Source: Haliotis rufescens
Taxonomy: Eukaryota
Reading direction: 5' to 3'
Assembly (NCBI RefSeq): GCF_023055435.1
Contig: NW_025964360.1
Coordinates: 496,001 to 560,000, forward strand
Length of the DNA: 64,000 nt
The notes below the pieces were generated by a model. The model worked only from the letters and a program-made list of their open reading frames with translations. It had not been told where the DNA came from and did no database searches. Shown here piece by piece: positions 1-64,000 of the stretch; positions within the stretch are counted from its first letter, which is position 1, and the number at the start of each line of letters is the position of its first letter. The translations under genes were made by a program, and so were the position numbers.

Positions 1-47
1 CAAAAGCAAAAGTGGTTTCAAAGAAGCGTTTTCTAAGAGTACATGTA

Positions 48-236
48 CAACAAACTACGTTTATAACGAACACGCTTATAACGAACTGACGGATATAACG
101 AATTGTTTTGCTGCCGTCCATTTGCTGTATATATGCTCTATATAGGCTTATAACGAACTACGGTGATAACGAACTACGGTTATAACGAACTAAACTTAGT
201 GTTCTCTTTGAGTTCATTTTAACCGTAGTTTACTGT
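48..236. mobile_element. MITE of Tc1/mariner-pogo type with CAGTAAACTACGGTTATAACGAAC TIRs (left end degenerate)
   Basis: Same sequence family as the intact TA-flanked copies at 4216-4390 and 25814-25988. Confidence 0.75.
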
Positions 237-389
237 ATGTCTTTGCCCCAATCAGATTTTCGAAAGATGTGAAGGTAGAAAAATTCCAAACATATGGGGA
301 AAAGTGTACAAAGAAAAGACTATTTTTCAGACAAAGAAACATTACCCATAATTCAAATGGGTATCGTGTAAAAAATTCTGTCTTCTTAC

Positions 390-549
390 CATCTTTCGTC
401 CTTGCATCAAGTACACGTGACCTCGCGAGGTTCCCTCTGACAAATTCCCAATTCCGCACCGACTGTCGCAAATTGAATAGGAGCGTCCCACAACAGACGG
501 CTATGAGGACAACAGTCAGCAGTTTTAAATGCTTCGAAACAATCTTCAT
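390..549 (-). CDS. Probable first coding exon of a type II membrane protein; the gene continues left, out of the window
   Basis: Reads MKIVSKHLKLLTVVLIAVCCGTLLFNLRQSVRNW...RTKD: short basic N-terminus, hydrophobic anchor, stem. Ends at a consensus donor G|GTAAGA (plus-strand tcttac at 384-389). Product not identifiable. Confidence 0.5.
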
Positions 550-582
550 TTACACTTGTGTCTGGTCGGTTTGCACCGACTG

Positions 583-1145
583 TTTGATCAGGGAAGTCCG
601 CACAGTGTAGAATACGGCCGTCTATTTGATCAGGGAAGTCCGCACAGTGTAGAATACGGCCGTCTATCTGATCAGGGAGGTCCGCACAGTGTAGAATACA
701 AACCGTCTATCTGATCAGGGAAGTCCGCACAGTGTAGAATACGGCCGTCTATTTGATCAAGGAAGTCCGCACAGTGTAGAATACGCCCGTCTATCTGATC
801 AAGGAAGTCCTCACAGTGTAGAATACGACCGTCTATCTGATCAAGGAAGTCCTCACAGTGTAGAATACGACCGTCTATCTGATCATGGAAGTCCGCACAG
901 TGTAGAATACGGCCGTCTATCTGATCAGGGAAGTCCGCACATCATATAAAATATATCCTTCTATCTGATCAGGGCGGTCCGCACAGCGTTGAATACGTTC
1001 GTCTGTCTAATGAGGGCGACACTCGGAACGTAGAATACGTTTGTCAGTCTCATTAGGGCGATTTGCACATCATACAGTAAATTGTTCTATCTGATCAGGG
1101 AAGTCCGCATCGCGTTGAATACGTTCGTCTATCTGGTCAGGGCGG
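583..1145. repeat. 42-bp tandem minisatellite (tgatcagggaagtccgcacagtgtagaatacggccgtctatc)
   Basis: About 8 clean units followed by degenerate units. Confidence 0.9.
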
Positions 1146-1564
1146 TTTAAGGGTGTAGAAAATGTCCGACTCTGATAAAGGAGATTTTAAGCTCACAAAT
1201 CGAACAATATTGTATGTCAACATCTGTGGCATTTTTTTATAACAGAGACTAAACAATAACTAAATATCGTTCGGATCAATTATATGGAAGGTTAGACTGT
1301 TAAAGTGTATATTCTATCTGACATTAAGAGGATGAGTGTACGTATCAGTTGACGTACCGTGTCTAATCTTTCAAGTCATGCCATTTATTCCAAGGTTACT
1401 TGAAGTTATACGGTAATACTAACTTTGTGAGGATATGGAATGATTCAGCAGCTGCGTGGGTTCTCTCTTGGATTTGGAAGAAGCGCTTTGTAGTCAATTC
1501 TGAATGTAAATACAAACGTACACAACTTTCAATTCTGTCATATACAATTCCCCTTTACATTAAG

Positions 1565-2092
1565 TGTGTTTGTTTGTTTGCTTGTTGTTTTACGCCGCAC
1601 TCAGCAATATTCCAGCTATATGACGGCGGTCTGTCAATAACCGAGTCTGGACCAGACAATCCAGTGATTGAAATCATGAGCATCGATCCATGCAATTGGG
1701 ATCGATGATATGCATCAACCGAGTCAGCGAGCCTGACCACCCGATCCCGTTAGTCGCCTCTTACAAGCATAGTCGCCTTTTATGGCAAGCATGGGTTGCT
1801 GAAGACCTATTCTACTCCACGCAATTGTTTGTTTGTTTGTTGTTTTACGCCGCACTCAGCAATATTCCAGCTATATGACGGCGGTCTGTAAATAATCGAG
1901 TCTGCACCAGACAATCCAGTGATTGATATCATGAGCATCGATCCACGCAATTGGGATACGATGACATGCATCAACCAAGTCAGCGGGCCTGGTCACCCGA
2001 TCCCGTTAGTCGCCTCTTACGACAAGCATAGTCGCCTTTTACGGCAAGCATGGGTTGCTGAAGACCTATGCTACCCCGGATCTTTACGGGTA
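1565..2092 (-). mobile_element. Two tandem copies of SINE-like family A (tail ...ggaatattgctgagtgcggcgttaaacaacaaacaaac)
   Basis: About 260-bp element repeated many times in the window, with an (AAAC)n tail. Confidence 0.85.
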
Positions 2093-2569
2093 TCACTAAT
2101 GTATTTCTAGAGTATTACCAGGAATGAAAAATATATTGTGAATAGTGGAGCAATGTGCCCTAAAACAAGCTTGTTCATTATCAATATTATGACTTTCACA
2201 CTAATTCTGTAGACGACTGTTTAAAATAGGAGTATTGAAGTACTTATCAAATGGATTCTTTGAGAGAATCCTCAATAACTGTTTGTGATGTGAGAGGTTT
2301 TCGGCTATCATCTTCCTTGTTGCTAACGGCTCACGTTCGCTTGTACACGACACAGAAATAGCGATGTAAAAAAAAAAACCCGACAAAACGAGACTATTGG
2401 CATGAAATGAATCAGGTATCCGATAAAAAAAAGTCTGACGGAACTAAACAAAGCTACAGTTGTAAGTTTGAACATTTTTAATCTTCCGAAGGCGAAGAGC
2501 GTTGGCCGGGATCGGGACTTTGGCCATCCCTGGGAAGAATGACAGATGTCAGGTGGCGCCTCTTGCTGG

Positions 2570-2790
2570 TCTGAGCAAACAGGTGAAGTTAAGCAACGTC
2601 GGTCTCGGAGAGTAGATAGATGGGTGACCACGTTAAGCAGCTTGAGCTTCTAGGACTTCGGTCCTGCCCCACACTGAAGCACATGTACCACATATGGTGT
2701 CTCCTCAGGCAAGTGACTTTGTTCAAAATGTGCCTCTGTTCACCCAGCAGTGAGTGGGTACCCGGTAGGATGAGATGTTAATCTTGTAGC
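2570..2790 (+). mobile_element. 5S rRNA-derived SINE-like element with a CORE-like body
   Basis: gaagttaagcaacgtcgg...agtagatagatgggtgacc resembles the 5S internal control region (A and C boxes). It is followed by gtgtctcctcaggcaagtgacttt...tgcctctgttcacccagcagtgagtgggtacc, which resembles the CORE-SINE domain. Confidence 0.55.
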
Positions 2791-2811
2791 GCCTTACTAT
2801 GGTCTGTTGTA

Positions 2812-3135
2812 AGGGACATTCTCGCGATCTCGCATTCTCGCGATCTCGACCTTTGGAAACGAGCTAAATATGCCCAAAACACGAGAATGCGAGATCGCGA
2901 GAACGCGATATTTGGCCAAAATCTCGCGTTCTCGCGATCTCGCATTCTCGTGGTTTTGGTACATGGCATGTTTTGTCAAAAGTCGACAACATAAGAATGC
3001 GACATTTAGACATGATGTAAAATATCGCAATCACGAAATCCAGACTTGCCAAGTTAGACCAAAAAAACACGAAATCGCGAGAACGCGAAAATGCGACATT
3101 TCATTTTCTCGCGTTCTCGTGTTCTCGCGTTTAGA
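2812..3135. repeat. TCGCGA-rich inverted-repeat element (probable non-autonomous DNA transposon fragment)
   Basis: Hairpin acgagaatgcgagatcgcgagaacgcga...tcgcgttctcgcgatctcgcattctcgt at about 2881-2950, plus related arms on both sides. Confidence 0.6.
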
Positions 3136-4215
3136 CGCTGTCCGTGCGCATGCGTAATATCATAAGGTCAAACGCATGCGCTCGTTAGTAGTCGTTTGGT
3201 CATGCTTCTGTTATGCTCTTCATTCTTCAAGTAGCATTTAGCCAAATTATGACTTGAGCTTGAAAATGCTATGTAATTTACATACACAAAGTCCTTTGTA
3301 GATTAGAGTAGAGTCCTCTCCCTTTGGTACAGTTTCATATAAAACTTTAAACTAAAACTCTCAACTACTCAATATAATATAACAAAAGAAATTGTGTACA
3401 TGAATGTCCGATGATAGTGAAAACCATAAAGTATCCTGAAGCTTGAAACAAAATATCACTGCCAGTGAGAGAGTAAATATTGCCTAAAGCCACATCAGCA
3501 GTATTGCAGCTATTCGCGGCTGCATTGTCAGTTACAGACATAATCACCGGCTAGTGATATTCTCCATGAGGCAATATTATACACGGCTAGCATATTCATT
3601 AAAACAAAAATCTCAAAGACCAATTTGTAGCATTCGGCTAAAATGAGATTGTCCGATGTTTTTGCACCACACCATATTCGCTTCTTTAGGCCATACAAAA
3701 TTAAGTAATAGATTTTCATCCTCTACCACCTGACTACAAAACATCCTGCCTTACATAATTATTTTGCCTCAAAGTTCCTAGAAATAGAAATATCGCTAAT
3801 ATGTGTGTTACTACTCCGTACACGTAGCCCTACTGAACACGAATGATGCATGTGAATCGTATCTTCGACTGCATTTGTACATAGATGCCTTAAATAGTTC
3901 TATAAGAAAAAAATAAAATGTTAAAAATAACATGCACACCGTCTTCCATGTTTTTAAAATTCATCGCTTTGAACAGTGTTTATATATGGGATGGAATGTT
4001 TTCAAGAATGGTTCCAAATTCTCGCCGACCGTCATGGTTTGGGGAGACGTGAGTAAGCTTGGTCTAAGTCTGGCAATAATCGGAAAACTGGATTCGAGAA
4101 AGAATTGTGACAGTTTACAAGATTATTATTATATTACAAGATTAGATGTAATGACAAATACTCTGAACCTTTTCGACCAATTAGCTTCGTTTTGAGCCAG
4201 ATTCGAATGGAACTA

Positions 4216-4390
4216 CAGTAAACTACGGTTATAACGAACACACTTATAACGAACTAACGGATATAACGAACTAACTTTTTATTCCCAACTATTTGCTGTA
4301 GTTATACAGTATATATGCTTATAACGAATTACGGTTATAACGAACTGAAATTAGTAGTCCCTTTGAGTTCGTTATAACCGTAGTTTACTG
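4216..4390. mobile_element. 175-bp MITE with TA target-site duplication
   Basis: TA|CAGTAAACTACGGTTATAACGAAC ... GTTCGTTATAACCGTAGTTTACTG|TA perfect TIRs. Confidence 0.9.
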
Positions 4391-4434
4391 TAAACTAATT
4401 ATAGCGGTCCAATCATGAGTGGGTGATGGTGCTG

Positions 4435-4935
4435 AAATGGGGTTTAACGTCGCATCCAAGATTATTGCACTTATAAAGCGACGTGCATGCACGTGTATGT
4501 GTGCGTGTGTGTGGCTGCTTGTACTTGTCCGGATTGATGCCGATTTGTAGTACTAGCCCATTGAGATACCAAGCTGCAGTTTAACATGAATACCCCACTA
4601 AGACACAGTATATTGACCGACCAGTTCTTGTTTTAGCCCTTTAATACCGAGCACCACGTGTATGTGTGCGTGTGTGTGGCTGCTTGTACTAGTCCAAAAT
4701 TGATGCCGATTTGTTGTACTAGCCCATTGAGATACCAGGCTGCAGTTTAACATGAATACCCCACTCAAACACAGTATATTGACACCGAACCGACCAGTTC
4801 TTGTTTTAGCCCTTTAATACCGAGCACCAGACAGGGTAACAACAAGAACCATTTTTAACCGTCTTTTGGTATGACGCGGCCGGGGACCTTCCGCTCTCCG
4901 GGCAGACGCTCTACCACTAGACCACGGAGGCGGCC
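4435..4935 (-). mobile_element. tRNA-derived SINE family C with an internal duplication
   Basis: Head gcctccgtggtctagtggtagagcgtctgcccggagagcggaaggt on the minus strand. Homologous to 19220-19550, 21355-21670 and 63660-64000. Confidence 0.8.
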
Positions 4936-5104
4936 CATGAGCGAGTGAAACGATGAAAAGAGATAGACAGTGACGTCACTTCCTAAACGAAGGTGTGGTG
5001 GCCAATAGGACCAGGATAAAAGTGAGATATAGGCTGGATAATCGATGAAAAATGTTTCCCGTTTCATAAAAGAAATCCTCACTGTATATTTCGTCTGGCG
5101 AATA

Positions 5105-5278
5105 TGCTTGTCGTAAGAGGCGACAAACGGGATCGGGTGGTCAGGCTTGCTGACTTGGTTGATGCATGTCATCGATCCCAGTCACTGGATTGTCTGGTCC
5201 AGACTCGAGTATTTACAGACCGCCCTCATATACCTGGAATATTGCTGAGTGCGGCGTTAAACCACAAACAAACAAAAT
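5105..5278 (+). mobile_element. SINE-like family A, partial
   Basis: Homology to other family A copies. Confidence 0.75.
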
Positions 5279-5335
5279 ACTGCTTTTACGTTGACATTTT
5301 GACTTGCATATAAATCCTGATAACGAACAGCATTT

Positions 5336-5341
5336 TTTATT
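5336..5341 (-). promoter_or_regulatory. Polyadenylation signal of the Cys-rich peptide gene
   Basis: AATAAA on the minus strand about 80 nt after the TAA at 5423-5425. Confidence 0.5.
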
Positions 5342-5422
5342 GTAATGGCATAACTTTCTGGTAAAATGTTTAGGTTACAGGTTAATGAAAGTAGCATGAT
5401 AATATTTTTGTTCATGCCTACG

Positions 5423-5555
5423 TTAAGTGTTCAGACACTTGCAACAACCGTCAGTTTTAAACCAGGCCACGCCATACTCCGATCCAGTTGTCCACACTCC
5501 GGTGACGTAAGTCGTCTTCACTGAACACATGCAGAAGTCGCATCCATCTTGTTGC
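5423..5555 (-). CDS. Terminal coding exon of a small cysteine-rich peptide gene (QQDGCDFCMCSVKTTYVTGVWTTGSEYGVAWFKTDGCCKCLNT*)
   Basis: Acceptor cttcctgttacag. Phase-compatible with the exon at 10326-10396. 43 open codons with 6 Cys, TAA stop and a downstream AATAAA. Confidence 0.7.
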
Positions 5556-5679
5556 CTGTAACAGGAAGTGGCATGAATAAATAATGTTGAAAGCATCACG
5601 TGACACCTAGAGAAATGAGTGAATCGACCTCACAATTTTCTCACAGTAAGTGATAGCGTCAGTACTTGACTGGTGTGTG

Positions 5680-6452
5680 TAAACGACCTTTCTGTAATAC
5701 TCTTGAATACATCGTCAATACTTCAATGGTGTGTCAACATGACTTTCCTGCGTCACCCGTGAATACATCGTCAGTACTTCACTGGTGTGTCAACATGACG
5801 TGCCTGCGTCACCCGTGAATACATCGTCAGTACTTAACTGGTGTGTCACAAAGACGTTCCTGCATCACCCGTGAATACATCGTCAGTACTTCACTGGTAT
5901 GTCCACATGACATTCCTGCGTCACCCGTGATTACATCGTCAGTACTTCACTGGTATGTCCACATGACATTCCTGCGTCACCCGTGATTACATCGTCAGTA
6001 CTTCACTGGTGTGTCCACATGACTTTCCTGCGTCACCCGTGAATACATCGTCAGTACTTCACTGGTGTGTCCACATGACGTTCCTGCGTCACCCGTGAAT
6101 ACATCGTCAGTACTTCACTGATGTGTCAACATGACATTCCTGCGTCACCCGTGAATACATCGTCAGTACTTCACTGGTGTGTCCCCATGGCGTTCCTGCG
6201 TCACCCGTGAATACATCGTCAGTACTTCACTGGTGTGTCCCCATGGCGTTCCTGCGTCACCCGTGAATACATCGTCAGTACTTAACTGGTGTGTCCACAT
6301 GACATTCCTGCGTCACTCGTGAATACATCGTCAGTACTTCACTGGTGTGTCAACATGACTTTCCTGCGTCACCCGTGAATACATCGTCAGTACTTCACTG
6401 GTATGTCAACATGACGTTCCTGCATCACCCGTGAATACATCGTCAGTACTTC
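5680..6452. repeat. 56-bp tandem minisatellite (gtgaatacatcgtcagtacttcactggtgtgtccacatgacgttcctgcgtcaccc)
   Basis: About 13 units; intronic. Confidence 0.95.
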
Positions 6453-6735
6453 AACCGTGAAAACATACGACCACATTGCGATGTCATGTTTGCCCTCTTT
6501 TGCCATACTAATTAAACGAATCCCTGTATAACTCAGAGCAGTCAAATTAGCTCCAAGTCTGAACCCTTCCTTTGGCCAATATTGAAGCAATACACCGTAA
6601 ACAATGTATTTCAAATGTAAACACATACAAGACGTGTATATATGTGTTAACATATGACGGAATACATATTGCCTTGAATCTCATCAGATGTAGGTTCTTA
6701 ACACGTGAAGTGAACTATCTTCACACCACCTAAGC

Positions 6736-6995
6736 GACCCGTGAAAATCCGGGGTAGAATAGGTCTTCAGCAACCCGTGTTTGTCGTAAAAGGCGACTGT
6801 GCTTGTCATAAAAGGCGACTAACGGGATCGGTGGTCAGGCTCGCTGACTTGGTTGATGCATGTCATCGTATCCCAATTGCGTGGATCGATGCTCATGATG
6901 TCAATCACTGAATTGTCCAGACTCGATTATTTACAGACCGCCGTCATATAGCTGGAATATTGCAGAGTGCGGCGTTAAACAACAAACAAACAAAA
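6736..6995 (+). mobile_element. SINE-like family A, full length
   Basis: gacccgtgaaaatccggggtagaataggtcttcagcaacc ... cggcgttaaacaacaaacaaac. Confidence 0.85.
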
Positions 6996-7124
6996 CATAT
7001 TCCCTTGAATCTCATCAGGTGCAGGTTCTTAACAGGTGAAATGAACTATCTTCTCACAGCATAAACACCACCTAAACACAGCATCCCCATAACCAAATAC
7101 GATCAGAATTTAAACCTGCGATTG

Positions 7125-7378
7125 GTTGGTTGGTTTGTTGTTTAACGCCGCACTCAGCAATATTCCAGCTATATGACGGCGGTCTGTAAATAATCGAGTC
7201 TGGACCAGACAATCCAGTGATTGATATCATGAGCATTGATCCACGCAATTGGGATCGATGACATGCATCAACCAAGTCAGCGAGACTGACCACCCGATCC
7301 CGTTAGTCGCCTTTTACGACAAGCATAGTCGTCTTCTACGGCAAGCATGGGTTGCTGAAGACCTATGCTCTCCCGGAA
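7125..7378 (-). mobile_element. SINE-like family A
   Basis: Inverted relative to the copy at 6736-6995. Confidence 0.85.
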
Positions 7379-7697
7379 TCTTAAACCTGCGAGTGGGGAC
7401 TTGTTTTGACAAACCAGTAACCTTCTTCAAGGTGGATTTAGGAGCTAGACCAACGGTCAGCGTATCCTGCTTCTGCTAAGTGACGTAATTGAGCTTGGCT
7501 GTAGACCATACGAACAATTTGCTCCTTATATCATTGTTAGTTTATATATATTGACTTATATTTACATACTCGCATGATTCTATTCGGAAGAACTGCTTTG
7601 CTTTGGCGCCAATTGAATCCTCAAAGACGGCCATTGTCCTATTAACACCGGTAATATCCACCCAGTATTCGGGCGAGATGTAGGTTGCCGTCCTGCA

Positions 7698-7699
7698 AT

Positions 7700-7731
<32 letters not shown>

Positions 7732-8190
7732 AATAATAATTGATTTGTAAAGCGCCTAATATCCATCGGCAGTTGCTCACTGGCGCTGTGACAAAGTTCA
7801 AAAAGTAATGTCTATGTACATATGCCAACAATCAGAAGATCTATTGAAAACCTGAAGTGAAGAAGTGGGTTTTGAGGAGAGACTTAAACGTTTCCTTAGA
7901 AGCAGAGTTTCTCAGATTCAAGGGCAAAGAGTTCCATAACTGTGGACTGCAAAAGGAGAAGGCACGTTCAGACATAGCAGAAGTAGACAGAGGCTGATAC
8001 AGTAGAGTTCCACCAGAGGATGGGATAGCACGCTCTGGAGAGTACAGGGATATAAGATCTTTGAGATAGTCTAGATAGTCGCTATTGTTGAGGCAGTCGT
8101 GAGTGATGATACACATCTTTTAGTTTATACGAAAGGAGACTGGAAGCCAATGTAGTGCTTTAAGGACAGGACTGATGTGATTGGATCACA
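7698..8190 (-). mobile_element. 3' fragment of an L2/CR1-type LINE
   Basis: Translation HITPVLxxLHWLP-like ...ERAFSFCSPQLWNSLPLNLRNSASKETFKSLLKTHFF is the typical L2/CR1 ORF2 C-terminus, followed by a (TTA)n tail. Confidence 0.75.
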
Positions 8191-8294
8191 TATTCATATA
8201 ACATAAACATCTTCGTATAAATATGGAGCAAACGTGTATTTTGTTCAACAAGTTCTGGTAAAGCTTCTTCTGATAGCGGGAGTGAGACTGATTT

Positions 8295-8552
8295 GGTTTG
8301 TTTGTTTGTTTGTTGTTTAGCAATATTCCACCTGTATGACGGCGGTCTATAATTAATCGAGTCTGGAGCAGCCAATCCAGTGATTGACATTATGAGCATC
8401 GATCCACGCAATTGGGATGGATGACATGTATGAACCAAGTCAGCGAGCCTGACCACCCGATCCCGTTAGTCGCCTCTTTCGACAAGCATAGTCAACTTTT
8501 AGGGCAAGTATGGGTTGCTGAAGATCTATTGTACCCAGGATCTTCACGGGTC
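8295..8552 (-). mobile_element. SINE-like family A
   Basis: Homology to other copies. Confidence 0.8.
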
Positions 8553-9574
8553 TCAGATTGGAATTCTGTGAGCCCTATAGCTGGGATCGTTTGATAGAAA
8601 GTTTCAGCTCCATGTAGGAGATACCCTCAGTTGACTTTCAGTCAGGTGAGCTAAATGCACTAACGTGATGCTATTATTACTGATGTTATACCACGAGTGT
8701 GTTTTGGGATGGTATATAACCTGCATCCGGAATAAGCATTGTATCTAACGACCCTTAACATTGAAATTTTCTTGGAATGTGCACATTAATACATTACGTC
8801 ACTAGATCAGTGACTAGGCAGTCGGACAGCGGCAACAGGCAAAATATTTCAAATTTCAACTTGTATTTGACAATGAATTTTGGCATTTTAGGCTATTTCT
8901 TTCCATTGATAATGAAATGGTACATGGTACGACGTAACAATTGTTTCTAGCAGTGTTTTTGTTTTATTCACCTGTGTGATTTGATCTTTTTTTCATTTCT
9001 AAAAACATTTTTGTTCGGAGATAGGCATAAAATGGCATCTTGCAAATTCTTTCTGATTAATCTACTCAAGTATAAACTAGGATTAAAGTTAATAGCTTTA
9101 AACTCACGTAGTGCAGCAGGCGTTGTGTTCGATTACTTCCGCTGGTGTAATAGGCCTAGGCACAGAAGGGGACGAGAGGAGAGCAGAACACTGCAGGGAC
9201 ACACTTGTACGGGTCACATTAGGAAATGACGTCACTGGGGTTGAAGGACGCTCAAGAGCCTCGAACGCTTCCTGTTCCTCCGGAAACCGGAAGTAGCCAG
9301 GGAAACGCTCTCTTAAACTTTGTTCCTTTTCTCGTAAATGTGATCTGAGGGGAAATAATATAGTTCCTATTCACTATAAATAGACTGCCAGGAAAATGAA
9401 AGTGTAAACTTGCAAATAGTATTTGACCAAAGCATTACAAACGTTTTTAAACCGTTACTTGGCTGAAAACAGTCGGCGTAATACGTTAAACTTTCATTTC
9501 ATTTTTAGCCACCATAAAAAATAGGTGCATTCATTCTTTACTTTTTTTCAACATCGTCGTTACGTTTTTTTTAT

Positions 9575-9805
9575 GTTTAACGCCTCACTCAGCAATATTT
9601 CAGCTATATGACGGCTGTTTGTAAATAATCGAGCCTGGACCAGACTATCCAGTGATTGATGTCATGAGCTTCGATGCACGCAATTGATACGATGACATAC
9701 ATCAACCAATTCAGAGAGTCTGACCACCCGATTCCGTTAGTCGCCTCTTACGAAAAGCACGGGATGCTGAAGACCTATTCTACCTATTCTAACCCGGATC
9801 TTCAT
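9575..9805 (-). mobile_element. SINE-like family A, diverged
   Basis: Homology to other copies. Confidence 0.75.
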
Positions 9806-10083
9806 TAGACGGGTAATGGCCTGAACCAGACAATCATGTGACTGAAATTGTGAACAACGATCCACACGCTCAGGGTATGTTGCCCCGCCTCTTTCTCCCA
9901 GCATAGGTTTCTGTGGATCTACTCTGAACCGTGCAGGGTGGAATTATTTTTTTCAATACAATAGTAAATATCAATTAGCGATATGACAGACACTTTTGTA
10001 ACAAGTAAGGATAAGATATTTGGATGAACAACTTCTTTATTACAATTCGGTGTCAAGCAAGTGATGTACAGATGTACAGAGTA

Positions 10084-10084
<1 letters not shown>

Positions 10085-10119
<35 letters not shown>

Positions 10120-10144
10120 AATAATAATAATGATAATGATAATA
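10085..10144. repeat. (CAT)n/(AAT)n microsatellite
   Basis: Direct inspection. Confidence 0.95.
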
Positions 10145-10325
10145 GTTCTGTAGCGCAAAATTCCACATCACCGAGGGACATGCTCAATATTTTCCACAGA
10201 GCAGAAACATAGCAAATCTTGTTCCATTTCATGATCAGTCTTGGACCGTTTTTTCTTTTATCATAATCAATAAGTTATTGATTCTATATTTCCGAAGTTT
10301 CAGTGTTAAGACAAAAGGTACTCAC

Positions 10326-10396
10326 GTGGTGGAACGGTGTACGAGAACGGACGTCAATGCAATACTGATAAGAAGTAGGGCGAGTGACAGGATTGC
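10326..10396 (-). CDS. Internal exon of the Cys-rich peptide gene, hydrophobic signal/anchor segment (AILSLALLLISIALTSVLVHRST)
   Basis: Acceptor ctgttgttccag, donor gtgagt. 71 nt, phase 0 to phase 2, joins in frame on both sides. Confidence 0.7.
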
Positions 10397-10408
10397 CTGG
10401 AACAACAG

Positions 10409-10570
10409 TGAGTGAGTGAGTGAGTATGTTTTTACGCCGCTTTTAGCAATAATCCAGCAATATCACGGCGGGGACACAATTAATGGGCTTCACACATTGC
10501 ACCCATGTCGGGAATCGAACCCGGATCTTCGGCGTGATGTGCGAATGCTTTAACCACAAGGCTCCCCAAC
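10409..10570 (-). mobile_element. tRNA-derived SINE family B with an (ACTC)n tail
   Basis: Homology to the TSD-flanked copies at 24731-24896 and 55330-55496. Confidence 0.85.
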
Positions 10571-10769
10571 CTGTTTTTTTTTAAAAATAAATCAACCATA
10601 TATCCTTGTATCAATTCAGCAGTACATGAAGAATCCGTGATTCCACGGTAACGTTTTAATAATCATTTAAAATAAAGGGCAATCGGGGTTACTTTTCAGT
10701 GTTGGTCCCAGGTTAAATCTTTAAAAAACATATCTATGACGTTGTGATGATGTCATTGACGAGCCTTAC

Positions 10770-10829
10770 TATGATCAGTGGTCTGTTTGTTGTACCCATT
10801 GTCTTTTCTTCCACTGTCATATGTTCCAT
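10770..10829 (-). CDS. Start-containing exon of the Cys-rich peptide gene (MEHMTVEEKTMGTTNRPLII)
   Basis: Exon 10770-10831 with acceptor cttttgtttcag and donor gtaagg; ATG at 10829; phase 0. Confidence 0.65.
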
Positions 10830-11099
10830 TTCTGAAACAAAAGCACGTGTGCATATAGTCAGTATTTTAGACGTCCACTACTGCATCACGAAACTATATG
10901 TGGTCGTCGCGCGTGTGTTTGTGTGTCTATTTCTGTACAAGTGTGTCTAATTATGTGCGTGTATTTTAGGCGTGAGTACGTACATTGTACATATGTATGT
11001 ACGTGGGTGTGTTTGTGTCTTTGTGAGTGTATGTTAGTGTGTGTGTTTGTGTCTATGTGAATGTATGTTAGTGAGTGTATGTTAGTGTGTGTGTGCGTG

Positions 11100-11108
11100 C
11101 GTGCGTGG

Positions 11109-11143
<35 letters not shown>
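11100..11143. repeat. (GT)n microsatellite
   Basis: Direct inspection. Confidence 0.9.
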
Positions 11144-11146
<3 letters not shown>

Positions 11147-11164
11147 GTGATTGTATTTATCATG

Positions 11165-11440
11165 TTATGGGTAGGTTTCTTGGCAGGATAAAGCCAACGG
11201 ATAAAAAAAACAGTATCCATTTGGATCATTTACGGATAATGATGCAAATATGAAAGGTCAGGTCGGTACTACTTGCAGTGTTTACAAACAAACATGGCGT
11301 CGCCCTTGTCAATCGGGTCATAATTAACCATCGTGAATCTGGAGAAACTACTTGGATGATTATCATTATCAAAACAATAGCCTGAGATACAGAAAATCAG
11401 TGTCTAACTGTGTCTAATTGTGACGTAGCTGAGGCATTTC
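11165..11440 (+). repeat. Interspersed repeat of about 275 bp, second copy at 19558-19830
   Basis: Colinear similarity including aaacaaacatggcgtcgcccttgtc and gaaaatcagtgtctaactgtg. Confidence 0.7.
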
Positions 11441-11644
11441 ATTAGAAATTGTTACACTAAGATTGACATTGTATTTTTGGTATAAAATATATTAGGTGGC
11501 AAAAAGTAAATAAACCACAGTGGTGACAATAGTGTATTGTTTGTTGTTATTTGAATACATTGTGTTTCGCTGAGATGTCCTATGTAATTATTATAATCAG
11601 GCATAATGTATGGATATGTTCTCTGTGCGTAGATAGATACACAG

Positions 11645-11910
11645 ATAATAATAATAATAATAATGATAATAATAAGAAGAAGAATAATGATAATAATAAT
11701 GAAAAAGAAGAAGAACAACAACAACGATAACAACAGCCACAACAACGGTAAATAACAACAGCCACAACAACGGTAAATAACAACAGCCACAACAACGGTA
11801 AATAACAACAGCCACAACAACGGTAAACAACAACAACGACATCAACAACGGTTAACAACAACCACAACTACGGTAACCACAACCACAACAACCTAAAACA
11901 ACAACAATCA
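11645..11910. repeat. (AAT)n/(AAC)n low-complexity tract containing a 25-bp tandem repeat (acaacagccacaacaacggtaaata)
   Basis: Direct inspection. Confidence 0.85.
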
Positions 11911-12074
11911 GAACGATAATAAACTCATACAGAGGCAATGCGTTACAGCTGTGTGTGATAAAGAGATTTAAGACACGACTGTCAGCTGTCGGAAGTGTTG
12001 ACGGCCTCAAAGTACGCGGGTGATAAAAGATAAGTATAATGTACAGTGTAGAAGGATGAACAGAGCGACATTAC

Positions 12075-12245
12075 CTTGCGTCCGCTGGGTTGTCCGGGCG
12101 GTGCACAACAACTGCTTGTACAATGTCAATGCATCAGTATTTATTAGACCACACAACAATGAATGTGATACCAAGCGGTTCTTCGCGGGAACAGTGTGAG
12201 TCAGACTCATGGCACGTTTAAATGAGGAAGTTGACCTTTATATAT
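12075..12245 (-). promoter_or_regulatory. TATA box (TATATAAA at about 12237-12244) and probable first exon (about 12210-12075) of the Cys-rich peptide gene
   Basis: Donor CAAG|gtaatg at 12074. An ATG at 12210 would be in frame with the next exon, so this exon is either 5' UTR or an N-terminal extension. Confidence 0.5.
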
Positions 12246-12719
12246 TATAACACTGATGCATCCGGTTTTTCAATCCTCGTTCATCTCCACCCTCATAAAC
12301 ACGATATTCATTATCCCGACGCCCACAATGTACCCCTTATTGTTATATTCGTCTATTTTTAACTCTGGGTTTCTGGAGGGGGTTATGCTTTGCTTCGACG
12401 AGACTCCCGATCGTGTCGTAACAACAGTACTACATGCTCGAAGAAATATCGTATACTTGAAAACTGACTTCCATATACATTTGCAATAATGGATCCATAT
12501 ACTACAAGAAAAACATTGATGCAGAGCATCAAAGTTCCCCGCCATATGTGATGCCTCACAAACGCATAATTATGATGTTACTGAAAGGCATGATGGAGCA
12601 TAATTATATTAACCACAAATAACACAACGCTGTTGTGGAAAAAAATATTATTTATTTTGAGTATTGGGCAATACAGTTGATACATTTGCATAGGGTAGGT
12701 CTGTTTAAAAATAGTTTCT

Positions 12720-12940
12720 TGTTTAACGCCGCACTCAGCATTATTCCAGCCATATGACGGAGGTCTCTAAATAATCCAGTCTGGACCAGATCATCCAGTG
12801 ATTGACACCAAGAGCATCGAACTACGCAATTGGAATATGATGTTATGCATCGACCAAATCGGCGAGCCTGACTACCCAATCCTGTTCGTCGCCTCTTACG
12901 GCAAGCATAGGTTGCTGAAGACCTATTCTTACCTGGGTCT
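12720..12940 (-). mobile_element. SINE-like family A, diverged
   Basis: Homology to other copies. Confidence 0.7.
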
Positions 12941-13414
12941 TTATTTAAAAAGTAGATCGAAGGAAATGGAAGCAATTTCTGGCACAAATGTAAACATGTG
13001 GAAATAGTATCAAAACTGCCAACAACATTGGCAGATGCACATACTCAAAAAATAGATCACATTCTTTTTACACTTAGCATTTGGCTATAATAATGTAAAT
13101 GAAAATACTAAGGGCTCCATATGGCAAAAAAAGTCATACTAGATAAGGTCTTTTTGTCACAACCACAGATGCACATACTCAAAATATTATCACGTAGTTG
13201 GAGAACATTTCAATACCGGGACTCATCAATAACGGATTACGTTTTTTGGTCAGTTTTTTGTGTGTATTTCTTTCTTTCAAAGAATAGTAATTGTGATCAT
13301 GATGAGTTAAGTTACTTGTTTTTTTCCTATATACTGTTTTTTATCCAGTGTCAGTAACTGTTGAATGTGGTTTACTTGTAACAATGACTGGTTTGAGTTC
13401 ATATGATGATGATT

Positions 13415-13566
13415 GATTGGTTTGTCGTTTAACGCCGCACTCAGCAATATCGCAGCTATATGACGGCGGTCTGTAAATAATCGAGTCTGGACCAGACAAT
13501 CCAGTGCCTAATATCATGAGCATCGATCCACGCAATTGGGATCGACGCCTCTTACGACAAGCATAG
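13415..13566 (-). mobile_element. SINE-like family A, internally deleted
   Basis: Homology to other copies. Confidence 0.7.
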
Positions 13567-13679
13567 TAGCCTGATATATATATACTGTTAAGATGTAACA
13601 TGACAATTCATCCATACTACTAAACAGAAGTAAAACCGCTTGTCCATTCGGATCAATCTGACCAAGACCATTCCGCTGA

Positions 13680-14135
13680 TGAGACAGTCAAATAATGCAT
13701 ACAATGCATACGAATCGAAATCCGTAAAAATTGCAATGGAGACATCATTAAAAGTTACCAAAAGTGACGGGGATATCAATATTGCTTTTTGAAATGATTC
13801 TATGAAATTTGTTTTCCCTGCTTCAATATTTGGAGCACCTGTGACGGAGCCATAAAACTGATCTGTTATGTAGACAATATCGCTTGAGGCAGTGGCTGCT
13901 GGGGACTGATTATGACCTAAATACTCCTCATAGCCTTCGGTGTTAACTTTGTGGCTGTAGAGAGCTGTGCCTTCATCCAACAGATTATCGAGGTCAGTGG
14001 AACACGGTACAGACGCAAATAGATTTGAGCTATGGGACACAAAATATATGAATGACCAGAGCTACGGCTGTACATTGAATTCGATTAAACGGTTTAAAAA
14101 AAATACTACAGCCTTGATGCAAATTCGCTGACACA
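13680..14135 (-). pseudogene. Frameshifted fragment resembling herpes-tegument-type (peptidase C76-like) cysteine protease domains carried by invertebrate mobile DNA
   Basis: ANLHQGCSIFFKPFNRIQCTAVAL (14119-14059), then after a frameshift DLDNLLDEGTALY...YALFD. The motif order HQG..QC / DLDxxLxxGxxLY / LFD fits that family. Confidence 0.4.
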
Positions 14136-14845
14136 CTACTCCGATTTTGCTTTGACTTTGCTACCAAATGTTTCACATGTGGTTATGTGCGGTGCACTGA
14201 TTAAAAAACACACACGGGGGACTGGGTTAATTCAAAATACGGAATATAACTATTCCAAATTTTTCCAGTGAACATGAGCATCCAAACAATCAAAAGTGTG
14301 GTATGTAGAATATGGAATTCAGCCATATTACATTTAAATTGAGATGTCGTCGTTGTTCATGAATAAGCACATTCAGAACATAATTTTTATTATGCTGTTA
14401 TTTACGATCTCCGGAGCACAGTTCTTCTTTTGTATATTCCGTGAAAATCAGAAAATTAGTCCTTGAGGAAAAAAGGACATCGGATTACACATGAATGGTT
14501 TAATAATGTCAGCTAATGACCAGAAACGGTCAGATGCATCAATTAACTACATAAAGACGATTTTGAAGTATCTCTTATTGCTGGAAAAGAATAGCATCAA
14601 CATTCGACGCACATGATTTGTATGTTTTGTTTCCGTAAATGCGTGGCTTGAAATTTCAAATAAACCAACATGTCGACATACATGCCACAAATTTAACGTT
14701 TCCCGTATCCTTCCCGGGGAAGAATAAAATGAGTCAAACGTTACAATTCATTATGAAAATAGATCTGTTCATATGAATTGGCAACAGACTATCTTCAGTT
14801 CAACAATTGCATGTTTGCGACTAACTACGACCCAATGTCATTAAG

Positions 14846-15323
14846 ATCAGATCTTAGTTCTCGCTATGCTAAATAGAGATCTTAGGACATCCCATTAAGG
14901 GTCACGTCAGAACGACCTTTCATCCAACCAATCAGAGCGTCGCTTATCATGAAAGTGACAGTTGGAATGTGCTTTCTAATCATGCAACCAGGAAATAGTT
15001 TACAGAGGGTATTCCGAACAACAGTTACGGGTTTTATGATCATATCCATCCAATCTTTGCCATCTATAAGCCATTCCAGAATGTTCTTCTTGTCAGTTTT
15101 ATTTTTTTTACACGAGAAAACGTCAGAATATGTTTCGAAACGTAGTCGCCAGTTTGAAACTAGAGTCGTAAAGCACGAGAAAGCTGCCTTCTGATTGGCT
15201 AATGTAGATTTCTTGTCAGTAATTTCATTGGTCGCTCAAAATTGGCGAAAGGTCGGTCTGACGTGACCCGTTATGGGATGTCCTCAGATCTTTGTTGAGC
15301 GGTAGCGAGAACTAAGATCTGAT
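14846..15323. mobile_element. About 480-bp non-autonomous DNA transposon (MITE) with about 75-bp imperfect TIRs
   Basis: atcagatcttagttctcgcta...gggtcacgtcagaacgacctttc versus gaaaggtcggtctgacgtgaccc...tagcgagaactaagatctgat. Confidence 0.8.
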
Positions 15324-15357
15324 TTTTTTGATTGACTACAACCTTAAGCTCACAGAC

Positions 15358-18300
15358 CGCTACTTCACTACCTGCCTACTCCACGACACGCCTACTCCAC
15401 TACCCGCCGCCTACTCCACTACCCGCCGCCTACTCCACTACCCGCCGCCTACTCCACTATCCGCCGCCTACTCCACTACCCACCACCTACTCCACTACCC
15501 GCAGCCTACTCCACCACCCGTTGCCTACTCCACCACCCGTCGCCTACTCCACCACCCGTCGCCTACTCTACTACCCGTAGCCTACTCCACTACCCGCAGC
15601 CTACTCCACTATCCGCAGCCTATTCCACCATCCGCCGCCTACTCCACCAACCGCCGCCTTCTCCACTAACCGTCACCTACTCCACCACCCGTCGCCTACT
15701 CCACCACCCGCCTAATCCACTACCCGCCGCCTACTCCACTACCCGTCGCCTACTCCACCACCCGCCTACTCCACAACACGTCGCCTACTACACTACCCGT
15801 CGCCTACTCCACTACCCACCGCCTACATCACAACCGGTCAACTACTTCACTACCCGCCACCTACTCCACCACCCGTCGCCTACTCCACCACCCGTTGCCT
15901 ACTCTACTACCCGCCGCCTACACCACTACCAGTCAACTACTCCACTACCCGCCAGCTACTCCACCTCCCGCCGCCTACACCACTACCGGTCAACTACTCC
16001 ACTACCCGCCACCTACTCCACCACCCGCCGCCTACTCCACCAACCGCCGCCTTCTCCACTACCCGCCACCTACTCCACCATCCGCCGCCTACTCCACCAC
16101 CCGTCGCCTACTCCACCACCCGTCGCCTACTCCACCACCCCCCGCCTACTCCACCAACCGCCGCCTTCTCCACCACCCGTGGCCTACTCCACTACCCGCC
16201 ACCTACTCCACTACCCGCCGCCTACTCCACCACCCGTCGCCTACTCCACCATCCGCCGCCTGCTCCACCACCCGCCGCCTACTCCACCACCCGTCGCCTA
16301 CTCCACCACCCGCCGCCTGCTCCACCACCCGTCCCCTACTCCACCACCCGCCGCCTACTCCACCACCCGTCGCCTACTCCACCACCCGTCGCCTACTCCA
16401 CCACCCGCCGCCTACTCCACCACCCGTCGCCTACTCCACCACCCGTCGCCTACTCCACCACCCGCCTCCAAATCCACCACCCGTCGACAACTCCACCACC
16501 CGCCGCCTACTCCACCACCCGCCTACTCCACCACCCGTCGCCTACTCCACCACCCGTCGCCTACTCCACCACCCGTCGCCTACTCCACCACCCGCCGCCT
16601 ACTCCACCAACCGCCGCCTTCTCCACCACCCGTGGCCTACTCCACTACCCGCCACCTCCTCCACTACCCGCCGCCTACTCCACCACCCGTCGCCTACTCC
16701 ACCGGCCGCCGCCTGCTCCACCACCCGTCGCCTTCTCCACTACCCGCCACCTACTCTACTACCCGCCACCTACTCCACCATCCGCCGCCTGCTCCACCAA
16801 CCGCCGCCTTCTCCACTACCCACCACCTGCTCCACCACCCGTCGCCTACTCCACCACCCGTCGCCTACTCCACCACCCGCCGCCTGCTCCACCACCGCCT
16901 GCTCCACCACCCGTCGCCTACTCCACCACCCGCCGCCTACTCCACCACCCGCCGCATACTCCACCACCCGCCTACTCCACCACCCGTCGCCTACTCCACC
17001 ACCCGCCGCCTACTCCACCACCCGCCGCCTGCTCCACCACCCGCCGCCTACTCCACCACCCGTCGCCTACTCCACCACCCGTCGCCTACTCCACCACCCG
17101 CCACCTACTCCACCAACCGCCGCCTTCTCCACTACCCACCACCTACTCCACTACCCGCCACCTACTCCACCAACCGCCGCCTTCTCCACTACCCGCCACC
17201 TACTCCACCACCCGTCGCCTACTCCACCACCCGTCGCCTACTCCACCACCCGTCGCCTACTCCACCACCCGTCGCCTACTCCACCACCCGCCGCCTACTC
17301 CACTACCGGTCACCTACTCCACTACACGCCACCTACTCCACTACCCGCCACCCACTCCACTAACCGCCACCTAATCCACCACCCGCCACCTACTCCACTA
17401 CCCGCTACCTACTCCACTACCCGCCACCTACTCCACTACCCGCCACCTACTCCACTACCCGCCACCTACTCCACTACACGCCACCTACTCCACTACCCCC
17501 CGCCTACTCCACTACACGCCACCTACTCCACTACCCGCCACCTACTCCACTACCCGCCACCTACTCCACTACCAACAGCCTACTCCACTACCCGCCACCT
17601 ACTCCACTACACGCCACCTACTCCACTACCCGCCACCTACTCCACTACCCGCTACCTACTCCACTACCCGCCACCTAATCCACTACCCGCCACCTACTCC
17701 ACTACCAACAGCCTACTCCACTACCCGCCACCTACTCCACTACCCGCTACCTACTCCACTACCCGCCACCTACTCCACTACCCGCCACCTACTCCACTAC
17801 CCGCCACCTACTCCACTACCCGCCACCTAATCCACTACCCGCCACCTACTCCACTACCCGCCACCTACTCCACTACACGCCACCTACTCCACCACCCGCC
17901 ACCTACTCCACTACCCGCCACCTACTCCACTACCCACCACCTACTCCACTACCCACCACTTACTCCACTACCCGCCACCTACTCCACTACCCACCACCTA
18001 CTCCACTACCCGCCACCTACTCCACTACACTTCATCTACTCCACTACCCACATCCTACTCCACTACCCGCCACCTACTCCACTACACGCCACCTACTCCA
18101 CTACCCGCCACCTACTCCACTACCCGCCATCTACTCCACTACACGCCACCTACTCCACTACCCGCCACCTACTCCACTACCCACCACCTACTCCACTACC
18201 CGCCACCTACTCCACTACACTTCATCTACTCCACTACCCGCCACCTACTCCACTACACTTCATCTACTCCACTACCCACATCCTACTCCACTACCCGCCA

Positions 18301-18668
18301 CCTACTCCACTACACGCCACCTACTCCACTACACGCCACCTACTCCACTACCTACCATCTACTCCACTACCCGCCACCTACACTACTACCCGCCACCTAC
18401 TCCACTACCCACATCCTACTCCACTGCCCACATCCTACTCCACTACCCGCCATCTACTCCACTACCCGCCACCTACTTCACTACACGCCACCTACTCCAC
18501 TACCTACCATCTATTCCACTACCCGCCACCTACACTACTACCCGCCACCTACTCCACTACCCACATCCTACTCCACTACCCACATCCTACTCCACTACCC
18601 ACATCCTACTCCACTACCCACAGCCTACTCCACTACGCGCCACCTACTCCACTACGCGCCACCTACTA
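15358..18668. repeat. 3.3-kb 19-bp minisatellite (ctactccactacccgccgc and variants), extremely C-rich on the plus strand
   Basis: Unit length 19; variants drift along the array (ccgtcgcc-type, then ccgccacc-type). Confidence 0.95.
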
Positions 18669-18903
18669 AGGTGGGGTGTAGGTGCCATAATATGAAGCCG
18701 TTTACAGTGCAGTTTCATTATGAAATCATAAAGAATAATCTGCAACCAGAATGACCACCTGTTCCACTAAAGTGAGTCTCTTTCTTACGATCAGATTAGT
18801 ACGGTAATATATTTCTGGGTCCAATAGTTACAAAATAGCTACTGCGGGGATTCCGGGTCCTTGTCCCCCTCACTTATCGTAAGAGTCGTTTTAAATGGGG
18901 ATA

Positions 18904-19051
18904 CAGTTAACTACGTAATAACGAACTCAAAGGGACCATTAATGTTAATTCGTTATAACCGTAGTTCGTTATAAGCATAGGTACAACAAATATACAGTAA
19001 ATGGACGGGACCAAGAGATAGTTGGTTTCATCCGTCAGTTCGTTATACTGT
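18904..19051. mobile_element. MITE, diverged copy of the 175-bp family
   Basis: cagttaactacgtaataacgaactcaaagggacc...gttcgttatactg. Confidence 0.7.
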
Positions 19052-19219
19052 AGTGTCTTCCCGTGGATTCCGATGCCGTGGGGCGTTGTTCTTCTCATCA
19101 ACCACTAGTTTGTCCGATTCGACTATTTTCAGGCCCCCTGATAGAGCTGAAATATTGCTTAGTTTCATAATTCACAATTTATACAAAATATCTCATTCAC
19201 AACACACACTTAAGATCAA

Positions 19220-19550
19220 CCTCCTCCGTGGTCTACAGGTAGAGCGTCTGCCCGGAGAGCGGAAGGTCCGGGGTTCGATCCCCGACCGCGTCATAATAAA
19301 AGACGTTAACAGATGGTACTTGTTGTTACCCTGTCTGGCGCTCGGCATTAAGGGGATAAAACAAGGACTGGTCGGCCCGGAGTCATTTTACTGTGTCTGA
19401 GTCGGGTATTCATGTTAAACTGCGGCATTGTATCTCAGTGGGCTAGCAATATAAATCGGCATCAGTCCGGACTAGTACAAGCAGCCACACACACACGAAC
19501 ATGCACGTCGCTATATAAGTGCAATAATCTTGACGCGACGTAAAACCCAT
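19220..19550 (+). mobile_element. tRNA-derived SINE family C
   Basis: A/B-box-like head (gtggtctacaggtagagc...gggttcgatcccc) and shared body. Confidence 0.85.
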
Positions 19551-20411
19551 TATCATATAATGGGTAGGTTTCTCGGCGGGATAAAGCCAACGTATAAAAA
19601 CGATAACCGTTGGGGTCATATGCGGATAGAGATGCAAATATCAAAGGTCAAGTAGGGACTACTTTCATTGTTTATAAACAAACATGGCGTCGCCCTTGTC
19701 ATTCGACGATCGAGTCAGAATTAACCATCGGGAATCTGGATAAACTACAGAGATAATTGCTATCATTATCAAAAGAACAGTCTGATATACTGAAAATCAG
19801 TGTCTAACTGTGACGTAGCGAAGGCATTTTATAAGTTTTGGCAACTTTGGAGAAACAATTTTGCGAGGGCACGAGGCCTAGCCAAGCGGAATCAGTAGCC
19901 ATATCTGTGCTTGTAAGTTGTAGACCTCTGCGGCTTGAAACCTTCTCCACAAATTAAAATAGTTGGATTTGGCCGAAATATGTTTTTGAATTGTTACCTT
20001 GTTCCGTTTTGTCGCTATGTGTACATCTGACTACACTGCTTAACGTTATGACAGGACAGACCGACTGTCAACAACGTCTGACTGTGGCCATGACGTCTCA
20101 TAGACTAGCTTTAGAGTAGCTTCCCTTTGACAAAGGGCAGTTACTCTAGCGGACAGACCGATGATTGCCGCGAAAGGCAATTATAAACAATTGTCGTTTT
20201 GCGTATATGTTGCTTCGCCACTGTATAAGAAACAGATTTCAGTTGGAACTATATTGGCTACTGTCACTGTCCGACTGACACATCACTTACCCTGTGACGT
20301 AATAAATATTAATGCGCGCATTCCAGGAAAACTCGCAATGTTTCGGTAATGTTTATGAGAGAGGGAAAGCGATTTTGAAGCACAGAATTAAAGAATGACA
20401 ATATATGATAA

Positions 20412-20563
20412 AGAGGTTATCACGCTTGTGTGTTTGGGGATGGTAAATATCCTGTATTAGGAATAAACACTATGTATTTAGCTCGCCAAGGCTCGCTAAA
20501 TACAATGTTTATTCCTAATGCAGGATATTTACCATCCCCAAACACACTCGCGTGATAACCTCT
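20412..20563. mobile_element. 152-bp near-perfect palindromic (foldback) MITE
   Basis: agaggttatcacgc...ggggatggtaaatatcctgtattaggaataaaca versus tgtttattcctaatgcaggatatttaccatcccc...gcgtgataacctct. Related half copies at about 8685-8760 and 21141-21250. Confidence 0.8.
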
Positions 20564-21354
20564 ATTTTCACCTCACTTAAGATCAAAACCAGTCTCGTTT
20601 AAAGCCGGTTACAGGTTCCTAAGAAAATTTAAAAAACTTAAGGAAAAAAACCGGATGTACGAGCACAACGCTCTTTCTTCGAATTCCCCGCAGGGCAATG
20701 ACGAATTGCACTGAACGCTCTCTTGAATCCCGCCTGACAGCGAATTGTAGATCTTCCCTTGAAACATCGAGTCATTTTCCCGAGAATAACTGGCGTGCCC
20801 ACATCATTCACGGTTGTCTGAACACGCTCTGTTAAACGAGCAATAAACCCACATTGTGAATTGTTATTTCACCATATAGAGTGATGGGTTTGGATCGTTG
20901 GCTAAGAAATGTCGACCACGCGATATTTTAAGAATGTGGCAGTATCTGTTTGACCGACAACAAAGACCTGTTGTCTTCTCACTGACATTGAGTTAATCGA
21001 TGTTCGGGTACCAACATTCAGGTTACTTCAACTAACGTATCATTTTCAACATTTACACTGGGTAGCGCCACGCAACAATACACTGCGTCACGGCACAGCT
21101 CCAATACAAGAATACGATGTATCGTTACACTGTTAATACATAGAGGTTATCACGCGAGGTTATTTTGGGCTATGAATATCCTGTAATAAAGATAGACATT
21201 TTATTTGACGAGTCTTGGCGAGTTTAATACTTGGTGTCTATTCCTAAGGTATGCAGCATGGCCGAGATTCAAACGTTTGAATTTTACTTTACCGTTCTTG
21301 TTTAGTGTATATGTTAGAGACAATTTATAAAATGACTGACATTTTCACTAAGTA

Positions 21355-21670
21355 ATTTTAGAGCGTCCGCCCGGAGAGCGGAAGGGTTCCGGGTTTCGAT
21401 CCCCAACCGCTTCATATCAAAATGTTACTTGTTGTTACCCTGTCTGGCGCTCGGAATGGAGGGGCTAAAACAAGGACTGGTCGGCTCGGAGTCAGCATAC
21501 TGTGTCTGAGTGGGGTATTCATGTTAAACTGCGGCATGGTATCTCAGTGAGCTAGCACTATAAATCAGCATCAGTCTGGGCTAGTACAAGCAGCCACACT
21601 CACACACGTGTGTATGCAAGCCGCTCTATAAGTGCAATAATCTCACGACGTAATACGCGACGTTAAACCC
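21355..21670 (+). mobile_element. SINE family C
   Basis: Homology to 19220-19550. Confidence 0.8.
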
Positions 21671-22157
21671 CATTTCACCCAACAAAGCAATTTACAAAAT
21701 GCCGAAATATTTCACTCGGTTTACACTTATTTTTATCAATTATTATATTATGAAAACGAATTCCAATATTTTTATCACCCAGTTATTGGAAAAGATAGGA
21801 TGAGAATAAATCAATGCAAAATTTAATTTATTTTTGGCTTCTAATGCCAGCATAATTAGTTTATTGGGATGTTTTTAAGCCCTTTTGAACTTCTAAATAA
21901 CTTACATAATTGTAAAATGACTGAAATATGTTGGCATTTTGTAAACTGTCTTTGTGAAAGTCAAAGCTGTTTTACACGTTGCCTGATTTTACAAATTGAC
22001 TGTGACATATACACATTCGAATTAGTTTACGATCTTCAAATTAAAACGGTTATTTCTTGTTATAATTATAGAAGCCGCATTGTCACACAATTAACAGGAA
22101 CTAATTACCAATGAGTATGCGTGGGAATGAGAGTTTCACTATTCAGGCGCAACCGGA

Positions 22158-23253
22158 GTTTGAACCAGTTTGCGTTGAGCGTGTCGACATTTCGAACCAG
22201 TTTGCGTTTAGCGTGTCGACAGTTCGAACCAGTTTGCGTTTAGCGTGTCGATAGTTCGACCCAGTTTGCGTTTAGCGTGTCGACAGTTTGAACCAGTTTG
22301 CGTTTAGCGTGTCGACAGTTTGAACCAGTTTGCGTTTAGCGTGTCGACAGTTCGAACCAGTTTGCGTTTAGCGTGTCGACAGTTCGAACCAGTTTAAGTT
22401 TAGCGTGTCGACAGTTCGAGCCAGCTTACGTTTAACGTTTCGACAGTTCGAGCAAGCTTACGTTTAGCGTGTCGACAGTTCGAACCAGCTTACGTTTAAC
22501 GCTTCGACAGTTCGAACCAGCTTACATTTAGCATGTCGACAGTTCGAACCAGCTAACATTTAGCGTGTCGACAGTTCGAACCAGCTTACATTTAGCGTGT
22601 CGACAGTTCGAGCCAGCTTACGTTTAGCGTGTTGACAGTTCGAACCAGTTTTTACGTTTAACGTTTTTACAGTTCGAACCAGCTTTTACGTTTAGCGTGT
22701 CGACAGTTCGAACCAGCTTACGTTTATCGTGTCGACAGTTCGAGCCAGCTTACGTTTAGCGTGTCGACAGTTCGAACCAGCTTACGTTTATCGTGTCGAC
22801 ACTTCGAACCAGCTTACGTTTATCGTGTTTGCAGTTCCAGGCAGATTACGTTTAGCGAGACGACAGTTCGAACCAGCTTACATTTAGCGTGTCGACAGTT
22901 CGAGCCAGCTTACGTTTATCGTGTAACAGTTCGAACCAGCTTACGTTTATCGTGTCGACACTTCGAACCAGCTTACGTTTATCGTGTTGGCAGTTCCTGG
23001 CAGATTACGTTTAGCGAGACGACAGTTCGAACCAGCTTACATTTAGCGTGTCGACAGTTCGAGCCAGCTTACATTTAGCGTGTCGACAGTTCGAACCAGC
23101 TTTTACGGTTGACGTTTCGACAGTTCGAACCAGCTTTTACGTTTAGTGTGTCGACAGTTCGAAGCAGCTTACGTTTATCGTGTTGACAGTTCGAACCAGC
23201 TCACGTTTATCGTGTCGACAGTTCGAACCAGCTTACGTTTAGCGTGTCGACAG
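22158..23253. repeat. 32-bp tandem minisatellite (gtgtcgacagttcgaaccagcttacgtttagc)
   Basis: About 34 units; second array at 28737-29060. Confidence 0.95.
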
Positions 23254-23393
23254 TAACGAAAACGCTCTTTTCGTCCATCAAAGTGTGGGTAACAAATAAA
23301 ATGTTACACTCGTTCTCGTAAGATACTATATACTTTTACGAAAAGCGTGAACTTTCTGTGTTATCTTAAAAGAACAAGTGCACTCTCATTGTA

Positions 23394-23566
23394 CAGTAAA
23401 CTACGTTTAAAACGAACACGCTTATAACGAAATGACGGATATCACGAAATTAGTCTTTTTGTCCCTACCATTTGTTGTACTTGTGCTGTATATGTTTATA
23501 ACGAACAACGGTTATAACGAACTGAAATTAGTGATCACTTTGAGTTCGTTATAACCGTAGTTTATG
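23394..23566. mobile_element. MITE, 175-bp family
   Basis: ta|cagtaaactacgttt...gttataaccgtagttta. Confidence 0.8.
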
Positions 23567-23999
23567 TAACCGTATGCTGTTTTCGATTATACCATAGTTT
23601 TAGGGGGAGAGTATATATTTTCATTGCGATGTCTATACAGAAATGACGTAAAGTGAAAGTATATTTGCTCGATGACAAAGTCCAGAACAGGCATACTCAA
23701 ATTGGACAGTTACTTGTTTTATCAATTTATTTTCTCTTATAAAAAAAACAGTTATAAATGGGATCCATTTTCACATTGTTGTTGGATTATGCATGGAATA
23801 TTTCGACTGCATTTTTTGGTGCTACCAATCGGCTGTAGTAGAATGCTCGCGAAGGGCCCTACCAGCAATGTATACAGAAACAGTCATGTATATGAAAGTA
23901 CATAAAAGCCACAAAACCCATTCCATATTCATAAGAAATATCTGCCAAAGCAGAGTCGATTGAATGATTCCAACTTTATGTGTTTGTGTTTACGAATAA

Positions 24000-24340
24000 C
24001 TATCAAAGAGTGATGATACCAGGTGTTCGCGAAAGGATAAGCGTATCCTGCCCCACGGTAGGCACCCTTCACAAACACATGCAAAGGCAAGTTAACTGTT
24101 CACTTGAAAAATAGCGTCAAAAAATCAAAATAGGGAATTGTATTGAACGTTATTTTTGTCCATGATGTCAAATTTGGAATGTGCTCCACGTGTCTACCAT
24201 ATGTTTTTAAGCTTTACTGAGGCCTTGAATATTGAAACCTTGATCAAACTGCTTTTGAGCAAGAGTCATATGACGCTCTTGCTTCGTAGAAAGAGAAAGC
24301 TCGAATTTCCTGTCTACTTTGTGACATCAACGTCCATTGT
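24000..24340 (-). mobile_element. Degraded Penelope-like retroelement fragment
   Basis: Similar to 28027-28155 (aatttggaatgtgctccac...tttactgaggccttgaatattg). Confidence 0.5.
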
Positions 24341-24730
24341 GGTGTGGGTATTTATATACCAATTATACACTTGTACTAGGAATTTTATAATTTAAAAAAT
24401 AATTGATGGGTTATTATGAAATTGAAAGAAATGGGTACTACAATACAGCTTAATTTTGGGGAATTCATAGTAAATTGGTAATTACAAAAAAGTATTTGTT
24501 GGAAACTAATCCCGGTTTGTATTGTTTGTCCTTTCTTTGCTTTTGAAGAAAACTATGTGACCCTGTGAGTGAATGACTTACACATATAAACCCCTATAAT
24601 TTTGTAACTATTTATCATTTATGTTATTCTGTAGAACGTATACTCTGGTCATGAAGAATTAAACGATTAAAAGATACTATTGTGTGAATCCATCAATTAA
24701 AGGGTGTTCTTGTAGCTTCCTAGTACATAT

Positions 24731-24896
24731 GGGCTGTCGGGTAGCCAAGTGGTTAAAGCGTTCGCTCGTCACGCCGAAGACCCGGGTTCGATTCCCGACA
24801 TGGGTACAATGTGTGAAGCCCATTTCTGGTGTCCCCCGCCGTGATATTGCTGGAATATTGCTAAAAGCGGCGTAAAACCATACTCACTCACTCACT
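24731..24896 (+). mobile_element. tRNA-derived SINE family B, full length, TSD cctagtacatat(g)
   Basis: A box tagccaagtgg, B box ggttcgattcc, (ACTC)n tail, flanking direct repeat. Confidence 0.9.
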
Positions 24897-25329
24897 CCTA
24901 GTACATATGTGACGAACCATGAGAAGAGGGATCTTATGGGTGAACAATCACATTTCTACTTATTATATCAAAAACTAGAGTATCTGAGGACCACAAGCAC
25001 ATAAATGCATTTGATAAGCTTCAATTCATATTTATTAGACACACACGGCATCAAACATTTGGACTAATTTCCTGCAAAGTCCCATGTTCAGACTTATAAC
25101 TGATTATTCAATAATTGCAGTTTTTAGATATAATGTCTGATTAATTGAAAGTTGACATGTATGCTGAATGCTTTGAAATAATGTTTTTAAAACAGTACGA
25201 ACAAGGGAAAAATACAATAATTTCTTTACGTGAAATTACACACGTGACGATTTTTACAGATGTTAGTTGAGGTCAAACAGCTTTCTTTATGACTTCAAAG
25301 CACAATTGTATCCTAGCGCCCATAAGGTT

Positions 25330-25680
25330 TTATTTTATTGAGGACGAATATCATTTTGTGCTTATATGCAATGCTTATAGTGATTTAAGAGCTGAATATA
25401 GTCCTCCTAAATATTTTACAACCCCTTCTAAAAATAAATTTAATGCTCTTATGTCATCCACTAACTCTAAAATCATACGAAATCTAGCAGTCTACGTTAA
25501 CAAAGCTTTTCGACTTCGTTCATTGCATACAGTCTTAATATTTATTTGTATATATGAATGTGTATGGATATGGATATATATGTAAAATAGTGGTAATTCT
25601 TTTTTCTCCCTCTCTCTTTAAATAGTTCTGTGTAATAGGCCTACGGCCTAACACTTTTTTTGGGATAAACAATATGTAAA
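25330..25680 (+). mobile_element. 3' end fragment of a CR1/L2-group LINE
   Basis: IEDEYHFVLICNAYSDLRAEY matches the C-terminal motif of the LINE at 42432-45295 (IENEYHFTLECEYYNDIR). Confidence 0.65.
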
Positions 25681-25813
25681 AGGTCCCTATTCTCCTGGTG
25701 GGTATATATTTGATATTTTCCAGCCCTGCTAGCAGTTTAAATTGCTCATTCATGACTATATCCCCAGTTGAAATGTATACGTTCCTGAAGCGGAGTCCTG
25801 CGTGTCACAAGTA

Positions 25814-25988
25814 CAGTAAACTACGGTTATAACGAACTCAAAGGGACTACTATTTTTAGTTCGTTATAACCGTAGTTCGTTATAAGCATATATACAGCAT
25901 AACCACAGCAAATAGTCGGGACTAAAAAGTAGGTTCGTTATATCCATCAGTTCGTTATAAGCGTGTTCGTTATAACCGTAGTTTACTG
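25814..25988. mobile_element. MITE, 175-bp family, TA TSD
   Basis: Perfect TIRs; inverted relative to 4216-4390. Confidence 0.9.
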
Positions 25989-26382
25989 TATCAGACACAC
26001 GACCGGGTGTGTGGGCTCCCACCCACGTCACTTTACTGGTTGAGCGGGACAAACCCACACAAAACAGGTCAAGGGTGAATGCACTTCTAACTCTCCGTCT
26101 CTTACCTGACATAAGCTAACCTGAACAACAGGATATAATTTTTTAATGTGAGGTTTACACGATATACGGCTTTTCGATTGGATGAGAGGCCGGTCACATG
26201 AGTGTATGAACCAAACAATTTGACGTTCATACGTTTTTCACGAGACTGTGTTCTTGAAATGACGTAAACACTGACGGACTACTTCACATTCCTTGGTGGG
26301 CCCCTGGGAATTTCCAAGCACGAATACACACAGAAACGTTGTTTCTGATCATTTAGACCCTTTAATATTTAACATACATTGA

Positions 26383-26550
26383 GAGTGAGTGAGTATGGTT
26401 TTACGCCGCTTTTAGCAATATTCCAGCAATATCACGGCGGGGGACACTAGAAATGGGCTTCACACATTGTACCCATGTCGGGAAACGAACCCGGGTCTTC
26501 GGCGTGACGAGCGAGCGAACGCTTTCACCACTAGGCTACGCGACCGCCCG
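26383..26550 (-). mobile_element. SINE family B
   Basis: Homology; flanked by catacaKtgaga direct repeat. Confidence 0.85.
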
Positions 26551-27027
26551 CATACAGTGAGAAACGTCAGAGAGTTTGACTGCGTGATCGTTCACGAATA
26601 TCCTCGCTACGACCCGTCCTTGTGAACAAAACGAAGAAGAGCGGAAGGTCGGTGGTTCGATTCCCGGCCGCGTTATACCAAAAGACGTTTAAATATGGTA
26701 CTTGTTGTTACCTGCCTGGTGGATGCACCTCGCTATATAAGTGCAATAATCTTTAACGCGACGTTAAAGACCATTTCAAGTCACATTGTTGAGGAGATAA
26801 TCATTCTGTGTTTTCAACGTGGAGGTAGGTTATATGTAGCTTTAACAACGCTTAATTCCATTATGAACCGAACGTTTAGCGTAATAACCTTTTTACACTT
26901 CGCATTAACTTTTATATGCCATCTACTCCTCGTTGTGGGAATATTACACCTGACGAACAACACATGTTTACACTTCAACATTTAGCAGAGGTGGGGTGAA
27001 TGGGGTTAACGTCGCGATCAAAATTAA

Positions 27028-27313
27028 NNNNNNNNNNNNNNNNNNNNNNNNNNNNNNNNNNNNNNNNNNNNNNNNNNNNNNNNNNNNNNNNNNNNNNNNN
27101 NNNNNNNNNNNNNNNNNNNNNNNNNNNNNNNNNNNNNNNNNNNNNNNNNNNNNNNNNNNNNNNNNNNNNNNNNNNNNNNNNNNNNNNNNNNNNNNNNNNN
27201 NNNNNNNNNNNNNNNNNNNNNNNNNNNNNNNNNNNNNNNNNNNNNNNNNNNNNNNNNNNNNNNNNNNNNNNNNNNNNNNNNNNNNNNNNNNNNNNNNNNN
27301 NNNNNNNNNNNNN
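27028..27313. other. Assembly gap (N run)
   Basis: Direct inspection. Confidence 1.
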
Positions 27314-27989
27314 GACTAATACCGCTTGTATGGTACTTGCCTACTAATATACAATGCACCAGTATAACATCGCTGAGTGAGTGTCGGGTGCTACCGAAAG
27401 AGCAGGATATGCTTACCCTTTTCCCGAACACCTGGTATCATCACTGAATTTCAGTGATCCATTTTTACTGCCTTTTACGCCAAAACAAATCTATTTCGGC
27501 AGATAATCGAGACTGGTTTTTCTCTGCCGTTGACTTAAACATATTTGAATAAGTTCGCAGTGTAGCCACATGTTGAACAGCATTTGTCATATTCTCCGCA
27601 GCTCTTGGTTTTCTTTACCCTAATTTCTAGTACTCTAACTGGCGGTTAATGTACAACCGTGTTCGTCTGTGTATTATTTACGTCCTTTCAAAAACCGATG
27701 TAACCGCAGTAAAATACATACCTCAACAACACCTGCGGTAAATATCCACACACATTCTTCACTTGCCTTCCACGCCTTCGAATGGACATTCAGGTCACAG
27801 TGATGTCTGCCGCCCGACGTGATGTCGCCTGAAGCATTGCTGTACGTGTCGTTACACCAACTTACCTTCACCGTCTCTTTCAGGAACACAGCGTGAGCCT
27901 TAGTTACAAGGTCGACCTGTTTATACACTTAGTCTTTGGAGGCGGTGCGCCCTTAGACGTGCTGGGATTTTAGATTTTCCAACATAATT

Positions 27990-28640
27990 GCATTGGGCAA
28001 TTATCATTTTGGTCACTGATGCGCCCAATTTGGAAATGTGCTCCACATGTCTACCATATAACCTTTTGAAAGATTTACTGAGGCCTTGAATATTGTAACC
28101 TTCATCAAACAACGTTTGCCCAAGGGTCGTACGACGCACTTTGAAATCGTAGAAACGTTGTGAGACAGCAAGGGCTGGAACAGTAGGAACATCAGGAACA
28201 TCAGGAACAGCAAGAACAACAGGAACAGCAAGAACATCAGCAACAGCAGGAACAGCAGGAATAGCAAGAACGTCAGGAACAGCAGGAACAACAAGAACAA
28301 CAGAAACAGCAGGAAAAGCAGGAATATTGCTCGACATTAAGGGAACGTTGACCATAGGATAATTGAAATCATCCCTCTTGTCCTACAGTCTGGTGGAGAA
28401 TTTTTGTCACTCTGATTCTTTTGGCATCTATCTCAATATGAAACAGACGAGGCGGTTTCACTGGTCAGATTTATTGCTTGTTCAGGTGGGTAATTCAGTG
28501 GGTGAAACACATCAGCAAGAAGGGAAGCATAACATCTACACATAGATGTTGTCAATGGGGAAATCCAGCATTTCATTATTAACACCCATTTCACCTCATT
28601 CCACCTCTCCTTACAGAAAGCACAACCGTAGTAAACTTGG
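27990..28640 (-). mobile_element. Degraded Penelope-like RT fragment interrupted by a 9-bp repeat expansion (aggaacagc, 28175-28325)
   Basis: Translation STRL*DKRDDFNYPMVNVPLMSSNIPA...SKSFKRLYGRH matches the LYDKRDDFNFPIVNFPFLSSNIP motif of invertebrate PLE-type RTs. Confidence 0.6.
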
Positions 28641-28736
28641 AGAAAGCCTTCCTACATTAAGCCTAGTTCAACAGTACTCACTCATTCACTCAAAACATAC
28701 ACTTGTTTATGTTAAATTAAAGTTCGCATGAAAGAG

Positions 28737-29249
28737 ACAGTTCGAGCCAGCTTAAGTTTAACGTGTCGACAGTTCGAACCAGTTTACGTTTAGCGTGTTG
28801 ACAGTTCGAACCAGTTTGCGTTTAGCGTGTTGACAGTTCGAGCCAGCTTACGTTTAGCGTGTTGACAGTTCGAACCAGTTTACGTTTAGCGTGTTGACAG
28901 TTCGAACCAGTTTACGTTTAGCGTGTTGACAGTTCGAACCAGTTTACGTTTAGCGTGTTGACAGTTCGAACCAGTTTACGTTTAGCGTGTTGACAGTTCG
29001 AACCAGTTTACGTTTAGCGTGTTGACAGTTCGAACCAGCTTTCGTTTAGCGTGTCGACAGTAACGAAAACCCAATTTCTTCCATAAAAGTGGGGGTAACA
29101 AATAAAATGCTACACTCGTTCTCGTAAGATACTATATACTTTTACGAAAAGCGTGAACTTTTTGTGGTATCTTAAGAGAACAAGTGCAGTCTCATTGTAC
29201 AGTAAACTACGTTTAAAACGAACACGCTTATAACGAAAAGACGGATATA
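28737..29249. repeat. Copy of the 32-bp minisatellite plus its unique flank and a partial MITE, duplicated from about 22900-23442
   Basis: 29060-29249 aligns with 23254-23442. Confidence 0.85.
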
Positions 29250-29547
29250 CTTGGAGAACGGCTTCCAACATTAAGCTGATACGCAGTGCTATAACCGACT
29301 AAACAGCTCAAAGACTAGTTCAACAGCACTCACTTATTCACTCAAAACATACACTTGTTGACGTTAAATTAAAGTTCGCATGAAAGAGACCCTGCTGTTT
29401 GATAAGACCTCAGTTATCTTATCTCTTCCGAAATAACGTTAACATAACACTTCAATGGCGTATGTGGTGTTTACTCATTGAGGTGGGAATAATGCATCTG
29501 GTGCCGACAAACAGGATCTATTGTGTTGTTTACATTCTTCTAGACGG

Positions 29548-29627
29548 TATAAATATGACTTGATAGATGCCTTTCATACTACATTCAAACTCCTATTCAA
29601 CTAAACACGTCACAAGACAAGGTAAGT
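29548..29627 (+). promoter_or_regulatory. TATA box (29548-29555), Inr-like TCATACT, non-coding exon 1 and donor (AAG|GTAAGT at 29622) of HExxH gene copy 1
   Basis: The same block is conserved upstream of copies 2 and 4. The matching acceptor tttttatttacAG (30704-30705) lies 4 nt before the ATG. Confidence 0.75.
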
Positions 29628-29968
29628 TGTGACAATTATCCACTCCAGTGGCTGTTTATTTAGATGGTTTGAATCGCAGATTAGCCTCGATAATGTTTTT
29701 GGGTTGTCAGCACCATAAACGAGCTCCTGGGTTTCACAAGTAGGACATAAATCTGAAATTCTGTTCAAAGCACGTTAAACCAAACTCACTCACTCACTCA
29801 CTCACTCACTCACTCACTCACTCACTCACTCTATTGCGTTGAGATCATATTCAAGTATATATTTCATTTCTCGCCATTTCTAATGCGACTTTTAATGTAC
29901 AACATTGTTTTGCTTTGCGGTATTCACGTTCGTTTTTTAACCATAGTAAAGACCTTGACATAGAACTG

Positions 29969-30143
29969 GAGTGAGTGAGTGAATATGGTTTTACGAAGCC
30001 ATGAGGAATATTCCAGCAATATCACGGGGGGGGGGGGGGACACAAGAAATGGGCTTCATACATTGTACCAATGTGCAAATTCGAACCCGTGCCTTCAGCG
30101 TGACGTTCTAACGCTTTAACCACCAGGCTACCCGACTGCCCCT
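29969..30143 (-). mobile_element. SINE family B in the intron of copy 1 (shared with copy 2 at about 38695-38865)
   Basis: Homology and identical flanks. Confidence 0.8.
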
Positions 30144-30240
30144 GATAGAACGGCAAACCTCTTGAATATTTGCATCCAATATCTACATTCTTTACATGAC
30201 TTCTACACCTTCAATTGTATATCACGGTTATACCAGTGTC

Positions 30241-30648
30241 AGGGGGCACGGGTGGCCCAGTCATCTAAGGCTTCACTGTGCAGAGTTGCGTCCCTTGGGC
30301 ACGCCAGAAACCTATGATTGTGGGTTCGAATCCCGGTTCGCCCCGATTATGTTTCTAGGTTTCTAGTGAGTGAGTGAGTGAGTTGGGTTTAACTCCGCTT
30401 TTAACAGTATTCCAGTTATATCACGGCGCGTCAGCTTAATGTGGGAGGAAAGCCCGAAGTGATGCAGGTCTCAGACGTATACCACTTCGGTGAAACCCAC
30501 GAGCACGGGTATGGTGCTGACAAACCTAGAAACATAATTGGGGCAAACCGGGATTCGAAACCACAATCATAGGTTTCTGGCGTGCCCAAGGGACGCAACT
30601 CTGCATAGCGAATCGCGGCGCCTTAGATGACTGGGCCACCCTTGCCCC
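30241..30648. mobile_element. SINE family D (tRNA-like head, V-domain-like body): partial plus-strand copy (30241-30363) abutting a full minus-strand copy (30365-30648)
   Basis: Inverted arms of about 120 bp; homology to 35402-35678, 39548-39818, 47910-48190 and 50555-50820. Confidence 0.8.
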
Positions 30649-30709
30649 CTTCCTATGAAGCTAAATTGGTATAAAATAACTGAACGTTTGCCTTTTTATT
30701 TACAGAAGC

Positions 30710-32950
30710 ATGACCCTGCTGCCCCTGATGTACCTCTCAATGATGCTCACGACCTGTTGCTTCACACAGAACACTGTCAAGCAGATAAAGGAAAACATGA
30801 AATCCTATGCCAAGGGCTATGTTATCCAATACTATGCGCCTTATGTTAACACACAACCTGATGAGCATAAAATGAAGCTCTTGAAACACCTAGAGGACAA
30901 CCTGCTACTAATTACCAGTACGGAGGACAAGGAGATCGATGGGATGGACACACTGGTAAAGGGAAGAAGTAAAGTTTCCACAGACGTTGAAGATAATCTT
31001 GGTCCTAAAATCAGAAGTTTGTCTGCAAAGATTGACAGTAACGATGGCTTGCTTGTCTCCAATCCACAGAATTTGATGAGGGCAGTTTCCCGAGATGTAG
31101 AGGACAGTTTGGAACATAAGATCAGGAGTCTGTCCAATAAGGTTGACAGTAACGATGGCTTGCTTGTCTCCAATCCACAGAATTTGATGAGAGCAGTTTC
31201 CAGAGATGTAGAGAACAGTTTGGAACATAAGATCAGGAGTCTGTCCAATAAGGTTGACAGTAACGATGGCTTGCTTGTCTCCAATCCACAGAATTTGATG
31301 AGAGCAGTTTCCAGAGATGTAGAGAACAGTTTGGAACATAAGATCAGAAGCTTGTCTGCAAAGGTTGACAGTAACGATGGCTTGCTTGTCTCCAATCCAC
31401 AGAATTTGATGAGAGCAATTTCCCGAGATGTGGAGAACAGTCTGGAACATAAGATCAGGAGTCTGTCGAATAAGGTTGACAGTAACGATGGCTTGCTTGT
31501 CTCCAATCCACAGAATTTGATGAGAGCAGTTTCCAGAGATGTAGAGAACAGTTTGGAACATAAGATCAGAAGTTTGTCTGCAAAGGTTGACAGTAACGAT
31601 GGCTTGCTTGTCTCCAATCCACAGAATTTGATGAGAGCAGTTTCCCGAGATGTAGAGAACAGTTTGGAACATAAGATCAGAAGTTTGTCTGCAAAGGTTG
31701 ACAGTAACAATGGCTTGCTTGTCTCCAATCCACAGAATTTGATGAGGGCAGTTTCCAGAGATGTAGAGAACAGTCTCACAGACGTCATTGAAGCGATCAT
31801 CGATCAGCTACACAAAAATATGACTAGCGATGCCCAACTGTATAATGTTTTGAAAGAAGCATTGTTGTCATGGTTTCAATATCATGCTGAACACGATGAT
31901 ATGCAACTTCACAACCTTGACTTGGAGAATCTGATTAATTGGCTGACACTTGTGCACAACTCAAGGAGAAACGTCAGCAAAGAAGAGGAATCCTTTTACA
32001 CACACTGGAACACATCCCTGCCTATCTTGAGAGATACTTTGTCGTTCGCCGATACCGTCAAACCATTGTCAACATACGTATCCCTTTCTCTGATAGGCTT
32101 GACAGATAGCTTCATGAATCTCTACTGGCCTTTCCGTCGTGACATCAACCTAATGAACCAAAGATTAGCAGTCAAGGGTTTCAGGGGCACAGACGTGAGT
32201 GAAAATGATGCTAAGAAAGCGTTCTTTGACGAAATCAGAAAAATTCAGCCGATTCATCTCCCTGTGAAGAAAAATGAAATTGTACTCATCTTTGATGATG
32301 AGGACATAGCAGATTGGTTGAACGTCACAGGAGTTATGTCCCTTTCACCAGCCTACATGGCTTCTAAGAAACACATATTCACTGGGGAAGAGCAAAAGAA
32401 GATATCGACCACTGCACATGCCGCTCTCAGGATGATCAACAACACTCATCCTGAACTCTTTGACGCAATGACACAGATGATATCCTGCATTGCTTTCTAC
32501 AAACAAGAACACAAGGTTAACTTAGCTGGAGGAGTTCGCTCTGCCCTTGGTATGTTCTGGATGGACCCGAGTGTTGGGAGAGAATGGAGCGTTCCCTTCA
32601 TGGCGGAGCAAATAGTCCACGAGTACACCCACAACTCACTCAACTATGCAGAATTTGTCCATGGAACCTACAACGATAAATCGTCGTTGGGAAAGGCTGA
32701 GGTGAAATCGGCAATTCGTCTGGTTCCTCGACCCTACGACAAATCCCTGCATGCAGCTTACGTGTCAGCGGGACTTGTAACCTTTCATTCCAGGACTGGC
32801 TATCTGGAAAGAGCTGCACAGCTGCTGGAAACTCTTCCCCAAGCCGTGCGTGATCTGGCAACTGTGGAGGCAGAGAAGCATGTGTTGGATGGGTCCGGCA
32901 GGGCAATAGTCAAGTTCCTCACTGACTACATGTACCTCACAAGACTCTGA
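30710..32950 (+). CDS. Secreted repeat-containing protein with C-terminal alpha-KG-HExxH (peptide beta-hydroxylase-like) domain, copy 1 (746 aa, 7 x 37-aa repeats)
   Basis: Hydrophobic N-terminus MTLLPLMYLSMMLTTCCFT. Repeats at 30977-31777. GGVRSALGMFWMDP...AEQIVHEYTHNSL (HEYTH at 32618-32632)...SAIRLVPRPYDKSLHAAYV. Acceptor before the ATG; AATAAA at 32983. Confidence 0.85.
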   Translation: MTLLPLMYLSMMLTTCCFTQNTVKQIKENMKSYAKGYVIQYYAPYVNTQPDEHKMKLLKHLEDNLLLITSTEDKEIDGMDTLVKGRSKVSTDVEDNLGPKIRSLSAKIDSNDGLLVSNPQNLMRAVSRDVEDSLEHKIRSLSNKVDSNDGLLVSNPQNLMRAVSRDVENSLEHKIRSLSNKVDSNDGLLVSNPQNLMRAVSRDVENSLEHKIRSLSAKVDSNDGLLVSNPQNLMRAISRDVENSLEHKIRSLSNKVDSNDGLLVSNPQNLMRAVSRDVENSLEHKIRSLSAKVDSNDGLLVSNPQNLMRAVSRDVENSLEHKIRSLSAKVDSNNGLLVSNPQNLMRAVSRDVENSLTDVIEAIIDQLHKNMTSDAQLYNVLKEALLSWFQYHAEHDDMQLHNLDLENLINWLTLVHNSRRNVSKEEESFYTHWNTSLPILRDTLSFADTVKPLSTYVSLSLIGLTDSFMNLYWPFRRDINLMNQRLAVKGFRGTDVSENDAKKAFFDEIRKIQPIHLPVKKNEIVLIFDDEDIADWLNVTGVMSLSPAYMASKKHIFTGEEQKKISTTAHAALRMINNTHPELFDAMTQMISCIAFYKQEHKVNLAGGVRSALGMFWMDPSVGREWSVPFMAEQIVHEYTHNSLNYAEFVHGTYNDKSSLGKAEVKSAIRLVPRPYDKSLHAAYVSAGLVTFHSRTGYLERAAQLLETLPQAVRDLATVEAEKHVLDGSGRAIVKFLTDYMYLTRL
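30977..31777 (+). repeat. Coding 111-bp tandem repeat, 7 units (SRDVENSLEHKIRSLSNKVDSNDGLLVSNPQNLMRAV)
   Basis: Direct inspection of the ORF. Confidence 0.95.
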
Positions 32951-33494
32951 ATGTTCCATGCTGATTTTATATAAACTTTTTCAATAAACGGTTGCCAACT
33001 ATAATAGTTTTTACATTGATGTGCTTTTTGTGCAAGACAATTCAGATGTCAGAAGGTGTTCTCACATCCACACTGAACACGAACACGTTTTACTAAATGT
33101 CTGCTGTCCACTAGATATCTTGTCAATCGATGGTGCTGACTAAATGATACTTGAGTCAGTATATCATAGCTGTTCATTAATATCCCAGTCAATGGTACCC
33201 TAACTATTAAGCACTGGTCAGTGACATCACATTAACCCTCAAAAGTAATTAAATACCAACAGATTGGACAGTGGCATTTTTTCATCTTACAATTCAGATC
33301 CTCCAAGGGAAGAAAAGCTTCCTCAATTTTGAGCTGGTCAGTGGTTTCACCAGACCAACCAGGTCATGTGCACAGTGCACAATTTTAATGCACATGTCAA
33401 GAGAATCAATTGAGCACAGGTATCAGAAGCTATTAAGGATCAGAGTGAATAACACCACATCAAATCAGCCACCCTTGTCAGTTATGACCTTATG

Positions 33495-35020
33495 TATAAC
33501 TTATAACCTCCAATATACCCTGTAATGTTACACACCTTCTACACTGTGTAACGTGTCACTTCCAATATATGCTGTGATTTTACACTTCTTATAAGTATGT
33601 AACGTCACGCCTTCAATATACCTCTTGATGTTACACTTCTTATAAGTGTGTAATGTGTCACTTCCAAAATACCTCTTGATGTTACACTTCTTCTACACGG
33701 TGTAGCGTGTCACCTCCAATGTACCATGTGATGTTACACCTCTTCTACACTGTGTAACGAGACGCCTCCAATATACCGTGTGATGTTACACCACTTCTAC
33801 ACTGCATAACGTGTCACCTCCAATATGCCCACTGATGTTACACTTCTTATAACTGTGTAACGTTTCACCTCCGATATATACTGTGAGGTTACACCTCTTC
33901 TACAATGTGTAACGTTTCACCTCCGATATATACTGTGAGGTTACACCTCTTCTACACTGTGGAACGAGACACCTCCAATATACCCTGTGATGTTAACTTC
34001 TTCTATACTGTGTAACGTTTCATCTCCAATATACCGTTTGATGTTGCAACACTTCTATACTGTGTAACGTGTCATCTCAAATATACGGTGTAAGGTTACA
34101 CCTCTTCTACACTGTGTAACGTGTCACCTTCAATATACCCTTTGAGGTTACACCTCTTCTACACTGTGTAACGTGTCACCTTCAATATACCGTGTGAGGT
34201 TACACCTCTTCTACACTGTGTAACGTGTCACCTTCAATATACCGTGTGAGGTTACACCTCTTCTACACTGTGTAACGTGTCACCTTCAATATACCGTGTG
34301 AGGTTACACCTCTTCTACACTGTGTAACGTGTCACCTTCAATATACCGTGTGATGTTACACCTCTTTTACACTGTGTAACGTGTCACCTCCGATATACCG
34401 TGTGAGGTTACACCTTTTCTACACTGTGGAACGTGTCACCTTCAATATTAACTTTCAGGTTACACCTCTTCTACACTGTGGAACGTGTCACCTTCAATAT
34501 ACCGTGTGATGTTACACCTCTTCTACACCGTGGAACGTGTCACCTCCAATATACCGTGTGAGGTTACACCTCTTCTACATTGTGGAACGTGTCACCTCCA
34601 ATATACCGTGCGAGGTTACACCTCTTCTACACTGTGTAACGTGTCACCTCCAATATACCGTGTGAGGTTACACCTCTTTTACACTGGGTAACGTGTTACC
34701 TCCGATATATCGTGTGAGGTTACACCTCTTCTACACTGTGTAACGTGTCACCTCGAATATACCGTGTGAGGTTACACCTCTTCTACACTGTGTAACATGA
34801 CACCTCCAATATACCGTCTGATGTTACTTTTCTTATAACTATGTAACGTGTCACCTCAATTATACTTTGTGATGTTACACCTCTTATATACTGTATAACG
34901 TGACACCTCCAATATACTTTGTGATGTTACATTTCTCATAACTGTGTAACGTGACGCCTTCAATTTTACCTCTTGATGTTACACCTCTTTAACAGGGTGT
35001 TCGTGACACCTCCAATATAC
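33495..35020. repeat. 52-bp satellite type I (gtgaggttacacctcttctacactgtgtaacgtgtcaccttcaatataccgt) downstream of copy 1
   Basis: Period 52, made of two related 26-bp halves. Confidence 0.9.
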
Positions 35021-35401
35021 TGGATAAAGAGACACCTCGAATGTTTTTTAACACGTTACATGTAGCACGACACTATATCGAGTAAAGTTACACCTACAAC
35101 ACGCTAGATAATGGTACACCTTCAATAAACTGGGTACGGTTCAACCGCCAAAGTCTTGGTAACTTTAAATAGTTTGTGTATTGTGTTATGCGGAACCTCC
35201 AAAACACCTTGTTACGTTACACCTCTAATGTCTACTTGGTAACTTGTGTTGAACATCTCATATACTGGGTAATGTGAAACCTGATTTATACCTTGTGATG
35301 TTGAATATATAATATCCTGGATAATGTAAAAACCTCATTCCTACCTTATCACGTAGAACATCTAATATACTGGGTAATGTGAAACCTCATTTATACCTTG
35401 T

Positions 35402-35678
35402 AAATGAGTGAGTTGGGTTTAACTCCGCTTTTAACAGTATGCCAGCTATACCACGGCGTGTCAACTTTATGTGAGAGGAAAGCCCGAATTGATGCAGGTC
35501 TCAGACGTCTACCACTTCGGTGAAACCCACGAGCACGGGTACGGTGCTGACAAACCTGGATACATAATTGGGGCGAACCGGGATTCGAACCCACAATCAT
35601 AGGTTTTTGGCGTGTCCAAGGGACGCAACTCTGCACAGCTAATCGCGGCGCCTTAGACGACAGGGCCATCCGTGCCCC
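35402..35678 (-). mobile_element. SINE family D, TSD ttataccttgt
   Basis: Direct repeats at 35391-35401 and 35679-35689. Confidence 0.9.
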
Positions 35679-37539
35679 TTATACCTTGTGATGTTGAACA
35701 TCTAATATACTTGGTAATGTGAAACCTCATTTATACCTTGTGGTGTTGAACATCTAACAAACTGGGTGATGTGAAATATAACATAATATTATAAAGACAG
35801 CAACTCATGATCACTCACTATGTTTGTAAATATATTGTTTCTCTTGATGCAGGTTAGTGTGCCTCGAACCTGTCAGTCGCTATCAGTGACCACGTCATCC
35901 GTGTCAGCACAACACGGCCCATATCCTGCACATTGGTCAATCCCGTAACATCCACAACTTTATGTGACCAGACGTCATGCGATTATACACACCTGTGCTT
36001 CGATAAGGATGTATTTACACGACATTTATGACTTAAAGTTCACAAATCTGAAATAATTGTTTTAACCACTAAGTGTCGGATATATTTGTTTTTATCTCAC
36101 CCGTCCAACGATAATTTAATGAGATCACATAAAAAACACAGATCATTATTTTCTTTTATTATCTCGTCAACAAAAACAAGGTCAAGCAGAAGTCATCTGA
36201 CTTTCAATTAAATCCATTGACGAAATATTGCCGACGTTAGTTAACACTTGCAATTCCCTAAACCACTGACGTATATAGAATGTATTTAAATGAGTATCCC
36301 ATCAGGATACCAACCCCAATTCACACGACAGATCATCTTCCTGAGGCAAGAGAGTTAACTGGCTATCACGAGTAATGTCCTTTCTATGCCTCTCCTATGG
36401 ACCAATCAGATTCAACCTCTTATATCACTTGCATTTGCTTCAAACAAAACGGTGGCGCCCAGTAAAGAAGATCTGATCGATAATCAAGATCTATATTGTG
36501 ATAAAACGAGTCATACATCGCGAGGTGCATCAAATCACATGAGCACCTTGATTAAAATGTTTGTTGACAACGAGTTAGTGTTGCACATGCTTTGCAAACT
36601 CTGCAGTCGACCGAAATCTGCATGACTCTTTACGAACCGGATTTCGATTTCGGTGCGCGATTTTGATTGGACTATGCATAGACTCGTTAGTCCAGCCAAA
36701 CTGTAACTCCATAATACCAGCCTAGTTCGGCAAGGGAGGAAACTGGACTTTTATAGTCAGTTAACTCACTTGCCTTGGGAAGATGACGACCGATAAAATA
36801 AGACATTTTGTATTCACTAAAAAATAAAATGACGAGAAAATGACGAGGCGGGTAGGTCAGCAATGTTCAACCTATATAGTACGATGCCCTGGATGGACCA
36901 AAAATACAAACAGTGGTTTATAATATGAGTAATGGTCCAGTCTCCAATACGATGACACACATGCACTGAAACCATCCTGCATCTGCAGATGTGTTTGGGT
37001 ACGTCCCAATGTCGACGTGTACTCTATAGAACCATCAGTATTTACCAAAACAGACCATACAATGTATAGCAGCCGCTCTCAGCGGGCCACAGTGGTCTAT
37101 ATCGCTGTTCAGTGTTCTATGTCTTAGCCATACCAGGATCCACATATCGTGGGTTGAAATCCATGATTCCCCAGGTGATGATCGTTGGTTTTTCACCACT
37201 ACTCCCTCAATTGGAACAAAGTCCATTTTAATATAATATCATGTAAATAATGTCATATTATATATTAGAGTCAGGACCTGCTTCTGGTATACACCGTACC
37301 CCTAGGCCTGCTTGGGGGTTTACTAAAAGCTGACATGACGTCATATGACAGAAATACTGTTCAACGCGGCGCCAAACCCAACACCCTCCCTCACTCAAAG
37401 TGTCCTTGGCGCTACAAGTCGCCTGTACATCGTTACGTCCTTCAGTTATAACAGGATCCGATTGTCAAGGATAACAATGCCAGGCCCGCCTCATAAAGAT
37501 CTGACAGAAGTATTGTATTCTATGGGTATATCTAAACAG

Positions 37540-37780
37540 GAGACCTTCGTGGTCTAATGGATAGAAATGTCTGCCCGTAAGGTGAAAGTTCGGTGGTTCG
37601 AACCCCTGGCATGGTACCAACTGATTTTTCTTGTTGCCTGTCGCTCGGCATTAATGGGATAAAAAAAGGACTGGCAGGCTCAGAGTGGTCAGTTTAATGT
37701 GTCTAAGAGGGTGCCCATGGCAAACTGTACGTTGGTATCATGGTGGGGTAGCACTATGAAACCGGCAAAAGTCCGGAAAC
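37540..37780 (+). mobile_element. SINE family C, diverged
   Basis: tRNA-like head and shared body. Confidence 0.6.
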
Positions 37781-37953
37781 ACGTAAAAGAAAAGCCGCTG
37801 TTTGCTGATATGACCTAAATTATCTTATCTGTTCCAAAATACTTTCAGCATAACGCTTGCATGGCGTACATGGTGTTTACTCATTGTGGTGGGAACAATG
37901 ACATCTGATGCTGACAAACAGGATATATGTGTTGTTTACATTCTTCTAGACGG

Positions 37954-38035
37954 TATAAATATGACTTGTGATAGTTGTCTTTCATACCACACTCAAACTC
38001 CTATTCAGCTAAACACATCACAAGACAAGGTAAGT
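37954..38035 (+). promoter_or_regulatory. TATA box, non-coding exon 1 and donor (GTAAGT at 38030) of copy 2
   Basis: Homologous to 29548-29627; acceptor at 39873-39874. Confidence 0.75.
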
Positions 38036-39547
38036 TATGACAATTATCCGCTCCAGTGGCTATTTATTTAGATGTTTTGAATCGCAGATTAGCCCCGATA
38101 ATGTTTTTTTGGTTTGTCAGCACCATAAACGAGCTCCTGGGTTTCTCCAAAGTGATAATCGTCTTAAAGCAACGTTACTTCGGGATTTCCTCCCACATCA
38201 CACTGACATGCCTTCATATATCTGGAATACTGGTCAAAGCACGTTAAACAAAACTCACTCACTCACTCACTCACTCACGTATTGGTGTGATAGTCTACAG
38301 TTGGATCCTATGATAAAACTTATAATCGCGTTAGTCGTCACCTTCTTATTGTGCCGATGAGTGAGTGAGGGAGTATGGTTTGACGCGGCTTTTAGCAATA
38401 TTCCAGCAATATCACGGCGAGGGGACACCAGAAACGGGCTTCACACATTGTACCCGGTGTCATCGTAAACTACAGCGTGGATCGTTGATCATACTGGCAA
38501 CCATTCATTGACTGGCGCTAATTCAATTATATTCAGGCCCCCGGAATAATGCTAGAATATTGCTTTGAGATCATATTCAACTATATATTTCATTTCTCGC
38601 CATTTCTAATACTTCATTTAATTTGCAACCTTGTTTTACCATGCGGTATTCACGTTCGTTTTTTAACCATGGTGAAGACCTTGACATAGAACTGGAGTGA
38701 GTGAGTGAGTGAATATGGTTTAACGGCTCCGTGAGAAATATTCCAGCATAATCACGGCGGGGACACAAGAAATGGGCTTCATACATTGTACCAATGTGGA
38801 AATTGGAACCCGTGCCTTCGGCGTGACGTTCTAACGCTTTAACCCCTAGGCTACCCGACTACCCCTGATAGAACGGCAAACCTCTTGCATCCAATATCTA
38901 CACATATATTCTTTACATGACTTCTACACCTTCAATTGTATATCTCGGTTATAACAGTGTCAGTCGACCACTGTGATGTGAAGGCACACTCTTTAACCAT
39001 AAAGGATATCTGTAATCTGAGTATTAACATTTTTAAAACATTATTATTTCATAATCTCGATGATTATATGTGGGGGATAAAAGAAGGGGATAAGTGGGTA
39101 TTCTATTGATTGATTTTAAAATATATGTTGTGCCCATTCAAATTACAGAAGCTGGCATCTATCAAAATGTGGTTCCTGTGTATACCACATTTACATGCAC
39201 TTCAAAGATTAACACCAGTTAGACATGAGTTGCATGTGCAATTCCAAAATATGTGAATGAAGTTGATAAAATATATGATTGCAGTATGTAGAGAAGGATC
39301 TACTGCAACAATGCGGTAGTGTGACGCACCAAATAGACACATGATCGACCACCAATATGGGAATAAAAGGTTGAAAAAGTTATATTTCTTAAACCAATCG
39401 GTATATACATACATATTGTTAGTGGCTGTAGGTCTTGAGTTACTTCATTCTAAATCATTATTCGTATGGACCAACATTAACTACACTTATGGTTTAAATA
39501 TTCAGCGTCATGCTGCATATGTCAAAATGTGCTTCCCTCCTATGAAG

Positions 39548-39818
39548 TGAGTTCGGTTTAACTCGGCTTTTAACATTATTCCAGTTATATCACGGCGTGT
39601 CAGCTTAATGTGGGAGGAAAGCCCGAAGTGATGCAGGTCTCAGACGTTTACCGCTTCGGTGAAACCCACGAGCACGGGTATGGTGCTGACAAACCTGGAA
39701 ACATAATCGGGGCGAACCGGGATTCGAAACCACAATCATAGGTTTCTGGCGTGCCCAAGGGACGCAACTCTGCACAGCGAATCGCGGCGCCTTAGACGAC
39801 TGGGCCACCCTTGCCCCC
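39548..39818 (-). mobile_element. SINE family D in the intron of copy 2, TSD tcctatgaag
   Basis: Direct repeat on both sides; the empty site tctcctatgaagcc is present in copy 4 (about 59232-59243). Confidence 0.9.
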
Positions 39819-39878
39819 TTCCTATGAAGCTTAATTGGTATAAAATAACTGAACGTTTGACTTTTTATTTACAGAAAC

Positions 39879-42230
39879 ATGACCCTGCTGACCCTGATTT
39901 ACCTCTCAATGATGCTCACGACCTGTTGCTTCACACAGAGCACTGTCAAGCAGATAAAGGAAAACATGAAATCCTATGCCAAGGGCTATGTTATCCAATA
40001 CTATGTGCCTTATGTTAACACACAACCTGATGAGCATAAAATGAAGCTCTTGAAACACCTAGAGGACAACCTGCTACTAATTACCAGTACGGAGGACAAG
40101 GAGATCGATGGGATGGACACACTGGTAAAGGGAAGAAGTAAAGTTTCCACAGACGTTGAAGATAATCTTGGTCCTAAAATCAGAAGTTTGTCTGCAAAGG
40201 TTGACAGTAACGATGGCTTGCTTGTCTCCAATCCACAGAATTTGATGAGGGCAGTTTCCCGAGATGTAGAGGACAGTTTGGAACATAAGATCAGGAGTCT
40301 GTCCAATAAGGTTGACAGTAACGATGGCTTGCTTGTCTCCAATCCACAGAATTTGATGAGGGCAGTTTCCCGAGATGTAGAGGACAGTTTGGAACATAAG
40401 ATCAGGAGTCTATCCAATAAGGTTGACAGTAACGATGGCTTGCTTGTCTCCAATCCACAGAATTTGATGAGAGCAGTTTCCAGAGATGTAGAGAACAGTT
40501 TGGAACACAAGATCAGGAGTCTGTCCAATAAGGTTGACAGTAACGATGGCTTGCTTGTCTCCAATCCACAGAATTTGATGAGAGCAGTTTCCCGAGATGT
40601 AGAGAACAGTTTGGAACATAAGATCAGGAGTTTGTCTGCAAAGGTTGACAGTAACGATGGCTTGCTTGTCTCCAATCCACAGAATTTGATGAGAGCAGTT
40701 TCCGGAGATGTAGAGGACAGTTTGGAACATAAGATCAGGAGGCTGTCCAATAAGGTTGACAGTAACGATGGCTTGCTTGTCTCCAATCCACAGAATTTGA
40801 TGAGAGCAGTTTCCCGAGATGTAGAGAACAGTTTGGAACATAAGATCAGGAGTTTGTCCAATAAGGTTGACAGTAACGATGGCTTGCTTGTCTCCAATCC
40901 ACAGAATTTGATGAGGGCAGTTTCCCGAGATGTAGAGGACAGTTTGGAACATAAGATCAGAAGTTTGTCTGCAAAGGTTGACAGTAACAATGGCTTGCTT
41001 GTCTCCAATCCACAGAATTTGATGAGGGCAGTTTCCCGAGATGTAGAGAACAGTCTCACAGACGTCATTGAAGCGATCATCGATCAGCTACACAAAAATA
41101 TGACTGGCGATGCCCAACTGTATAATGTTTTGAAAGAAGCATTGTTATCATGGTTTCAATACCATGCTGAACACGATAATATGCAACTTCACAACCTTGA
41201 CTTGGAGAATCTGATTAATTGGCTGACACTTGTGCACAACTCACGGAGAAACGTCAGCAAAGAAGAGGAATCCTTTTACACACACTGGAACACATCCCTG
41301 CCTATCTTGAGAGATACTTTGTTGTTCGCCGATACCGTCAAACCATTGTCAACATACGTATCCCTTTCTCTGATGGGCTTGACAGATAGCTTCATGAATC
41401 TTTACTGGCCTTTCCGTCGTGACATCAACCTAATGAACCAAAGATTAGCAGTCAAGGGTTTCAAGGGCACAGACGTGAGTGAAAGTGATGCTAAGAAAGC
41501 GTTCTTTGGCGAAATCAGAAAAATTCAGCCGATTCATCTCCCTGTGAAGAAAAATGAAATTGTACTCATCTTTGATGATGAGGACATAGCAGATTGGTTG
41601 AACGTCACAGGAGTTATGTCCCTTTCACCAGCCTACATGGCTTCTAAGAAACACATATTCACTGGGGAAGAGCAAAGGAGGATATCGACCACTGCACATG
41701 TCGCTCTCAGGATGATCAACAACACTCATCCTGAACTCTTTGACGCAATGACACAGATGATATCCTGCATTGCTTTCTACAAACAAGAACACAAGGTTAA
41801 CTTAGCTGGAGGAGTTCGCTCTGCCCTTGGTTTGTTCTGGATGGACCCGAGTGTTGGGAGAGAATGGAGCGTTCCCTTCATGGCGGAGCAAATAGTCCAC
41901 GAGTACACCCACAACGCACTCAACTATGCAGAATTTGTCCATGGAACCTACAACGATAAATCCACGTTGGGAAAGGCTGAGGTGAAATCGGCCATTCGTC
42001 TGGTTCCTCGTCCCTACGACAAATCCCTGCATGCAGCTTACGTGTCAGCGGGACTTGTAACCTTTCATTCCAGGACTGGCTATCTGGAAAGAGCTGCACA
42101 GCTGGTGGAAACTCTTCCCCAAGCCGTGCGTGATCTGGCAACTGTGGAGGCAGAGAAGCTTGTGCTGGATGGGTCCGGCAGGGCAATAGTCAAGTTCCTC
42201 ACTGACTACATGTACCTCACAAGACTCTGA
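39879..42230 (+). CDS. Secreted repeat-containing alpha-KG-HExxH-like protein, copy 2 (783 aa, 8 x 37-aa repeats)
   Basis: Near-identical to copy 1; repeats at 40146-41057; HEYTH...RLVPRPYDKSLH intact; AATAAA at 42263. Confidence 0.85.
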   Translation: MTLLTLIYLSMMLTTCCFTQSTVKQIKENMKSYAKGYVIQYYVPYVNTQPDEHKMKLLKHLEDNLLLITSTEDKEIDGMDTLVKGRSKVSTDVEDNLGPKIRSLSAKVDSNDGLLVSNPQNLMRAVSRDVEDSLEHKIRSLSNKVDSNDGLLVSNPQNLMRAVSRDVEDSLEHKIRSLSNKVDSNDGLLVSNPQNLMRAVSRDVENSLEHKIRSLSNKVDSNDGLLVSNPQNLMRAVSRDVENSLEHKIRSLSAKVDSNDGLLVSNPQNLMRAVSGDVEDSLEHKIRRLSNKVDSNDGLLVSNPQNLMRAVSRDVENSLEHKIRSLSNKVDSNDGLLVSNPQNLMRAVSRDVEDSLEHKIRSLSAKVDSNNGLLVSNPQNLMRAVSRDVENSLTDVIEAIIDQLHKNMTGDAQLYNVLKEALLSWFQYHAEHDNMQLHNLDLENLINWLTLVHNSRRNVSKEEESFYTHWNTSLPILRDTLLFADTVKPLSTYVSLSLMGLTDSFMNLYWPFRRDINLMNQRLAVKGFKGTDVSESDAKKAFFGEIRKIQPIHLPVKKNEIVLIFDDEDIADWLNVTGVMSLSPAYMASKKHIFTGEEQRRISTTAHVALRMINNTHPELFDAMTQMISCIAFYKQEHKVNLAGGVRSALGLFWMDPSVGREWSVPFMAEQIVHEYTHNALNYAEFVHGTYNDKSTLGKAEVKSAIRLVPRPYDKSLHAAYVSAGLVTFHSRTGYLERAAQLVETLPQAVRDLATVEAEKLVLDGSGRAIVKFLTDYMYLTRL

Positions 42231-42431
42231 ATGTTCCATGCTGATTTTATATAAACTTTTTCAATAAACGGTTGCCAACTATAACAGTTTTTACATTGAT
42301 GTGCTTTTTGTGCAAGACAATTCAGATGTCAGAAGGTGTTCTCACATCCACACTGAACACGAACACGTTTTACTAAATGTCTGCTGTCCACTAGATATCT
42401 TGTCAATCGATGGCGCTGACTAGATGATACT

Positions 42432-45295
42432 CTCAACGGCAGGACAACTGGAGACAAAGAGGGTAGTTTCACTTACATAGCAGATCAAGGATGTAGCGTA
42501 ATCGATTATTTTATAGGTTCAGTTAATGTTCACAATTGTTGTCAATCCATGTTTGTGGATACAAGAGTTGAGTCAAAACATATGCCTGTATGTCTACATT
42601 TGGACATATTTCTCCCTAAAGTATCTACAAGTGATGATTATCTTTCCACCAAAACACACAAATATAAATGGAACCCTCGTAAGCGTGATGTGTTTATAGG
42701 AAGTATAACAAATCTATGTCCATCCTTCAACGAGCTCATCGATCTTTTAACTTTTGATTTCAATCTTGCCCTCGAAAAATTTGTTAATGTTGTTCTTTGT
42801 GCCGCTGACTGTATGAAGGTACCTTGTGTTAAAAGTTCACCCCGAAATACGGGGTTTTATAATAGTGAATGCAGACGAGCAAAACGGGAAGCGAGGCGAT
42901 ACATGAGGAAATTCAAAGAGAAGAAATCTAACGAAAATAAGTTAATCTTTTGTAAAATGAGAAACAAGTATAAACATGTTTGCAGAACAGCAAAATCAAA
43001 CTATCAATTTATGACACGAACAAAACTAAAGCTATCTCTATCTGATTCAACCACATTTTGGAAAGAGTTACGGAGTATATCAGGTCGTAGGGAAACAAAG
43101 AATAACATAAGTAAAGAGTGCTGGTTTGATCATTTTACAAACGTTTTTCAGTGTACAGATGTATTACATGTTGAAGTCGAATGTCAATGTGATGAAGATT
43201 TTATACTTGATGAGATTGACCAGTGTATTTTGGAGTCGCCGATTACCGACTCAGAAATCCACAAGGCTATAAATCGTAAAGATAAAGAATGGCAAATCCC
43301 CTGGTGTTGATGACGTGGTCATTGAAATGTTAAAATGTTGTGAAAATGTAATAACTCCTTTCCTACGAAATTTGTTCAATAAGTTATTTGATTCTGGATT
43401 ATTCCCTCAGAACTGGACAAAAGCTATTATCCTTCCACTACATAAGAAAGGTAACAAAAATAATCCAGATAACTTTAGAGGGATATCTCTATTGTGTACA
43501 ATTAGTAAGGTTTACACAAGTGTCTTAAACTCTAGACTTACTAACTGGGCTAATATAAGAAGTAAATTACCCGAGACACAAGCAGGCTTTAGGCAGGGAT
43601 ATTCTCCTGCTGACCACATATTCACGTTGAATGCAATTGTTAACAAATGTTTATCGAACAGAAAAGGGAAATTATACGTTGCTTTTGTGGATTTTAAAAA
43701 AGCCTTTGATTCAGTAAATCATCTTAAACTATGGGAGTGTCTGCACGATGTAGGCTTGGGTGGAAAGATGATGAGAGCACTTAAGGGAATCTATGCCTCC
43801 GTAAAAGCGTGTGTGAGATGTAATGATAACATTTATACAGAATATTTTGATTGTCCTAACGGAGTTAAACAAGGCTGTATATTAAGCCCTCTATTATTTT
43901 CCTTTTTCATCAATGAACTGTCAAATGATGTTTCATCACATGGGAAACACGGCGTACAATTATTTCCTGACTTGTTTGAAATATTATTATTATTGTTTGC
44001 CGACGATGTTATTCTTGTCTCTGACACAGTAACTGGTTTACAGAACCAACTTCATATTCTTGATAACTTTGCAGATTCACATGAATTAACGGTTAATTTA
44101 GATAAAACGAGTGTTGTTGTATTTAGACGAGGAGGGCGGTTATCTGTTCATGAGAAATGGTTCTATAAAGGCAAACGTATTTCAACCGCCAACTCCTATA
44201 GATATCTTGGGTTTGTATTCTCATATACATCAAAGATGAACCAATGTGTTTCAGATCTAGCATCAAGGGGTAAACGAGCTTTAATGGAAATATTTCGCAA
44301 TCTACGGAAGATTGGTTTTGTTGACACTTCAGTTTTCTTTAAAATATTTGATACTCAGATTCAAACTATTCTTTTATATGGTGCGGAAATATGGGGTGTA
44401 GACAGATTTGAAAAAATAGAACAAGTGCATATTATGGCTTGTAAGAAGTTTCTTAACGTTGGTTTGCAAACCCCAAATGCTATTGTGTATGGGGAATGCG
44501 GTCGGTACCCACTACATGTAAATGCTATGTGTCGTTCTGTAAAGTATTGGCTAAAACTGATTGAAATGGACGAAGATAGGATACCAAGAAAATCTTATAA
44601 TATGCTTGTATATAACGACAAGTGTGGTCGTCAAAACTATGCTTCTTCTATTCGTTCCATATTATTTTCTCACGGATTCGGAGTAGTTTGGCTCAGTCAA
44701 GCTGTTGGCGACAAACCGTCATTCATGAATAGTTTTAAAAACGTTTTGATAAATATGTTCTACCAATCATAGAATAGTACTATCAAGGCTAGTTCTAGGT
44801 ACATTCTGTATAAAGAATTTAAAAGTCTCCTGGAACCAGAAAAATACCTTTCCATTATTACTGAAATAAAATATCGAAATGTTTTGATAAGGCTTAGAGC
44901 CGGGCTACTAAGACTTAAGGTAAACGAAGGTAGATGGGCTGATATTGACTTAAGTTTACGACTCTGTCCCATATGTCAAACAAGTATAGAGAATGAATAT
45001 CATTTTACTTTAGAATGTGAATATTACAACGATATTAGACATCTGTATTTACCAACAACATTTTGCAATAATCCAAATATGCATAAATTTAAAACGCTAC
45101 TGTCATCTTCGTGTAAACAATTCCTTGGAAAACTATGTAAATACCTGTATTACAGCTATGAAAGAAGACGTAATTATGAAAAGCCTGTAAACCTGTAAAT
45201 TTGTACCTGACATTACCTTTTTTCATGTACCACACTATTTCAAATGTATGTATTGTATATGGGCCAGTGGCCTTGGTACAAATAAAGACTTCTTC
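42432..45295 (+). mobile_element. 5'-truncated non-LTR retrotransposon (CR1/L2 group): end of the APE endonuclease, RT, and C-terminal Cys motif; inactivated
   Basis: Starts in frame LNGRTTGDKEGSFTY...SVIDYF. RT motifs QAGFR, FVDFKKAFDSV, GVKQGCILSPLLF, LLFADD. Frameshift near 43280 and TAG at 44770. Inserted at a TACT site that is uninterrupted downstream of copies 1, 3 and 4. Confidence 0.92.
43315..44772 (+). pseudogene. LINE ORF2 reverse transcriptase segment
   Basis: Canonical non-LTR RT motifs; bounded by a frameshift and a premature stop. Confidence 0.9.
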
Positions 45296-45664
45296 TACTT
45301 GATTCAGTATATCATATCTGTTCATTAATATCCCAGTCAATGGTACCCTAACTATTAAGCACTGGTCAGTGACATCACATTAACCCTCAAAAGTAATTGC
45401 ATACCCACAGAAGGGACAGGGGAATTATTTCATCTTACAATTCAGATCATTCAAGGGAAGAAAAACCATCCAGGTGGCTTCTTCCTCAATTTTGAGCTGG
45501 TCAGTGGTTTCACCAGACCAACCAGGTCATGTGCACAGTGCACACTTTTAATGCAGATGTCAAGAGAATCAATTGAGCACAGGTATCAGAAGCTATTAAG
45601 GATCAGAGTGAATAACACCATATCAAATCAGCCACCCTTGTCAGTTATGTCCTTATGTATAACT

Positions 45665-46660
45665 TGTGACTCCTCTAATATACCGTGTGATGTTACATTT
45701 CTTCTACACTGTGTAACGTGTAACTTCCAATATATGCTGTGATTTTACACTTCTTATAAGTATGTAACGTCAATATACCTCTTGATGTTACACTTCTTAT
45801 AAGTGCGTAATGTGTCACTTCCAAAATACCTCTTGATGTTACACTTCTTCTACACTGTGTAACGTGTCACCTCCAATATACCGTGTGATGTTACACCTCT
45901 TCTACACTGTGTAACGTGTCACCTCCGATACATCCTTTGATGTTACAACTCTTCTACACTGTGTAACGTTTCACCTCCGATATATACTGTGAGGTTACAC
46001 CTCTTCTACACTGTGTAACGTGTCACCTCCGATATATACTGTGAGGTTACACCTCTTCTACACTGTGTAACGTGTCACCTCCAGTATACCCTCTGAGGTA
46101 ACACCTCTTCTACACTGTGTAACGTGTCACCTACAATATTCCGTGTGAGGTTACACCTCTTCTGCAGTGTGTAAAGTGTCACCTCCAATATACCCTGTGA
46201 GGTTACACCTCTTCTACACTGTGTAACGTGTCACCTCCAATATACCTTGTGATGTTACACTTCTTCTACACTGTGTAACGTGACGCCTTCAAAATAACTC
46301 TGGATGTTACACTTCTTCTACACTGTGTAACGTGTCAACCCCAATATACCGTGTGAGGTTACACCTCTTTTACAGTGTGTAACTTGACACCTCCAATATT
46401 CCCTGTGATGTTACACTTCTTATGAATGTGTAACGTGACGCCTCCAATATACCCTGTGATGTCACACCTCTTCTACAGTGTGTAACGTGTCACCTCAAAC
46501 ATACTTTGTGATATTATTTTTCTTCTAAACTGTGTAAAGTGACGCCTTCAATTATACCTCTTGATGTTACACCTCTTATATACTGTATAACGTGACACAT
46601 CCAATATACTTTGTGATATTACATTTCTTATAACTGTGTAACGTGACGCCTTCAATATAC
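45665..46660. repeat. 52-bp satellite type I downstream of copy 2
   Basis: Homologous to 33495-35020. Confidence 0.9.
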
Positions 46661-47909
46661 CCTATGTTGAACATCTAATATACTGGTAATGTGAAACCTG
46701 ATATATACCTTGTGATGTTGAACATCTAATATACTGGGTAATGTGAAACCCGATTCATGCCTTATGATGTTGACCATCTTATATGCTGGGTAATGTGAAA
46801 CCTGATTTATACCTTATGATGTTGAACATCCAGTATACTGGGTAATGTGAAACCTGATTAATACCTTATGATGTTGAACATCTAAAATACTGGGTAATGT
46901 GAAACCTGATTTATACCTTGTGATGTTGAACATCCAGTATACTGGGTAATGTGGAACCTGATTAATACCTTGTGATGTTGAACATCTAATATACTGGGTA
47001 ATGTGAAACCTGATTTATACCTTGTGATGTTGAACATCTAATATCCTGGGTAATGTGAAATCTCAGTCATACCTTGTGATGTTGAATATCTAATATCCTG
47101 GGTAATGTGAAATCTGATTGATACCTTGTGATGTTGAACATCTAATATACTGGGTAATGTGAAACCTGATTTATACCTTGTGATGTTGAACATCTAACAT
47201 ACTGGGTAATGTGAAACCTGATTCATACCTTGTGATGTTGAGGATCTAATATACTGGGTAATGTGAAACCTGATTCATACCTTGTGATGTTGAACATCTA
47301 ATAATCAGGATAATGTGAAACCTGATTTATACCTTGTTATGTTGAACATCTAATATACTGGGTAATGTGAAACCTGATTTATACCTTGTGATGTTGAATA
47401 TCTAATATCCTGGGTAATGTGAAATCTCATTCATACCTTGTGATGTTGAACATCTAATATACTGGGTAATGTGAAACCTGATTTATACCTTGTGATGTTG
47501 AACATCTAATATACTGGGTGATGTGAAATCTGATTTATACCTTGTGATGTTGAACATCTAATATACTGGGTAATGTGAAATCTGATTGATACCTTGTGAT
47601 GTTGAACATCTAACATACTGGGTAATGTGAAACCTGATTTATACCTTGTGATGTTGAGGATCTAATATACTGGGTAATGTGAAACCTGATTCATACCTTG
47701 TGATGTTGAACATCTAATAATCAGGATAATGTGAAACCTGATTTATACCTTGTGATGTTGAGGATCTAATATACTGGGTAATGTGAAACCTTATTTATAC
47801 CTTGTGACGTTGAACAACTTATATACTGGACAATGTGAAACCTGATTTATACCTTATGATGTTGAACACCTGATATACTGGGAAATGTGAAACGTCATTT
47901 ATACCTTGT
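46661..47909. repeat. 52-bp satellite type II (taccttgtgatgttgaacatctaatatactgggtaatgtgaaacctgattta), about 24 units
   Basis: Only a few units exist at the equivalent position after copy 1 (35245-35780). Confidence 0.92.
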
Positions 47910-48190
47910 GAGTGAGTGAGTGAGTTGGGTTTAACTCCGCTTTTAACAGTATTCCAGGTATATCACGGCGTGTCAGCTTAATGTGGGAGGAAAGCCCGAA
48001 GTGATGCAGGTCTCAGACGTTTACCACTTCGGTGAAACCCACGAGCACGGGTATGGTGCTGACAAACCTGGAAACATAATCGGGGCGAACCGGGATTCGA
48101 AACCACAGTCATAGGTTTCTGGCGTGCCCAGGGACGCAACTCTGCACAGCGAATCGCGGCGCCTTAGACGACTGGGCCACCCTTGCCCCC
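47910..48190 (-). mobile_element. Chimeric SINE family D (recombination junction)
   Basis: The left flank ttataccttgt is the TSD of the downstream-type insertion; the right flank tcctatgaag is the TSD of the intronic insertion. Confidence 0.85.
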
Positions 48191-48250
48191 TTCCTATGAA
48201 GCTTAATTGGTATAAAATAACTGAACGTTTGACTTTTTATTTACAGAAAC

Positions 48251-49936
48251 ATGACCCTGCTGACCCTGATGTACCTTTCAAAGATGCTCACGACCTGTTG
48301 CTTCACACAGAGCACTGTCAAGCAGATAAAGGAAAACATGAAATCCTATGCCAAGGGCTATGTTATCCAATACTATGTGCCTTATGTTAACACACAACCT
48401 GATGAGCATAAAATGAAGCTCTTGAAACACCTAGAGGACAACCTGCTACTAATTACCAGTACGGAGGACAAGGAGATCGATGGGATGGACACACTGGTAA
48501 AGAGAAGAAGTAAAGTTTCCACAGACGTTGAAGATAATCTTGGTCCTAAAATCAGAAGTTTGTCTGCAAAGGTTGACAGTAACGATGGCTTGCTTGTCTC
48601 CAATCCACAGAATTTGATGAGGGCAGTTTCCCGAGATGTAGAGGACAGTCTGGAACATAAGATCAGAAGTTTGTCTGCAAAGGTTGACAGTAACGATGGC
48701 TTGCTTGTCTCCAATCCTCAGAATTTGATGAAGGCAGTTTCAAGAGATGTAGAGAACAGTCTCATAGACGTCATTGAAGCGATCATCGATCAGCTACACA
48801 AAAATATGACTGGCGATGCCCAACTGTATAATGTTTTGAAAGAAGCATTGTTATCATGGTTTCAATACCATGCTGAACACGATAATATGCAACTTCACAA
48901 CCTTGACTTGGAGAATCTGATTAATTGGCTGACACTTGTGCACAACTCACGGAGAAACGTCAGCAAAGAAGAGGAATCCTTTTACACACACTGGAACACA
49001 TCCCTGCCTATCTTGAGAGATACTTTGTTGTTCGCCGATACCGTCAAACCATTGTCAACATACGTATCCCTTTCTCTGATGGGCTTGACAGATAGCTTCA
49101 TGAATCTTTACTGGCCTTTCCGTCGTGACATCAACCTAATGAACCAAAGATTAGCAGTCAAGGGTTTCAAGGGCACAGACGTGAGTGAAAGTGATGCTAA
49201 GAAAGCGTTCTTTGGCGAAATCAGAAAAATTCAGCCGATTCATCTCCCTGTGAAGAAAAATGAAATTGTACTCATCTTTGATGATGAGGACATAGCAGAT
49301 TGGTTGAACGTCACAGGAGTTATGTCCCTTTCACCAGCCTACATGGCTTCTAAGAAACACATATTCACTGGGGAAGAGCAAAAGAGGATATCGACCACTG
49401 CACATGCCGCTCTCAGGATGATCAACAACACTCATCCTGAACTCTTTGACGCAATGACACAGATGATATCCTGCATTGCTTTCTACAAACAAGAACACAA
49501 GGTTAACTTAGCTGGAGGAGTTCGCTCTGCCCTTGGTTTGTTCTGGATGGACCCGAGTGTTGGGAGAGAATGGAGCGTTCCCTTCATGGCGGAGCAAATA
49601 GTCCACGAGTACACCCACAACTCACTCAACTATGCAGAATTTGTCCATGGAACCTACAACGATAAATCCACTTTGGGAAAGGCTGAGGTGAAATCGGCCA
49701 TTCGTCTGGTTCCTCGTCCCTACGACAAATCCCTGCATGCAGCTTACGTGTCGGCGGGACTTGTAACCTTTCATTCCAGGACTGGCTATCTGGAAAGAGC
49801 TGCACAGCTGGTGGAAACTCTTCCCCAAGCCGTGCGTGATCTGGCAACTGTGGAGGCAGAGAAGCATGTGCTGGATGGGTCGGGCAGGGCAATAGTCAAG
49901 TTCCTCACTGACTACATGTACCTCACAAGACTCTGA
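48251..49936 (+). CDS. alpha-KG-HExxH-like protein, copy 3 (561 aa, 2 repeats); ORF intact but without its own promoter and exon 1
   Basis: Repeats at 48518-48763; catalytic motifs intact; M11K in the signal peptide; acceptor at 48245-48246 kept; AATAAA at 49969. Confidence 0.75.
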   Translation: MTLLTLMYLSKMLTTCCFTQSTVKQIKENMKSYAKGYVIQYYVPYVNTQPDEHKMKLLKHLEDNLLLITSTEDKEIDGMDTLVKRRSKVSTDVEDNLGPKIRSLSAKVDSNDGLLVSNPQNLMRAVSRDVEDSLEHKIRSLSAKVDSNDGLLVSNPQNLMKAVSRDVENSLIDVIEAIIDQLHKNMTGDAQLYNVLKEALLSWFQYHAEHDNMQLHNLDLENLINWLTLVHNSRRNVSKEEESFYTHWNTSLPILRDTLLFADTVKPLSTYVSLSLMGLTDSFMNLYWPFRRDINLMNQRLAVKGFKGTDVSESDAKKAFFGEIRKIQPIHLPVKKNEIVLIFDDEDIADWLNVTGVMSLSPAYMASKKHIFTGEEQKRISTTAHAALRMINNTHPELFDAMTQMISCIAFYKQEHKVNLAGGVRSALGLFWMDPSVGREWSVPFMAEQIVHEYTHNSLNYAEFVHGTYNDKSTLGKAEVKSAIRLVPRPYDKSLHAAYVSAGLVTFHSRTGYLERAAQLVETLPQAVRDLATVEAEKHVLDGSGRAIVKFLTDYMYLTRL

Positions 49937-50554
49937 ATGTTCCATGCTGATTTTATATAAACTTTTTCAATAAACGGTTGCCAACTATAACAGTTTTTAC
50001 ATTGATGTGCTTTTTGTGCAAGACAATTCAGATGTCAGAAGGTGTTCTCACATCCACACTGAACACGAACACGTTTTACTAAATGTCTGCTGTCCACTAG
50101 ATATCTTGTCAATCGATGGCGATTAGATGATACTTGATTGAGTATATCATATCTGTTCATTAATATCCCAGTCAATGGTACCCTAACTATTAAGCACTGG
50201 TCAGTGACATCACATTAACCCTCAAAAGTAATTACATACCGACAGATGGGACAGGGGAATTATTTCATCTTACAATTCAGATCCTTCAAGGGAAGAAAAG
50301 CCAGCCAGGTGGCTTCTTCCTCAATTTTGAGCTGGTCAGTGGTTTCACCAGGCCAACCAGGTAATGTGCACAGTGCACAATGCACATGTTAAGAGAATCA
50401 GTTGAGCACCGGTATCAGAAGCTATTAAGGATCAGAGTGAATAACACCACATCAAATAAGCCACCCTTGTCAGTTATTACCTTATATATAACTTGTGTCA
50501 CCTCCAATATACCCTGTGATGTTACACCTCTCCTACACTGTGTAACCTGACGCC

Positions 50555-50820
50555 TCAGTCGTCTAGAGTGCGGCGATTCGCTGTGCAGAGTTGCGTCCCT
50601 TGGGCACGCCAGAAACCTATGATTGTGTGTTCGAATCCCGGTTCGCCCCGATTATGTTTCTAGGTTTGTCAGCACCATACCCGTGCTCGTGGGTTTCAAC
50701 GAACTGGTAAACGTCTAATACCTGCATCACTTCGGGCTTTCCTCCCACATTAAGCTAAGACGCCGCGATATAACTGGAACAATGTTAAAAGCGGCGTTAA
50801 ACCAAACTCACTCACTCACT
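50555..50820 (+). mobile_element. SINE family D
   Basis: Homology; (ACTC)n tail. Confidence 0.85.
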
Positions 50821-50821
50821 C

Positions 50822-51690
50822 TTCATGTTCCACATCTTATATACTGTGTAACGTGAAACCTCCAATATACTCTGTGATGTTCCACCTCTTATAACTGTGT
50901 AACGTGACACCTCCAATATACTCTGTGATGTTCCACCTCTTATAATTGTGTAACGTGACACCTCCTATATACCCTGTGATGTTCCACCTCTTATAACTGT
51001 GTAACGTGACACCTCCAATATACCCTGTGATGTTCCACCTCTTATAACTGTGTAACGTGACACCTCCAATATACCCTGTGATGTTCCACCTCTTATAACT
51101 GTGTAACGTGACACCTCCAATATACCCTGTGATGTTCCACCTCTTATAACTGTGTAACGTGAAACTTCCAATATACCCTGTGATGTTCCACCTCTTACAA
51201 CTGTGTAACGTGAAACCTCCAATATACTCTGTGATGTTCCACCTCTTATAACTGTGTAACGTGACACCCCCAATATACCCTGTGATATTCCACCTCTTAT
51301 AACTGTGTAACGTGACACCTCCAATATACCCCGTGATGTTCCACCTCTTACAACTGTGTAACGTGACACCTCCAATATACCCCGTGATGTTCCACCTCTT
51401 ATAACTGTATAAGGTGTTACCTCCAATATACCCTGTGATGTTCTACATCTTATAACTGTGTAACGTGACACCTCCAATATACTCTGTGATGTTCCACCTC
51501 TTATAACTGTGTAACGTGACACCTCCAATATACCCTGTGATATTCCACCTCTTATAACTGTGTAACGTGACACCTCCAATATACCCTGTGATGTTCCACC
51601 TCTTATAACTGTGTAACGTGACCCCTCCAATATACCCTGTAAAGTTCCACCTCTTTTATACTGTGTAAAGTGACACCTCCAATGTACTGG
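50822..51690. repeat. 51-bp variant of satellite type I (ctgtgatgttccacctcttataactgtgtaacgtgacacctccaatatacc)
   Basis: About 16 units. Confidence 0.92.
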
Positions 51691-51869
51691 ATAAAGATAC
51701 ACCTCGAATGTTTTTGAACACCTTACACCTCAAACACGATAGATAATCGACGCCTTCAATAAACTTGGTACGGTTCAACCGCCAAAATATCTGGTAACTT
51801 TCAAAAGTTAGTGTATTGTGTAATGCAGAACCTCCAAAACAACTTGTTACGTTACACCTCCAATACCGC

Positions 51870-53452
51870 GTAATCGTACACCTCGAAAACGCTAAGAAAC
51901 GTTACACCTTCTCTATACCAGGTAATCTTACACCTCGAACACGCTAAATAACGTTACACCTTCACTACACAACGTAATCTTACACCGCGAACACGCTAAA
52001 TAACGTTACACCTTCACTATGCCAGGTAATCTTACACCTCGAACACGCTAAGTAACGTTACACCTTCACTTTACCAGGTAATCTTACACCTCGAACACGC
52101 TATGTAACGTTACACCTTCACTATGCCAGGTAATCTTAAACCTCGAACACGATAAGTAACGTTACACCTTCACTTTACCAGGTAATCTTACACCTCGAAC
52201 ACGCTAAGAAAACGTTACTCCTTCACTATGCCAGGTAATCTTACACCTCGAAAACGCTAAGTAACGTTACTCCTTCACTACACAACATAATCTTACACCT
52301 CGAACGCGCTAAGTAACGTTACACCTTCTCTTTGCCAGGTTATCTTACATCTCGAACACGCTAAGTAACGTTACACCTTCACTATGCCAGGTTATCTTAC
52401 ACCTCGAACACGCTAAGTAACGTTACACCTTCACTATGCCAGGTAAGCTTACACCTCGAACACGCTAAGTGACGTTACACCTTCACTATGCCAGGTTATC
52501 TTACACCTCGAACACGCTAAGTAACGTTACACCTTCACTATGCCAGGTAATCTTACACCTCGAACACGCTAAGTGACGTTACACCTTCACTTTGCCAGGT
52601 TATCTTACACCTCGAACACGCTAAGTAACGTTACACCTTCACTATGCAAGGTAATCTTACACCTCGAAAATGCTAAGTAACGTTACTCTTTCACTATGCC
52701 AGGAAATCTTACACCTCGAACACTCTAAGAGACGTTACACCTTCACCATGCCAGGAAATCTTACACCTCGAACATTCTAAGTAACGTTACACCTTCACTA
52801 TGCCAGGTAATCTTAAACCTCGAACACGCCAAATGACGTTACACCTTCACTATGCCAGGTAATCTTACACCTCGAACAAGCTAAGTAACGTTACACCTTC
52901 ACTATGCCAGGTAATCTTACACCTCGAACACGCTAAGTTACGTTACACCTTCACTATGCCAGGTAATCTTACACCTCGACAACGCTAAGTAACGTTACAC
53001 CTTCACTATGCCAGGTAATCTTAAACCTCGAACACGCTTAGTGACGTTACACCTTCACCATGCCAGGAAATCTTACACCTCGAACATTCTAAGTAACGTT
53101 ACACCTTCACTATGCCAGGTAATCTTACACCTCGAACACGCCAAATGACGTTACACCTTCACTATGCCAGGTAATCTTACACCTCGAACACGCTAAGTAA
53201 CGTTACACCTTCACTATGCCAGGTAATCTTACACCTCGAACACGCTAAGTAACCTTACTCATTCACTATGCCAGGTAATCTTACACCTCGAACATTCTAA
53301 GTAACGTTACACCTTCACTATGCCAGGTAATCTTACACTTCGAACACGCTAGGTAACGTTACACCTTCACTATGCCAGGTAATCTTACACCCCGAACACG
53401 CTAAGTAACGTTACACCTTCTCTATGCCAGGTAATCTTACACCTCGAACACG
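51870..53452. repeat. 52-bp satellite type III (ttacacctcgaacacgctaagtaacgttacaccttcactatgccaggtaatc), about 30 units
   Basis: Direct inspection. Confidence 0.92.
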
Positions 53453-54915
53453 TTGAGTAGTAACAGCGACGGGTATCAACATAATCTAGCTACTCTTATC
53501 AAATGGTGTTGATGTCGACGTCATTGACATGAAAACAACCCACGAAGACTTGAACTTCTATAAAATCCTATATCCTTTAATTGATAAAAGAGTTTTAAGT
53601 TTCATAATTAAGTTATTGTTTCAGAACACCTCGAAAATAGTATTAGTTAGCATGCCGATTATTGATATACACAAAAAAGAAACATTTGTGTTCTGGGTAG
53701 TTTAGGTAGGTCAAGGTTTTATTTCCTTCAAATCGTGCATTATAACACAAAGTCATTTGGAACGTCTTTCTCTTGTACAACATTTGGATCAACAGTCTAT
53801 ATGATTGTCATTGTTTCTCTATCACGTCACCACTGAATGTTTAATGCTGAATAGTGTGTTGTACAAATATTTCCGTTCGTTCATTTTCCGAAATTGTCTA
53901 TTAATTCAATCAATCAATGTTAACCTTTTCCATAATCATATAAAATCTCACCAAAAAGTCCATTTGTCTCTTGAATAGTGACGGTAATCAGATGAAGGCT
54001 AAAATGTGAGCGAATCCATCAGTAGCACCAATCACAAAAACATGCAATCCCCACATGCTAAGTGTGTGCATGTTTGACCCCATCGTCTGATACGGTGCAA
54101 TTCGCTGTGCCAGATCGTAGCTTCACATACCTGGTCACAGTTGTCGGGCCTAGTTCTCTTAGTCGCCGATGTTTTCTTGCAGAGTTGCGCCCCTTAGGCT
54201 TGAGTGGGAACCTATGATCGTGGGTTCGAACTCGAGGTTCGCCAGATTATGTTTCTTGGTTTGTCAGCACCATACCCGTACTCGTATCTTTAGAAGTGGG
54301 TCGCCACGTTCCACCAGAGAAGAGACTGGTTTAATTCTGCCCCAAATGAAGTTCATGCATTGAAAATGAAATTATTTTTTCACGTGCACTGGCTGTTTTA
54401 TGAGGGCGAATGTCGTGAATTGACTGTAAGAGCAACAATGCACGACATGACACACAACCAACCGGAACATACAATGTAACCATCCTCACCATACATATGC
54501 AGGTTTGGTTATGTTACTCGCGACGCACGCTTTCACCATGTTGAAGAATCATCCTCAGCATCCTCATCCTCAGCCACACACAAGTGCATGCTACGCGACG
54601 TTCAACCCTATTTCCAAACCCTCCCCTGCCTCCCCCCCCCCCCCCCCCCCCACCTCACCTCCCTGATACGCCCTGACATAACAGATTAACAGTTCAAGCC
54701 GAACTCAACATCACTGAAAACATCTGCCAGTTTACATTTAATATAAGATTACATCAGAGACATGCCACTGCTTTATTATCTTATCTGTTTCAAAATAACA
54801 GTAACAAAACTCTTTAAATGGTGTATTCGCTGTTTACTCATTGGAACGAGGTGAGAATAACACATCTGGTGCTGACAAAAAGGATCTATTGCGTTGTTTT
54901 CATTCTTCTAGACAG

Positions 54916-54997
54916 TATAAATATGACTTGTGATAGGTGTCCTTCATACTACACTCAAACTCCTATTCAACTACACACGTCACCAGACCAGGTAAGT
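54916..54997 (+). promoter_or_regulatory. TATA box, non-coding exon 1 and donor (CAG|GTAAGT at 54992) of copy 4
   Basis: Homologous to 29548-29627; acceptor at 59284-59285, giving a 4.3-kb intron. Confidence 0.75.
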
Positions 54998-55329
54998 TGT
55001 GACCATTTTCTACTCCAGTGGCTATGCATCCAGAACATGTGATCGCTGGTTACAATTTCAGATTTTCAGATGTGTTTTGGTTTGGCAGCACCATAAACAA
55101 GCTCCTGATTTCACCAAAGTGGTAATGGTGTAAAACCTACATGTATTACTTCTGGATTTCCTTCAACATGAAACTAACACCCGTGATATATTTGAAATAT
55201 TGTTCAAAGCACGTTAAACCAAACCCACCTACTTACTCACTCACTTAATCACTGGGTACAGCTTGATCATGAGATGAAAAACTTGTGGATTCGAGGGGTA
55301 TGGGGCTGATCTCCCTCTCTTAATGCATC

Positions 55330-55496
55330 CGGGCGGTCGGGTAGCCTAGTGGTTAAAGCGTTCGCTCGTCACGCCGAAGACCCGGGTTCGATTCCCGACA
55401 TGGGTACAATGTGTGAAGCCCATTTCTGGTGACCCCCGCCGTGATATTGCTGGAATATTGCTAAAAGCGGCGTAAAACCAAACTCACTCACTCACT
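55330..55496 (+). mobile_element. SINE family B, TSD ctcttaatgcatcc
   Basis: Flanking direct repeat; A and B boxes. Confidence 0.9.
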
Positions 55497-55694
55497 CTTA
55501 ATGCATCCATCGTATTAGGATAGAAATTGTGGTGTGAGTCGAAATCCTAGGACCGGGAAGTTGTGATGACTGAGCTAGCAGACGGTGTCATCGTAAACCA
55601 CAGTGTGGATTGTTGTTCATGCGTTCAAACACTCACTGAGTTGGGCTAATTCAATTATTTGGAGGCCGCCGGGGTATTGCTTTGAAGTAATATA

Positions 55695-56674
55695 CACTCA
55701 CGCCCAAAAGAAATTTTACCAGAGTTTAAAATCATTCTTGCTCCAAAACAACAAAACATACATGCATGAAGTAAAGTGTATTGAGACCATCAATCTATCA
55801 ACATAATCAACACTGAAAATGACAATCATACCGCCACCGAGAATGACGTAAGAGCCCCCCACAGTTGGGTGTGGTGCAAGACTCGAGCTTTCAGAATCAT
55901 GGACAATAGGCAGAGTACATTGTTGTCTTCCATCAGCCCTAAACATACAGAATCGACTTTCGTCAGTGAAGACAACCCTCTGCCAGTCATGTCGTTGCCA
56001 ACGTCGTACAGTCCGGGCCCATCTCAATCGCAGACGACGATGTTGCGCTGTCAATAGCTGTCCTCTATGTGGTCTAAAAGCCCTGATTCCATGAGCCCTG
56101 AGTCTCCTGGCCACTGTCTGTCGACTAACCCTGTGACCTAAGGCATTTGTCGCCGATGACGTCACTGTCAGGAAGCGATTTCGGAGGTGCAAGGTACGCA
56201 AGAACCGGTCATCATGGGGCGTGGTCACCCTGGGTCTGCCTGTCCTTGGCCTGTCAGCTGTCCGCCCTGTCTGTCTGTAACGTTGCATCAAGTTGGTAAC
56301 GGCAACACGGGAGCAACCGAAGGTTCGTGCAATATGGGCGTGGGTTGCTCCCATCTGTACCATACCCAAGGCTCATTCACGTTGTTCGACTGTGAGTCGT
56401 GGCATTTCTTTTGTGTTTTTCATCACTGTGGATGTCTGACTTGCCGTTGCAATCGTTTTATACCCTTACCCGCACGTACATTTGCAGTTGTCCGTGGTGC
56501 ACGTGTTTTTCACATTTTCGCGTGTTATCTCGCAAACAGGTAACAGACGATTAACATTTTCTGCATACATTATTGTTTTATTTAGGTACTTTAGATAGAC
56601 TTCATCGAAAAAAAATGTATACTTTGTCTGAAATTTATATTTTCAGTTGGTAAAGTTCCTTTTGGACGTCAGTT
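55695..56674 (-). mobile_element. Internally deleted Tc1-like transposon in the intron of copy 4
   Basis: 26-bp imperfect TIRs (CACTCACGCCCAAAAGAAATTTTACC / GGTAAAGTTCCTTTTGGACGTCAGTT) flanked by TA. Transposase starts MPRLTVEQRE* at 56405, with paired-like HTH, GRPRVTT and VVFTDESRF, then is truncated. Confidence 0.88.
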
Positions 56675-58074
56675 TATTTCTTCTCTTCATTTCCAATACT
56701 GGACTGTGCATCTAATTTACAACCGTGGTTTCAGCGATCCAATTATATAATTTTCACCGCTATGTTGCCTTTTACCCCCAATGGAATCTGTTCCGTCGAG
56801 ACTTGAGACTGGTTTTTCGCTAACGTTGACGTTTTATATGTGTTTGCTATTTGGCATTCACGTTCGTATTAACCAAGGTGAAGACCTTGATATAGAACAT
56901 GAAACCTATTGAACATTGGTGTCAAATGCTAGTATCCACACATATTATCTCCACATGGTCTCCACACCTTCAATTGAATATCATGGTTATAACAGTATCT
57001 GTCGTCCGCCCTGATGTGAAGACATGGCGTTAAACTGTGTAAGGATGGGATTTTGATTTCTCGATGATTTTATCTTACTTCAAAATAGGAAAAGGAGGGG
57101 ACATATGTATATATTGTTCTTTTCGCACTCATTGACAAACGTGCAAAACTACTCTTTACTATACAGGATCATCACTCACGTATCGAACAGTTTGGATAAA
57201 AGTATTATTAGCTCTAGCATTTTACCTTTTTATTTATTTGACCATCAACCACACTTCATCTGGACAAAGTCATCATTATTTCCAATGTTTGAGCAAATGC
57301 ATCAAAACGTATTTCCCGAACGTCTTTCATGTGAAATATTACACAGCGTTTTCGCGTTTGATTTTACTCCTTCGTCTATGATTTATGTGCCTATTTAAAA
57401 TATAGACATTGTCATCTATAAAATTTGGTTCTTGTGTGTACCAAATCTAAATGCACATCAAAGGTAAACATGAAAGAGGTGGATATGCCATTCTAAAATA
57501 TGTAAATTAAGTGATTGCTGCATATGTACCAAAAAATACCTGTATTGTTTCATAGGCATTTCTTTAAAGTTGACGGATGACAAAGTAGACACAGTTTATG
57601 GATAACAACTTCTTTATTTTACTGTAATAACGACGTTTTAGTATAGATCTTTATACCGTTGTTATAACATAACATATATGACCAATGATATATTTGGGAT
57701 AACATTTTCTGAGTAAAGTACCTCGGTTGCTGAGTGGGTAGATCGCAGACTTTGTGTGCTGGCGAGTAGTACGTAGGTGTCTTACTCTGGCAGTGTGGGT
57801 TCGAATCCCCCCAAAAGTACGATACGAGAATCTGTACTTTACTCAGAAAGTGTTTTCCCAAATATAACATTCGTTATATTTGACCACTTTCTAAATGACA
57901 TTGTGTGTTTATGGTACAGAATATATATGGTTAGTGGAGGAGTAAGAGTAACAACAATTGCATTAATGAGAGAGATTAACATGAGTAGGTAAAATAATAA
58001 CAGCAGAAGCATAATACTGTAACAACAAGAGGGACAGAAAAAACACATGATGAGGTAGCCAATAAGACAGGAAG

Positions 58075-58940
58075 TCAATAAAACAGGATTAAGCATACAT
58101 AGGTAGGGTGATTATTGCTTAATGAGTTCATAGAAGGCGGATGAAATGGCCTTGATCTCTGTTGATTGATGATTTTGTGGCGGCGAATGTGGACTGTTAG
58201 TTTAGTTCTTTCAGTGAAGTCACGGAGCAGGGGAGAGAGGATTTTTATGTTTTGCCAGTTCATGTTGTGATAAAAGCAGTTGCTGATATGGTTGGAGATG
58301 GCTGATTTACTGCCTGATTTGATGATTGAAGTTTTGTGCTCTTTGAATCTGGTGTTGACGAGGCGGGATGTCCCACCTCCATAGGATTTTCCACAGTTAT
58401 AGTCAATTTTATAAATTACACCTGTAGGTTTTTGTAGTTTGTTGTGTTTCTGCCTTTGGCAGTAGGGTATTGGGGGAGGTGGATCCGGTGAAGAAGGTGT
58501 CAATATTGGCTTGGGGTTTGATGACATGGCTTTTCCTATGAATGGAAAGGCGATGTGGAAGGGCGCTGATTCAGGTTTGGAGGTGGTAGATCTGGGTGTG
58601 GGACGATGTACAGAGATAATGACTTTGTCGATGAGTTTAGAGTGGATAAGTGTTGACGTGTGTGAAGTCTTGACGGAGATGTTTGATCTCAGGTTTGGTG
58701 TTAGCAGGGGAAAGGTTGATGGGTCGTTTGTTGAGAACAGAGATGGTGCCAATCTAGTCTTAAGGGGATTTTGAGGTTGAAGTGGATGTACTGATCAGAT
58801 TGGGAAGGCTTTCGGTAGACACTGGTTTGGATTCTGGAGACAAGGAAGGGTTGTTGGTTATTCCTTTCTGTTTCCGTGGTGAACTGTACTCAAGGGGGTT
58901 GTTGTTTTAGATGTTGTATTAGTAGGTTTTGGTCTTGGTC
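58075..58940 (-). mobile_element. Penelope-like element remnant (GIY-YIG endonuclease) in the intron of copy 4
   Basis: GVIYKIDYNCGKSYGGGTSRLVNTRFKEHK...SAISNH is a decayed PLE GIY-YIG motif. Confidence 0.7.
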
Positions 58941-59289
58941 TTGTTGTAGTATGACAAAAGTGTCGTCGACCTTTCTGTACCAGCAAATGGGATCATTAAT
59001 AAACAGTGTGACATATAAGAAAGGCACGTGATCGACTACCAAGATTGGAATAAAAGGTTAATCAGTTTTATCTAATTAATCCAACAATATCTTTAATCAA
59101 ATCGTTTTGCTTATTTTTAAGATAATTTAATCATAATTCATATATGATAACAAATACTCCTTCCATTGTTTACATTTTCTTGTGTTCATGCAGGATGTGT
59201 GAAAATGTGAAAGAGCAGTTTGCAATAAATCTCCTATGAAGCCACAATGATCTAAAAAACTGAACTATGGACTTTTTATTTACAGAAAC

Positions 59290-61284
59290 ATGACCCTGCT
59301 GACCCTGATGTACCTCTCCATGATGCTCACGACCTGTTGCTTCACACAGAGCACTGTCAAGCAGATAAAGGAAAACATGAAATCTTATGCCAAGGGCTAT
59401 GTTATCCAATACTATGTGCCTTATGTTAAAACACAACCTGATGAGGATAAAATGAAGCTCTTGAAACATCTAGACGAAAACCTGCTACTTATTACCGGTA
59501 CGGAGAACAAGGAGGTGGTCGATCGGAAAGACACACTGGCAAAGAGTAGAAATATAGTTTCTAGAGATGTAGAAGATATAATTGGAAAAAAAATCAGAAG
59601 TTTGTCTGCTAAGGTTGAAAGTAACGATGGATTGCTTGTCGATATAAAGAATCAGATGAAGTCAGTTTCTAGAGATGTGGAGGAAAGTCTGGAAGATAAG
59701 GTCAGACGTTTGTCTGACAAGGCTGACAATGACGGTCTCATGATTATAATACAGAATCTGATGAAGGCAGTTTCCAGAGATGTGGAGGAAAGTCTGGAAG
59801 ATAAGGTCAGACGTTTGTCCGACAAGGCTGACAATGACGGTCTCATGAGTATCACAAAGGATCTGATGAAGGCAGTTTCCAGAGATGTGGAGGAAAGTCT
59901 GGAAGATAAGGTCAGACGTTTGTCTGACAAGGCTGACAATGACGGTCTCATGATTATAATACAGGATCTGATGAAGGCAGTTTCCAGAGATGTGGAGGAA
60001 AGTCTGGAAGATAAGGTCAGACGTTTGTCTGACAAGGCTGACAATGACGGTCTCATGATTATAATACAGAATCTGATGAAGGCAGTTTCCAGAGATGTGG
60101 AGGAAAGTCTCAGAAACGCCACTGAAGCGATCGACGGTCAACTACACAAAGATATATCTGATGATGCTCAACTATATACTTTGCTGAAAGAAACATTGTT
60201 GCCATGGCTTCGATATAATGATGAACACGATAATATACAACTTCACAACCTTGACTTGGATAATCTGATTAATTGGCTGACACTGGTGCACAACTCAAGG
60301 AGAAACATCAGCACAAAAGAGGAATCCTTTTACCAACATTGGAACACATCCCTGCCTATCTTGAGTGATACTTTCTTGTTCGCTGATACCATCAAACCAC
60401 TGTCAACATACGTATCCCTTTCTCTGATGGGCTTGACAGATCGCTTCATGAATCTCTACTGGCCTTTCCGTCGTGACATCAACCTAATGCACCAAAGATT
60501 AGCAGTCAAGGGTTTCAGGGGCACAAGCGTGTCTGACAGTGATGTCAAGGAAGCATTCTTTGATGACTTCAGAAAAGTTCAACCAATTCATCTCCCTGTA
60601 AAGAAGAATGAGATTGTTCTTGTCTTTAATGATGAGGACATAGCGGATTGGTTGAATGTCACAGGAGTTTTGTCCCTTTCACCATCCTACATGGCTTCTA
60701 AGAAACACATATTCACTGGGGAAGAGCAATGGAGGATATCAACCACTGCACATGCCGCTCTCAGGATGATCAACAACACTCATCCTGAACTCTTTGACGC
60801 AATGACACAGATGATAGCCTGCATTTCATTCTATAAACAAGAACACAAAGTAAACATAGCTGGAGGATCTCGTGCTGCCCTTGGCATGCTCTGGATGGAC
60901 CCTAGTGTTGGGAGAAAATGGAGCGTTCCCTTCATGGCTGAGCAAATAGTCCACGAGTACACCCACAACGTACTCAACTATGCAGAATTTGTCCATGGAA
61001 CCTACAACGATAAATCCACTTTGGGAAAGGCTGAGGTGAAATCGGCCATTCGTCTGGTTCCTCGTCCCTACGACAAATCCCTGCATGCAGCTTACGTGTC
61101 GGCGGGACTGGTAACCTTTCATTCCAGAACTGGCTATCTGGAAAGAGCTGCACAACTGGTTGAAACTCTTCCCCAAGCAGTGCGTGATCTGGCAACTGTT
61201 GAGGCAGACAAGCATGTGCTTGATGGGTCCGGCAGGGCAATAGTCAAGTTCCTCACTGACTACATGTACCTCACAAGACTCTGA
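59290..61284 (+). CDS. alpha-KG-HExxH-like protein, copy 4 (664 aa; one 36-aa plus four 35-aa repeats), the most divergent paralog
   Basis: Repeat unit SRDVEESLEDKVRRLSDKADNDGLMIIIQNLMKAV at 59560-60111; AGGSRAALGMLWMDP...HEYTH...RLVPRPYDKSLHAAYV; AATAAA at 61317. Confidence 0.85.
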   Translation: MTLLTLMYLSMMLTTCCFTQSTVKQIKENMKSYAKGYVIQYYVPYVKTQPDEDKMKLLKHLDENLLLITGTENKEVVDRKDTLAKSRNIVSRDVEDIIGKKIRSLSAKVESNDGLLVDIKNQMKSVSRDVEESLEDKVRRLSDKADNDGLMIIIQNLMKAVSRDVEESLEDKVRRLSDKADNDGLMSITKDLMKAVSRDVEESLEDKVRRLSDKADNDGLMIIIQDLMKAVSRDVEESLEDKVRRLSDKADNDGLMIIIQNLMKAVSRDVEESLRNATEAIDGQLHKDISDDAQLYTLLKETLLPWLRYNDEHDNIQLHNLDLDNLINWLTLVHNSRRNISTKEESFYQHWNTSLPILSDTFLFADTIKPLSTYVSLSLMGLTDRFMNLYWPFRRDINLMHQRLAVKGFRGTSVSDSDVKEAFFDDFRKVQPIHLPVKKNEIVLVFNDEDIADWLNVTGVLSLSPSYMASKKHIFTGEEQWRISTTAHAALRMINNTHPELFDAMTQMIACISFYKQEHKVNIAGGSRAALGMLWMDPSVGRKWSVPFMAEQIVHEYTHNVLNYAEFVHGTYNDKSTLGKAEVKSAIRLVPRPYDKSLHAAYVSAGLVTFHSRTGYLERAAQLVETLPQAVRDLATVEADKHVLDGSGRAIVKFLTDYMYLTRL

Positions 61285-61879
61285 ATGTTTCATCCTGGTT
61301 TCAGAGTCACTTATTCAATAAACGGTTGGAAACTGTAATTTTACATTTTTGTGATTTGTATGCAAGACCATTTCAGACGTCTGATGGTGTTTTGTTCTCA
61401 CATCCACACTGTAACCAGGAAATGAAACTTTTCACTAGATATCTTGTTCCCTATATGCTGTCCGTTTACTAGATGATACTTGATTCGGTATATCATAGCT
61501 GTTCATTATTATGCCAGCCAATGGTAGCTTTTTCTACTTTTTCTACTTATTATGTTCTGGTCAGTGCAATCATATTTACGATATTTATGCTTATTAAATG
61601 CCAACAGATGGCAATTCCGTCTTGATATTCAGTTCCTCCAAGGCAAGTATAACCAGGTAGCGACTCTCTTAATTATGAACTGACCGGTGGTTTTACAGTA
61701 TCTCAACACAAAGACCAATAAAATTAAACCTTCAATATACTGAATAACGATAAGCCTCCAATACTCTAGGTAACCCTAAATACAGCAGGTAATGTTACAT
61801 CTAGAATACATAGGAGCATGTTACTCACCATTATATTACATCACGATTACATTACGTCACCCTATATGCATAATTGAAA

Positions 61880-62215
61880 CGACCCATGAAGATCCGGGGC
61901 TCAAAAGGTCTTCAGCAACCCATGCTTGCCGTAAAAGGCTTGCTGACTTGGTTGATGCATGTCACCGTATCCCAATTGCGTGGATCGATGCTCATAATTT
62001 CAATGACAGGATTGTCTGGTCCAGACCCGATTATTTACAGATCACCGTCATATAGCCGGAATATTGCTGATTGCGGCATTATACAACAAACAAAAAATCA
62101 AACAAACATGATTTCAATCACTGGATTGTCTGGTCCAGACTCGTTTATTTACAGACGACCGTCATATAGCTCAAATATTGACGAGTGTGGCGTTAAACAA
62201 CAAACAAAGAAACAA
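61880..62215 (+). mobile_element. SINE-like family A with a duplicated 3' part
   Basis: Homology to other copies. Confidence 0.8.
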
Positions 62216-63654
62216 CATAACTGAAACAGTTTTCAAACCCTAACCCTTAAATGAAAAACATGAAAAACATGACAAACATGATCACACTACTTTTGTGAAT
62301 ATATTGCTTTTCTTGGTGCATGGTCAGTGTGCCTCGAACCTGTCGGTCACTATCAGTGACCACGTCATCGGTGTCAGCACAACACGTCCTATATCCTGCA
62401 CATTGGTCTACCCCGTAACATCCACAACTTTATTTGACCCGACGTCATGCAATTATACACACATTTGTTTTGATAAGGATATATGAACGAGACATTGTTT
62501 ACTTAATATACATATCCACATGTTCACAAATCTGAAATAATTCTTTTTTTATCTGACTACTCGGTCTCATACTTTAAATGATTTGTTTTTATCTTCCCCG
62601 CCGAACGATAATTAATGAGTTCACATAAATAAGCAATATCATAATTTTTTCCTGCAATTTCGTAAAAAAGGAACGAAAAAACGAGGTTAATCAATATTGA
62701 TCAATTATCTGATACGCAATTAAATCCATGGCCTCAAATATTTCCGACGCTGATAAATTTGTAATTCACTCAATCACTGAAGTGTATACGGGTACAATCT
62801 CAAACCCAGTGTGATACTCACACCAACACTGCATGCTCGTTAATATTCCCTTGAGAGTTAGCTCACATGTGGAGACTTCCTTAGAATATAAAATGTACAT
62901 CTTACGTCAACAATGACAATCAAATGATAGTGATTCATAACCACGTGTTTATGACATAGTCGGAACTGTACAATGGTCTCTTAGGAGACTTGTTATGATT
63001 ATGGAATATTTTGTGTCGATTTTATTGGGAATGTAGAATCATTACTTTAAGTGTGTTTTGCATGGAGTTTAAACTATCCTTTTTGTTGAACCATATTAAT
63101 GACAAATCACATATACACATGCATAAATGACTTCCTTGTTGGACTGGATTGTATGATATGAGCCAATCACATCCCTGATTTGTTATCATCATTTGTAGTT
63201 AGTAGATTTGTGGATTGCTCGACATACCCATGTATTACAATTGTTTGTAGATTTGTAGATTTATCCATGTTTTACAATTGTTCGGAGCTTCCGACTCCAG
63301 CTAAAAGGTTCTTACTCCAATGAACTCACACTAAGTAAAAAAGACATTCTTACATATCACCCGTGCAAAATAGAGTGGCCTTTACAAAATATATCAACGG
63401 AGATGACACCAATGCGTTTCTTTTAAAGCCCTTTACATAACTTGTAAGGACGGGTATGGTGCTCTCGGACCAAAGGTCGGGTCAAATGTAGAGTTTTGAA
63501 TCCGTGATCAACGGATCCTGATGGAGCAAAGGAAAGAAACTCACGGACTTTCATTATGTTGTTTCAAACCATGGTCGCGATCTTGATACCATTTAAACAT
63601 GTGTTTCAGATATGTACAAACATTCTTCATAAGGCTTCCACACTTTCAGAAAGT

Positions 63655-64000
63655 TTCTGTGGTGTACTGGATAGAGGGTCGACTCAGAGTGCGGAAGGCC
63701 GTTGGATCGATCCTCACTCGCGTCATACCCAAAAATGGTACTTGTTAACCTGCTGTAATGCCAAGCTTTAAGGGGATAAAACAAGGACTTGTTGGCTCGT
63801 AGTCAGTACACTGTGTGTGAGTGGGGTATTCATGTTATACATCAGCATGGTAACTCAGTGGGCTATCATTGTAAAACCGGCATTCGTCCTGACTAGTACA
63901 AGCAGTCACACATAGACACAGACAGACAGACGCATGCACGTATATACATAAGTAAGTTGCTTCATAAGTACAATACTCGTAAAAGGCAACGTTAAACCCC
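63655..64000 (+). mobile_element. SINE family C, diverged
   Basis: Homology to 19220-19550. Confidence 0.75.

Follow-up and report, generated by a model that had tools for sequence, protein, structure and literature searches.

How did a gene family whose enzyme domain resembles those of bacterial peptide-modification clusters come to occupy an abalone chromosome, and what was transferred? To address this, we analyzed a 64,000-nucleotide stretch of the Haliotis rufescens genome (the window), which carries four intact tandem copies of the gene. An initial annotation made from the sequence alone had described an intronless bacterial-type coding sequence under an animal promoter with a single 5'-UTR intron, and proposed a bacterial origin by horizontal transfer (or retroposition) followed by gain of a signal peptide and repeats. 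We first asked whether this anatomy is present. TATAAATA, a roughly 45-nt non-coding exon and a GTAAGT donor occur in 3 of 4 intact copies, while an acceptor 4 nt before the ATG, one uninterrupted coding exon and AATAAA 33 nt after the stop occur in 4 of 4. The observation was confirmed. The 5' module (TATA plus donor) is found at 29539, 37945 and 54907. Copy 3 lacks this module, and its homology to copies 1 and 2 starts only about 345 nt before its ATG, next to a satellite array. The five N-glycosylation sequons that had been listed for copy 1 (NMT, NVS, NTS, NVT and NNT) are also present in its translation. Coordinates of all features are collected below.

Features of the four gene copies within the window (position 1 is the first letter of the window)
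Position	Strand	Feature	Basis
29548..29555	+	TATA box of copy 1, TATAAATA	Read directly; the 22-nt module around it is found 3 times in the window, where shuffles expect 0.01
29576..29621	+	Putative non-coding exon 1 of copy 1	Start inferred from the TATA spacing, end from the donor AAG/GTAAGT, which is conserved in copies 1, 2 and 4; no RNA evidence obtained
29622..30705	+	5'-UTR intron of copy 1 (1,084 nt), with host short interspersed repeats and an (ACTC)n run	Acceptor TTTACAG/AAGC; the repeat at 30366-30650 has thousands of copies in the genome
30706..32998	+	Exon 2 of copy 1: 4 nt of UTR, CDS at 30710-32950 (746 aa), 3' UTR	Single ORF; contigs of 4 of 4 runs cover about 30764-32998, with zero depth beyond about 32998
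30710..30769	+	Signal-peptide-like hydrophobic N-terminus (aa 1-20)	Read from the translation; no signal-peptide predictor was applied
30794..30823	+	Leader-like motif N-M-K-S-Y-A-K-G-Y-V (aa 29-38) in a confidently modelled helix	pLDDT 86-94 in the copy 3 model
31006..31774	+	6.9 tandem units of 111 nt (37 aa), candidate core peptides	Each unit holds L-M-R-A-V-S-R-D; pLDDT below 50 in the copy 3 model
32417..32911	+	Match to TIGR04267, the aKG-HExxH domain (aa 570-734); the conserved enzyme region starts earlier, near aa 455	E 1.2e-17, 64.5 bits, cut-off 40; fold match to 8s5f
32618..32632	+	H-E-Y-T-H, the HExxH metal motif	Read directly
32983..32988	+	AATAAA poly(A) signal of copy 1	Conserved in 4 of 4 copies; a 977-nt contig ends at 32998, followed by adapter letters
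37954..42268	+	Copy 2: TATA at 37954, donor after 38029, intron 38030-39874, CDS 39879-42230 (783 aa, 7.7 repeats), AATAAA at 42263-42268	ORF, repeat, module and signal searches
47905..49974	+	Copy 3: only the last ~345 nt of the intron, the acceptor and the CDS at 48251-49936 (561 aa, 1.9 repeats); no 5' module	ORF, repeat and module searches; comparison with copies 1 and 2
54916..61322	+	Copy 4: TATA at 54916, donor after 54991, 4.3-kb intron, CDS 59290-61284 (664 aa, 4.4 units of 105 nt)	ORF, repeat, module and signal searches

To determine whether the genes are expressed and spliced, we aligned contigs from four sequencing runs to the copy 1 region. In 4 of 4 runs the transcriptome-like contigs cover the coding exon and not the flanks, although the RNA nature of these runs is a guess. 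The spliced junction 29621^30706, which the initial annotation had proposed to look for, was not seen, and no contig aligned to 29400-29647 in 4 of 4 runs. This absence is uninformative, since the contigs that did align carry letters of the copy 2/3 type and exon 1 of copy 1 matches copy 2 at only 42 of 46 bases, below the 95% likeness used. Additionally, dN/dS is 0.30–0.52, indicating constraint.

We next examined the identity of the C-terminal domain. Copies 1 and 4 score 64.5 bits against TIGR04267, above the curated NCBIfam cut-off of 40, and the bivalve and rotifer proteins score 56 and 57.1, respectively. A profile search also hit ChlH (PDB 8s5f) with E 2.2e-5. The AF2 model has pLDDT 94.6, and its top 5 Foldseek hits are all aKG-HExxH structures at probability 1.00: 8s5f chains at E 1.3e-7 with TM 0.42–0.50, and 22ob at E 2.4e-5, with the next hit at E 0.16. 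H282, E283, H286 and R319 are invariant in 78 of 78 aligned sequences and H326 is nearly invariant, while the roles of R319 and H326 were not shown. The nearest Atlas clusters are 97–100% bacterial. Thus, the domain is a bacterial-type aKG-HExxH peptide oxygenase by score, motif and fold, whereas peptide oxidation dependent on Fe(II) and 2-oxoglutarate was not assayed.

A phylogeny with bacterial and eukaryotic homologues had been named beforehand as a way to test a bacterial origin. An exhaustive HMMER search gave 712 hits, in which a strong top group was followed by ~280-aa bacterial proteins. In our careful tree of 81 rows, the animal sequences form one clade (100/100) placed within bacterial diversity, a group containing Massilia, Pseudoduganella, Azospirillum and Phenylobacterium is supported at 100/97, and the union of the two is supported at 90/71. 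The root was not inferred and the donor lineage is not resolved, as the AU test does not reject animals plus the Bacillus-type group (p 0.275). The named animal holders are only molluscs (four Haliotis species and four bivalve genera) and one bdelloid rotifer, Adineta. Because only 30 of the 150 listed hits were looked up by name, fourteen or more animal-clade proteins come from assemblies without a species name, and other animal genomes were not searched directly, this distribution does not settle whether presence among animals is truly patchy. Nevertheless, the clade indicates that the event is old and shared with bivalves, rather than specific to abalone.

Integration into the host genome is supported by several observations. 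The genes lie in a 2.0-Mb contig, and the repeat in the copy 1 intron is a host element: a genome search gave 7,859 first-look candidates, of which the 40 scored were 96–97% identical on many contigs. GC content is 41–49% in the CDS and 38–46% in the flanks. All Haliotis copies have an uninterrupted coding exon, and of the 10 genome matches, each intact domain lies in one frame. The acceptor lies 2–4 nt before the ATG in the window copies and in 2 of 2 distant paralogues inspected, and the 5'-UTR intron is shared by paralogues that are about 50% identical.

One result is new here and concerns the region in front of the enzyme. The N-terminal helix carries the leader motif (N-I-x-x-Y/F) of small precursor genes that lie next to the bacterial enzymes. 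A small upstream ORF with the leader motif plus a core was found in 4 of 4 Firmicutes loci and multi-core precursors lie upstream in 4 of 4 proteobacterial loci, while a ninth locus (L015) showed none, for a total of 8 of 9 bacterial loci inspected. The leader pattern hits 18 of 22 animal N-termini, 7 of 10 sister-group enzymes and 4 of 4 Firmicutes precursor ORFs, but is found 0 times in 13,374 later residues, and it is found in 8 of 4,400 shuffles. Hhalign pairs the motif regions with P 6.4e-4, although its probability is only 28%, and both the leader and core patterns were written after the sequences had been seen. Many of the tandem repeats carry a core-like motif (M-K/R/Q-hydrophobic-x-D/E), but the window-type repeat has two extra residues between Met and Asp, and 11 of 34 animal-clade proteins with an N-terminal region have no tandem repeats. 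The repeats are modelled with low pLDDT between a confident N-terminal helix and the domain, which may only reflect a shallow alignment. Bacterial relatives have no signal-like N-terminus, whereas all 22 animal N-termini examined begin with a hydrophobic stretch. Literature searches found nothing in print.

Comparison with the closest systems places these proteins as follows. The ChlBH enzyme, whose HExxH domain is PDB 8s5f (family TIGR04267 / IPR026337), beta-hydroxylates Asp and His in a RiPP (ribosomally made, post-translationally modified peptide) precursor (PMC12636437). The abalone protein shares its family score, motif, invariant Arg and fold, but is animal-encoded, has a signal-peptide-like N-terminus, has no radical-SAM partner domain, carries leader-like and core-like sequences fused in front, and is only 16–18% identical to 8s5f. 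PflC/PosC of Pseudomonas belong to the same enzyme family, act on a leader-bearing precursor, hydroxylate side chains and can cut the backbone oxidatively to leave a C-terminal amide (PMC12636437). Their precursor is a separate nitrile-hydratase-like leader peptide with a Gln run and an A-R-M-D tail, and no evidence here shows that the abalone enzyme cuts the backbone. Uncharacterised Firmicutes clusters, in Bacillus phage SPbetaL1 (OQ921341.1) and on plasmids of Staphylococcus aureus (pPH1-1), S. warneri and Cytobacillus, encode an enzyme of the same subfamily, and their small upstream gene carries the same leader motif (N-I-x-x-Y/F-x-x-x-H/Y) and a Met-x-Leu/Ile-His-Asp-Glu-type core. There, precursor and enzyme are separate genes with one core per precursor and no secretion signal of the animal kind. 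In contrast, two bacterial proteins, the metagenome protein P0031 from the proteobacterial sister group and P0181 (Bacillus thuringiensis, partial), have tandem core-like units fused N-terminally to the enzyme. In P0031 the order is leader motif, five units, enzyme, exactly as in the animal proteins, while both lack the signal peptide, have shorter units and lie in a prokaryotic gene context. Borosins such as OphMA are self-modifying precursor-enzyme fusions with substrate and enzyme on one chain, and fungal dikaritins and animal neuropeptide precursors contain many cores released at K-R sites, but the enzyme folds, chemistry and organisms are unrelated and the resemblance is functional only.

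Our preferred reading, to which we assign a probability of roughly 0.8, is that these are real, transcribed abalone genes that descend from a bacterial RiPP module taken up by an ancestor of molluscs. Our analysis shows that the C-terminal ~290 residues are an aKG-HExxH non-haem-iron peptide oxygenase, that the gene sits among host repeats with one coding exon and an acceptor just before the ATG, and that it has been duplicated in tandem at the DNA level. What we infer, by comparison, is that a fusion of precursor and enzyme was transferred rather than a bare enzyme, with the N-terminal helix corresponding to the leader and the tandem repeats to multiplied core peptides, and that the animal lineage added a signal peptide, a promoter with a 5'-UTR intron, and a poly(A) signal. 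The interpretation in the initial annotation is thus partly supported: the bacterial type of the domain, the placement of the animal clade, the uninterrupted coding exon, the gain of a signal-like N-terminus and the exclusion of contamination by host repeats all held, whereas the repeats were probably inherited rather than gained after the transfer, since bacterial relatives (P0031 and P0181) already carry N-terminal tandem cores fused to the enzyme and the abalone N-terminus carries the leader motif of bacterial precursor genes, retroposition has no support, with no intron-bearing parent among the 10 genome matches, and the 5' exon and its junction still lack RNA evidence. In the mechanism we propose, which is untested, the protein would enter the ER, the leader-like helix would dock on the enzyme domain, and the flexible repeat tract would be presented to the Fe(II)/2-oxoglutarate site and oxidised, most likely by beta-hydroxylation of the Asp that follows the Met-basic-hydrophobic motif; neither modification nor release of the core was measured. 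In paralogues with K-R at each unit boundary, the units would then be released by proprotein convertases. Counts of [KR]R are 22 and 7 (G-K-R) in two paralogues (C401 and C79, respectively) but 0, 1, 1 and 4 in window copies 1, 2, 3 and 4, a mixed outcome that neither establishes nor excludes a multi-copy propeptide and leaves peptide release unclear for copies 1–3.

Of the alternatives, the one that survives best, although we consider it unlikely, is that the enzyme is of bacterial origin but the repeats are not its substrate. In this view the repeats would be a flexible spacer or binding tract and the secreted oxygenase would act in trans on other proteins such as matrix, mucus or shell proteins. 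The animal-clade proteins without repeats, the great differences in repeat sequence between paralogues, the near absence of dibasic sites in copies 1–3, and repeat-driven Pfam noise suggesting amphipathic helices are consistent with this. However, the leader motif is shared with bacterial precursor genes, a Met-basic-hydrophobic-x-Asp motif recurs in the repeats of unrelated lineages, bacterial fusions have the same order of parts, and the sister enzymes have multi-core precursors next door.

Vertical inheritance of an old animal (or eukaryotic) gene lost in most lineages is very unlikely. The family is present in two spiralian phyla and an unrooted tree cannot exclude a root on the animal stem. 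On the other hand, the named eukaryotic holders among the 30 proteins looked up are only molluscs and one bdelloid rotifer, the family is spread over many bacterial phyla, the domain has no coding introns in any Haliotis copy (ancient coding introns having been specified in advance as a sign of vertical descent), and the animal stem is long (1.1) and attaches next to one bacterial subgroup. Retroposition of an intron-bearing animal parent is less likely still: although the coding region is intronless, no intron-bearing parent is among the 10 genome matches, the copies retain a 5'-UTR intron also seen in distant paralogues, they arose by duplication of a unit that starts about 150 nt upstream of the TATA box, and no poly(A) tract follows the 3' end. 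Lastly, despite the bacterial type of the domain, contamination or an assembly artefact is all but excluded by the 2.0-Mb contig with host repeats inside the gene, orthologues in four Haliotis species, GC content similar to the flanks, and eukaryotic signals.

In its fullest form, which we consider about as likely as not, this reading implies that molluscs and at least one bdelloid rotifer would own a complete bacterial-type RiPP pathway packed into one secreted polypeptide, comprising signal peptide, leader, many core peptides and the oxygenase that modifies them. It would have been acquired as a ready-made fusion and have since diversified by changing core number and sequence, giving animals a way to produce libraries of hydroxylated (or oxidatively cut) peptides. 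In the literature read here, aKG-HExxH enzymes are described only from bacterial RiPP clusters (PMC12636437, PMC13060819). An animal version with its substrate built in would be a rare case of an animal inheriting a whole natural-product module rather than a single enzyme, and it makes directly testable whether animals make RiPP-like peptides of bacterial descent and how a transferred gene acquires a promoter, a UTR intron and a signal peptide. Additionally, the conserved leader and core motifs predict the substrate of an uncharacterised bacterial and phage subfamily.

We first examined the gene anatomy that the initial annotation had described for copy 1, and this observation held, as each of the elements listed (the TATA box, donor, acceptor, ATG, stop and AATAAA) is present where it had been placed. 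Four intact tandem genes lie within the window, and their coordinates are collected in the table together with those of the other features. The TATA-plus-donor module occurs three times in the window, where shuffles expect about 0.01, and it aligns between copies 1, 2 and 4. The acceptor and the poly(A) signal are conserved in 4 of 4 copies. In contrast, copy 3 lacks the module, and its similarity to copies 1 and 2 begins about 345 nt before its ATG, directly after a 52-nt satellite array. A fifth copy just beyond the window is broken into at least six short frames by stops and frameshifts and is a pseudogene.

Coordinates of the features. C582 is the contig that carries the window, at positions 496001-560000, C401 and C79 are two other contigs of the same 1.33-Gb genome, and L-numbers are extracted loci.
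Feature	Sequence	Coordinates	Strand
TATAAATA (TATA box), copy 1	window	29548	
Donor, copy 1	window	after 29621	
Acceptor, copy 1	window	before 30706	
ATG, copy 1	window	30710	
CDS, copy 1	window	30710-32950	
Stop, copy 1	window	32948-32950	
AATAAA, copy 1	window	32983	
CDS, copy 2	window	39879-42230	
CDS, copy 3	window	48251-49936	
CDS, copy 4	window	59290-61284	
Fifth copy, pseudogene	C582 (L019 2834-4437)	562834-564437	
Paralogue	L018 (C401)	3857-7765	
Paralogue	L016 (C79)	5420-7735	
Proteobacterial precursors	L011, L012, L013, L014	about 4400-4900 in each locus	
Precursor and HExxH genes, S. aureus plasmid pPH1-1	L021	1359-4715	
Precursor and HExxH pair, Bacillus phage SPbetaL1	L020	2295-3379	
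Two adjacent ORFs (253 and 485 aa)	window	42549-44772	+
Satellite arrays (51-52 nt)	window	33506-35020, 45672-47911, 50825-53459	
Proline-rich open frame (924 aa)	window	15895-18669	+
ORF (217 aa) in the intron of copy 4	window	55716-56369	-
Run of N (286 bases)	window	27028-27313	

The duplicated unit starts about 150 nt upstream of the TATA box, and conservation of the promoter module among the copies is therefore largely what duplication alone would give. Between copies 1 and 4, conservation of the 5' module is 80% over 29414-29737 and 42 of 46 in exon 1. With dS about 0.19 this is close to neutral expectation, and we do not count it as evidence of function. A better argument for the 5'-UTR intron comes from the two paralogues on contigs C79 and C401, which are about 53-56% identical in the domain and each have a polypyrimidine tract and CAG acceptor 2 nt before the ATG.

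The spaces between the gene copies are filled by large satellite arrays, one of which abuts the truncated 5' end of copy 3. The two adjacent ORFs between copies 2 and 3 look like a non-LTR retrotransposon reverse transcriptase, although they were not compared with any family library. The ORF inside the 4.3-kb intron of copy 4 is arginine-rich and transposase-like by eye only, and it was not tested. Additionally, the 924-aa open frame is made of a proline-rich ~16-aa tandem unit with a second overlapping frame also open, and may be a satellite rather than a gene.

To look for the spliced junction 29621^30706, which had been proposed at the outset as a test of the non-coding exon, we aligned four small contig sets from four studies to the locus. 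None of the 24 sequencing runs listed is on record as RNA. In 4 of 4 sets, contigs cover about 30764-32998, while bins 29400-29647 have depth 0 in all four runs and depth beyond 32996 is 0 to 4. A 977-nt contig ends at 32998, 10 nt after the AATAAA hexamer. These sets therefore behave like transcriptomes, and the 3' end fits the predicted poly(A) site. Exon 1 was not covered, and the 29621^30706 joint was not seen among the 15 of 65 joints inspected. However, exon 1 of copy 1 matches copy 2 at 42 of 46 bases, which is below the 95% likeness used, so this blank says nothing either way; no exon-joined model was built or searched, because exon 1 is non-coding. The contigs carry letters of the copy 2/3 type at many positions, and what is shown is expression of the family, not of copy 1 itself.

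In order to identify the protein, we compared it with family profiles. Pfam hits to WH_Rok, DUF5805, DUF1889, Ycf54 and others have no stretch that passes on its own and lie in the repeats, and were rejected as repeat noise. NCBIfam TIGR04267, the aKG-HExxH-type peptide beta-hydroxylase, matches aa 570-734 at 64.5 bits against a cut-off of 40, and a profile of the family finds ChlH, PDB 8s5f (E 2.2e-5). The AlphaFold model of the last 391 residues has mean pLDDT 94.6, and its top five Foldseek matches are 8s5f chains and 22ob, both HExxH oxygenases, while the next hit has E 0.16. H282, E283, H286 and R319 are invariant in 78 of 78 aligned sequences. This family is a zincin-like fold that uses Fe(II) and 2-oxoglutarate, and its members hydroxylate Asp, His or Gln in RiPP precursors and, in PflC/PosC, also cut the backbone oxidatively (PMC12636437). 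Pro hydroxylation has been added to these activities (PMC13060819).

To determine which organisms carry the domain, we performed an exhaustive HMMER search of 1.84 billion representatives, which gave 712 hits, with a strong top group followed by ~280-aa proteins. Organism names were looked up for 30 of the 150 hits listed. The best named protein matches are Haliotis rufescens loci. In the strong group the named organisms are Mercenaria, Mya, Mactra and Pinctada, the rotifer Adineta steineri, and Haliotis rufescens, H. rubra, H. cracherodii and H. asinina; the organism was not determined for at least fourteen members of this group. Of two profile searches of the named protein set, each limited to 8,000 candidates, one added only A. 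steineri, H. cracherodii and H. asinina, and the other added no new taxon. The second tier is bacterial or phage, comprising Bacillus phage SPbetaL1, Ectobacillus, Chthoniobacterales and Bacillus thuringiensis, and the nearest large Atlas clusters are 97-100% bacterial.

A phylogeny of the domain with bacterial homologues had also been named in advance as a test of bacterial origin. We built a quick tree of 104 rows, in which rows had to span the domain and 19 near-duplicates were dropped, and a careful tree of 81 rows, from which we had dropped 7 near-duplicate animal rows, 4 sister-group rows, 8 long-branch rows (one of these, P0109, is also one of the 4 sister-group rows) and 10 of 43 distant rows. 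Both trees place all animal rows in one clade (100/100, stem length 1.1) beside a group (100/97) that a search for related loci showed to be Massilia, Pseudoduganella, Azospirillum and Phenylobacterium. The union of the two has support of only 90/71, and the AU test does not reject animals plus the Bacillus-type group (p 0.275), so that the trees do not single out a donor; the root was not inferred. Inside the animal clade, Haliotis is monophyletic (100/97) and the deeper order is a polytomy. This fits one old acquisition with losses, but does not prove it.

Comparison with the bacterial loci yielded a new point concerning the N-terminal region. In 4 of 4 Firmicutes loci (phage SPbetaL1, and plasmids of S. 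aureus, S. warneri and Cytobacillus), a small gene lies just upstream of the enzyme gene and encodes N-I-x-x-Y/F-x-x-x-H/Y-hydrophobic, followed about 10-20 residues later by a core of the type hydrophobic-M-Q/K/I-L/I-H/K-D/E/T. The precursor and HExxH pair is carried by mobile elements, and the S. aureus plasmid pPH1-1 has two tandem HExxH genes and an MFS transporter; the function is uncharacterised. The same leader pattern lies right after the signal-like N-terminus in 18 of 22 animal proteins and at the N-terminus of 7 of 10 sister-group enzymes. As controls, it occurs in 0 of 115 other rows, 0 times in 13,374 later residues of the animal proteins, and in 8 of 4,400 shuffles. Because we wrote the pattern after seeing the sequences, these counts are descriptive. 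Additionally, hhalign pairs the two motif regions over 20 columns with P 6.4e-4 and probability 28%.

Two bacterial-type proteins carry tandem units fused to the enzyme. P0031, a member of the sister group, has the order leader motif, five tandem units ending F-V-M-A-L-H-Q-D, then enzyme, while the partial B. thuringiensis protein P0181 starts with repeated F-V-M-K-L-H-D-E units. The four proteobacterial loci instead have a separate upstream precursor with a conserved leader (…E-I-E-I-T…) and 1-3 Q-Y-V-W-G cores. In Pseudoduganella, a 550-aa gene follows the enzyme, and a Pfam scan of this gene found nothing.

Among animal-clade proteins with an N-terminal region, 23 of 34 have tandem repeats, although many of these are orthologues and so are not independent. 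In several lineages the unit carries the same short motif, as L-M-R-V-E-D, S-M-K-L-S-D, R-M-K-I-S-D or S-M-K-L-I-D, and in the window the unit carries L-M-R-A-V-S-R-D. The two other Haliotis paralogues, on C401 and C79, have the same layout but unrelated repeats. One is 1,302 aa with 38-aa units bounded by K-R and 22 [KR]R sites in its N-terminal region, and the other has 52-aa units containing G-K-R and 7 [KR]R sites; this looks like a multi-copy propeptide with an amidation-type site. In four further proteins, P0173 (A. steineri), P0180, P0019 and P0160, an AlkB-like 2OG-Fe(II) oxygenase domain (PF13532) is fused in front of the repeats and the HExxH domain, as found by a profile scan in P0173 and P0180 and read by eye in P0019 and P0160. 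This puts two different oxygenase domains on one chain, with up to about 40 repeat units. In the full-length model of copy 3, the N-terminal helices (aa 21-70) have pLDDT 86-94, the repeats have pLDDT below 50, and the domain is above 90.

The enzyme family and animal acquisition of bacterial genes are both known. Literature searches found no paper on animal members of this family or on the Firmicutes leader-core subfamily, although supplementary files, which could hold sequence-similarity networks that include eukaryotic members, were not covered. An animal, secreted, multi-core precursor-enzyme fusion is not known in what we could search.

The main alternative, which we consider possible but less likely, is that the repeats are a spacer and the enzyme acts in trans. 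In its favour are the 11 repeat-less members and the near absence of dibasic sites in copies 1-3. Vertical descent, retroposition and contamination are each unlikely.

The interpretation given in the initial annotation, that of a bacterial gene acquired by horizontal transfer or retroposition which then gained a signal peptide and repeats, was partly supported. While expression of the family is shown, as is constraint across the post-repeat region (dN/dS of 0.30-0.52), the idea that the repeats serve as a substrate in cis was examined here by comparison only. Oxidation of the Asp after the Met motif is our best guess, by analogy with known Asp hydroxylation in this family, and is not shown. 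The most economical reading is that a bacterial precursor-enzyme fusion was transferred, and that the animal lineage then added a signal peptide, a promoter with a UTR intron, and a poly(A) signal. On this reading, the repeats are tethered substrates.

What the first reader, a model, noticed from the sequence alone, without database searches (positions are those of the whole stretch)
30710..61284. Tandem cluster of four animal genes encoding a secreted, bacterial RiPP-type alpha-KG-HExxH hydroxylase domain fused to tandem peptide repeats
Seen in the sequence: four paralogs share a signal peptide, a repeat block and a C-terminal domain reading GG(V/S)R(S/A)ALG(M/L)(F/L)WMDP...MAEQIVHEYTHNxLNYAE...SAIRLVPRPYDKSLHAAYV. 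Established knowledge: bacterial alpha-KG-HExxH proteins (TIGR04267 HEXXH-motif domain, often fused to or clustered with radical SAM RiPP maturases) are Fe(II)/2-oxoglutarate peptide beta-hydroxylases. They use HExxH plus a third His for iron and a (PW)RxxxRP motif for the co-substrate. Here R-LVP-RP and the His six residues after RP have that spacing, and are unchanged in all four copies. Inference: this is an animal homologue of a RiPP tailoring enzyme routed into the secretory pathway, possibly an undescribed animal peptide-modification system. I do not know of such a family in animals but cannot search to confirm.
Basis: partly seen in the sequence, partly recalled or inferred. Interest (0 to 1): 0.95.

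Follow-up and report, generated by a model that had tools for sequence, protein, structure and literature searches.

The report
Abalone peptide-hydroxylase genes fused to repeats
Red abalone carries a tandem cluster of secreted proteins whose enzyme half is a bacterial-type iron/2-oxoglutarate peptide hydroxylase, joined to arrays of short peptide repeats that may be its own substrates, an arrangement not described in animals.

Summary
Four intact single-exon genes (746, 783, 561 and 664 aa) lie head to tail on the + strand of a Haliotis rufescens contig. A fifth, broken copy lies just past the window.

**Gene anatomy.** Each gene has a hydrophobic N-terminus, a conserved helical segment, 2-8 tandem units of 35-37 aa, and a C-terminal catalytic domain of about 318 aa.

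**Animal genes.** They have a TATA promoter, a 5'-UTR intron, a poly(A) signal 33 nt after the stop, and transposons and satellites between copies.

**Distribution.** The family is present in several molluscs (four Haliotis species and four bivalve genera). It forms one clade nested among roughly 280-aa bacterial and phage proteins, which suggests one old horizontal transfer.

**Repeats.** Relatives carry different repeat arrays in the same position. Most share a Met-basic-hydrophobic core. In one lineage a second 2OG oxygenase domain also flanks the array. This fits, but does not prove, a precursor fused to its own tailoring enzyme.

Activity, metal, substrate and expression are untested. Literature searches found no description of animal members.

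The parts
29420..29621 (+). Gene 1 promoter block and non-coding exon 1 (TATA box 29548-29555; splice donor after 29621)
   Evidence: 89% identical over about 240 bp to the blocks upstream of genes 2 and 4. The TATA box and the CAAG|GTAAGT donor were read directly.
29622..30705 (+). Gene 1 5'-UTR intron, about 1.08 kb, ending in a polypyrimidine tract and AG 5 nt before the ATG
   Evidence: The acceptor context is identical in all four genes.
30710..32950 (+). Gene 1 coding exon, 746 aa: signal-like N-terminus, conserved helical segment, 7 units of 37 aa (about 30974-31777), catalytic fold 31994-32947
   Evidence: ORF; repeats; TIGR04267 64.5 bits.
32983..32988 (+). AATAAA poly(A) signal of gene 1, 33 nt after the stop. 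The same offset holds in genes 2-4 (42263, 49969, 61317).
37828..38029 (+). Gene 2 promoter block and non-coding exon 1 (TATA 37954-37961; donor after 38029). The intron runs to 39874.
39879..42230 (+). Gene 2 coding exon, 783 aa: 8 units of 37 aa (about 40143-41057), catalytic fold 41274-42227
48251..49936 (+). Gene 3 coding exon, 561 aa: 2 units (48515-48763), catalytic fold 48980-49933, HExxH 49604-49618, R-x3-R-P-x5-H 49703-49738. No promoter or exon-1 block was found upstream.
   Evidence: The promoter pattern is absent. An RVT_1 element and a 52-bp satellite lie upstream.
54790..54991 (+). Gene 4 promoter block and non-coding exon 1 (TATA 54916-54923; donor after 54991). The intron, about 4.3 kb, runs to 59285 and holds a Tc1/Tc3-type transposase remnant.
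59290..61284 (+). Gene 4 coding exon, 664 aa: one 36-aa unit and four 35-aa units (about 59566-60111), catalytic fold 60328-61281. This is the most diverged copy (86-87% protein identity to genes 1-3).

Best explanation
These are genuine abalone genes of a mollusc-specific family that arose from one old horizontal transfer of a bacterial or phage aKG-HExxH peptide oxygenase gene. The product enters the secretory pathway through its signal peptide. There the C-terminal domain of about 318 aa most likely binds Fe(II) through the two HExxH histidines and a third histidine, and binds 2-oxoglutarate through the conserved arginines. It would then hydroxylate side chains of peptide substrates (in characterised bacterial members: Asp, Asn, His, Gln, Phe or Pro). 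The most likely substrates are the tandem peptide units encoded in the same polypeptide, which sit between a conserved N-terminal helical segment and the catalytic fold. On this reading each protein is a multi-copy precursor fused to its own tailoring enzyme.

**Shown:** the gene anatomy, family membership by profile, motif and fold, purifying selection, and the phylogenetic distribution.

**Inferred:** iron and 2-oxoglutarate chemistry, ER location, and the repeats as substrates.
For: - **Family.** TIGR04267 scores 63-64.5 bits (cutoff 40) over profile positions 2-174 of 177. All other molluscan paralogs and orthologs tested score 56-67 bits.
- **Solved relative.** A family profile finds ChlH (8S5F) at E 3.4e-7, with HExxH, R-x3-R-P and the downstream His aligned.
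- **Key residues.** Across 19 mollusc and 110 other rows, His/Glu/His of HExxH and R489 are invariant. H496 is kept in 18/19 and 106/110.
- **Selection.** dN/dS is about 0.30 on the catalytic part.
- **Animal gene anatomy.** Conserved TATA block, donor and acceptor, AATAAA at +33, and retroelement and satellites between copies.
- **Secretory adaptation.** Signal-like N-termini occur across the family. Sequons are conserved in 13/19 and 10/19 mollusc rows and in 0/110 other rows.
- **One origin.** The mollusc rows form one clade (SH-aLRT 100), nested among proteins of about 280 aa. The few with names are Bacillus phage SPbetaL1, Chthoniobacterales and Ectobacillus.
- **Repeats as substrates.**
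  - Paralogs and orthologs carry unrelated-looking repeat arrays (units of 15 to about 50 aa, up to about 40 copies) at the same position.
  - 11 of 13 repeat types share a Met-basic-hydrophobic core (shuffled mean 1.95; 0 of 2000 shuffles reach it).
  - In P0021, P0159 and P0173 a canonical 2OG-Fe(II) oxygenase domain (PF13532, 35 bits, cutoff 31.2) and the aKG-HExxH domain flank the array on either side.
  - In the full-length model the N-terminal segment is confident (pLDDT 83-94) and the repeats are not (37-62). This fits a flexible array tethered to a folded enzyme.
Against: - No enzymatic, metal, peptide-mass or expression data could be obtained.
- The four window genes have no canonical dibasic cleavage sites in their units. 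Across repeat types, dibasic pairs are no commoner than composition predicts (8/13 against a shuffled mean of 6.4).
- The window units look like amphipathic helices and could be structural.
- The shared core motif was defined after seeing the data, and the repeat types are not independent.
- Some family members (for example the 423-aa paralog on C68, and P0009, P0010 and P0014) have no repeats. The enzyme can therefore exist without a fused array.
- The 'other' rows of the tree are mostly unnamed metagenome proteins, and the tree is unrooted.
Confidence: 0.55

Rival explanations
1. The domain is an active secretory-pathway or extracellular aKG-HExxH oxygenase, but it acts in trans on other proteins or peptides (for example matrix, mucus or shell proteins). 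The repeats are only a spacer, stalk or oligomerisation module that drifts quickly.
For: Some members lack repeats altogether. The window units are predicted helical with low confidence. They evolve faster than the catalytic part in number and sequence. There are no convertase sites in the window units. The docking test gave no support (uninformative).
Against: Eleven of 13 repeat types keep a common Met-basic-hydrophobic core. Arrays of up to about 40 near-identical short units are typical of multi-copy peptide precursors. In one lineage two oxygenase domains flank the array. The window-type repeats occur nowhere else in the genome.
Confidence: 0.27
2. The domain is a zinc-dependent HExxH metallopeptidase that processes the repeat array or other substrates by hydrolysis, not an oxygenase.
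Against: The best profile and structure matches are the oxygenase family by a wide margin. The arginines assigned to co-substrate binding and the third His are conserved. No Pfam peptidase family is matched.
Confidence: 0.08
3. The genes are a decaying or contaminant remnant of bacterial DNA with no function in the animal.
For: The coding sequence has no introns and its closest non-molluscan relatives are bacterial or phage proteins. Gene 3 lacks a recognisable promoter, and a fifth copy is broken.
Against: Seven intact paralogs sit on four contigs of a 1.33-Gb animal assembly. Orthologs occur in four Haliotis species and four bivalve genera on Mb-scale contigs. dN/dS is about 0.3. There is a eukaryotic promoter, intron and poly(A) signal. 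Signal peptides and mollusc-specific sequons are present.
Confidence: 0.03

Closest known systems
Bacterial aKG-HExxH peptide oxygenases (TIGR04267 / IPR026337): ChlB-HExxH/ChlH (PDB 8S5F), BpmH/BipH, PflC, PosC, PesO
   Different: The gene is encoded in an animal genome with promoter, intron and poly(A) signal. It has a signal peptide and conserved N-glycosylation sequons. It has an extra N-terminal helical module. Tandem peptide arrays are fused in the same chain instead of a separate precursor gene, and there is no radical SAM, MNIO or transporter neighbour. Sequence identity to the bacterial proteins is only 19-29%.
Plant BURP-domain peptide cyclases with fused core-peptide repeats (burpitides), and fungal fused or repeat precursors such as borosins and KEX2-processed repeat peptides
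   Same: The logic of the architecture is the same: a signal peptide, an array of short repeated core peptides and the tailoring enzyme in one secreted polypeptide (PMC11253845 and PMC10107690, found).
   Different: The enzyme fold and chemistry are unrelated (copper-dependent cross-linking or methylation, against a predicted Fe/2-oxoglutarate hydroxylation). Self-modification is demonstrated there and only inferred here.
Animal ER-lumenal 2-oxoglutarate hydroxylases (aspartyl/asparaginyl beta-hydroxylase ASPH, collagen prolyl and lysyl hydroxylases)
   Same: They have the same predicted compartment, the same co-substrates and, for ASPH, the same type of product (beta-hydroxy-Asp/Asn). This rests on established knowledge and was not tested here.
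   Different: Those enzymes use the double-stranded beta-helix (cupin) fold with a His-x-Asp/Glu...His triad. This family has the helical, zincin-like HExxH fold.
Zincin metallopeptidases (gluzincins, metzincins, botulinum/anthrax-type light chains, Wss1)
   Different: No peptidase profile is matched. There is no metzincin third His or Met-turn spacing. The third ligand candidate is a His 44 residues after the first His of the motif, preceded by conserved arginines. Structural similarity is far below that to the oxygenases.

Membership tests
aKG-HExxH peptide beta-hydroxylase (NCBIfam TIGR04267 / InterPro IPR026337) | Match to the family profile above its curated cutoff | tested here: met
   63-64.5 bits against a cutoff of 40 for window genes 1, 3 and 4, covering profile positions 2-174 of 177. 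Six other molluscan members score 56-67 bits.
aKG-HExxH peptide beta-hydroxylase (NCBIfam TIGR04267 / InterPro IPR026337) | HExxH motif | tested here: met
   His, Glu and His are invariant in 129 of 129 aligned rows. The motif is unchanged in all four window genes.
aKG-HExxH peptide beta-hydroxylase (NCBIfam TIGR04267 / InterPro IPR026337) | Downstream R-x3-R(P) motif (positively charged residues for 2-oxoglutarate) and a third His six residues after it | tested here: met
   The motif aligns residue for residue with the corresponding ChlH stretch in the profile-to-PDB alignment. R489 is invariant, R485 is kept in 18/19 molluscs, and H496 in 18/19 molluscs and 106/110 others. PMC12614342 states that positively charged residues bind aKG in this family. 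The primary structure paper (Morishita et al. 2024) could not be read.
aKG-HExxH peptide beta-hydroxylase (NCBIfam TIGR04267 / InterPro IPR026337) | The distinct helical fold of the ChlB-HExxH domain | tested here: met
aKG-HExxH peptide beta-hydroxylase (NCBIfam TIGR04267 / InterPro IPR026337) | Fe(II)- and 2-oxoglutarate-dependent oxidation of a peptide substrate | not testable with these tools
   This needs a biochemical assay.
RiPP-type system (precursor peptide plus dedicated tailoring enzyme) | A genetically linked precursor peptide that the enzyme modifies | tested here: inconclusive
   Tandem peptide arrays are fused to the enzyme in most members. They share a core motif. In one lineage a second oxygenase domain also flanks the array. 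Modification itself has not been shown. The complex prediction gave no answer.
Prohormone-type multi-copy peptide precursor | Dibasic (KR/RR, GKR) convertase sites flanking each unit | tested here: not met
   Such sites are absent from the units of the four window genes. They are present in each unit of the paralogs on C401 and C79 and in several bivalve members. Overall they are not enriched beyond composition (8/13 against 6.4).
Zincin metallopeptidases | Match to a peptidase profile or closest structural neighbours among peptidases, with a Glu, His or Asp third ligand at family-typical spacing | tested here: not met

The most novel reading that the evidence does not exclude
Molluscs make ribosomal, enzymatically tailored peptides from self-contained polyproteins. 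A horizontally acquired aKG-HExxH oxygenase is fused to arrays of its own core peptides and hydroxylates them in the secretory pathway. It might also cut them oxidatively, as PflC and PosC do. This would be the first fused precursor-enzyme (RiPP-like) system in animals. Its products are unknown and could serve signalling, defence or calcium binding and biomineralisation.
Probability: 0.4. Interest if true: 0.92.

Novelty: new variant of a known kind. Interest (0 to 1): 0.82.

Why it matters
aKG-HExxH enzymes were recognised only in 2024 and, in the literature I could search, are described only from bacterial peptide natural-product clusters. A conserved, expanded and secreted version in abalone and clams would matter in three ways.

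- It would extend this chemistry to animals.
- It would be a clear case of a bacterial peptide-tailoring gene domesticated after horizontal transfer.
- It would point to a class of modified animal peptides or proteins that ordinary neuropeptide and proteome searches miss, because they do not look for the mass shift.

The fusion of enzyme and repeat array gives a direct experiment: express one gene and look for +16 Da in its own repeats.

Tried and rejected
- **Pfam on the full proteins.** Only sub-threshold noise from the repeats; no stretch passed on its own.
- **Single-sequence search of PDB sequences.** Nothing. Only the family profile found 8S5F.
- **Complex prediction, catalytic part plus two repeat units.** Score 0.00, 'no answer'. 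This is neither for nor against binding.
- **The look-up of encoding contigs.** Closed, so the unnamed ENA and Logan homologs could not be placed in an organism or genomic context.
- **Morishita et al. 2024.** Not held in the library.
- **Literature searches.** Searches for accession numbers, for TIGR04267/IPR026337 and for HExxH with mollusc and horizontal transfer found no description of animal members. 'SjiH' (PDB 22ob) found no paper.
- I rebuilt the units from the files instead.
- **Dibasic-site enrichment.** Tested and rejected as evidence.
- **tRNA scan.** No tRNA genes in 29000-62000, including the repeat element in the introns of genes 1-3.
- **Stand-alone precursor genes.** None with the window-type repeats or N-terminus in the genome.
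- **Spliced models.** No spliced coding model had to be joined, because exon 1 is non-coding.
Full report
**What is there**

The window is a piece of a 1.33-Gb animal assembly (contig C582). The encoded proteins are 100% identical to RefSeq 'uncharacterized protein' models of Haliotis rufescens.

On the + strand there are four uninterrupted ORFs of 746, 783, 561 and 664 aa, at 30710-32950, 39879-42230, 48251-49936 and 59290-61284. I call them genes 1 to 4. They share four parts:
- a hydrophobic N-terminus;
- a conserved segment of about 70 aa;
- a tandem block of 37-aa units (7, 8 and 2 copies) or, in gene 4, 35-36-aa units (5 copies);
- a C-terminal 388 aa that is 96-99% identical among genes 1-3 and 86-87% identical to gene 4.

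A fifth copy with stop codons lies about 3 kb beyond the window end.

**These are animal genes, not contamination**

- Genes 1, 2 and 4 are preceded by a block that is 89% identical over about 240 bp. It holds a TATA box and, about 65 nt further on, a CAAG|GTAAGT splice donor.
- All four coding exons are preceded by the same polypyrimidine tract and AG, 5 nt before the ATG. Each gene therefore has a short non-coding first exon, one intron of 1.1-4.3 kb and a single coding exon.
- AATAAA sits exactly 33 nt after each stop codon.
- Between the copies lie an RVT_1 retroelement, a Tc1/Tc3-type transposase remnant and long 52-bp satellites.
- Gene 3 has no recognisable promoter block. The retroelement and a satellite occupy the place where it should be.

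**What the C-terminal domain is**

- Pfam finds nothing meaningful. NCBIfam TIGR04267, 'aKG-HExxH-type peptide beta-hydroxylase', is matched at 63-64.5 bits (cutoff 40) over positions 2-174 of 177.
- A profile built from 93 family members finds the solved ChlH protein (8S5F) at E 3.4e-7. The alignment puts HExxH on HExxH, the R-x3-R-P stretch on the equivalent ChlH stretch, and the downstream His on a His.
- An AlphaFold2 model of the non-repeat 388 aa is very confident (pLDDT 93.3, pTM 0.92). Its only significant Foldseek matches are the 8S5F chains (E 6e-8) and 22ob 'SjiH-Ni'.
- In an alignment of 19 mollusc and 110 other sequences, the His, Glu and His of the motif and the second Arg are invariant. 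The third His is kept in 124 of 129.
- Published work on this family shows Fe/2-oxoglutarate-dependent beta-hydroxylation of Asp, His, Phe, Gln, Asn and Pro in bacterial ribosomal peptides. For PflC and PosC it also shows oxidative backbone cleavage (PMC12636437, PMC13060819).

**Distribution and origin**

- The same genome has three more intact single-ORF paralogs on other contigs, of 1302, 784 and 423 aa.
- Orthologs are annotated in H. cracherodii, H. rubra and H. asinina. More distant members are annotated in the bivalves Mercenaria, Mya, Mactra and Pinctada, all as uncharacterised or hypothetical proteins.
- An exhaustive profile search of 1.84 billion representatives gives about 30 animal-type members. 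After a drop in score come hundreds of proteins of about 280 aa. The few with names are from Bacillus phage SPbetaL1, Chthoniobacterales and Ectobacillus; the two bacterial ones are named 'HEXXH motif-containing putative peptide modification protein'.
- In a maximum-likelihood tree the 19 mollusc rows form one clade (SH-aLRT 100, long stem) nested among those proteins. The nearest large ESM Atlas clusters are all bacterial.
- Together with the intron-free coding sequence, this points to one horizontal transfer before gastropods and bivalves diverged.
- Three caveats apply. The tree is unrooted. Most outgroup rows are unnamed.

**Selection and adaptation to the secretory route**

- Between genes 1-3 and gene 4, dN/dS is about 0.30 in the catalytic 318 aa. 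It is 0.54-0.95 in the N-terminal and middle parts.
- Signal-peptide-like N-termini are seen throughout the family.
- Two N-glycosylation sequons are present in 13 and 10 of the 19 mollusc rows and in none of the 110 others.
- Animal 2-oxoglutarate hydroxylases such as ASPH and the collagen hydroxylases work in the ER lumen, so the co-substrates are available there. This is established knowledge and was not tested here.

**The repeats**

Nearly every branch of the family carries a different tandem array between the conserved N-terminal segment and the catalytic fold:
- 35-37-aa units in the window genes;
- about 23 units of 38 aa on C401 and 6 units of 52 aa on C79, each with a KR or GKR site;
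- units of 15-28 aa, up to about 40 copies, in the bivalve and unnamed members.

Consensus units were built from the files for 13 repeat types. Eleven contain a Met-basic-hydrophobic core (shuffled mean 1.95; 0 of 2000 shuffles reach 11). Six contain M-[KR]-[ILV]-x-D (shuffled mean 0.09). I defined these motifs after seeing the data and the types are not independent, so this is suggestive only. It does argue that the arrays descend from a constrained ancestral unit and are not free-drifting spacers.

Dibasic pairs, by contrast, are no commoner than composition predicts. They are missing from the window units.

In P0021, P0159 and P0173 (two diverged sources, 68% identical in the N-terminal 330 aa), a canonical 2OG-Fe(II) oxygenase domain (PF13532, above cutoff) precedes an array of 16-aa units (about 39 copies in P0021 and P0159, about 25 in P0173), and the aKG-HExxH domain follows it. 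Two oxygenase domains bracketing a peptide array is hard to explain unless the array is what they act on.

In the full-length model of gene 3, the N-terminal segment is confident (pLDDT 83-94). The repeats are not (37-62). This fits a flexible array tethered at both ends to a folded enzyme.

The window-type repeats and N-terminus occur nowhere else in the genome. If they are substrates, they are fused-only.

**Mechanism proposed**

1. The protein is translocated into the ER.
2. The domain binds Fe(II) at the three histidines and 2-oxoglutarate at the arginines.
3. It oxidises side chains in the repeat units of the same or a neighbouring molecule.
4. In paralogs with KR or GKR sites, convertases then release the units. 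In the four window genes the array may stay intact or be released in another way.

Only the first-level assignments (family, fold, residues, gene anatomy, distribution, selection) are shown. The chemistry, the compartment and the substrate are inference.

**What could not be done**

- No expression data.
- No genomic context for the unnamed homologs.
- No model coordinates, so metal-site geometry could not be measured.
- The complex prediction was uninformative.
- The primary structural paper was not available.

**Verdict**

The finding is a new, animal-encoded, secreted and repeat-fused variant of a recently discovered bacterial enzyme family. In the literature I could search it is undescribed for animals.

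Noticed in passing
window 15895-18669 (and the overlapping frame 16179-17363): A GC-rich (66%), strongly skewed tandem array that reads as a 924-aa proline-rich ORF. It is probably a minisatellite rather than a gene.
   Followed up: no
window 42549-45198: A non-LTR retroelement between genes 2 and 3. The ORF at 43315-44769 matches RVT_1 at 125 bits. It sits where gene 3's promoter would be expected.
   Followed up: partly
window 55716-56366, minus strand: A Tc1/Tc3-type transposase remnant (HTH_Tnp_Tc3_2, 44 bits) inside the 5'-UTR intron of gene 4.
   Followed up: partly
window 33506-35020, 45672-47911, 50825-53459: Long arrays of related 51-52-bp satellite units fill much of the space between the paralogs. 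They may have promoted the tandem duplications.
   Followed up: no
window about 30390-30690, 39560-39860 and 47930-48230: A shared repeat element of about 300 bp lies just upstream of the acceptor in the introns of genes 1-3 and is absent from gene 4. It looks like a SINE, but ARAGORN finds no tRNA in it.
   Followed up: partly
G000:C582:562834-564434 (about 2.8-4.4 kb beyond the window end): A fifth copy of the gene, with its N-terminus, one or two repeats and a catalytic part interrupted by stop codons: a pseudogene at the edge of the cluster.
   Followed up: partly
L011 2357-6265 (G000:C401) and L012 2881-5235 (G000:C79): Two further abalone paralogs with a signal peptide and about 23 units of 38 aa or 6 units of 52 aa. 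Each unit carries a KR or GKR site, so these look much more like classical multi-copy propeptides than the window genes do.
   Followed up: partly
proteins P0021, P0159, P0173 (unnamed ENA assemblies): Homologs in which a canonical 2OG-Fe(II) oxygenase domain (PF13532) precedes an array of 16-aa units (about 39 copies in P0021 and P0159, about 25 in P0173) and the aKG-HExxH domain follows it.
   Followed up: partly
gene 3 (window 48251-49936) against RefSeq protein P0001: The RefSeq model is identical except that it has one 37-aa unit fewer (524 against 561 aa). This is either a copy-number polymorphism or an assembly difference in the repeat.
   Followed up: no
L014 4348-5879 (Bacillus phage SPbetaL1): The best-scoring non-molluscan hit of the profile search is a 292-aa phage protein. 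Three small ORFs of 62-66 aa lie directly upstream of it, all unannotated. They are possible precursor peptides.
   Followed up: partly
window 27028-27313: A run of N (assembly gap or masked stretch). Left untouched.
   Followed up: no

Follow-up and report, generated by a model that had tools for sequence, protein, structure and literature searches.

aKG-HExxH peptide oxygenases (TIGR04267 / IPR026337) such as ChlH (Morishita et al. 2024), PflC/PosC, BpmH and PesO were recognised as oxygenases only in 2024. The characterised members covered by the papers cited here are bacterial RiPP-tailoring enzymes, which are described as acting on ribosomal precursor peptides and which catalyse the hydroxylation of His, Asp, Phe, Gln and Pro as well as oxidative backbone cleavage (PMC12636437, PMC13060819). 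In eukaryotes, core peptide and tailoring enzyme can be part of one polypeptide, as in the fungal borosins, which consist of a methyltransferase plus core, and in the plant burpitides, in which a BURP-domain cyclase is combined with core repeats; in both cases the core number varies between paralogues (review: PMC6514808). In convertase-processed polyprotein precursors, such as the fungal dikaritins, which are cut by Kex2, or molluscan neuropeptide precursors with GKR sites, a signal peptide is followed by many tandem copies of a short peptide, but no neuropeptide or dikaritin precursor is known to carry its own oxygenase domain. Animals also possess ER-lumenal Fe(II)/alpha-ketoglutarate hydroxylases, which modify prolyl and lysyl residues or beta-hydroxylate Asp and Asn in secreted proteins; these enzymes are retained in the ER and act in trans.

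A 64,000-nucleotide stretch of the abalone Haliotis rufescens (GCF_023055435.1, contig NW_025964360.1, positions 496,001 to 560,000, forward strand), referred to as the window, contains four paralogous genes (A to D). Gene A encodes a protein with a signal-peptide-like N-terminus, a conserved N-terminal helix, seven 37-aa repeats and a C-terminal aKG-HExxH oxygenase domain (see the table below). In contrast to the bacterial enzymes, it is encoded in an animal nuclear genome with a TATA box, a spliced 5'UTR and a polyadenylation signal, and it carries a signal-peptide-like N-terminus and a tandem peptide array within the same polypeptide; no radical-SAM partner, separate precursor gene or cluster of other tailoring enzymes is present in the window. 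Compared with borosins and burpitides, enzyme class and chemistry are different, the host is an animal, and the array lies between an N-terminal helix and the catalytic core rather than at a terminus; moreover, autocatalysis is only a hypothesis here. The cosubstrates would be the same as those of the ER-lumenal hydroxylases, but the fold is unrelated (HExxH fold against double-stranded beta-helix), and no C-terminal retention motif was seen in the gene A protein. Homologues were found in molluscs, an octocoral and rotifers, in most lineages with tandem peptide arrays in the same chain, and a literature search returned no report of animal members of this family.

Features of gene A and its paralogues; positions refer to the window
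Feature	Position	Strand	Residues	Remarks
TATA-like box of gene A	29548-29555	+		TATAAATA, about 20-30 nt upstream of the 5'UTR exon; the same element stands before gene B at 37954
5'UTR exon (start approximate)	29566-29621	+		ends at a GTAAGT donor at 29622
5'UTR intron	29622-30705	+		boundaries GT...TTTACAG; holds a very abundant repeat element at about 30259-30669
Coding sequence of gene A	30710-32950	+	746 aa	single-exon open reading frame
Signal-peptide-like N-terminus	30710-30769	+	1-20	hydrophobic stretch, judged by eye; present in all full-length homologues
Conserved motif N-[IMV]-x-x-Y	30794-30835	+	29-42	part of a confidently modelled helix (pLDDT 86-95 over aa 21-70)
Array of seven 37-aa units	30998-31774	+	97-355	each unit a predicted 28-aa amphipathic helix plus the loop SNDGLLVSN
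Helical linker	31775-31921	+	356-404	fast-evolving; pLDDT 56-75
aKG-HExxH oxygenase domain	31922-32947	+	405-746	pLDDT mostly above 90
NSRRN	31958-31972	+	417-421	at the end of helix 405-418, pLDDT 88-95
HEYTH metal-binding motif	32618-32632	+	637-641	H637, E638 and H641
Conserved downstream Arg and His	32729-32752	+		R674 and H681
AATAAA signal and transcript end	32983-32998	+		signal at 32983-32988, end at about 32998
Paralogue B	39879-42230	+	783 aa	eight units
Paralogue C	48251-49936	+	561 aa	two units
Paralogue D	59290-61284	+	664 aa	about five 35-aa units, the last four with KVRR

The initial annotation described near-perfect repeats between a signal peptide and an enzyme domain, and this observation is confirmed. 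Tandem Repeats Finder reports a 111-bp unit with 6.9 copies and 93% matches at 31006-31774. A degenerate half-unit lies just before the seven units, which explains why the repeats had been annotated to start at 30977. The array consists of S (16%), L (13.5%), N (12%), V (10%), D (8%) and R (8%) as its main residues. The basic sites are also as annotated: KIR-S and VSR-D occur in every unit of gene A, KIRR once in gene B, KVRR in gene D, and NSRRN at aa 417-421. However, two corrections are required. Gene A has no dibasic site ([KR][KR]) in its N-terminal 400 residues, and NSRRN, which had been put forward as a linker processing site, lies in confidently modelled structure and is not dibasic in the abalone paralogue L007, so that it is a poor candidate for a cleavage site. 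Pfam hits on the full protein (WH_Rok, DUF5805 and others) all fall on the repeats without an individually significant stretch and are regarded as repeat-inflated artefacts.

The assignment of the enzyme domain is well supported. It matches TIGR04267 with 64.5 bits (curated cut-off 40, E 1.2e-17, aa 570-734). H637, E638, H641 and R674 are invariant in an alignment of 134 homologues, and H681 is conserved in at least 90% of the sequences. HEYTH aligns with the HExxH of ChlH, and R674 and H681 align with an Arg and a His of this enzyme; their exact roles are taken second-hand from the literature, in which positively charged residues for alpha-ketoglutarate binding are reported as a feature of these oxygenases (PMC12614342). 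While a single-sequence search of solved structures found nothing useful, a profile-based search identified ChlH. Foldseek gave an E-value of 6.5e-7, and VIA-align a Z-score of 20.9 to ChlH (8s5f_D; rmsd 3.1 A over 248 residues) and of 18.3 to SjiH. The fold is also distantly zincin-like, with Z 4-6 to thermolysin-type and clostridial protease domains, and one characterised family member showed hydrolytic cleavage under some conditions (PMC12636437). It could be speculated that the domain acts as a metalloprotease, for instance by cutting its own array; however, proteases score Z 6 or less, and together with the conserved Arg and His this makes a hydrolytic function very unlikely.

The initial annotation further proposed that the repeats are in-cis substrates, which are self-hydroxylated and released as peptides, and this interpretation is partly supported, mainly by comparison. 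About 20 homologues from gastropods, bivalves, an octocoral and further assemblies carry tandem arrays of 2 to about 40 units of 15-52 aa at the same place. These arrays are of unrelated sequence, and the shared position was seen in at least two named animal phyla and in two metagenomic relatives; homologues from ENA, JGI and Logan include P0013, P0025, P0027, P0030, P0035 and P0037. The same abalone genome contains three further array types, which are 23 x 38 aa ending in LLAAKR, 6 x 52 aa ending in AAAVGKR, and the KVRR-bearing units of gene D. In Mercenaria, MKLSD x17 and MKISD x5-7 are found, Ruditapes has MMYNAKD / MLFSD / TKR units, and the octocoral Paramuricea has 17 x WLMRVQDKP. Up to about 40 x WLMRVEDKP are present in other homologues, in which the array is flanked on the other side by a second oxygenase domain of AlkB type. 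Conservation within arrays is position-specific: MKLSD is at least 94% conserved, while the spacer varies. The pattern M-x-hydrophobic-x-[DN], which was chosen after seeing the data, occurs 3-38 times in 11 proteins, against 0.2-2.3 expected after shuffling. M-x-hydrophobic-x-D is shared by bivalve and octocoral-type arrays but lacking in the abalone arrays, in which a different stretch is conserved (NDGL ... QNLM[RK]AVSRDVE), so that no single core sequence unites the family. The ARMD cleavage motif of PflC/PosC was not seen by eye in the arrays inspected.

Unlike gene A, which has only single-Arg sites, several members have dibasic sites that delimit their units, namely paralogues D (KVRR), L006 (GKR) and L008 (AAKR) and several bivalve proteins, and [KR]R sites are denser in the N-terminal parts than in the catalytic domains of most members. 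Most arrays are proline-rich, and the one other array that was modelled, that of the Mercenaria protein P0163, is predicted to be disordered; they do not look like stalks. The abalone unit is under purifying selection, with a dN/dS of 0.18-0.23 among units and of 0.11-0.23 against gene D units. Between A-type and D-type units, dS is 1.0-1.7, whereas dN is only 0.20-0.23. The repeat peptide occurs nowhere else in the 1.33-Gb genome.

Phylogenetic analysis revealed that the animal clade (support 100) is sister (support 96) to a bacterial clade comprising Massilia aquatica, Pseudoduganella violacea, Azospirillum oryzae and the metagenomic P0035 and P0037; in the second tree, the homologue P0012 was mis-trimmed and should be ignored. 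The N-terminal N-x-x-x-Y motif is shared with this clade, in which it is located at the N-terminus, and is found after the signal peptide in gastropod, bivalve, rotifer and AlkB-bearing homologues. In Massilia and Pseudoduganella, a conserved 120-aa ORF with a leader-like head and 2-3 copies of PPAAQYVWGSQ lies directly upstream of the enzyme gene and is a candidate precursor, while in P0035 and P0037 short repeats are fused inside the enzyme as in animals. These bacterial proteins, which have not been characterised, lack a signal peptide, and their arrays are short (2-5 units).

Taken together, the most likely reading, to which a probability of about 0.45 is assigned, is that the array is the enzyme's own substrate, that is, a multi-core precursor fused to its tailoring enzyme. 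In this view, the catalytic domain would oxidise a residue in each unit of its own chain or of a neighbouring molecule during passage through the ER and Golgi, and the most likely chemistry would be beta-hydroxylation of an Asp or Asn in the most conserved stretch, K-V-D-S-N-D-G-L ... Q-N-L-M-R. By inference, a cofactor-dependent enzyme in transit would benefit from a tethered substrate. In paralogues with units ending in KR, GKR or KVRR, convertases would then release free peptides; for gene A, however, release is uncertain, and the modified array may remain one polypeptide. The release of free peptides is in any case considered less likely than the substrate role. The gene anatomy, transcription and splicing, the enzyme family and fold, the array with the selection acting on it and the family-wide architecture are demonstrated by the analysis, whereas the oxygenase activity, the role of the array as substrate, the identity of the modified residue and the release of peptides are inferred, and no modification has been observed.

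If the arrays are substrates, this would be the first bacterial-type RiPP chemistry found built into animal secreted-peptide production and a new example of enzyme-fused multi-core precursors alongside borosins and burpitides. It would also predict new modified peptides (beta-hydroxy-Asp/Asn or similar) in abalone, clams and corals, with possible roles in signalling, defence or metal and calcium binding. A more far-reaching possibility, which is unlikely on present evidence but not excluded, is that molluscs, octocorals and relatives possess a bacterial-derived, self-contained RiPP-like system. Here, one secreted polypeptide would carry up to about 40 copies of a core peptide threaded between the N-terminal helix and the catalytic core, in some lineages with the AlkB-type oxygenase on the other side. 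The enzyme would oxidise its own array in the secretory pathway, and convertases would release hydroxylated, or oxidatively cleaved and amidated, peptides as secreted bioactive molecules, with the abalone cluster being one rapidly evolving branch of this system. Even if the arrays are not substrates, the family is an uncharacterised, by its signal-like N-terminus secreted, oxygenase of likely bacterial origin with fast-evolving paralogues.

Structure prediction did not reveal an interaction between array and enzyme. In the AlphaFold2 model of full-length gene A, the array has a pLDDT of 40-60 and no docked repeat. Co-folding of a repeat with the domain, which had been suggested beforehand, gave a score of only 0.01 against a mark of 0.34 for the catalytic part (aa 372-746, with Fe) and a 50-aa repeat segment (aa 141-190), and is not used as evidence either way. 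In the model of Mercenaria P0163, one of seven near-identical units had a raised pLDDT of 65 against 25-37, which is not clearly explained by alignment depth; this is only a hint. The initial annotation had also considered a helical stalk or a matrix-binding region, and this alternative stays alive for gene A. The array could be a chain of amphipathic helices that spaces, oligomerises or anchors the enzyme to a membrane, mucus, matrix or mineral surface, while the HExxH domain hydroxylates other secreted proteins or peptides in trans. Indeed, the predicted 28-aa helix is strongly amphipathic, with a period of 3.7-3.8 and a moment that was reached by 0 of 1000 shuffles, dibasic sites are missing, and purifying selection fits a structural role equally well. 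Furthermore, repeat-less members (L007, P0008, P0009, Mya, Mactra and the rotifers) show that the enzyme does not need an array, and the candidate substrate of the bacterial sister clade is a separate gene. However, model confidence is low and no packing is predicted. The features of a coiled-coil stalk are absent, since the helices are interrupted by 9-aa loops and the hydrophobic moment is weak at the canonical period of 3.5, although an amphipathic helical repeat of another kind is not excluded. In most other members, the arrays are short, proline-rich or acidic, and several are cut by KR/GKR in each unit, which does not fit a stalk, and the short motif conserved between octocoral-type and bivalve arrays is hard to explain by a spacer role. 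A structural or binding module is considered less likely than a substrate.

It was also considered that the N-terminal region is a pro-segment, which is removed by convertases to activate the enzyme, or a tolerant linker without a specific role. Bacterial relatives have a plain, variable, low-complexity spacer of 50-90 aa between the N-terminal motif and the catalytic core, and the animal arrays could therefore be expansions of this linker by tandem duplication. Copy number changes quickly, with 2, 7 and 8 units among near-identical paralogues and 6 units in L006 against one in its H. cracherodii orthologue. In several gastropod members, the catalytic part is preceded by a basic site ending in Arg or Lys and followed by Asp, Glu or Ile ([KR]-[KR]-[DE] in most), and the linker next to the array evolves neutrally (dN/dS 1.04 between genes A and D over aa 356-400). 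The repeat units themselves, however, are not neutral, with synonymous sites near saturation between A-type and D-type units, and conservation inside arrays is position-specific. Arrays of up to about 40 units and of 23 KR-delimited units would be costly for a mere pro-segment, and this explanation is regarded as doubtful.

Gene A is expressed as a spliced mRNA that carries both the array and the enzyme part. Contigs of four sequencing runs cover 30704-32998 and nothing beyond. An RNA-type contig of run X5 joins 56 nt resembling the 5'UTR exon to the coding exon at 30704/30706; its 5' end does not match the window exactly but resembles the 5'UTR exons of genes A and B with several differences, so it comes from an allele or a paralogue. 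A contig of run X1 ends at 32998 followed by adapter letters, and the depth is zero beyond this point. No tRNA gene was found in the abundant repeat inside the intron, which has an extreme contig depth.

Gene A is a single open reading frame of 746 codons in a piece of an abalone genome, and the closest database protein, with 97% identity, is an uncharacterised protein of Haliotis rufescens. The anatomy of the gene is that of an ordinary animal gene with a TATA-like box, a short 5'UTR exon, an intron and a polyadenylation-type signal (see the table). Assembled contigs of four public runs, whose records specify neither library type nor tissue, cover the coding exon and nothing further downstream, and one of these contigs ends at 32998 followed by adapter letters. 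Upstream, the cover comes from an abundant repeat located within the intron, which reaches contig depths of 10^5 in the RNA-type runs and shows many rearranged joints. This element is probably an abundant, transcribed short interspersed element, and ARAGORN found no tRNA gene in it. Another contig carries 56 nt of a sequence resembling the 5'UTR exon, which is joined at the acceptor; however, this sequence differs at several places from the 5'UTR exons of the window itself and thus stems from an allele or a paralogue. A spliced mRNA that includes both the repeats and the enzyme part therefore exists.

Positions of the features in the window and at the loci compared with it
Feature	Position	Strand	Remarks
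Stretch with G+C up to 0.66	14000-20000		very strong C-over-G skew
924-aa ORF	15895-18669		within the G+C-rich stretch
TATA-like box of gene A	29548		
5'UTR exon of gene A, donor	29622		GTAAGT
Contig cover from the abundant intron repeat	about 29711-30669		
Abundant repeat element in the 5'UTR intron	30259-30669		
5'UTR intron, end	30705		TTTACAG
Contig cover of gene A in four public runs	30704-32998		
Coding sequence of gene A	30710-32950	+	746 codons
Seven 37-aa units of gene A	30998-31774		aa 97-355
Tandem Repeats Finder call	31006-31774		111-bp unit, 6.9 copies
NSRRN	31958-31972		
AATAAA signal	32983-32988		
Satellite arrays of a 52-bp unit	33506-34500 and beyond; also about 35300-35700 and 46250-47760 (- strand)		19 copies at 85% in the first
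Reverse-transcriptase ORF	43315-44769	+	RVT_1, E 3.5e-36
Tc3-type transposase remnant	50968-51702	-	
Tc3-type transposase remnant	55719-56369	-	
Gene D	59290-61284		
Broken fifth copy (L005, L009, L011)	562024-565934 of contig C582, genome G000		just downstream of the window
120-aa ORF of Pseudoduganella violacea	5515-5877 of locus L031		
120-aa ORF of Massilia aquatica	5465-5830 of locus L030		

The repeats described in the initial annotation are real: the array called by Tandem Repeats Finder corresponds to seven 37-aa units in the protein, which are preceded by a degenerate half-unit. The composition, which was described as rich in Asp, Asn, Ser and Leu, and the basic sites (KIR-S and VSR-D, KVRR in the fourth gene copy and KIRR once in the second) were also confirmed. 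Two points, however, have to be corrected. Gene A does not possess any dibasic site in its first 400 residues, and the NSRRN sequence, which had been put forward as a dibasic site in the linker, lies at the end of a helix modelled at pLDDT 88-95 and is not dibasic in the paralogue L007. It is therefore a poor candidate for a cleavage site. Each unit further contains the sequence S-L-E (S-L-D in H. asinina), which fits the S-x-E pattern of secretory-pathway casein kinases; judged from this motif alone, the array could also be phosphorylated.

The C-terminal 340 residues match NCBIfam TIGR04267, the aKG-HExxH-type peptide beta-hydroxylase, with 64.5 bits against a curated cut-off of 40. In an alignment of 134 homologues, H637, E638, H641 and R674 are invariant, and D677 and H681 are nearly so. 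A profile of this alignment finds ChlH (PDB 8s5f) and aligns the HExxH motif, the Arg and the His. The AlphaFold2 model is confident over this part, with pLDDT values mostly above 90, and superposes on ChlH at Z 20.9 (rmsd 3.1 A, 248 residues) and on SjiH at Z 18.3, while zincin proteases reach Z 6 at most. A hydrolytic rather than oxidative enzyme is therefore considered very unlikely. According to the literature consulted, members of this family are Fe(II)/alpha-ketoglutarate oxygenases of bacterial RiPP pathways, which beta-hydroxylate His, Asp, Phe, Gln or Pro, and which in the case of PflC/PosC also cleave the backbone oxidatively, thereby leaving a C-terminal amide.

The window holds four tandem paralogues (genes A to D) with 7, 8, 2 and about 5 units. 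A fifth copy just downstream of the window is broken: its N-terminal part with two diverged units is open for 160 aa, and the catalytic part is in pieces with TAG and TAA stops. Three further genes located elsewhere in the genome are about 50% identical in the catalytic part, but have quite different N-terminal regions. One of them has 23 units of 38 aa, each ending LLAAKR, one has 6 units of 52 aa, each ending AAAVGKR, and one has no repeats but a single GKR before the domain. The end of the 52-aa unit (P-A-N-L-Q-A-A-A-V-G-K-R-D) resembles the end of the gene A unit (P-Q-N-L-M-R-A-V-S-R-D), and it is tempting to speculate that VSR-D is a decayed GKR-D site; however, this suggestion is based solely on a reading of two short strings. 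The repeat peptide of gene A occurs nowhere else in the 1.33-Gb genome.

A search of 1.84 billion representative proteins revealed 22 close hits, followed by a gap to weaker ones. The named close hits come from gastropods (several Haliotis species), bivalves (Mercenaria, Mya, Mactra, Ruditapes and Pinctada), an octocoral (Paramuricea clavata) and bdelloid rotifers (Adineta). All of them are annotated as uncharacterised, and text searches found no paper on animal members. All full-length members start with a hydrophobic signal-like stretch, as judged by eye, which is followed by the conserved motif N-[IMV]-x-x-Y; the gene models of many homologues, however, begin inside their arrays and are probably truncated. 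Between this motif and the catalytic core, many members carry tandem arrays of unrelated length and sequence. These include MKLSD plus ten variable residues (x17), MKISD...EKR (x5-7), MKLID...HPRS (x12), WLMRVQDKPNENDNA (x17), WLMRVEDKPSTDPDNR (up to about 40 copies), MMYNAKD / MLFSD / TKR units, MMYSGKR units and a C-x-Y-R-x-R-P motif. In P0169, a protein from a Logan assembly, the N-terminal region repeats C-x-Y-R-[YN]-R-P about six times, which is a different array type with a Cys in each unit. An AlkB-type 2OG-Fe(II) oxygenase domain (PF13532) precedes the HExxH domain in P0025, P0171 and P0173, three proteins from ENA assemblies, and in the Adineta proteins P0175 and P0176. In the ENA proteins, it lies between the N-terminal motif and the array, so that up to about 40 WLMRVEDKP units are located between the two oxygenase domains, whereas the rotifer proteins, in which it likewise follows the N-terminal motif, have no array.

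Conservation inside the arrays is position-specific. In the 17 units of the homologue P0018, MKLSD is kept at 94% or more, while the middle varies. The pattern M-x-hydrophobic-x-[DN] occurs 3-38 times in the N-terminal parts of 11 proteins, against 0.2-2.3 times after shuffling, and 0-1 times in their catalytic parts; however, the pattern was chosen after the sequences had been inspected, and the numbers thus describe the data rather than test a hypothesis. The abalone arrays do not contain this pattern. Furthermore, [KR]R pairs are several-fold denser in the N-terminal parts than in the catalytic parts of most members, but not in gene A. On a tree of catalytic domains, repeat-bearing and repeat-less proteins are interleaved, and the domain of the 6-unit abalone gene is almost identical to that of an H. 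cracherodii protein with one unit. Arrays therefore expand and contract quickly.

Among the units of genes A, B and C, most DNA differences are synonymous (dN/dS 0.18-0.23), and a central stretch of about 55 nt, encoding K-V-D-S-N-D-G-L-L-V-S-N-P-Q-N-L-M, is nearly identical in every unit. Between A-type and D-type units, synonymous sites are near saturation (dS 1.0-1.7 over 33 codons), while dN is 0.20-0.23 (dN/dS 0.11-0.23). In contrast, the neighbouring linker has a dN/dS of 1.04, and the catalytic domain has a dS of only 0.18 and a dN/dS of 0.32. The samples are small and the units are not independent; however, the direction is clear, and the peptide sequence of the unit is conserved more strictly than its surroundings. 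This excludes a neutral spacer, but does not distinguish a substrate from a structural element. The related view that the array is an expanded tolerant linker or a pro-segment is considered unlikely. The difference in synonymous divergence between the catalytic parts and the repeat units of genes A and D implies that either the catalytic parts are homogenised by gene conversion or the two array types are much older than the gene duplication.

AlphaFold2 models each unit of gene A as a 28-aa helix plus the 9-aa loop SNDGLLVSN, at low confidence (pLDDT 40-60) and without defined packing. The predicted helix is strongly amphipathic: its hydrophobic moment peaks at a period of 3.7-3.8 residues, a value that was reached by 0 of 1000 shuffles, and is weak at the 3.5 of canonical coiled coils. 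An amphipathic helical binding or spacing module, with an enzyme acting on substrates in trans, is the next-ranked, although doubtful, alternative to a substrate role of the array. The N-terminal helix with the conserved motif is modelled at pLDDT 86-95 in gene A and 89-97 in the Mercenaria protein P0163, which is unusual for a free helix and suggests, from model confidence alone, that it packs on the catalytic core. In P0163, the array is predicted to be disordered (pLDDT 25-37), except for the last MKISD unit with a pLDDT of 65, which is a hint at most.

The nearest non-animal hits include a Bacillus phage protein and an Ectobacillus protein named as a putative peptide-modification protein. 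Two metagenomic proteins, P0035 and P0037, have the same N-terminal motif, followed by four or five short tandem repeats (..KLQMALHTE.., ..KFVMALHQD..), which are fused before the domain. Further proteins with the motif, but with a plain spacer of 50-90 aa, occur in metagenomes and in Massilia aquatica, Pseudoduganella violacea and Azospirillum oryzae. In the first two of these bacteria, a 120-aa ORF with a ribosome-binding site lies 35-50 nt upstream of the enzyme gene. Its first 26 residues form a leader-like head, which is almost identical between the two genera and is followed by two or three copies of PPAAQYVWGSQ. This ORF looks like a separate, so far undescribed multi-core RiPP precursor, and it is known to neither Pfam nor NCBIfam. 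In the P. violacea locus, the enzyme gene is followed by a gene for a 550-aa protein of unknown family and a GNAT-like gene. On a tree of catalytic domains, the animal clade (support 100) is sister (support 96) to the clade holding P0037 and these bacteria; however, the tree came from a quick search and is unrooted, and no direction or date of any transfer is claimed.

It was speculated in the initial annotation that the repeats are self-hydroxylated and released as peptides, and this interpretation is partly supported, mainly by comparison. While the enzyme type, the secretory targeting, as judged from the signal-like stretch, and the array can be regarded as shown, catalysis itself, the use of the array as a substrate, the modified residue and the release of peptides are inferred. 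In this view, a cofactor-dependent oxygenase without a C-terminal retention motif would act only while it travels through the ER and Golgi, and the one peptide certain to be near it would be the array tethered between its own N-terminal helix and its core. The known peptide-tailoring role of the family, the recurrence of arrays at the same position with conserved short motifs and frequent convertase sites, the repeat-bearing neighbour gene in the bacterial sister clade and the purifying selection on the abalone unit together make the cis-substrate reading the best single explanation, although it remains tentative, with a probability of about 0.45. For gene A, the likeliest target would be an Asp or Asn in the most conserved stretch, which is a guess from the known substrate range of the family. 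Release of free peptides is plausible for the KR, GKR and KVRR paralogues, but doubtful for gene A.

The satellite arrays lie downstream of gene A and again between the paralogues, and the duplicated block thus includes them. The reverse-transcriptase ORF and the two transposase remnants are also located between the paralogues. The 924-aa ORF in the G+C-rich stretch has no Pfam match, and the stretch is probably low-complexity or satellite sequence.
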